From positions 1 through 24,005 of the forward strand of contig QKBW01000067.1 of assembly GCA_003245875.1 (NCBI GenBank): 24,005 bases of DNA. The letters are read 5' to 3'. A program made the translations under genes and the position numbers. This DNA is from Candidatus Kaiserbacteria bacterium. GTDB lineage: Bacteria > Patescibacteriota > Minisyncoccia > Phycocordibacterales > UBA918. The notes beneath the pieces are model-generated. The model was not told the origin of the DNA and searched no databases. It saw nothing but the letters and a program-made list of their open reading frames with translations. Position 1 is the stretch's first letter. Every line of letters starts with the position of its first letter. Shown one piece after another: positions 1 to 24,005 of the stretch.

Positions 1-633
1 ACCGGGCAGTTTTTTGTAGTGAGTGATGAAGGGCTAATCGGCGGCGGCCATCAAGTGGCCGCCGCCGACGTACGTGAATTGCCCGGCCGACATACTCGCA
101 TTGCGTTTACCTTTACTGATGGTACAGGTCTGTATTTTAATGATATGCGGTTGTTTGGGTATGTGAAGATCGCTGGAGCGGCGGCTGTCGCCGCCGCGCG
201 TGCGGGCTTTGGTCCCGAACCAATTGCTGATGATTTTGATTGCGTCTGGTTTACTGATACTTTGCGCAAAAAGAAAACGACGGTCAAAGCGGCCTTACTT
301 AACCAAAAATTTGTGGCTGGATTGGGAAATATTTACGTTGATGAGGCGCTTTTTCGTGCTGGCATACGACCAATGAGAAAAGCCAATACGTTGACAAAAA
401 AAGAAGCGGCGGCGCTTTGCACCGCCGCGCGTGCAATTCTTCAAGAATCTATTAAGGTCGGTGGCACGACCTTTCAGCATTTTCTTGATTCTACTGGAAA
501 CAAGGGAAATTTTACGCAGTATTTGCAGGTTTTTGGTAGACAAGGAATGCCGTGCGTTCGTTGTGGAGAAACTATCAAAAAGGTACGTTGTGCAGGCCGT
601 GGAACTCATTATTGTCCAGGCTGTCAAAAATAA
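1..633 (+). CDS. mutM: Formamidopyrimidine-DNA glycosylase (Fpg/MutM), 5'-truncated by the window
   Basis: Frame is open from base 1 (TGQFFVV...). Motifs: DMRLFG, H2TH motif KAALLNQKFVAGLGNIYVDEALFRAGIRP, and C-terminal zinc finger CVRC...RGTHYCPGCQ. Confidence 0.95.
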   Translation, partial: TGQFFVVSDEGLIGGGHQVAAADVRELPGRHTRIAFTFTDGTGLYFNDMRLFGYVKIAGAAAVAAARAGFGPEPIADDFDCVWFTDTLRKKKTTVKAALLNQKFVAGLGNIYVDEALFRAGIRPMRKANTLTKKEAAALCTAARAILQESIKVGGTTFQHFLDSTGNKGNFTQYLQVFGRQGMPCVRCGETIKKVRCAGRGTHYCPGCQK

Positions 634-680
634 GCTTGTCTCTATGATTTGTCTTTGAAATATCTGTGAGGTTAATGGTG

Positions 681-686
681 TATAAT
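681..686 (+). promoter_or_regulatory. sigma70 -10 box for hpf
   Basis: Perfect TATAAT 32 nt upstream of ATG 719; no well-spaced -35 seen. Confidence 0.6.
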
Positions 687-718
687 AAGAAGACGTTACT
701 GGTAATTAGTCATACAAC

Positions 719-1078
719 ATGACAACCATCAACTATAAATTCAAAAATATGGGTTCAGACAATGCTTTGCAGCAGTTGTTTGAGCAAAAATTTACTTCTA
801 TTGAGGTCTACCTGGGTAATGAGACCGATCAAAAAATGGACATCGAGTTTGAACGATTGGTTGCACACCAAAATGGTGATACTTGTCGTTTGGAAGCTAC
901 TGTTTGGAATGGGGGGAAGTTATATCGTTCAGAGACGGTAAAAGAGAGTTTTGAAAAAGCAATTGATGAAGTACGTGATGAACTCGATAAAGAATTTCGT
1001 CGAGCTAACCGCAAGCGTGAAAATATGTTTCGCAAGGGCAGTCGCGTTATTAAAGACATGATGCGTTTGGGGAAATAG
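719..1078 (+). CDS. hpf: Ribosome hibernation promoting factor / RaiA (S30EA family)
   Basis: 119 aa with an HPF-like pattern: INYKFKNM at the start, CRLEATV...GKLYRSE...SFEKAIDEVRDELDKEFRR, and a basic C-terminal tail. Confidence 0.8.
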   Translation: MTTINYKFKNMGSDNALQQLFEQKFTSIEVYLGNETDQKMDIEFERLVAHQNGDTCRLEATVWNGGKLYRSETVKESFEKAIDEVRDELDKEFRRANRKRENMFRKGSRVIKDMMRLGK

Positions 1079-1087
1079 GGAGATAAT

Positions 1088-1126
1088 AAAACAGTGGCGG
1101 GGGGGGGTTAATACTGCTGCTGTTTT
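1088..1126 (+). terminator. Intrinsic terminator after hpf
   Basis: AAAACAGTGGCGG (1088-1100) pairs with CTGCTGCTGTTTT (1114-1126) using 3 G-U wobbles that only work on the + strand RNA; ends in a T run. A G9 run (1099-1107) extends into the loop. Confidence 0.7.
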
Positions 1127-1128
1127 AA

Positions 1129-1187
1129 TATTGACATATTGTTAAATACATTGTATCAATGTAGTACATGGTCAATAGAAAGGAGGT
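1129..1187 (+). promoter_or_regulatory. Promoter/operator and Shine-Dalgarno of the orphan ORF
   Basis: TTGACA at 1131-1136; weak -10 TATCAA at 1154-1159 (17-nt spacer) inside the palindrome TACATTG-TAT-CAATGTA (1147-1163); outer inverted repeat TATTGAC/GTCAATA (1129-1135/1171-1177); AGGAGGT at 1181-1187, 5 nt before ATG 1193. Confidence 0.6.
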
Positions 1188-1192
1188 GTGCC

Positions 1193-1522
1193 ATGTCCGT
1201 TCATCAAAGAGATTATAGGCAGGTGGACATCATGCTGCGTGGGGTACGGTGTTCAATCAAAAGCCCGCCTGGTCTTAGTAAATACAATCTTGTTCGTAAA
1301 CTGGGCAGGTTGGATTTCCTGAGGCGGGCTGTGACAGCTGACGTTGCATATTTTGACACCGTTTACTACTCGTATCTGTTGGGTGGTGGCAAAAAACGGC
1401 AGCGCATATTGCATGCGATCATGCATGTTCGTCAATATCCCGAGGCGCGCAGGTTGGCACTGCAACGTATTCGTGAAAACGAATTGCGTTATGCTGCAGC
1501 GTTGAACGCAGTCGCCTTATAA
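1193..1522 (+). CDS. Hypothetical basic protein (109 aa, Arg/Tyr-rich); no family recognised
   Basis: Perfect SD favours ATG 1193 over the track start at 1139. Manual count: 16 R + 5 K versus 8 D/E, and 8 Y. Confidence 0.65.
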   Translation: MSVHQRDYRQVDIMLRGVRCSIKSPPGLSKYNLVRKLGRLDFLRRAVTADVAYFDTVYYSYLLGGGKKRQRILHAIMHVRQYPEARRLALQRIRENELRYAAALNAVAL

Positions 1523-1580
1523 CACGTACATAAGTTTTTTAAAGCAGCTTTTCTAATAGAGAATGCGTTGCTTCATCAAT

Positions 1581-1641
1581 AAAACCCAAAGAGGTACATT
1601 TATGGAATGTACGCATATAAAATATGCACTCTTAGGGTTTT
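1581..1641. terminator. Branched (three-way junction) bidirectional terminator-like structure between convergent genes
   Basis: P1: 1581-1587/1635-1641 plus 1589-1593/1629-1633. P2: GTACATT/AATGTAC (1594-1612). P3: GCATAT/ATATGC (1613-1627). T runs follow on both strands. Confidence 0.65.
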
Positions 1642-1645
1642 TTAT

Positions 1646-2488
1646 TTACCCAAAATATTGCTCCCAGGCCATCTCCTTTTTTCCTTCCGGGACGATTCGC
1701 TTGATTACAAACTCATTATTTTGAAGGGTTGCCTCGGTTATTTTAATACGGACCTGCTTGTCATTTCGATTGGTGAAAAAATATGTCCCCGGCCATTCTT
1801 TATACGCGCGGTATTTATTCCAATTTTCTTTTGCTGGTGCAGTCAGATCAAGCAACCCGTCCTCTTTTTTCAATTTGCCGCAACGGGTTGCCTGGGAATG
1901 GTCTTGCAGTGTTGCTTCAATATACCCGTCGATGTATCGCGGTAGAGTTTTGATAAGTAGCTCACTGCCAATTTCAATTAAACGAGGGCGGAGTTCTTGT
2001 GTGGTTTCACTTTCGCCGATCACAGTGCTTTCTTGGGCCACAATATCTCCTGCGTCGAGCTCTTTGACCATTTTTTGGATGGTCACGCCGGTTTCGCTGT
2101 CGCCATGCAGCAGCGCAGCTTCGGTTGGCGTCGCACCACGATACTTTGGTAATAGGGAATAGTGCACATTGAGAATACCAAGTGGGAAACTCTCGATCAG
2201 TTTTTCCGGCAAGATAGAGCCGTAGGCGACACAAATGCCGAGCGTTGCGTCTTCTGCGGTAATGCGTTCGATTGTTGCTTCATCTATTTTTTCAGGAGTG
2301 ATAACAGGAATGTTATGTGCTTCTGCAAATACCTTGGTCTCGGAAGGAGTGAGAATGTGTCCGCGACCACGCGGTGCATCTGGGTTCGTTACCACTAGCG
2401 ATGGTGTGTGTCCTGCATCAACCAGCGCAGCCAGTGTGTCCCTCGCCACATACGGTGTCCCAAAAAAAACGAAATTTGCGTTATTCAT
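1646..2488 (-). CDS. fmt: Methionyl-tRNA formyltransferase
   Basis: FVFFGTP, VVTNPDAPRGRG and LNVHYSLLPKYRGATP motifs. Start set at ATG 2488, which overlaps the def stop (ATGAATAA); the longer track ORF runs into def. Confidence 0.95.
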   Translation of the reverse strand: MNNANFVFFGTPYVARDTLAALVDAGHTPSLVVTNPDAPRGRGHILTPSETKVFAEAHNIPVITPEKIDEATIERITAEDATLGICVAYGSILPEKLIESFPLGILNVHYSLLPKYRGATPTEAALLHGDSETGVTIQKMVKELDAGDIVAQESTVIGESETTQELRPRLIEIGSELLIKTLPRYIDGYIEATLQDHSQATRCGKLKKEDGLLDLTAPAKENWNKYRAYKEWPGTYFFTNRNDKQVRIKITEATLQNNEFVIKRIVPEGKKEMAWEQYFG

Positions 2489-3014
2489 GATTTGCTTCGC
2501 GTTTGGTGTCATGGTCCATCTCGCTTTTGTGAATGACTTCTTCGGCACGGTCGATAAAAAGTGTGCCATCAAGGTGGTCGGTTTCGTGTTGGAAGATTTG
2601 TGCCAAGAGGCCGCCGGCACCGCGCTCGTATTCGACGCCATGTTCATCCAGTGCGCGGAGCGTTACGTTTTTGGCCCGCCGCACCATGCCGTAATGCTCC
2701 GGTACCGAAAGGCATCCTTCACCAACCACGTGGGTGCGCTTTGATGATTTGATTATTTTTGGGTTGATAGCGATTAGCAGTGGTAGTGAATCGCGGTCTT
2801 CACTCTGATCTTCCACCAAGAAAAGGCGCTTAGCGACGCCTATTTGCGGAGCGGCAATAGCCACAGCAACAAACCCCTCGACATTGTACGACTTAAGAGC
2901 AGCCCGCATGTCTTTCACCAGCTTTGCCACGGTGCCATTTTCGATTTCTTCCTGAGTTATCTCCTCAGCGATGGCGTGAAGTGCGGGATGATTTTCTGGA
3001 ACTAATTTGGCCAT
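2481..3014 (-). CDS. def: Peptide deformylase
   Basis: EGCLS and QHETDHLDG motifs; motif 1 is the variant AVAIAAPQIG; lies in priA-def-fmt order. Confidence 0.95.
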   Translation of the reverse strand: MAKLVPENHPALHAIAEEITQEEIENGTVAKLVKDMRAALKSYNVEGFVAVAIAAPQIGVAKRLFLVEDQSEDRDSLPLLIAINPKIIKSSKRTHVVGEGCLSVPEHYGMVRRAKNVTLRALDEHGVEYERGAGGLLAQIFQHETDHLDGTLFIDRAEEVIHKSEMDHDTKREANHE

Positions 3015-3024
3015 AGATAAGGCT

Positions 3025-3033
3025 ACTATAGCA
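3025..3033 (-). promoter_or_regulatory. Extended -10 (TG-C-TATAGT) for def
   Basis: Reverse complement of 3025-3033; 10 nt from the hexamer to the ATG. Confidence 0.6.
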
Positions 3034-3038
3034 GATTG

Positions 3039-3067
3039 GGGCGGTTTTGGCGAAGCAAAAACCGCCC
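3039..3067 (-). terminator. Inverted repeat between priA and def
   Basis: GGGCGGTTTT (3039-3048) / AAAACCGCCC (3058-3067), a 10-bp perfect stem 16 nt after the priA stop. Confidence 0.6.
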
Positions 3068-3083
3068 ATCACTTTATTCCAGC

Positions 3084-4973
3084 TTAAACCAAACGGTCGG
3101 GGTTGATCTCAATGCGGACGTACGGTGGCAGTGTGCGCAGTGTGGTCATCAATTCTTCGTCCGGCCAAAGTGTGCGCGGGATGCGGAGCAAGCCATATTT
3201 GGTGGCATGTTCACTGGTAGTTGTCGGTGCATGATAAAAACGTGGCTGCCATTTTTCCAAATGTGTTGTTAACTCCGCTTCGGTAGCGCTCACTGTCGCT
3301 GCAGTACCCATAAAAGTAAGGTGAATGAAGGTGAAGAAAGGGGGATAGGAGAGCTGCTTACGCAAGGCGAGTTCTTCGGTATAAAACTGTTCCAGGTTGC
3401 CGGTTTCTGCCAAGCGAAGTAAGTCGTCCGGTTCGGTACGGGTTTGTACGTACATCATGTGAGAAGTTTTTTCGCGGATGGAGAGTAAGAGTGAGAAAAG
3501 TTCTTCATCAGAGCGCCAGGTAGGAATGGCGCGAGCTGCATCAAGCGACGTGATCATACTGTATGGAATCGGTGTTTCGATGTAGGGCATCACCATCGCG
3601 GTGCCAAGTAAAATTGCTCCTTTGCTTTCATAAAAATCACCGATGATCTTCTTGGCTTTGCGATACGTGGTCGCAGTTGTGTGATCGAATGTGTACACCG
3701 GTATATTAGGAAATTCACTCCTCAGGTACTCTTCGATCTGCTGAATACCAATGCCGCGTTCGCGCAAGCGCCAGGAACCACACAGTTCGCAGGTATCAGC
3801 GGCTTTGATGCGTTTACCGGAGGCGCTAGCGACAAACCAACGTTTTTCCTCGCCATTTTTCACTGTCTTAAAAAGGGAGTACGGCGCGCCAGACTCAGGA
3901 CAGCGAAAGATGTATCCGCAATCCATACAAGCGACGACCGGTGCAATACCGCGGCGGGCTGCATAGATGAAAGTGTTGGTGCGCTCGGCGGCGGCGGCGC
4001 GAAGCGCCGCCGCCATCTCCGGTGCCAACAGCGAAAATGTTTCCGACTTCAACTTGTCCGGCAGGTGAGTGACTACGGTAAAATCGCTGTTAAAACTGAT
4101 GCGGTTTGGTACTTCTTCTTCGGTGGCGTAGATATCTTCACGGCGTAAGTATTCGTCTTCAGTGCGCGGTACCAAGTCGCCGAGCAGTACATTACGGCCG
4201 GCTAGTTTGGCAGACACCTTCAGAGCGTCACGAATATCAAGGTACGGTCGGGTGCGCAGTTTATACGCGCGCGAACGAGATTGGTCGATAATGATCTCAG
4301 TAATGTCGTGACGATCAATAAAAGCATGTGTCGCAGTAGTAATAATGAGTTTGGCATGCGAGAGGTCTGCGCTCTGCTCATATGAAAGTTTTAGCTTTCG
4401 TTTGGTGTAAGCGGAAGAGAATGTGATGATCCTGTTTTCAATACCTTTTTCCAAATAGGCACGTGCCCGCTCTACGTCAGCGGCGGTTGGTACCACAAAC
4501 AACACTGAGCCGCGGTGCGCAAAGGTTTCTCGGATGCGGCTGCGGTAGGCACGGAAGCGATCTTCATAGGTACCATGCACGATGGCTGTTTGAACCGGCC
4601 CCTCGTTTGGGTTGAATGGCGTATCAAGTAATACACATTCACCGGTAATAATTTCTTTGGGTAGGAGAGAAAAAAGAATAGCGCCGCGCTCGGCTGGTAG
4701 TTGCTTGGTCAACGCATCAGCCAGTGCCATGATAAGGGCGGGAATGCGAGCATGTACAGTTTGCGGCGGCAGTTTCTTGAGTGTAAAGGTGGCGGCACGC
4801 AGCGCTGTCTTGGCGGTGGAAACGGGTGAGGAACCGATCACTAAGGCACGCTTAGTGTTGGAACGAATGGGCACGGAAATAATAGTGCCCGGAGTGTAAT
4901 TGGCCGCACTGTAGTAGGTAAGCGATTCAATCTGTGCTCCCCGAACCAAAGGAATAACCTCGATGACGAACAT
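3084..4973 (-). CDS. priA: Primosomal protein N' (PriA), degenerate helicase motifs
   Basis: N-terminal 3'-DNA-binding-like domain (LTYYS...PGTIISVPIRS), ARRGIAPVVACMDCG cysteine-rich region, GIGIQQIEE, ILLGT, QLSYPPF; adjacent to def-fmt. Confidence 0.88.
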   Translation of the reverse strand: MFVIEVIPLVRGAQIESLTYYSAANYTPGTIISVPIRSNTKRALVIGSSPVSTAKTALRAATFTLKKLPPQTVHARIPALIMALADALTKQLPAERGAILFSLLPKEIITGECVLLDTPFNPNEGPVQTAIVHGTYEDRFRAYRSRIRETFAHRGSVLFVVPTAADVERARAYLEKGIENRIITFSSAYTKRKLKLSYEQSADLSHAKLIITTATHAFIDRHDITEIIIDQSRSRAYKLRTRPYLDIRDALKVSAKLAGRNVLLGDLVPRTEDEYLRREDIYATEEEVPNRISFNSDFTVVTHLPDKLKSETFSLLAPEMAAALRAAAAERTNTFIYAARRGIAPVVACMDCGYIFRCPESGAPYSLFKTVKNGEEKRWFVASASGKRIKAADTCELCGSWRLRERGIGIQQIEEYLRSEFPNIPVYTFDHTTATTYRKAKKIIGDFYESKGAILLGTAMVMPYIETPIPYSMITSLDAARAIPTWRSDEELFSLLLSIREKTSHMMYVQTRTEPDDLLRLAETGNLEQFYTEELALRKQLSYPPFFTFIHLTFMGTAATVSATEAELTTHLEKWQPRFYHAPTTTSEHATKYGLLRIPRTLWPDEELMTTLRTLPPYVRIEINPDRLV

Positions 4974-4984
4974 AACCTTAGTAT

Positions 4985-5011
4985 AAAGGGTAAAAGGTCA
5001 AAGGCCAAAGG
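4985..5011. repeat. Four AAAGG units at 7-8 nt spacing directly upstream of the priA -10 box
   Basis: AAAGG at 4985, 4993, 5000 and 5007; TATACT (- strand) at 4980-4985, 6 nt before the priA ATG. Confidence 0.6.
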
Positions 5012-5034
5012 TATAACGAACTCGGGGCAAAAGT

Positions 5035-5090
5035 ACAGCACTGATTTCCGGAGGGCGGTTATTGGGGCGGTGGGCGCAGGAAATCACTGT
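5035..5090. other. Stem-loop with a large G-rich (+) / C-rich (-) loop in the murA-priA spacer
   Basis: TGATTTCC (5042-5049) / GGAAATCA (5079-5086), extended by ACAG/CTGT across a 3-nt bulge; the 29-nt loop contains GGGCGGT twice. Confidence 0.5.
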
Positions 5091-5118
5091 CACCACACCA
5101 CCAGCTGTTATTGGTACA

Positions 5119-6420
5119 TTATACCTCCTCTAAGTAATCAATCCTGGCGCCGAGGGACTGAAGGCGTTCGACGAGGTTCTCGTAGCCACGGTTGATGGAG
5201 TAGATATTGCGTAGAATAGAAGTACCCTCGGCGCCAAGCATGGCAATAAGAAGAATGGTGGCCGGGCGAAGGGCCGGTGGACAGATCAACTCAGTAGCGC
5301 GCAGTTTGGTTGGGCCGGTAATGTAGATTCGGTGCGGGTCGGCCAGGACAGTATCAGCGCCGAGCTTTTCTAATTCGGTAAAGTAGATAGCACGCTTCTC
5401 ATACATCCAGTCATGAATGAGTGTTTGCCCAATCGCCTGTGTGGCAATGACCGCAAAGAAAGGGAGGTTGTCGGCGTTGATACCCGGATACGGACGTGAG
5501 TGTATCTTTTCCGGTGGTGCGACAAGCCGGCTTTCTTTGAGTGTGAGGTCAACCAGTTTAACTTGACCATTCTCACCCATATATGGTTCGCTCTGCGTGA
5601 AGTGCAACCCCATTTTTTCCAAGACGAGAAGTTCCAGTTCAAGAAACTCGATTGGACAACGGGTAATGGTTAGCTCTGATCCGGTCACAATTGCTGCTGT
5701 AATGAAGAACATACTGTCGGTTGGATCTTCCGCGAGGGTATAGGTGATCGGGGTGTTGATTTCAGATAGACCGGTGACGGTAAGGGTGGTGGTGCCGACG
5801 CCGTCGATCTTTATGCCGCACGCCTGTAAGAAAGTACAAATTTCTTGCACCATGTAGTTGGCACTGGCGTATTTGATGATTGTGGTGGATGGCGTGAGCG
5901 CAGCAGCAAACAGTGCATTTTCGGTAACCGTGTCACCAGATTCATACAAAATGATCTCAGCAGGCTGTGTTTTCGCTACACTGATTTCGTACGATAAGTC
6001 GGTTGTATCGATAGACACACCAAATTTTTCCAAGGCAAAGAAGTGTGGACGTACGGTGCGGCTGCCGAGTTTGCAGCCGCCGGATTGTGGCAGGGAGAAT
6101 TTTTGCAAATGGTGGATGAGCGGCCCAATGAACATTACGATGCTGCGTGTTTTGCGTGCCGCTTCTTGATCGATGGTGGAAAGGTCAAAGGTAGCGGGTG
6201 GTGTAATGACCATAGTGTCGTCTTGCCAGTCGATCTTTACACCAATACTTTGCAACACTTCAATGAGTCTGAAAACTTCTTCAATACGCGGAACGCGCTT
6301 GAGGGTGGTGGTATTTTTGTTCAATAGTGAAGCACAGAGTAAGCCGACCGCGCCGTTCTTACTGGTGTTGGTGGCAATGGTGCCGGCGAGTTTTTTCCCG
6401 CCCTCAATTCGTACGTTCAT
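5119..6420 (-). CDS. murA: UDP-N-acetylglucosamine 1-carboxyvinyltransferase
   Basis: MNVRIEGGKKLAG start, SKNGAVGLL, catalytic-Cys loop SGGCKLGSR, HSRPYPGINAD, INRGYENLVERLQSLGA. Start reassigned to ATG 6420, because the track ORF overlaps mreB. Confidence 0.95.
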   Translation of the reverse strand: MNVRIEGGKKLAGTIATNTSKNGAVGLLCASLLNKNTTTLKRVPRIEEVFRLIEVLQSIGVKIDWQDDTMVITPPATFDLSTIDQEAARKTRSIVMFIGPLIHHLQKFSLPQSGGCKLGSRTVRPHFFALEKFGVSIDTTDLSYEISVAKTQPAEIILYESGDTVTENALFAAALTPSTTIIKYASANYMVQEICTFLQACGIKIDGVGTTTLTVTGLSEINTPITYTLAEDPTDSMFFITAAIVTGSELTITRCPIEFLELELLVLEKMGLHFTQSEPYMGENGQVKLVDLTLKESRLVAPPEKIHSRPYPGINADNLPFFAVIATQAIGQTLIHDWMYEKRAIYFTELEKLGADTVLADPHRIYITGPTKLRATELICPPALRPATILLIAMLGAEGTSILRNIYSINRGYENLVERLQSLGARIDYLEEV

Positions 6421-6496
6421 AGCAGGTCGAGTATAGCATATAGGTCTGCCTCTACAGAGGTTGTCCTCCTGCCCGCAACACTGTAGGATAGTGGGA
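6421..6496. promoter_or_regulatory. Divergent murA/mreB1 promoter region
   Basis: Minus strand: TG-C-TATACT (6430-6438), 9 nt before the murA ATG. Plus strand: TTGTCC (6461-6466)-N17-TAGGAT (6484-6489), 7 nt before the mreB ATG. Central palindrome CCTCT-AC-AGAGG at 6449-6460. Confidence 0.6.
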
Positions 6497-7510
6497 ATGT
6501 TATCGCGTTTTAGCCCAAAACTTGGTATTGATCTCGGTACCACCAATGTGTTGGTGTACGTACCCGGGCAAGGCATTGTACTCAATGAACCATCAGTTGT
6601 GGCGGTGTCTAATAATAGTGAAGTGTTGGCAGTAGGAGCTGAAGCAAAACGTATGGTTGGACGTACGCCAGAGAGTATTCGCGCCTATCGGCCAATGAAG
6701 GATGGTGTCATTGCCGATTATCGAGTAACCGAAGCTATGCTTCGCTACTTTTTGCAGAAGGCGATGGGTCGTTTCTCGATTTTCAAACCTGACGTCATGG
6801 TGTCAGTGCCGGCTGGTGTAACATCGACCGAGAAGCGTGCGGTAGTGGAAGCGGCCATGAAGGCCGGAGCTAAAAATGCGTATGTGGTAAAAGAGCCGAT
6901 TCTCGCTGCTATCGGTGCCGGGGTGCCTATTTACGAACCGCAAGGCCACATGATCGTCGATATTGGTGGTGGTACGATCGATGTAGCGGTCATTTCACTC
7001 GGCGGTATTGTGGCCGCCAACTCAGTGAAGTGCGCCGGTAATCGTATCGATGCAGCCATCATTGATTACATAAAAAAGACTCGTAACCTGGCGATTGGCG
7101 AGAAGACGGCCGAAGAGGTGAAGATAGAGATCGGTTCGGCTCTGCCTCTGGAAGAAGAACTCTCGATGGAGATAAAAGGCATTGATGTGTTGACCGGTTT
7201 GCCGCGTACGACCGAGGTGCGCACCAATGAAATTGTCAAAGCCATTGGTAAAGAGTTGCGTGAGATGGTGAAGGCGATCAAAGATGTTTTTCAGGAGACG
7301 CCACCGGAACTCGCTGCCGATATTATCGACGACGGCATCATTATGACCGGAGGCACTTCGCAACTACGCAATTTCCCAGAGCTGGTGAAGCGCCGCACTG
7401 GTGTGAAGGCACAACTAGCCAACCAAGCACTCTTTTGTGTAGTGAAGGGGACGGGAGTGGCATTAGAGCATCTGTCTACCTACAAGAAAGCAGTAATAGC
7501 GAAACGGTAG
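6497..7510 (+). CDS. mreB: Rod shape-determining protein MreB/Mbl family (stand-alone paralog 1)
   Basis: GIDLGTTN, NEPSVVA, RPMKDGVIAD, VDIGGGTIDVAVISLGG and GIIMTGG motifs; start taken as ATG 6497. Confidence 0.95.
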   Translation: MLSRFSPKLGIDLGTTNVLVYVPGQGIVLNEPSVVAVSNNSEVLAVGAEAKRMVGRTPESIRAYRPMKDGVIADYRVTEAMLRYFLQKAMGRFSIFKPDVMVSVPAGVTSTEKRAVVEAAMKAGAKNAYVVKEPILAAIGAGVPIYEPQGHMIVDIGGGTIDVAVISLGGIVAANSVKCAGNRIDAAIIDYIKKTRNLAIGEKTAEEVKIEIGSALPLEEELSMEIKGIDVLTGLPRTTEVRTNEIVKAIGKELREMVKAIKDVFQETPPELAADIIDDGIIMTGGTSQLRNFPELVKRRTGVKAQLANQALFCVVKGTGVALEHLSTYKKAVIAKR

Positions 7511-7528
7511 TATGTGAGGATGTGGACG

Positions 7529-7552
7529 GCGGCGGGGTACAAGCCCCGCCGC
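7529..7552 (+). terminator. GC-rich hairpin after mreB1, abutting the next -10 box
   Basis: GCGGCGGGG-tacaag-CCCCGCCGC followed by TTT, then TATGAT at 7558-7563. Confidence 0.6.
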
Positions 7553-7629
7553 TTTGGTATGATAGAGGTACCATATATGTACGATGTGATGGCGTTTTAT
7601 TTATCACATGTGTTCATTGGATAACCAAC

Positions 7630-10404
7630 ATGCCCGAGAATTTTCCACAACGTTTCAACTCTCCCCAAGAGGAGATTGCCTATTTGCGTGAGCGCATAGC
7701 GTCACGCGAGCGCGAACTCACCGTGCATAATCCGGAAGTAAAAAAGCCGGTAGTGGAGGTGGCTGGGAAGCAAGAACTCTTTGAATACGGCACTTTTACA
7801 CCTAACGCCGTACTGAGCAATGAGCATCAGCTTTCTGCTAGTGAGGTTGTTGCGCATACCGAAGTGGTAGCCGCAGCTGCTGATAAGGTCGCTGAGCTTG
7901 TAACCATCGCACAAGAAAAAGGCATTCGTAATGCGCTGTCCGTTTTGGAACGATTGGATGATGCTAGCATTATCGACGATGTACACCGTGAGCTTATCGC
8001 ACATATCCGCGAGGGAGCGCAGATGCAAGACTTGAAGGAAGGTGTGCCACCGTGGCAAGTCCTCCATATGACACTCTTTGAAGTGGCTTTGCCACAATAT
8101 AAAAACGAAGATAATACCAAGCAGTTTGGTGAGTTGGTGGCCTTGATGGAACAGTTTTATGCGGGTATGCAAGGGGTGGGTTATGGAAAGGGTGGAGAGC
8201 ACTTTGTGCTGGAGATAGCGGTTTCCAATAAAAGCGATGACATTATTTTTTATGTAGCGGTGCCAAATGAGTTTGTAAATCTCTTCGAAAAACAAATTCT
8301 CTCACTCTTTCCCAAGGCAGTTTTAACCCCGCAGCTTCACGACTACAACATTTTTGTTCCAAGTGGTACCTCAATTGTGTCGGTTGGTGAATTAAAAAAA
8401 CACCCCATTTATCCACTACGTATGGATGAAGATTTTAAGAATGATCCTCTCGCGGTGTTGCTCAATGCGTTTTCTAAGATTGAGCGTGACGGCGGCGGGG
8501 CAGCGTTGCAGGTGTGTATTCGCACACCAAAACATGATTATGTTGATCGCTATCGCGGCATCATCAAACGTATCAATAAGGGGATGCCAAAGCATGAGGC
8601 TATTCGCCGTGATAGCCTTAGTGGTGAGTTGGTTAGCACTTTCAAAGAAGTATTTATTACCAAGAAAAAAGATGGCGAAGATCCACACGACCCGGACCAC
8701 CAAGCTCTAGAATTATTTGAGAGTAAGATCGGCGCTCCAATTTTAGAAACGAACATTCGCATTGCTGTTTCGGCTGAAAAAGAACATCGCGCCAAACAAA
8801 TACTGCATGAGGTTGAGGCCACCTTTAATCAATTTGAAGAGGTAGAGAGTAACAAGCTCTCGTGGCGGCGCCCTGTGGGCGCCGCCCTGAAGCGTGAGCT
8901 CAAGGCTTTCTCTTTTCGTGAATTCATCAAAGGTGACACACTTCCGTTATCTATTTCCGAATTAGCAACCTTGATCCACTTCCCGAACGACGGCGAGGTA
9001 AGCTCTCCGCAATTCAAGCAGAGTGCCGCAAAAACAGCTGCCGCACCAACCGATATGCCAAATGAAGGCACCTTGCTCGGTATCAATAAGCATCGTGGCG
9101 TTGAGAAGGAGATTTTTGTGACCGACAAAGACCGCTTGCGCCACTTCTACATTATCGGACAGACCGGTACTGGTAAGTCAGTGTTTATGAAGAACATTAT
9201 CATCCAAGATATTTTGGCGGGAGCGGGCGTGTGTATGATCGACCCACACGGAACCGACATCGAAGATGTCTTGGCGGCTGTGCCCCTAGAACGTTTGGAT
9301 GATGTGATCTATTTCGACCCAGCCAATATGGAGCAGGTAGTCGGACTTAACATGTTGGAGTATGACCCGGCCAAGCCTGAACAGAAGACGTTTGTGGTCA
9401 ACGAGCTCTTTTCTATTTTTCAAAAGCTCTATGGTGCCAACCCGGAGAGTATGGGGCCAATGTTTGAACAGTACTTCCGTAACGCCACCTTGCTGGTGAT
9501 GGAAGATCCGGAGAGTGGTAATACCTTGATGGATATTAGTCGTGTGATGAGCGATGCGAAGTATCGCCGACAGAAGCTTGAAAAAGCTCGTAATCCGGTG
9601 GTGACACAATTTTGGAAAGAGATAGCCACCAAAGCTGGTGGAGAGGCGTCACTTGAAAACATTGTACCGTACATTGTTTCTAAGTTTGATGTGTTTACTG
9701 CTAACGACTATATGCGTCCGATTATCGGGCAGCAACATTCCACCTTCAACTTTCGTGACATCATGGATTCACGGAAGATCATGTTGGTCAATCTATCCAA
9801 AGGTCGCCTGGGAGAGATCAATGCCAACCTGATTGGCATGATCATCGTCGGGAAGATATTGATGGCTGCGCTATCGCGAGTTGATACGCCGGGCGGTAAT
9901 TTTCCACCGTTTTATCTCCATATTGACGAGTTCCAAAACGTATCAACTCCATCCATTGCCTCTATTCTTTCGGAAGCGCGCAAGTACAAGCTTGGGCTGA
10001 CCGTCGCGCACCAATTCATTGCTCAACTTGACGACAATATCCGTGATGCAGTCTTTGGTAACGTCGGGTCACTAACTGCCTTCCGAGTTGGTTCGGAGGA
10101 TGCAGATGCATTAGCTCACCAATTTGAGCCTGTTTTCAACGCACACGATCTGATCAATGTACCAAACTACAATGCGTACGCACGTGTCTTGGCCAACGGC
10201 ACACCGACCCGGCCGTTTAGCTTGGCCGCTATGCCGCCGCCAGAGGTCGACTACACCCGTGTACCGGAACTCATTGCACACAGTATGGCCCGCTATGGCC
10301 GCCCGCGCGCAGAGGTTGAGCAAGAGATTGAGCAACGCTACCAAAAACCACAGTCCGAACTCGTTGCTGACAGCCCGTTTAGTTCACTAGAGAGTGGTAT
10401 ATAA
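7630..10404 (+). CDS. VirD4/TraD/TrwB-like (HerA-FtsK superfamily) P-loop ATPase with a large N-terminal extension, 924 aa
   Basis: Walker A GQTGTGKS (9157-9180), CMIDPHG, Walker B YLHIDEFQN (9913-9939), SEARKYKLGLTVAHQ, DAVFGNVGS. No obvious N-terminal TM segment. Start taken as ATG 7630, because the track start overlaps mreB. Confidence 0.85.
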   Translation: MPENFPQRFNSPQEEIAYLRERIASRERELTVHNPEVKKPVVEVAGKQELFEYGTFTPNAVLSNEHQLSASEVVAHTEVVAAAADKVAELVTIAQEKGIRNALSVLERLDDASIIDDVHRELIAHIREGAQMQDLKEGVPPWQVLHMTLFEVALPQYKNEDNTKQFGELVALMEQFYAGMQGVGYGKGGEHFVLEIAVSNKSDDIIFYVAVPNEFVNLFEKQILSLFPKAVLTPQLHDYNIFVPSGTSIVSVGELKKHPIYPLRMDEDFKNDPLAVLLNAFSKIERDGGGAALQVCIRTPKHDYVDRYRGIIKRINKGMPKHEAIRRDSLSGELVSTFKEVFITKKKDGEDPHDPDHQALELFESKIGAPILETNIRIAVSAEKEHRAKQILHEVEATFNQFEEVESNKLSWRRPVGAALKRELKAFSFREFIKGDTLPLSISELATLIHFPNDGEVSSPQFKQSAAKTAAAPTDMPNEGTLLGINKHRGVEKEIFVTDKDRLRHFYIIGQTGTGKSVFMKNIIIQDILAGAGVCMIDPHGTDIEDVLAAVPLERLDDVIYFDPANMEQVVGLNMLEYDPAKPEQKTFVVNELFSIFQKLYGANPESMGPMFEQYFRNATLLVMEDPESGNTLMDISRVMSDAKYRRQKLEKARNPVVTQFWKEIATKAGGEASLENIVPYIVSKFDVFTANDYMRPIIGQQHSTFNFRDIMDSRKIMLVNLSKGRLGEINANLIGMIIVGKILMAALSRVDTPGGNFPPFYLHIDEFQNVSTPSIASILSEARKYKLGLTVAHQFIAQLDDNIRDAVFGNVGSLTAFRVGSEDADALAHQFEPVFNAHDLINVPNYNAYARVLANGTPTRPFSLAAMPPPEVDYTRVPELIAHSMARYGRPRAEVEQEIEQRYQKPQSELVADSPFSSLESGI

Positions 10405-10416
10405 TTAGAGGCGATC

Positions 10417-12750
10417 ATGAACATGACAGAGGGTAAAAAAATATATCAAACTCCAGAAAGTGCATCGAACCAATCGCCTGCAGAAGAACTGCACAGTGAA
10501 TTGGAGCAGTTATATCAAGCTGGATATGAACAGAAGCAATTTGCAGCCAAACAAATTGCCGAAATCCAGGCGTTTGCAAATGGCCGGCCAGATGAGCAGG
10601 AGCTTTTAGCTGAAGCAGAGCGAAAATACGACCGTGTAGTAATGTTGATGTCAATCTATGAGAGGAAGCTAAATGAACTTTCCGTGATTGATATAAACAA
10701 ATCTGATACGCGGGGTAGACAACGTGCTGATATTGAAAGGACTTTTAAAGAACTCAACCAATTTACTGATGAATTACAAAATTGGGCTACTGAGCTCATG
10801 TATGGTGATAGCTTTGCAGAAACAGATGAACAAGTTGTCGTAACGGGTGAGGTACAAACTGAAACCCAGGTTAGTAACGAAGAACAATTACGTATTATGG
10901 AAGAAGTAAGTGTCGAAAATAAAATCAAACAGGAGGAGTTGGCAGCCGATACCTCAGAAGCAACTCAGGCGGAAGTGTTGTCAGCGTCAAAGTTATTTGA
11001 AGGAATCGACATTAATACGTTATTTCACTACGGTAGTGCTGGTCAAACGCCAGAAGACAAAGAATTGTTACAACTGCGGGCACGAGTATTAAGTCGTCAG
11101 CGATTATTACGCAGGCAACTACAAGAGCTTTCTGGTGCAGACGAAGCAAATCGAAGCGAGTTACTCGAGCGGGTACAACATTCTGCTACGTATATACAGG
11201 ATGGTGTTGAAAAAATAACTGGTGCAGCGGAGCGAGGTGGCCAGGGGCAGGAGAACCCTTCAACCCTAACAGCAACCTATGCCGAACCAGCGGTCGGTAC
11301 AGGTTTTGCAGAACCGACCCACCCAGCCATTGCTGGTACCTGGACAAAAGAGCCGTTAGATCAGGAACAGGCTGATCGGGTAGCGATTACTGAACAGTCG
11401 CCAGAAAACGAGATGATTGTTAGTGACCCGCATGATGCTTGGGACCCTAATTCTCCAGAGTTTGCTAATGTATTTGGTCCTGTTGATAAAAATATAGATT
11501 CAGGATTGGATAGTGATGCCGCGCCTGAAAAAGGGGATGCAGATCAACCAGAAGGTAGACGACCACGTTCCGAAGTACAGGAGCAGGTGCGCGCGGAGTG
11601 GTTGGAAGCACGGAAGGAGGCGCAGCGACTCAGTCATGAATTCAATATTGCATACCAACGGCACTACCAGTCGTTGTACGAGGGTAAACTTAAGAGCGTG
11701 TGGAACTCTTCGAAGACGTTTACTCGTGAATTGTTTGGTATTCGCGCTAAGCTGCCGACAGAGCTACAGGATCTGCAAAATGCAGAAACATCCGCACAAA
11801 AGCATTACATCGAGTTGGCTCGAAAAATGGTTGAAGAAAGACGAGGTGACAAGTTTGAGGGATCTGCCCTATATAAGAGGTACCTCTCACAACTTGATTA
11901 TGCGACAGCAATCAATCGCATGAAAGAGCGCAATCTGGCCCAGAAGGAGGCAATTGCCAATAGTCCAAAGTTTAAGACACTGGAGACAATGAAGGCAATC
12001 ATGAAGAGTAAGCCGGCGATGGCTGCTCGTATCGGAGTGTATGGTTTGGTCGGTTTAGCAAGTGGCGGATTGGCTGGCGGTGTTGCAGCACTGGCAAGTA
12101 TTGGTGGGGGTGTTGCGGGTGGTTTACTGGGGCGTTGGGGGTATGGTAAAGCTTTTACAGGGAGAGCGGTGAGGGGGCGTGATAATCTCTTTACTAAGTC
12201 GGCAAGTGCCCTTGATGCTAATGGTTTGGAAAACAGACGAGCCGAGCTTATTGAAGCAATGGCTAAGGTCGACACCAGTGAACGAAGAAAGGAAGTTGCT
12301 GGAGTGATTGGAGCAATTTTAGGAGGCATGGGTGGCCGACTAGCAGCTGATTCCTATTTCAACGCCGCTCCGGTGGTTAATACAGAGACTCCACACGAGC
12401 CGGTACCGCCAAGCGCCCCAACGCCAGTACATGAGGCTGTTCCTTCCGCACCAACCCCAACGCCAGATGTGATACATCATGTACGAGCAGGTGAGAACTT
12501 TTGGGACCTGATGGAAGGAGACAAGGCACCTGTTGACCAACCAGCAGTCTTTCGCGAAGTAGATCCCTCTCACCTGCAGGCTTTGATAGATCTATTGCGA
12601 GACAAGATAAATGCAGATTATTCATTTCGCAGTGCTGTTGGGTTTCGTGGTCCCACTGCTGGACTCATTTACCCCGGTGACACGTTGAATGTAAGTATGC
12701 TTGATACAGCTGCTCGGGATATTGCAACCGCTCAAGGTTGGTTGAAATAA
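10417..12750 (+). CDS. Large hypothetical protein: acidic helical N-terminus, two Gly-rich hydrophobic segments, Pro-rich linker, C-terminal LysM-like domain
   Basis: IGVYGLVGLASGGLAGGVAALASIGGGVAGGLLG (12031-12132); VAGVIGAILGGMGG (12295-12336); HVRAGENFWDL...LIYPGDTLNV (12475-12693) matches the two ends of the LysM consensus. Confidence 0.75.
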   Translation: MNMTEGKKIYQTPESASNQSPAEELHSELEQLYQAGYEQKQFAAKQIAEIQAFANGRPDEQELLAEAERKYDRVVMLMSIYERKLNELSVIDINKSDTRGRQRADIERTFKELNQFTDELQNWATELMYGDSFAETDEQVVVTGEVQTETQVSNEEQLRIMEEVSVENKIKQEELAADTSEATQAEVLSASKLFEGIDINTLFHYGSAGQTPEDKELLQLRARVLSRQRLLRRQLQELSGADEANRSELLERVQHSATYIQDGVEKITGAAERGGQGQENPSTLTATYAEPAVGTGFAEPTHPAIAGTWTKEPLDQEQADRVAITEQSPENEMIVSDPHDAWDPNSPEFANVFGPVDKNIDSGLDSDAAPEKGDADQPEGRRPRSEVQEQVRAEWLEARKEAQRLSHEFNIAYQRHYQSLYEGKLKSVWNSSKTFTRELFGIRAKLPTELQDLQNAETSAQKHYIELARKMVEERRGDKFEGSALYKRYLSQLDYATAINRMKERNLAQKEAIANSPKFKTLETMKAIMKSKPAMAARIGVYGLVGLASGGLAGGVAALASIGGGVAGGLLGRWGYGKAFTGRAVRGRDNLFTKSASALDANGLENRRAELIEAMAKVDTSERRKEVAGVIGAILGGMGGRLAADSYFNAAPVVNTETPHEPVPPSAPTPVHEAVPSAPTPTPDVIHHVRAGENFWDLMEGDKAPVDQPAVFREVDPSHLQALIDLLRDKINADYSFRSAVGFRGPTAGLIYPGDTLNVSMLDTAARDIATAQGWLK

Positions 12751-12762
12751 TAAAATGAATTT

Positions 12763-13083
12763 ATGACAATGGATACACAAGAGCTACTAAATAAAGATAT
12801 TATTTCAGCCATTGGGTTTGATGCACTTTTGCCCGAAGAACAGGATGAATTTATTTCACAAATTGGCACAGTTTTACTAGAGAGCGCACTCACCAAGCTC
12901 ATGGTGGAACTCAATGATGAGCAACTCAAGGCACTCGATTATTATTTGGAGGACGAACCTTCAGCTGATATTTTGCTCAAACACTTATTTGACCAATACC
13001 CACAGTTTGAATCGATTATGCAGGAAGAAACGGTAGCGTTTAAACAAGAGATGTTGGAATTGTTCGAGGAAACGGAAAAGTAA
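12763..13083 (+). CDS. Small acidic helical protein, DUF5663-like (CPR-associated)
   Basis: IGFDALLPEEQDEFISQIG...LNDEQLKAL...YPQFESIMQEETVAFK pattern recalled as DUF5663-like; 26 D/E versus 6 K and no R. Confidence 0.6.
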   Translation: MTMDTQELLNKDIISAIGFDALLPEEQDEFISQIGTVLLESALTKLMVELNDEQLKALDYYLEDEPSADILLKHLFDQYPQFESIMQEETVAFKQEMLELFEETEK

Positions 13084-13097
13084 TGCACAGATTACAA

Positions 13098-13128
13098 CAC
13101 CAGCGGCGGGCTATGCCCGCCGCTGGTG
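13098..13128. repeat. Perfect 14-bp inverted repeat (3-nt loop) immediately upstream of a -10 box
   Basis: CACCAGCGGCGGGC-tat-GCCCGCCGCTGGTG; no U tract; TATACT at 13132-13137. Confidence 0.8.
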
Positions 13129-13143
13129 CTGTATACTACAGGT

Positions 13144-14634
13144 ATGAAGGGAAATGTTCTTGGTTCTTCGAACGCACGGCAATTTGATGTTGCTGATGAA
13201 TCACAAATCATCGGGCTTTTGCAGATGGTGCGACACAGTACACTTGATGATGAAACCAAGGACGATATTCGCGATATTGTTTGTGAATATCAAACTGCAC
13301 ACAAACCGGAACTTTTAGAAGAGCTCCAGTTGTTTGTGCAACCATTGGGTGTTGCAATTGTTGGTGCGGAAGCTCCAGCTACAGATAGTGCACCAAAGGC
13401 TGAAGTGGTAACCGAACAGCCGACTGATGTTTCAGAAGAACTGAAACGTGCGTCGACTATGCCAACTATGGGGCGTATTCGTCCGGTCCCACAATGGCGT
13501 GCAGCCAGTACGACACCTGCGACAGTACGTAAGGTGCCGGTTACCATACGAAGCGTTGCTGATACTGCTCCAACCGCAAAGGAAAAGCCGGAGGTACCAG
13601 TCTCGATTACACCAAAAGCACAAGAACCAGCAACCCCAACACCTCCTGCTGCATCGGTCATGCCAACATCCGAGAGTGTCGTTGCGCAGCCTGCAGTTGT
13701 CAACGAAGTAGAAAATCCTACAGCTTCTGGTGGAGTCACAGATACGCAAACAGCGCAGGCGCGTATCGCCGAGATCAAACGAACGGTGAACACGGCAGTT
13801 GGTAACCCGGTTAATTTGATAGACGTCGACAATGCTGTGGGGCGCGAATACATGGCGGCATTACTCGATGCCATGAAGGCGGCGGTTACTGGTGGTCAAA
13901 CATTAATGACAAGCATGGAACGTTTAGAAAAGGCCTACACCGCTGTAGAGCCATTGCTTCATGTGCCACCAAAAGCACAAGAACCAGCAACCCCAACACC
14001 TCCTGCTACACCAGTCGTATCGACACCGGCGACTAAAACGGTGGTTGAGGAAACCTCTACTACACAAGAACCAGCAACCAAATTATCTCATGACAACGAC
14101 GAGGAGCATATATCCGCTGTCGAGGAGGCATCTCAATTGGACGTAGAGGAACACAAACAGCCTGAGTCGGAAGTAGCGGAGACTACCCAACAACCGATAG
14201 TTATGTCCGGTGAAGCACCAAGAGGCTCAGTAGCTGCTATGGCACGGGCTTCTGCCAAATCAACGCCAAAACCTACGCCTTCTCCCGATACGGAAAAACA
14301 AAAAAGCGACCCGCTTATGAATGAACAGATAACCTCTGGTCTCGCGCAACTATTAAGTGAATGGAAACTTTTCCATAGCAGTGGTGTTTTTGGAACGGGG
14401 CCACACGGCATTGATCACCCGCTGTACCAAGAGATGCGTAATACACCAATGAACGCCATTATCTCTGGTCGTTTTGAGGGTGCAACGCCTGAAATAAGGC
14501 AAAGTGTGACGGATTATATGAACGGTTGGCGATACGAGCAGGGAATGACTCACGACATGCAGGAAACATTTGAGCACTACCTCAGACGTGTCATCAAAAC
14601 CATTATCGACAAGCGTGCAAGCACCATGGCATAA
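13144..14634 (+). CDS. Hypothetical protein (496 aa): three globular-looking blocks separated by Pro/Thr/Ala/Glu-rich linkers
   Basis: ATG 13144 lies 6 nt after TATACT. N-terminal helical block, central helical block (ARIAEIKR...LEKAY), and an aromatic-rich C-terminal block (LLSEWKLF...HPLY...YMNGWRYEQG...FEHYLRRV). No TM or signal peptide seen. Confidence 0.8.
   Translation: MKGNVLGSSNARQFDVADESQIIGLLQMVRHSTLDDETKDDIRDIVCEYQTAHKPELLEELQLFVQPLGVAIVGAEAPATDSAPKAEVVTEQPTDVSEELKRASTMPTMGRIRPVPQWRAASTTPATVRKVPVTIRSVADTAPTAKEKPEVPVSITPKAQEPATPTPPAASVMPTSESVVAQPAVVNEVENPTASGGVTDTQTAQARIAEIKRTVNTAVGNPVNLIDVDNAVGREYMAALLDAMKAAVTGGQTLMTSMERLEKAYTAVEPLLHVPPKAQEPATPTPPATPVVSTPATKTVVEETSTTQEPATKLSHDNDEEHISAVEEASQLDVEEHKQPESEVAETTQQPIVMSGEAPRGSVAAMARASAKSTPKPTPSPDTEKQKSDPLMNEQITSGLAQLLSEWKLFHSSGVFGTGPHGIDHPLYQEMRNTPMNAIISGRFEGATPEIRQSVTDYMNGWRYEQGMTHDMQETFEHYLRRVIKTIIDKRASTMA
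13610..14007 (+). repeat. 41-bp perfect direct repeat (13610-13650 and 13967-14007) encoding PKAQEPATPTPPA; partial third copy at 14063-14079
   Basis: Direct comparison: CACCAAAAGCACAAGAACCAGCAACCCCAACACCTCCTGCT occurs twice, 357 bp apart, in frame. Confidence 0.9.
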
Positions 14635-14641
14635 TGAAGCC

Positions 14642-15205
14642 ATGCATGCGCAAGTGTTTGTTTCTCCATTACTCGATAAGGCTGTACTACCCGAGGCCGT
14701 ACAGCATGAGTCGTTAGACGTCCGTTGGTTTGTTGCAGAACGTCTTGGCATAGACACAGTACATGAGGTGATAGCGGTCGCTTATCAACAACCAGTTACC
14801 GAATCAACTTTAAGCTGTGTGCTGCAGTTCCGGCAGGCGACCAGAGAAGCGCAAAATGCACTTCTGAAGATTCTAGAAGAACCACCGGCAACAACAGTGT
14901 TTTTTGTTTTATTGCCAGATGATTCGATATTGCTACCAACTGTCCGATCACGGGTACTGATTCACACTACAAACACAGAGACTGTACTGACCAGCGACTT
15001 GGTACCGCTGGCCCTAGCTGACCGATTGTCGCGCATAGCTGCAGCAGCAAAGAAGAAAGATGCAACGTGGATGAATCAGGAACTTTCCGCCCTGGTACAA
15101 AACAGTGCGGTACCAAGTCACGTACGATTACGTTTAGCTACCCATAAAGATCAAACTGGCGCATCCAAAAAGATGCTTTTGGAATGGGCTGCGCTCTCAT
15201 GGTGA
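14642..15205 (+). CDS. holB: DNA polymerase III delta' subunit-like, reduced (187 aa)
   Basis: EAQNALLKILEEPP and LLPTVRSR motifs; no Walker A or Zn motif; ATG 14642 follows TG-G-CATAAT by 6 nt. Confidence 0.75.
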   Translation: MHAQVFVSPLLDKAVLPEAVQHESLDVRWFVAERLGIDTVHEVIAVAYQQPVTESTLSCVLQFRQATREAQNALLKILEEPPATTVFFVLLPDDSILLPTVRSRVLIHTTNTETVLTSDLVPLALADRLSRIAAAAKKKDATWMNQELSALVQNSAVPSHVRLRLATHKDQTGASKKMLLEWAALSW

Positions 15206-15244
15206 TATTGAGCGCATGTATTGAGAGTGTTATCATGTATACAT

Positions 15245-15790
15245 ATGGAATTTGCAACATTTGAAACACGTTTAAAAGAGGTTGAAGAATGGTTAGTTCG
15301 CGAGTATTCCGGTATTCGTACTGGGCAGGCCGCGCCTGCTTTGCTTGATGGAGTGAGGGTTGATAATTATGGTTCAATGATGCCGATCAATCAGGTTGGT
15401 TCTGTCAGTATTGAAGATGCGCGTACCTTGCGTGTCGCACCATGGGACGTCGGACAAGTAGCAGCCTTGGAGCGTGCCATTAAGGATGCAGACCTTGGTG
15501 TTTCCATCGCAACCGACTCGTCTGGCTTACGCGTGATTTTTCCGGAATTGACCAGTGACCGCCGTGAACAACTTCTTAAATTGGCGAAGAGCAAATTGGA
15601 AGAGGCTCGTGTTCGGGTGCGTGGCGTGCGTGATGACATAATGAAAGAGCTCGATAAACAAGAAAAGGCAGGTGATTTGAGTGAGGATGAAAAGTTCACC
15701 GCCAAGGAAAATGCACAAAAGACAGTTGATGGTATGAATACTGGACTTGAAGCACTTTTTACCAAAAAGGAAATTGAGATCAAGAAATGA
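15245..15790 (+). CDS. frr: Ribosome recycling factor
   Basis: IRTGQAAPALLDGVRVDNYG, LRVAPWD, LTSDRREQLLK, EEARVRVRGVR; start ATG 15245 lies 8 nt after TG-T-TATCAT. Confidence 0.96.
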   Translation: MEFATFETRLKEVEEWLVREYSGIRTGQAAPALLDGVRVDNYGSMMPINQVGSVSIEDARTLRVAPWDVGQVAALERAIKDADLGVSIATDSSGLRVIFPELTSDRREQLLKLAKSKLEEARVRVRGVRDDIMKELDKQEKAGDLSEDEKFTAKENAQKTVDGMNTGLEALFTKKEIEIKK

Positions 15791-16887
15791 TGTCCGTCTT
15801 TTTATTCCTGCTCGTACTGTTTGTGCTTATATTGGTGCATGAGTGGGGGCATTTTATTGTGGCCAAAAAAACGGGCATGCAGGTTGATGAGTTCGGTATC
15901 GGTTTTCCACCTAAACTCTATGGAAAGAAAATAGGGGAGACAGAGTACACCTTGAACGCACTACCGATCGGTGGCTTCGTACGTATTCTTGGTGAAGACT
16001 CCTTGATGACCGGTGAACATGCCAACGAACATTCCTATGCACGCTCATTCATCGGGAAGTCTAAATGGGTACAAGCGGCAGTATTGTTGGCTGGCGTGAC
16101 CATGAACGTAGTGTTTGCGTGGTCTGTATACCTGATTGTGTTTATGGTCGGAGTACCGACCATTGTCGACGAGACTTCTGCCATCTCCGACGCACAGCTA
16201 GTGGTCACACAAGTTTTGGCAGATGGTCCGGCGGCAACAGCAGGACTTCCTGTTGGTGCGGCAATCACTGGAGTGACAACCGGAGGAGAAACAATCACGG
16301 CGTTAACCCCAAGCTCGTTTCGTACGTTGACGGAAGGATCGACCAACGAAATGGTGGTGACGTACCAGCTTGGTAATACGACCGGCATAGTGACCATGAC
16401 ACCACATGTCGGTTTGATCTCTGATGACCCAGAGCGTCCAGCTGTTGGTATTGGTCTTGGCATGAGTGAAATCGCACACTATTCACTCATTGGTGCACTC
16501 AAAGAAGCAACGATGATCACTTGGCAAATGCTTGTTGCGATCACGGTTGGTTTTGGCCAGTTTTTAGCGGGTGTCTTTACCGGACATGGCGGCCTGCAAG
16601 ATGTGGCCGGACCGATTGGTATTGCCGGTATGGTTGGAGATGCTGCCCAAATTGGTCTGGTATCACTCCTCATGTTTACAGCCATGATCTCGCTTAACCT
16701 CGCGGTGATTAACTTACTGCCATTTCCGGCACTTGATGGCGGCAGACTCCTTTTTGTCTTCATTGAGGCATTTACACGTCGTCCGATCAACCCAACCTGG
16801 GTTGCCCGCCTTAATGCAATCGGCTTTGGTCTCCTCATTCTTCTGATGGTCGTGGTTACATATCATGACATTATTAAGCTCTTTTAA
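15787..16887 (+). CDS. rseP: RseP/RasP family site-2 zinc metalloprotease with PDZ domain
   Basis: HEWGH, FGIGF, LPIGGFV, AGVTMN and NLLPFPALDGG motifs; ATGA overlap with the frr stop. Confidence 0.95.
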   Translation: MMSVFLFLLVLFVLILVHEWGHFIVAKKTGMQVDEFGIGFPPKLYGKKIGETEYTLNALPIGGFVRILGEDSLMTGEHANEHSYARSFIGKSKWVQAAVLLAGVTMNVVFAWSVYLIVFMVGVPTIVDETSAISDAQLVVTQVLADGPAATAGLPVGAAITGVTTGGETITALTPSSFRTLTEGSTNEMVVTYQLGNTTGIVTMTPHVGLISDDPERPAVGIGLGMSEIAHYSLIGALKEATMITWQMLVAITVGFGQFLAGVFTGHGGLQDVAGPIGIAGMVGDAAQIGLVSLLMFTAMISLNLAVINLLPFPALDGGRLLFVFIEAFTRRPINPTWVARLNAIGFGLLILLMVVVTYHDIIKLF

Positions 16888-16903
16888 TTCTTGAATTTTT
16901 GTA

Positions 16904-17006
16904 TAGAATGAACGGATATGCATAGGTATTGTCTGAGAAATCCCTTCGGGGTCAGTGAATAAATAGACGCCCAGCGTCCAGATTCTTAATTTTAATTTCA
17001 CTCCCT
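16904..17006 (+). promoter_or_regulatory. proS promoter and structured 5' leader
   Basis: TAGAAT at 16904-16909; CCC-TTCG-GGG hairpin (16942-16951) stacked on CTGA/TCAG; GACGC-cca-GCGTC (16966-16978) followed by a T-rich tract. Confidence 0.5.
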
Positions 17007-18272
17007 ATGAGACAATCACAACTATTTACCAAAACACGGCGCGAAGCACCGGCTGATGAACAATCAAAAAATGCACAGCTTCTCATTCGGGCTGGGTACA
17101 TTCATAAAGAAATGGCCGGTGTGTATGCTTTTTTGCCATTAGGCTTGCGAGTTTTTAACAACATCGTGGCGGTTATTCGTGACGAAATGAACAAAGCTGC
17201 TGGCCAAGAAATTACCATGACCGGTTTACAGGACCCGGCGGTCTGGCAGGCAACCGGCCGGTGGGATGACGAGGTTGTAGACGTGTGGTTCAAGACCGCA
17301 TTAAAAAATGGTTCACCTTTGGGGCTTGGCTTTACGCATGAGGAGCCTATCACTCGCATGATGAAAGATCACATCAACTCCTATAAAGATCTTCCGCAAA
17401 TGGTCTATCAGTTCCAGACAAAGTTTCGCAATGAAGTTCGCGCCAAAAGTGGCGTGATGCGCACGCGTGAGTTTGTCATGAAAGATCTGTACTCGTTTGC
17501 CAAGAGTCAGGAAGAACATGATCAACTCTACAACACTATGGCCACGGCATACGAAAATGTTTTTGCGCGCGTTGGCTTGGGTGACCGAACTTTCAAAACG
17601 TTTGCGTCCGGTGGTGTATTCTCTAAATACTCGCACGAGTATCAAACAGTAACCGATGCTGGTGAAGACATTATTTACGTCAATCGCGAGAAGGGAATAG
17701 CAATCAATGAGGAGGTTTACACAGATGAGGTGCTGGCTGACTTGGGGGTTACCAAAAACGATTTGACACAGGAAAAAGCTTCGGAGGTAGGAAACATCTT
17801 TTCTTTGGGTACACGCTTTTCTGACGCGCTCGGCTTATCATTTAAAGATGAGGCAGGTGACGAACATCCTGTCATCATGGGTTCGTACGGCATCGGACCA
17901 GCTCGCTTGATGGGTGTAGTGACTGAGAGTCTGAGTGACGAAAATGGTTTGGTATGGCCGGAAGAAATTGCACCGTTTAGCGTACACTTGGTCGCATTGA
18001 ATCTCGAAGACAGTGAAGTACGAGATTGGGCTGATGGTCTGTATGATAATCTCACTACCGCAGGCGTGGAAGTGTTGTATGACGATCGTGAAGTACGAGC
18101 GGGAGAGAAGTTTGCTGATAGTGACCTGATCGGTATTCCATACCGCGTGGTTGTCTCCAAAAAGGTTAAAGATGAAGGCTTGTTGGAGGTGGTAACGCGC
18201 GCTACTGGTGAAGTGCGTCAGCTTACGGAGGAAGAATTATTTGCTGATTTTGGTGTTTCGCGGAACGCATAG
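17007..18272 (+). CDS. proS: Prolyl-tRNA synthetase, bacterial type without the INS editing domain (421 aa)
   Basis: MRQSQLFTKT, LIRAGYI, GFTHEE, QFQTKFRNEVRAKSGVMRTREFVMKDLYSF, MGSYGIGPARL, and a C-terminal anticodon-binding domain (YDDREVRAGEKFADSDLIGIP). Confidence 0.97.
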   Translation: MRQSQLFTKTRREAPADEQSKNAQLLIRAGYIHKEMAGVYAFLPLGLRVFNNIVAVIRDEMNKAAGQEITMTGLQDPAVWQATGRWDDEVVDVWFKTALKNGSPLGLGFTHEEPITRMMKDHINSYKDLPQMVYQFQTKFRNEVRAKSGVMRTREFVMKDLYSFAKSQEEHDQLYNTMATAYENVFARVGLGDRTFKTFASGGVFSKYSHEYQTVTDAGEDIIYVNREKGIAINEEVYTDEVLADLGVTKNDLTQEKASEVGNIFSLGTRFSDALGLSFKDEAGDEHPVIMGSYGIGPARLMGVVTESLSDENGLVWPEEIAPFSVHLVALNLEDSEVRDWADGLYDNLTTAGVEVLYDDREVRAGEKFADSDLIGIPYRVVVSKKVKDEGLLEVVTRATGEVRQLTEEELFADFGVSRNA

Positions 18273-18284
18273 TACAATGCACGA

Positions 18285-19358
18285 ATGACTTGGTTGGGAA
18301 AAAAAATCCACGATGTTTTGGATTCGGTGTCTACCGATATCGGTATAGACCTTGGAACGGCAAATACCTTGGTGTATGTAAAAGGGAAAGGTATTGTCGT
18401 CAATGAACCAACAATAGTTGCACTCAATAAGAAAACCGGCCAATTGGTAGCTGTTGGCGATGCGGCAAAGACCATGATGGGGCGCACCCCGGCACACATT
18501 GATGTGGTACGACCATTGGTCGAGGGTGTTATTTCTGACTTTGAAGTGACTGAGGAAATGCTCAGTTACTTGATTAACAAAGTGCGTGGTGAGGTGAAAA
18601 CAATCGTTGCTCCTCGTGTACTTGTTGGTGTGCCGTGTGGTATTACGAATGTAGAAATGCGTGCAGCCCGCGATGCGGCACGTAATGCAGGTGCGCGTGA
18701 CGTCTTTTTGGTTTATGAACCACTGGCCGCTGCTATCGGTGCTAAGTTGCCGATTGAAAAAGCTACCGGGAGCATGATCATAGATATTGGTGGTGGTACG
18801 GCTAATATGGCAGTGATCTCCCTAGGCGGTATGGTAACTGCTAAAAACTTACGTTTGGCAGGTGACCACCTGACCGCGGCTATTGTGTCGTATATTCGTG
18901 ACCAGTTTAAAGTATTGGTAGGAGAAAAAACCGCTGAAGAGGCTAAGATCAAATTGGCTATGATTGTATCTGGTGATGACATGCGAGAAATGGTAGTCCG
19001 TGGACGTGATGTGGTTACTGGCTTACCGCGCGAGGTGGTCGTTACAGACACTGACATTCGTAATGCCATCTCGTCAGCTGTTGATACTTTGGTTGAAACA
19101 GTACGTGGCGTTCTGGAGCAAACACCGCCGGAAGTTTTGGCTGATATTATGCAGCGTGGTATTCATCTTTCCGGCGGTGGGGCACTCATACCGGGCCTGG
19201 CTGAACTGCTGGAAGAAATCATCCAGGTGCCGGTCATTGTTGTACCTGATCCCCTGCGGGCGGTAGTGCGCGGTACGGGTATAATTTTGGAAAATCTTGA
19301 TCGTTATGAAGACATACTCATCGATAACGAAGGAGAACTCACGACACAACTCACGTAG
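18285..19358 (+). CDS. mreB: Rod shape-determining protein MreB (paralog 2, in the mreBCD-pbp2 cluster)
   Basis: GIDLGTANTLV, RPLVEGVISDF, IDIGGGT and GIHLSGGGALI motifs. Confidence 0.96.
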   Translation: MTWLGKKIHDVLDSVSTDIGIDLGTANTLVYVKGKGIVVNEPTIVALNKKTGQLVAVGDAAKTMMGRTPAHIDVVRPLVEGVISDFEVTEEMLSYLINKVRGEVKTIVAPRVLVGVPCGITNVEMRAARDAARNAGARDVFLVYEPLAAAIGAKLPIEKATGSMIIDIGGGTANMAVISLGGMVTAKNLRLAGDHLTAAIVSYIRDQFKVLVGEKTAEEAKIKLAMIVSGDDMREMVVRGRDVVTGLPREVVVTDTDIRNAISSAVDTLVETVRGVLEQTPPEVLADIMQRGIHLSGGGALIPGLAELLEEIIQVPVIVVPDPLRAVVRGTGIILENLDRYEDILIDNEGELTTQLT

Positions 19359-20253
19359 TCGACTGTTTAAGTTAGTGGCTGCCGGAGGCAGCCTTGTGTT
19401 GCTGTGGTTTTTGTTTCCGGCTCTTTTTGCCGGAGTATTTTCCGGTGCCGTGTTGCTTTTAGCTTTTGTATGGGGTCATCTGGCACAAACACCGCTTACG
19501 TTTCCAGAATATTGGCAAGATAGAACAGCTTTGGTTTCTGAAATTGAAACACTGCGCGATACAGTTACCACCCAGAGTGCCGAACTCGCAGCCAGTGATT
19601 ATGCACAAACAGAGCTACAAGCTATTCGGAATACGGTTGGAGCAGCGGGTGCACCATTGGTCTTGGGGAACATCATCGCCAGACCACCTTATACTCCGTA
19701 TGATGTTCTGGTGGTCGACGTTGGTAAGGATAATGGTGTTACGGTTGGTGCCTCGGTGTACGTTGGTGCCGAGGTCGTGATCGGTACAGTTGAAGCGGTG
19801 TTTGCCAATAGTGCAGTGATAACACTCTTTAGCACCCCTGGTATACATACTAATGCCTACATTGTAGGCCCACAGTTGTATGCCGAGAGTGAAGGGCAGG
19901 GGAATGGGGTCTTGAAATTGTCCGTACCGCAAGGCGTCGCGTTGGCTGTTGGTGACCCGGTTATTTTGCCGGGTTTTGCTGCAGGGTATATCGGTCGTAT
20001 CAGCAACGTCACTTCCATTGCCACCGAGCCGGTGCAATCCGCTTATGTGACGATACCGGTTTCTGTGCAAGCATTACGCTATGTACGTATTGGTAGTGCT
20101 CCTGCCCCAGTTCCTACTATGGAAACACTGCGTGATACGGTTGCTTCTGCTCGACAGCGGCTGCAGACGTACATCGTGCATGATGTCATACCAAGCGCTA
20201 CTTCCACAGCGACCACAACGCTATCAGCCACAACCACCATTGAAGAAATATGA
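19306..20253 (+). CDS. mreC: Rod shape-determining protein MreC
   Basis: N-terminal TM segment, coiled coil, then IIARPPYTPYDVLVVDVGKDNGVTVG beta domain; position after mreB; overlaps the mreB2 3' end by 53 nt. Confidence 0.88.
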   Translation: MKTYSSITKENSRHNSRSRLFKLVAAGGSLVLLWFLFPALFAGVFSGAVLLLAFVWGHLAQTPLTFPEYWQDRTALVSEIETLRDTVTTQSAELAASDYAQTELQAIRNTVGAAGAPLVLGNIIARPPYTPYDVLVVDVGKDNGVTVGASVYVGAEVVIGTVEAVFANSAVITLFSTPGIHTNAYIVGPQLYAESEGQGNGVLKLSVPQGVALAVGDPVILPGFAAGYIGRISNVTSIATEPVQSAYVTIPVSVQALRYVRIGSAPAPVPTMETLRDTVASARQRLQTYIVHDVIPSATSTATTTLSATTTIEEI

Positions 20254-20489
20254 GATGGGTGGTTTTTCTTGCGCTATGTGCGTTTGGCGTTTTTGTACCA
20301 GCCGTGGTACTGATGTTGGCAGTATTCCTGTACGTGTTGCGCTGGGGGTGGTGGGAGATACTGTTTGCAGCATTTATTGTCGATATTTTGTTGGCAACGT
20401 CTACGTGGCCGCACTATACTTTTGGTGCTTTGATATTAAGTTTTTCGGCAGAACTCGTACGACCGCGTTTTTCATTTTATACTAGGTAG
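20250..20489 (+). CDS. Small integral membrane protein in the mreD position (79 aa)
   Basis: Almost wholly hydrophobic; ATGA-coupled to mreC and ends 1 nt before pbp2. The MreD identity is inferred from position only. Confidence 0.65.
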   Translation: MRWVVFLALCAFGVFVPAVVLMLAVFLYVLRWGWWEILFAAFIVDILLATSTWPHYTFGALILSFSAELVRPRFSFYTR

Positions 20490-20490
20490 C

Positions 20491-22176
20491 ATGTTCTCAT
20501 TCCGCAAGAAGAAGAAACAAGTTGATGTCGACGAGATATTCCTTGACGCGGCCAATGTGTCCGCTTTTAATCAAGGGCGCATGGAAGGTCGACTCGAATT
20601 GCCATTGACCACACGTAATGTATACGTGGTGGCGGTCATTTTTGCGCTTATTGCACTGTGGTTTTTTCACAAGATCTTTTTGATGCAAGTGGTCGAAGGT
20701 GCATCGTATCGCGCCCAGAGTGAACGTAACCATATTGATCAAGATGTGCTTATTGCCGAACGCGGTGTTGTGTATGACCGCAATGGTGAGCTGCTAGCCT
20801 GGAACGAGATCGGAACCAGAGATGACAGCAGCTTTCCATACCGGGCGTACACTGACCGTGCTGGTCTGGGGCAAATCGTCGGGTATGTAAGTTACCCATT
20901 GAAAGACAAGCAAGGCTTTTATTATCGTACGGAATATGTAGGGCGTAATGGCATTGAGAGTACCTACAATGATCAGCTGGCAGGCGTTAACGGTAAGCAA
21001 CTCGTTGAAGTTGATGCTAAGGGCGATGTTCTCTCAGAGCATGCCGTTGAGCGTGCCACTCCCGGTACCGAACTCCATCTTTCCATTGATGCAGAACTTT
21101 CTGAAGCGATGTATAGCATTATTGAAGCAGCTTGCGAGGAGGCCAACATACGCAGTGGTGCAGCTGCCATTATGGATGTACATACCGGGGAAATATTGGC
21201 ATTGACCAGCTTCCCATCTTACGACCCGGAAGTCATGGCTGATGGTGATGATGTGGCGCTGATAAAGCAATACAACGAAGATGTCAGGCTGCCATTTCTT
21301 AACAAGATATTGGCTGGCGTATATACGCCTGGTTCAATCGTGAAGCCCTTTGTTGCGTATGGTGCATTAGCCGAACAAGTGATCGACCCAAATAAGATCA
21401 TTGTGAGTACAGGTCAGATCGTGGTGCCGAATCCATACACACCGAGTCAGCCATCCATCTTTCGCGACTGGCGCGCACAAGGTGCTATGACCATGCGCGA
21501 AGCCATTGCATTTTCTTCTGACGTGTACTTCTACATCATTGGTGGTGGTTTTGAAGATCAGGCGGGACTCGGTATTGATAAGATGGACAAATATTTCCAT
21601 ATGTTTGGCCTTGGTTCTTCTACCGGTATTGCTTTAGCCAATGAGCAGTCCGGTGTTGTGCCGAGTCCGACATGGAAGCAGGAATTGTTTGATGAAGACT
21701 GGCGTTTGGGTGATACGTACTACACTGCTATTGGTCAGTATGGTTTCTTGACTACACCGTTGCAGATGTTACGTTCGTATGCGGCATTGGCAAATGGCGG
21801 CTATTTGCTCACGCCGCAATTGGAGCTTGGGGCGAGTGCTTCATCAACAGATCTGCATCTCAACCAAGATTATCTGCAAATCGTGCAGGAAGGTATGCGT
21901 AAAACAGTAACGCTCGATGGCGGTACCGCCCGTTCTTTGGAGAAAAATTATGTCAGTATTGCTGCCAAATCCGGTACTGCTGAGCTAGATTTCAGTAAGT
22001 CATACCTCAACTCTTGGGCGGCAGGGTATTGGCCATATGAAAAGCCACGTTATGCATTTATCCTGCTTATGGAACATGCCCCGTACACTAACCATCTGGG
22101 TGCAACTACCGTGATGGGAAGGGTTATGGATTGGATACACGAACATCATCCCGATTACCTGCAGGCAGATGAATAG
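20491..22176 (+). CDS. mrdA: Class B penicillin-binding protein 2 (transpeptidase)
   Basis: N-terminal TM segment, ERGVVYDRNG, PGSIVK (SxxK), SSDVYFY (SxD) and KSGTAE (K[ST]G) motifs. Confidence 0.92.
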   Translation: MFSFRKKKKQVDVDEIFLDAANVSAFNQGRMEGRLELPLTTRNVYVVAVIFALIALWFFHKIFLMQVVEGASYRAQSERNHIDQDVLIAERGVVYDRNGELLAWNEIGTRDDSSFPYRAYTDRAGLGQIVGYVSYPLKDKQGFYYRTEYVGRNGIESTYNDQLAGVNGKQLVEVDAKGDVLSEHAVERATPGTELHLSIDAELSEAMYSIIEAACEEANIRSGAAAIMDVHTGEILALTSFPSYDPEVMADGDDVALIKQYNEDVRLPFLNKILAGVYTPGSIVKPFVAYGALAEQVIDPNKIIVSTGQIVVPNPYTPSQPSIFRDWRAQGAMTMREAIAFSSDVYFYIIGGGFEDQAGLGIDKMDKYFHMFGLGSSTGIALANEQSGVVPSPTWKQELFDEDWRLGDTYYTAIGQYGFLTTPLQMLRSYAALANGGYLLTPQLELGASASSTDLHLNQDYLQIVQEGMRKTVTLDGGTARSLEKNYVSIAAKSGTAELDFSKSYLNSWAAGYWPYEKPRYAFILLMEHAPYTNHLGATTVMGRVMDWIHEHHPDYLQADE

Positions 22177-22215
22177 TCACCGCTATAGCACTGTACCTGT
22201 GGAAAAACGGTATGA

Positions 22216-22243
22216 TTGACCAGACCCCGTTTCTCTGTATAAT
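22216..22243 (+). promoter_or_regulatory. sigma70 promoter for greA
   Basis: TTGACC-N16-TATAAT, 24 nt upstream of ATG 22268. Confidence 0.7.
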
Positions 22244-22267
22244 TGGAGCCAATAAACCAAACTTGAT

Positions 22268-22738
22268 ATGAATGATACACACTCGTTTTTGACCAAAGAA
22301 AAATTTGAAGAGTTGAAAAAGGAGCTTGAACATTTGAAGACAGTACGACGCAAGGAGGTTGCAGAATCACTCGAGTACGCGCGTAGCCTCGGTGACCTCT
22401 CCGAGAACGCTGAGTACCAAGAGGCTCGCGACATGCAGGCTGCCATTGAAGAGCGCATTGCCCACTTGGAGAAGACCATTAAAGAAGCAAAGATCGTTGC
22501 TGGTAATCAAAAGGGTGATGTGGTCGGTCTTGGTTCTAAGGTCTGCATTCAGAAGGCGAGTGAGAAAGGAAGCATTTGTTACACTATAGTAGGAGCGGAG
22601 GAGGCCAATATTCAAGAACACAAGCTCTCATATCTCTCACCACTCGGTGAGGCGCTCATGGGGAAGGGTAAGGGCGAGGAGATCCAGTTTGAAACACCAA
22701 ATGGAAAGCAGAAGTACGCGGTATTGAGTGTTGAATAA
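22268..22738 (+). CDS. greA: Transcription elongation factor GreA
   Basis: LTKEKFEELKKEL, ARSLGDLSENAEY and SYLSPLGEALMGK motifs. Confidence 0.97.
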   Translation: MNDTHSFLTKEKFEELKKELEHLKTVRRKEVAESLEYARSLGDLSENAEYQEARDMQAAIEERIAHLEKTIKEAKIVAGNQKGDVVGLGSKVCIQKASEKGSICYTIVGAEEANIQEHKLSYLSPLGEALMGKGKGEEIQFETPNGKQKYAVLSVE

Positions 22739-22751
22739 AGTTAAGGCAAAG

Positions 22752-22792
22752 CATACAGCGCGCCGACAACTACGTTGTCGGCGCGCTGTATG
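22752..22792. terminator. Perfect 19-bp inverted repeat between greA and lysS
   Basis: CATACAGCGCGCCGACAAC-tac-GTTGTCGGCGCGCTGTATG, followed by TTTG and then TACGAT (22798-22803). Confidence 0.75.
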
Positions 22793-22812
22793 TTTGTTAC
22801 GATAGTCGTATT

Positions 22813-24005
22813 ATGTCATCACAAGCAGAAATCAAAGAGGAACGGTTGCGCAAGCGCGCCATTTTGGAGTCAGCTGGCATGGATCCGTATGCCGCTAAGA
22901 CTGAGCGAACGCATACCATCAAAGCCATCCTGGATGACTTTGAAGCGCTTGCTGATGACGAAGCCGCATGTGTGGTAGCGGGACGTATCATAGCATTGCG
23001 ACGCCATGGCGGTTCTGCTTTTGCTGATATCTTTGATGGCACCGGTCGGCTGCAGGTCTTTTTCTCTCGCGATGCGATCGGTTTGAAACTTTTTGATCTA
23101 CTTAACGATGCTATTGACCCCGGCGACTTTATTGAAGTAAAAGGTACGGTTTTCCAGACCAATCGTGGCGCGGAAGCAGTTGCTGCCTCTGATTGGCGCA
23201 TCCTTACCAAGGCGCTATCCAATTTACCGACTGAGCACTTTGGTATCAAGGATGAAGATGAACGTTACCGTAAACGCTATCTTGATATCTTGCTTGATCC
23301 AGAGTTGCGCGATTTGTTGGCAAAAAAAGCCCATTTCTGGGAAGTGACCCGCCGCTTTTTGACCGAGCACAACTTCTTGGAAGTAGAGACGCCAACTATT
23401 GAGCTCACAACCGGCGGTGCCGAAGCGCGGCCGTTCAAGACACATCATAATGATTTTGATATTGATGTCTTTATGCGTATTTCGGTCGGAGAGCTTTGGC
23501 AGAAACGTTTGATGGCGGCTGGGCTACCTAAAACATTTGAAATTGGTCGCGTATACCGCAATGAAGGTACGAGTCCGGAGCATTTGCAGGAGTTTACTAA
23601 CATGGAGTTTTATTGGGCGTACGCAGACTATCGTGATGGTATGGAGCTTATTAAAGAAATGTACCAAACGATTGCCAAAGAGGTGTTTGGTACCACGAAA
23701 TTTACCACGCGCGGACACACCTTTGATCTGGCTGACGAATGGGTAGAGATAGATTATGTGAAAGAGATCAAAGATCGTACTGGTATTGATGTAACCAAGG
23801 CGACTGAGGTAGAGATGGCAGCGACTGCTACCGAGCTTGGTATCAAGTTTGATGGTAACAATCGCGAGCGTTTAACCGATACACTTTGGAAGTATTGTCG
23901 TAAGCAGATAGCTGGCCCGGCATTCTTAGTGAACCATCCGTTGGTGGTGGCACCATTGGCAAAGAAGAAAGATGGAGCTGTAGCACAAATGTTCCAACCG
24001 ATCAT
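22813..24005 (+). CDS. lysS: Lysyl-tRNA synthetase class II, 3'-truncated (absent from the ORF track)
   Basis: Manual translation from ATG 22813: MSSQAEIKEERLRK..., VAGRIIALRRHGGSAF, RYRKRYLD, FLEVETP, GGAEARPFKTHHN, FEIGRVYRNEG...HLQEFT. Confidence 0.97.
   Translation, partial: MSSQAEIKEERLRKRAILESAGMDPYAAKTERTHTIKAILDDFEALADDEAACVVAGRIIALRRHGGSAFADIFDGTGRLQVFFSRDAIGLKLFDLLNDAIDPGDFIEVKGTVFQTNRGAEAVAASDWRILTKALSNLPTEHFGIKDEDERYRKRYLDILLDPELRDLLAKKAHFWEVTRRFLTEHNFLEVETPTIELTTGGAEARPFKTHHNDFDIDVFMRISVGELWQKRLMAAGLPKTFEIGRVYRNEGTSPEHLQEFTNMEFYWAYADYRDGMELIKEMYQTIAKEVFGTTKFTTRGHTFDLADEWVEIDYVKEIKDRTGIDVTKATEVEMAATATELGIKFDGNNRERLTDTLWKYCRKQIAGPAFLVNHPLVVAPLAKKKDGAVAQMFQPI

Follow-up and report, generated by a model that had tools for sequence, protein, structure and literature searches.

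The window, a 24,005-nt stretch of a Candidatus Kaiserbacteria contig, holds about 22 gene starts, among them those of hpf, def, priA, murA, two mreB genes, holB, frr, rseP, pbp2, greA and lysS. A first-pass annotation had listed 12 hexamers resembling a −10 box shortly before start codons in this window, and all 12 are present at the gaps that it gave. We scored them with a genome-trained matrix that spans the 11 nt of an extended −10 element and for which the thresholds are 5.96 (1% false positives) and 3.67 (3% false positives). The putative start-adjacent promoters and boxes are:

3025-3030, minus strand: def promoter, TGc-TATAGT, gap 10 to the ATG at 3014; score 10.6, with TGn and T at −1
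4980-4985, minus strand: priA promoter, TATACT, gap 6 to the ATG at 4973; score 6.6, with T at −1
6430-6435, minus strand: murA promoter, TGc-TATACT, gap 9 to the ATG at 6420; score 13.9, higher than any other in the window
6484-6489, plus strand: mreB1 box, weak and doubtful, TAGGAT, gap 7 to the ATG at 6497
10400-10405, plus strand: orf10417 box, TATAAT, gap 11 to the ATG at 10417; score 6.8
12751-12756, plus strand: orf12763 box, moderate, TAAAAT, gap 6 to the ATG at 12763; score 4.2
13132-13137, plus strand: orf13144 promoter, TATACT, gap 6 to the ATG at 13144; score 9.3
14630-14635, plus strand: holB promoter, TGg-CATAAT, gap 6 to the ATG at 14642; score 8.9
15231-15236, plus strand: frr promoter, TGt-TATCAT, gap 8 to the ATG at 15245; score 8.0
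18273-18278, plus strand: mreB2 promoter, TAG-TACAAT, gap 6 to the ATG at 18285; score 7.9
20478-20483, plus strand: pbp2 promoter, TATACT, gap 7 to the ATG at 20491; score 9.3
22798-22803, plus strand: lysS promoter, TGt-TACGAT, gap 9 to the ATG at 22813; score 9.0

Ten of the 12 boxes exceed the 1% threshold and that of orf12763 exceeds the 3% threshold; the mreB1 box is weak, and the matrix scan found no site scoring above 2.0 at gaps of 4-12 nt before this gene. Eleven of the boxes are strict TANNNT matches; with a box rate of only 6% at internal in-frame ATGs, the probability of finding that many by chance among about 22 starts is about 9e-8. The finer points of the earlier description were also borne out: TGn precedes the def, murA, lysS, holB and frr boxes, the boxes at 10400 and 14630 contain or abut the TAA stop of the upstream gene (for orf10417, with a predicted leader of about 4 nt, a VirD4-like gene), and the pbp2 box lies within the preceding ORF. 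The gaps of 9-11 nt at def, murA, lysS and orf10417 would correspond to unusually long discriminators or to leaders of 2-5 nt.

For mreB2, pbp2, lysS, greA and proS, the start aligns with residue 1 in the proteins of relatives, and the ATG at 6420 is the true start of murA, as the family profile begins two residues past it. The boxes of mreB2, holB, lysS and pbp2 are conserved in relatives and the spacers diverge. At mreB2, three of the four nearest relatives (L005, L006 and L007) retain TAGTACAAT and L004 has the variant TAGTATGAT, at gaps of 7, 7, 11 and 10 and with a diverging spacer sequence. The CATAAT variant of holB is kept in four relatives, the pbp2 box and gap are identical in L007 and replaced by TGa-TATGAT at gap 6 in L006, and lysS is preceded in relatives by TAGTAT, TAGGAT or TAAACT at gaps of 7-8. 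At frr, five relatives were examined, and L004, L005 and L006 have instead TATAAT or TACAAT, 16-23 nt upstream.

Among the remaining starts of the window, two have a predicted promoter further upstream and one overlaps the preceding gene:

22216-22243, plus strand: greA promoter with two hexamers, TTGACC-16-TATAAT, 24 nt before the ATG at 22268; 11 of 12 consensus matches
681-686, plus strand: hpf promoter, TGgTG-TATAAT, 32 nt before the ATG at 719; score 8.6 at gap 32
15787-15790, plus strand: rseP start, overlapping the frr stop (ATGA); best score −7.9 at gaps of 4-12

The greA TATAAT is conserved in five relatives, 17-24 nt 5′ of the ATG, and the matrix scan found nothing at gaps of 4-12 before hpf. 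With promoters 24 and 32 nt upstream, greA and hpf would therefore be leadered exceptions. Two-hexamer promoters are not in excess in the window (25, compared to 25.5 in shuffles). The rseP gene, which likewise lacks a box in relatives, is predicted to be a coupled, promoterless internal gene; mreC, an mreD-like ORF and fmt also start without a box. Two further candidates were rejected: TAATTT before proS (gap 8), which scores below background and is probably a chance match, and TATAAT before the TTG at 19297 of mreC, which is part of the conserved coding region of mreB2. Upstream of proS, TATAAT or TACAAT is found at 8-34 nt in L005, L006 and L008, out of five relatives examined. An Rfam scan of the window returned no family match.

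The motif was then counted across the genome, a 97.7% complete draft of 625 kb and 47% GC, with gene starts from a crude ORF caller and homology checks confined to the window. The enrichment over shuffled controls that the first-pass annotation had proposed to look for is present: TANNNT occurs at gaps of 5-10 before 214 of 586 first ATGs, compared with 88 ± 10 when the same 40 upstream bases are shuffled and with 76-86 when the counting interval is moved farther upstream. Before the ATGs of ORFs of at least 80 aa, strong matrix matches number 64, 35, 32, 42 and 17 at gaps of 6, 7, 8, 9 and 10, respectively, and about 5 at each other gap, so that the distribution peaks at 6, has a shoulder to 9-10 and is flat elsewhere. 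The share of first ATGs with a strong box is about 24% at the 1% false-positive rate and about 43% by a mixture estimate; the earlier claim that most genes are promoter-adjacent was thus too strong. Among early start codons, 14.5% of ATGs follow a strong box, compared with 1.1% of GTGs and 1.2% of TTGs (background, 0.7-0.9%). A requirement for a 5′ AUG would produce such an association with ATG alone, which points indirectly to the dependence on AUG seen in leaderless translation.

When aligned, the start-proximal boxes give the consensus TnTGnTATAcT, with T at −17 (0.44), T at −15 (0.52) and G at −14 (0.59), irrespective of how the sites are selected; TGn is found in 38% of them versus 8% of the other 17,149 TANNNT sites. 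Extended −10 promoters (TGn or TRTGn) read by sigma-70 have been described for E. coli and for Gram-positive bacteria. The boxes of this genome are recognisable as sigma-70 extended −10 elements of the same kind, with TG one base before the hexamer and T preferred at −17, and a full-length sigma-70 is encoded (473 aa; regions 1.1, 1.2, 2, 3 and 4). The −35 element is dispensable in the E. coli and Gram-positive promoters; the box alignments of this genome contain no −35 signal. The description of these promoters as −10-only therefore fits the sequence of this genome and fails for its relatives, which have TTG at −35 to −33 with a 17-nt spacer. Unlike in E. coli and Gram-positive bacteria, the extended −10 would here be the dominant promoter class and is fused to the start codon. 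A GC-rich hairpin lies directly 5′ of the orf13144 box. Hairpins of this type, considered as a replacement for the −35 element, are real at a few loci (orf13144, lysS) but are not a general promoter feature; a strong hairpin at −68 to −19 is found in about 9% of box genes versus 3% of random windows.

The lack of a strong SD, reported earlier for the box genes, is a property of the genome: GGAG, GAGG or AGGA precedes 6.5% of starts versus 8.6% of internal ATGs. Inspection of the 16S 3′ end, also suggested earlier, revealed no anti-SD, as the tail reads ...GGATTAATTCCAATT, with ATTCC in place of CCTCC. Searches of the draft genome with PF01165 and PF00687 did not find bS21 or uL1; bS1 is present, with four S1 domains. 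With this tail, and with bS21 and uL1 not found, SD pairing is presumably unusable by the ribosome. Among 19 relatives with a readable 16S tail, 18 lack an intact CCTCC (one of these keeps a partial CTCCT) and only G026 has the canonical tail. An alternative SD matching the new tail (GGAA, GAAT, GGAAT, AATTA) was rejected, as such motifs occur at 9% of starts versus 6.7% of internal ATGs. The k-mers enriched in the genes without a box (ATAA, CATAA and TAA-type words) are variant −10 boxes and stop codons, not complements of the tail. Folding energy is weakest just 3′ of the ATG.

These observations make it likely that the boxes are extended −10 promoters giving leaderless or nearly leaderless mRNAs for roughly 33-50% of the genes. 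Because the −10 element lies 6-10 nt upstream of the ATG, RNA polymerase would start at the A of the ATG or a few nucleotides before it, and the resulting mRNAs would have no leader or almost none. Translation of such mRNAs would proceed without SD pairing, the ribosome and the initiator tRNA presumably binding the 5′ AUG directly. The remaining genes would mainly be those in the interior of operons, closely spaced, lacking a promoter of their own and starting in a U-AUG context, together with a minority of leadered genes. The earlier prediction of mRNAs that begin at or within a few nucleotides of the AUG agrees, at the level of sequence, with the spacing, the TGn and the restriction to ATG. 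A search of sequencing runs for this DNA returned no RNA run and two DNA runs, one labelled hydrothermal vent metagenome and the other metagenome.

Strong boxes depend on the distance to the neighbouring gene. Their share is about 50% for genes 16-100 nt behind a co-directional neighbour, 35% at divergent starts, about 10% at spacings of 0-15 nt and 8% at overlapping starts. The proposal that most genes, even in clusters, have their own promoter thus applies to many genes at 16-100 nt, which would belong to the leaderless class, and to few of those at 0-15 nt or overlapping. Strong terminator-like hairpins between co-directional genes are few, and read-through polycistronic transcripts probably coexist with leaderless ones. 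On an alternative reading, the promoters are real, but most protein is made from read-through mRNAs by SD-independent internal initiation or re-initiation, leaderless transcripts being a minor or conditional supplement; the scarcity of terminator-like hairpins, the many genes without a box and the ubiquitous U-AUG context would all suit it. However, a link to ATG alone and a sharply defined gap imply that the precise distance from transcription start to AUG is under selection, which would be pointless if leaderless transcripts were minor, and we consider this reading improbable.

The base at −1 bears on how the boxes may act. It is a pyrimidine in 77-91% of box genes, giving a Y-R-Y sequence around the A, which corresponds to the start element reported at bacterial transcription start sites 7-8 bp after the −10 box (PMC12641261). 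We nevertheless rejected T at −1 as evidence specific to transcription starts, because it is equally or more frequent in genes without a box (54%) and in those at spacings of 0-15 nt (69%). The preference for T thus partly reflects an effect at the RNA level; U at −1, like an A-rich stretch from −3 to −6, is seen at all starts. This context, the encoded bS1 with its four S1 domains, the weak TANNNT before several ribosomal-protein genes of an S10/spc-type cluster and the need to start internal genes without SD pairing are what favour the alternative raised in the first-pass annotation, that UAnnnU 6-10 nt before the AUG is a substitute ribosome-binding site in polycistronic mRNA, recognised by rRNA, bS1 or an initiation factor of the SD-less ribosome. 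We regard it as slightly less probable again than the previous alternative. The conserved A at −11, T at −7, TG at −15/−14 and T at −17 are positions that sigma-70 reads on DNA, the TTG at −35 in relatives, 23 nt further upstream, would be senseless for a ribosome site, and the box is not complementary to the 16S tail. Moreover, strong boxes are rare (8-10%) at overlapping or 0-15 nt junctions, where the need would be greatest, and the best box of the window is at the divergent murA start. The sigma-70 signature, the restriction to ATG, the absence of SD and anti-SD and the spacing peak at 6 nt thus argue for promoters rather than for a signal in the mRNA. That AT-rich intergenic DNA, upstream TAA or TAG stops or mis-chosen starts create apparent boxes, as at 0-15 nt spacings, where stop-derived boxes (TAGTAT, TAGCGT, TAATTT) mostly score poorly and only 15% have TGn, and at the TTG at 19297 within mreB2, is very unlikely as a general explanation, given a GC content of 47%, the excess over shuffled and shifted controls, the lack of excess in non-CPR controls and the five window starts that match residue 1 of the relatives' proteins.

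Bacteroidota initiate independently of SD with an anti-SD that is present but unused. They share with this genome genes without SD and A-rich, unstructured upstream regions, but their mRNAs are leadered and the anti-SD is retained, whereas this genome has lost the anti-SD and many of its mRNAs, a large share, are predicted to be leaderless. Another likeness is with group C of GeneMarkS-2, comprising Actinobacteria (such as Mycobacterium tuberculosis and Streptomyces) and Deinococcus-Thermus (such as Deinococcus deserti), in which 25-50% of transcripts are predicted to be leaderless and many genes have a Pribnow-type −10 box at 6-8 nt from their start codon; in D. deserti, more than 60% of the mapped genes are leaderless (PMC6028130). 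In both cases a sharply localised −10 box is found near many starts, and the corresponding mRNAs (here by prediction) have neither leader nor ribosome-binding site. However, the other genes of group C use SD and the anti-SD is kept, whereas here there is neither SD enrichment nor anti-SD; many boxes here lie close behind co-directional genes, beyond classical operon heads; and the promoters here belong to the extended −10 class and have no −35. The lineage is also different, CPR being absent from the text of the group C survey (PMC6028130).

Tsurumaki et al. (RNA 2022) described a subgroup of Parcubacteria whose 16S rRNA lacks CCTCCT and in which uL1 and bS21 are absent, so that SD helices probably do not form; start selection was not addressed, and that paper never uses the word "leaderless" (PMC9297842). 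This genome fits that group, with no CCTCC and with uL1 and bS21 not found, as do most of the relatives sampled, judged by their 16S tails, and a promoter at the ATG is a candidate answer to how starts are chosen there. While leaderless-rich genomes in other phyla and the loss of the anti-SD in Parcubacteria are already published, a full-text search found no paper on leaderless genes in CPR, Patescibacteria, Parcubacteria or Saccharibacteria, and none linking leaderless genes with anti-SD loss in Parcubacteria. The proposal offers a testable answer to a question left open by PMC9297842, namely how ribosomes without an anti-SD find starts in a large uncultured lineage.

The signal extends beyond this genome. 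At 39 CPR loci, a box precedes 34% of starts versus 6.5% of internal ATGs and SD-like motifs are found at 8%; at forty-odd non-CPR loci the box is at 7.8% of starts versus 6.6% of internal ATGs and SD-like motifs are found at 30%. Patescibacteria that keep CCUCC show a weaker but specific spike of TGn-type boxes at gap 6, together with weak SD use. We give roughly even chances to a scenario in which starts with a promoter at the ATG characterise the entire Patescibacteria/CPR radiation and preceded loss of the anti-SD, and in which one branch of Parcubacteria, including this genome, then lost the anti-SD, bS21 and uL1 because leaderless and U-AUG initiation had become dominant enough. If so, bacterial lineages whose expression is mainly SD-free and largely leaderless would number three, with CPR the largest, and CPR would serve as a natural experiment in how cells come to dispense with SD pairing. 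Predicting operons from gene proximity would be unreliable in these genomes if many genes at short spacings have promoters of their own. Gene finders that expect an SD would likewise misplace starts; the ORFs of murA, mreB1, frr and holB are extended here to a TTG, and a rule relating the −10 box to the ATG would correct such starts.

All twelve TANNNT-type −10 hexamers that the first-pass annotation had listed upstream of start codons, together with their gaps to the ATG, are present in the window. For murA, mreB1, holB and frr, a mechanical ORF caller extends the genes to upstream TTG or GTG codons; the family profiles start near the downstream ATG, in agreement with the starts chosen by the annotation. 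The ATG of mreB2, pbp2, lysS, greA and proS corresponds to residue 1 of the relatives' proteins. A TANNNT hexamer lies 5–10 nt before only 6% of the genome's in-frame internal ATGs, so that finding eleven strict boxes among some 22 window starts has a binomial P near 9e-8. A strong box, scoring above the 1% false-positive threshold of an 11-nt extended −10 matrix trained on the whole genome, was found at 10 of 21 window starts, the box of orf12763 being moderate and that of mreB1 weak. No box was found by matrix score at mreC, the mreD-like ORF, fmt or the VirD4-like gene, and the rseP start overlaps the frr stop. The window is the entire contig C49 of a draft genome of 624.7 kb (71 contigs, 47% GC, 97.7% estimated completeness), and has the following content and leadered promoters:

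Genes fpg, hpf, fmt, def, priA and murA
Cell-shape genes: two copies of mreB, mreC and pbp2
Gene for a VirD4/TraD-like ATPase
Three ORFs without a family match
Genes for a short holB, frr, rseP, proS, greA and lysS
Window 22216–22267, greA promoter TTGACC-16-TATAAT, 24 nt upstream, leadered
hpf promoter, 32 nt upstream, leadered

The greA promoter is the only near-consensus two-hexamer promoter of the window, and its purine-rich leader is about 17 nt long. Its TATAAT and a leader length of 17–24 nt are kept in five relatives, which marks greA as a putative conserved leadered exception.

We then examined the whole genome, in which 638 non-overlapping ORFs were called, crudely, over 90% of the sequence. 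TANNNT precedes 12, 7, 8 and 8% of first ATGs at gaps of 6, 7, 8 and 9 nt, compared to 1–2% per gap at internal ATGs or at all ATG trinucleotides. Genome-wide, a box precedes the first ATG by 5–10 nt in 214 of 586 cases, against 88 ± 10 when the same 40 upstream bases were shuffled and 76–86 when the search was shifted 8–20 nt further upstream. Likewise, strong matrix matches followed by the ATG of an ORF of at least 80 aa number 64, 35, 32, 42 and 17 at gaps 6 to 10, over a background of about 5 per gap. The excess over the AT-rich background, on which the first-pass proposal hinged, was thus found against both shuffles and shifts; these and other controls exclude a composition artefact as the source of the boxes.

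Although the aligned sites were chosen only by T-A-N-N-N-T and their distance to the ATG, they carry extra information at T-17 (0.44), T-15 (0.52) and G-14 (0.59). The hexamer prefers T-10, A-9 and A/C-8, TATACT being the commonest (60/269), and TGn precedes 38% of start-proximal boxes vs 8% of 17,149 other TANNNT sites. The extra positions are exactly those that sigma-70 reads on DNA, and the motif is that of a classical extended −10 (TRTGn) promoter. As the description "−10-only" had implied, no −35 signal is visible in the box alignment of this genome, boxes without TG included, and two-hexamer promoters in the window show no excess (25 vs 25.5 in shuffles). In 16 pooled relatives, positions −35 to −33 read T, T and G, the spacer to the start-proximal −10 being 17 nt; such an element would make sense only for a promoter. 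The TTG at −35 to −33 in the relatives' loci (L004–L036), compared to no −35 signal and a stronger TG at −15/−14 in this genome, suggests that reliance on the −35 gave way to reliance on the extended −10 within the clade.

The housekeeping sigma factor of the genome is full-length (regions 1.1 to 4; contig C38, locus L088 1012–2560, minus strand) and carries at its N terminus an extra stretch of about 100 residues, lysine-rich and histone-H1-like. A TATAGT box stands about 60 nt upstream of its ATG, separated from it by a hairpin, so this gene is probably leadered.

The boxes are also tied to the start codon itself. Among early candidate starts, a strong box precedes 14.5% of ATGs, 1.1% of GTGs and 1.2% of TTGs (background 0.7–0.9%), in keeping with the known need for a 5′ AUG in leaderless mRNAs. 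The lack of a strong Shine-Dalgarno (SD) motif noted for the box genes extends to the genome, where SD-like motifs are not enriched (6.5% of starts vs 8.6% of internal ATGs). The 16S rRNA 3′ end reads GGATTAATTCCAATT, its E. coli counterpart being GGATCACCTCCTTA. Of the translation components singled out earlier for inspection, bS1 is present (359 residues, four S1 domains), the anti-SD is absent, and bS21 was not found in the genome at 97.7% estimated completeness; uL1 was not found either. The single-copy 16S gene is divided over two contig ends (C7:97–915 and C54:21391–22010; model position 873/874), the cause being a break in the assembly or else an insertion within the gene, as is common in the candidate phyla radiation (CPR).

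RNA folding is weakest over the first 20 nt after the ATG. A pyrimidine occupies −1 in 77–91% of box genes and forms, with A+1 and T+2, a Y-R-Y element such as that described at bacterial transcription start sites 7–8 bp after the −10 (PMC12641261). T at −1 is found at 54% of all starts in the genome (e.g., window 15786, 19305 and 20080) vs 31% of internal ATGs. It peaks in genes that follow a co-directional neighbour at 0–15 nt (69%; G, 0%). The U-AUG preference therefore does not merely mark transcription starts; at least in part, it belongs to SD-free initiation or re-initiation at the RNA level. In promoterless internal genes, U at −1 and an A-rich, unstructured context were the only signals seen.

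The first-pass annotation had offered, as an alternative, that the box is a signal for initiation at the mRNA level. Four results argue against this: the motif carries the signature of an element read on DNA, a −35 element accompanies it in relatives, it has no complementarity to the 16S tail, and strong boxes are scarce at precisely those junctions that would depend most on a translational signal. The best-supported model, which we consider quite likely, is that extended −10 promoters are fused to the start codon and would yield mRNAs that are leaderless or have a 1–5-nt leader and would be translated without SD pairing. Hence, the initial observation was confirmed and its interpretation partly supported.

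The part that held less well is that most genes, even in clusters, would have their own promoter. Overall, a strong box precedes 24% of first ATGs, and about 43% of starts are non-background by a mixture estimate. Strong boxes are commonest in genes that follow a co-directional neighbour at 16–100 nt and rare in closely packed or overlapping ones.

Share of starts with a strong box, by gene context
16–40 nt behind a co-directional gene: 53%
41–100 nt behind a co-directional gene: 44%
More than 100 nt behind a co-directional gene: 23%
Divergent start: 35%
0–15 nt behind a co-directional gene: 10%
Overlapping start: 8%

Boxes at 0–15 nt spacing are often made from the upstream stop codon and have poor hexamers, with TGn at only 15%, and the ribosomal-protein cluster has weak boxes at some genes and none at others. 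Strong matches farther upstream are thinly scattered (about 2 per nt vs 59 at gap 6), which points to leadered promoters as a minority. The greA stop and the lysS −10 box are separated by a perfect 19-bp palindromic hairpin (12 GC pairs, 3-nt loop; window 22752–22792) that has no clear U tract on either strand, and a comparable GC hairpin lies ahead of the orf13144 box (about 13100–13128). Only about 9% of box genes have a strong hairpin directly upstream of the box, so transcription is not, as a rule, terminated gene by gene.

The two MreB paralogues lie at window 6497–7510, divergent from murA, and 18285–19358, at the head of an mreB-mreC-(mreD)-pbp2 cluster. The nearest public MreB loci come from MAGs labelled Nomurabacteria, Elulimicrobium, Paceibacterota and Parcubacteria, which points to a Parcubacteria/Paceibacteria-type CPR member; the runs containing window DNA are labelled hydrothermal vent metagenome in one case and only metagenome in the other. 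Among the four nearest relatives, L005, L006 and L007 keep TAGTACAAT upstream of mreB2 and L004 has the variant TAGTATGAT; the gaps are 7, 7, 11 and 10 nt, and the spacer sequence diverges. The CATAAT variant of holB is kept in relatives, as are the positions of the lysS and pbp2 boxes. Across 39 CPR MreB loci, a box precedes 34% of first vs 6.5% of internal ATGs, with SD-like motifs at 8%; in 40-odd non-CPR loci from the same query, the values are 7.8% vs 6.6%, with SD-like motifs at 30%.

Of 19 relatives with a readable 16S tail, 18 have no intact CCTCC (one of these, G021, has a partial CTCCT). The only canonical tail is that of G026, a more distant CPR genome (loci L038 and L121–L126), which carries GGATCACCTCCTTT on an 83-kb contig. 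There, a box precedes 31% of first vs 5% of internal ATGs and SD-like motifs 10% vs 7%; the anti-SD is apparently kept yet little used. A CACCTCC tail occurs in 137 of 301 Patescibacteria genomes sampled and in none of five genomes of the same order. In 24 canonical-tail genomes (20–40 kb each), TANNNT peaks sharply at gap 6 (39 vs about 13 per gap), with TGn at 28% vs 13% and SD-like motifs at 19% vs 10% at internal ATGs. Seven lost-tail genomes show a stronger gap-6 spike (34 vs about 8) and SD-like motifs at background. Boxes in canonical-tail genomes, G026 included, suggest that the promoter-at-ATG architecture predates the anti-SD loss and is more widespread than it, on small samples with crude gene calls and related genomes that are not independent; a phylum-wide reading is put forward only as a hypothesis.

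Bacterial genomes rich in leaderless genes, with a Pribnow box 6–8 nt before the start, are a well-documented type (GeneMarkS-2 group C; PMC6028130), and anti-SD loss in a Parcubacteria subgroup, overlapping uL1 loss and frequent bS21 loss, has been published separately, without mention of leaderless mRNAs (PMC9297842). Full-text searches found no paper connecting leaderless genes with anti-SD loss in Parcubacteria. Like group C, this genome has a −10 box close upstream of the start; unlike group C, it is without any SD system, and it has extended −10 promoters that lack a −35 and often lie close behind co-directional genes.

Despite the 16S without anti-SD, orf1193 (window 1140–1522, ATG at 1193; 109 aa, no family match) has AAAGGAGGT 6 nt before its ATG. 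Genome-wide, 12 of 89 AAGGAGG sites have, 3–9 nt downstream, an ATG that begins an ORF of at least 40 aa, compared to 2–6% for control heptamers. The genome seems to have a small group of ORFs led by an SD, most of them short.
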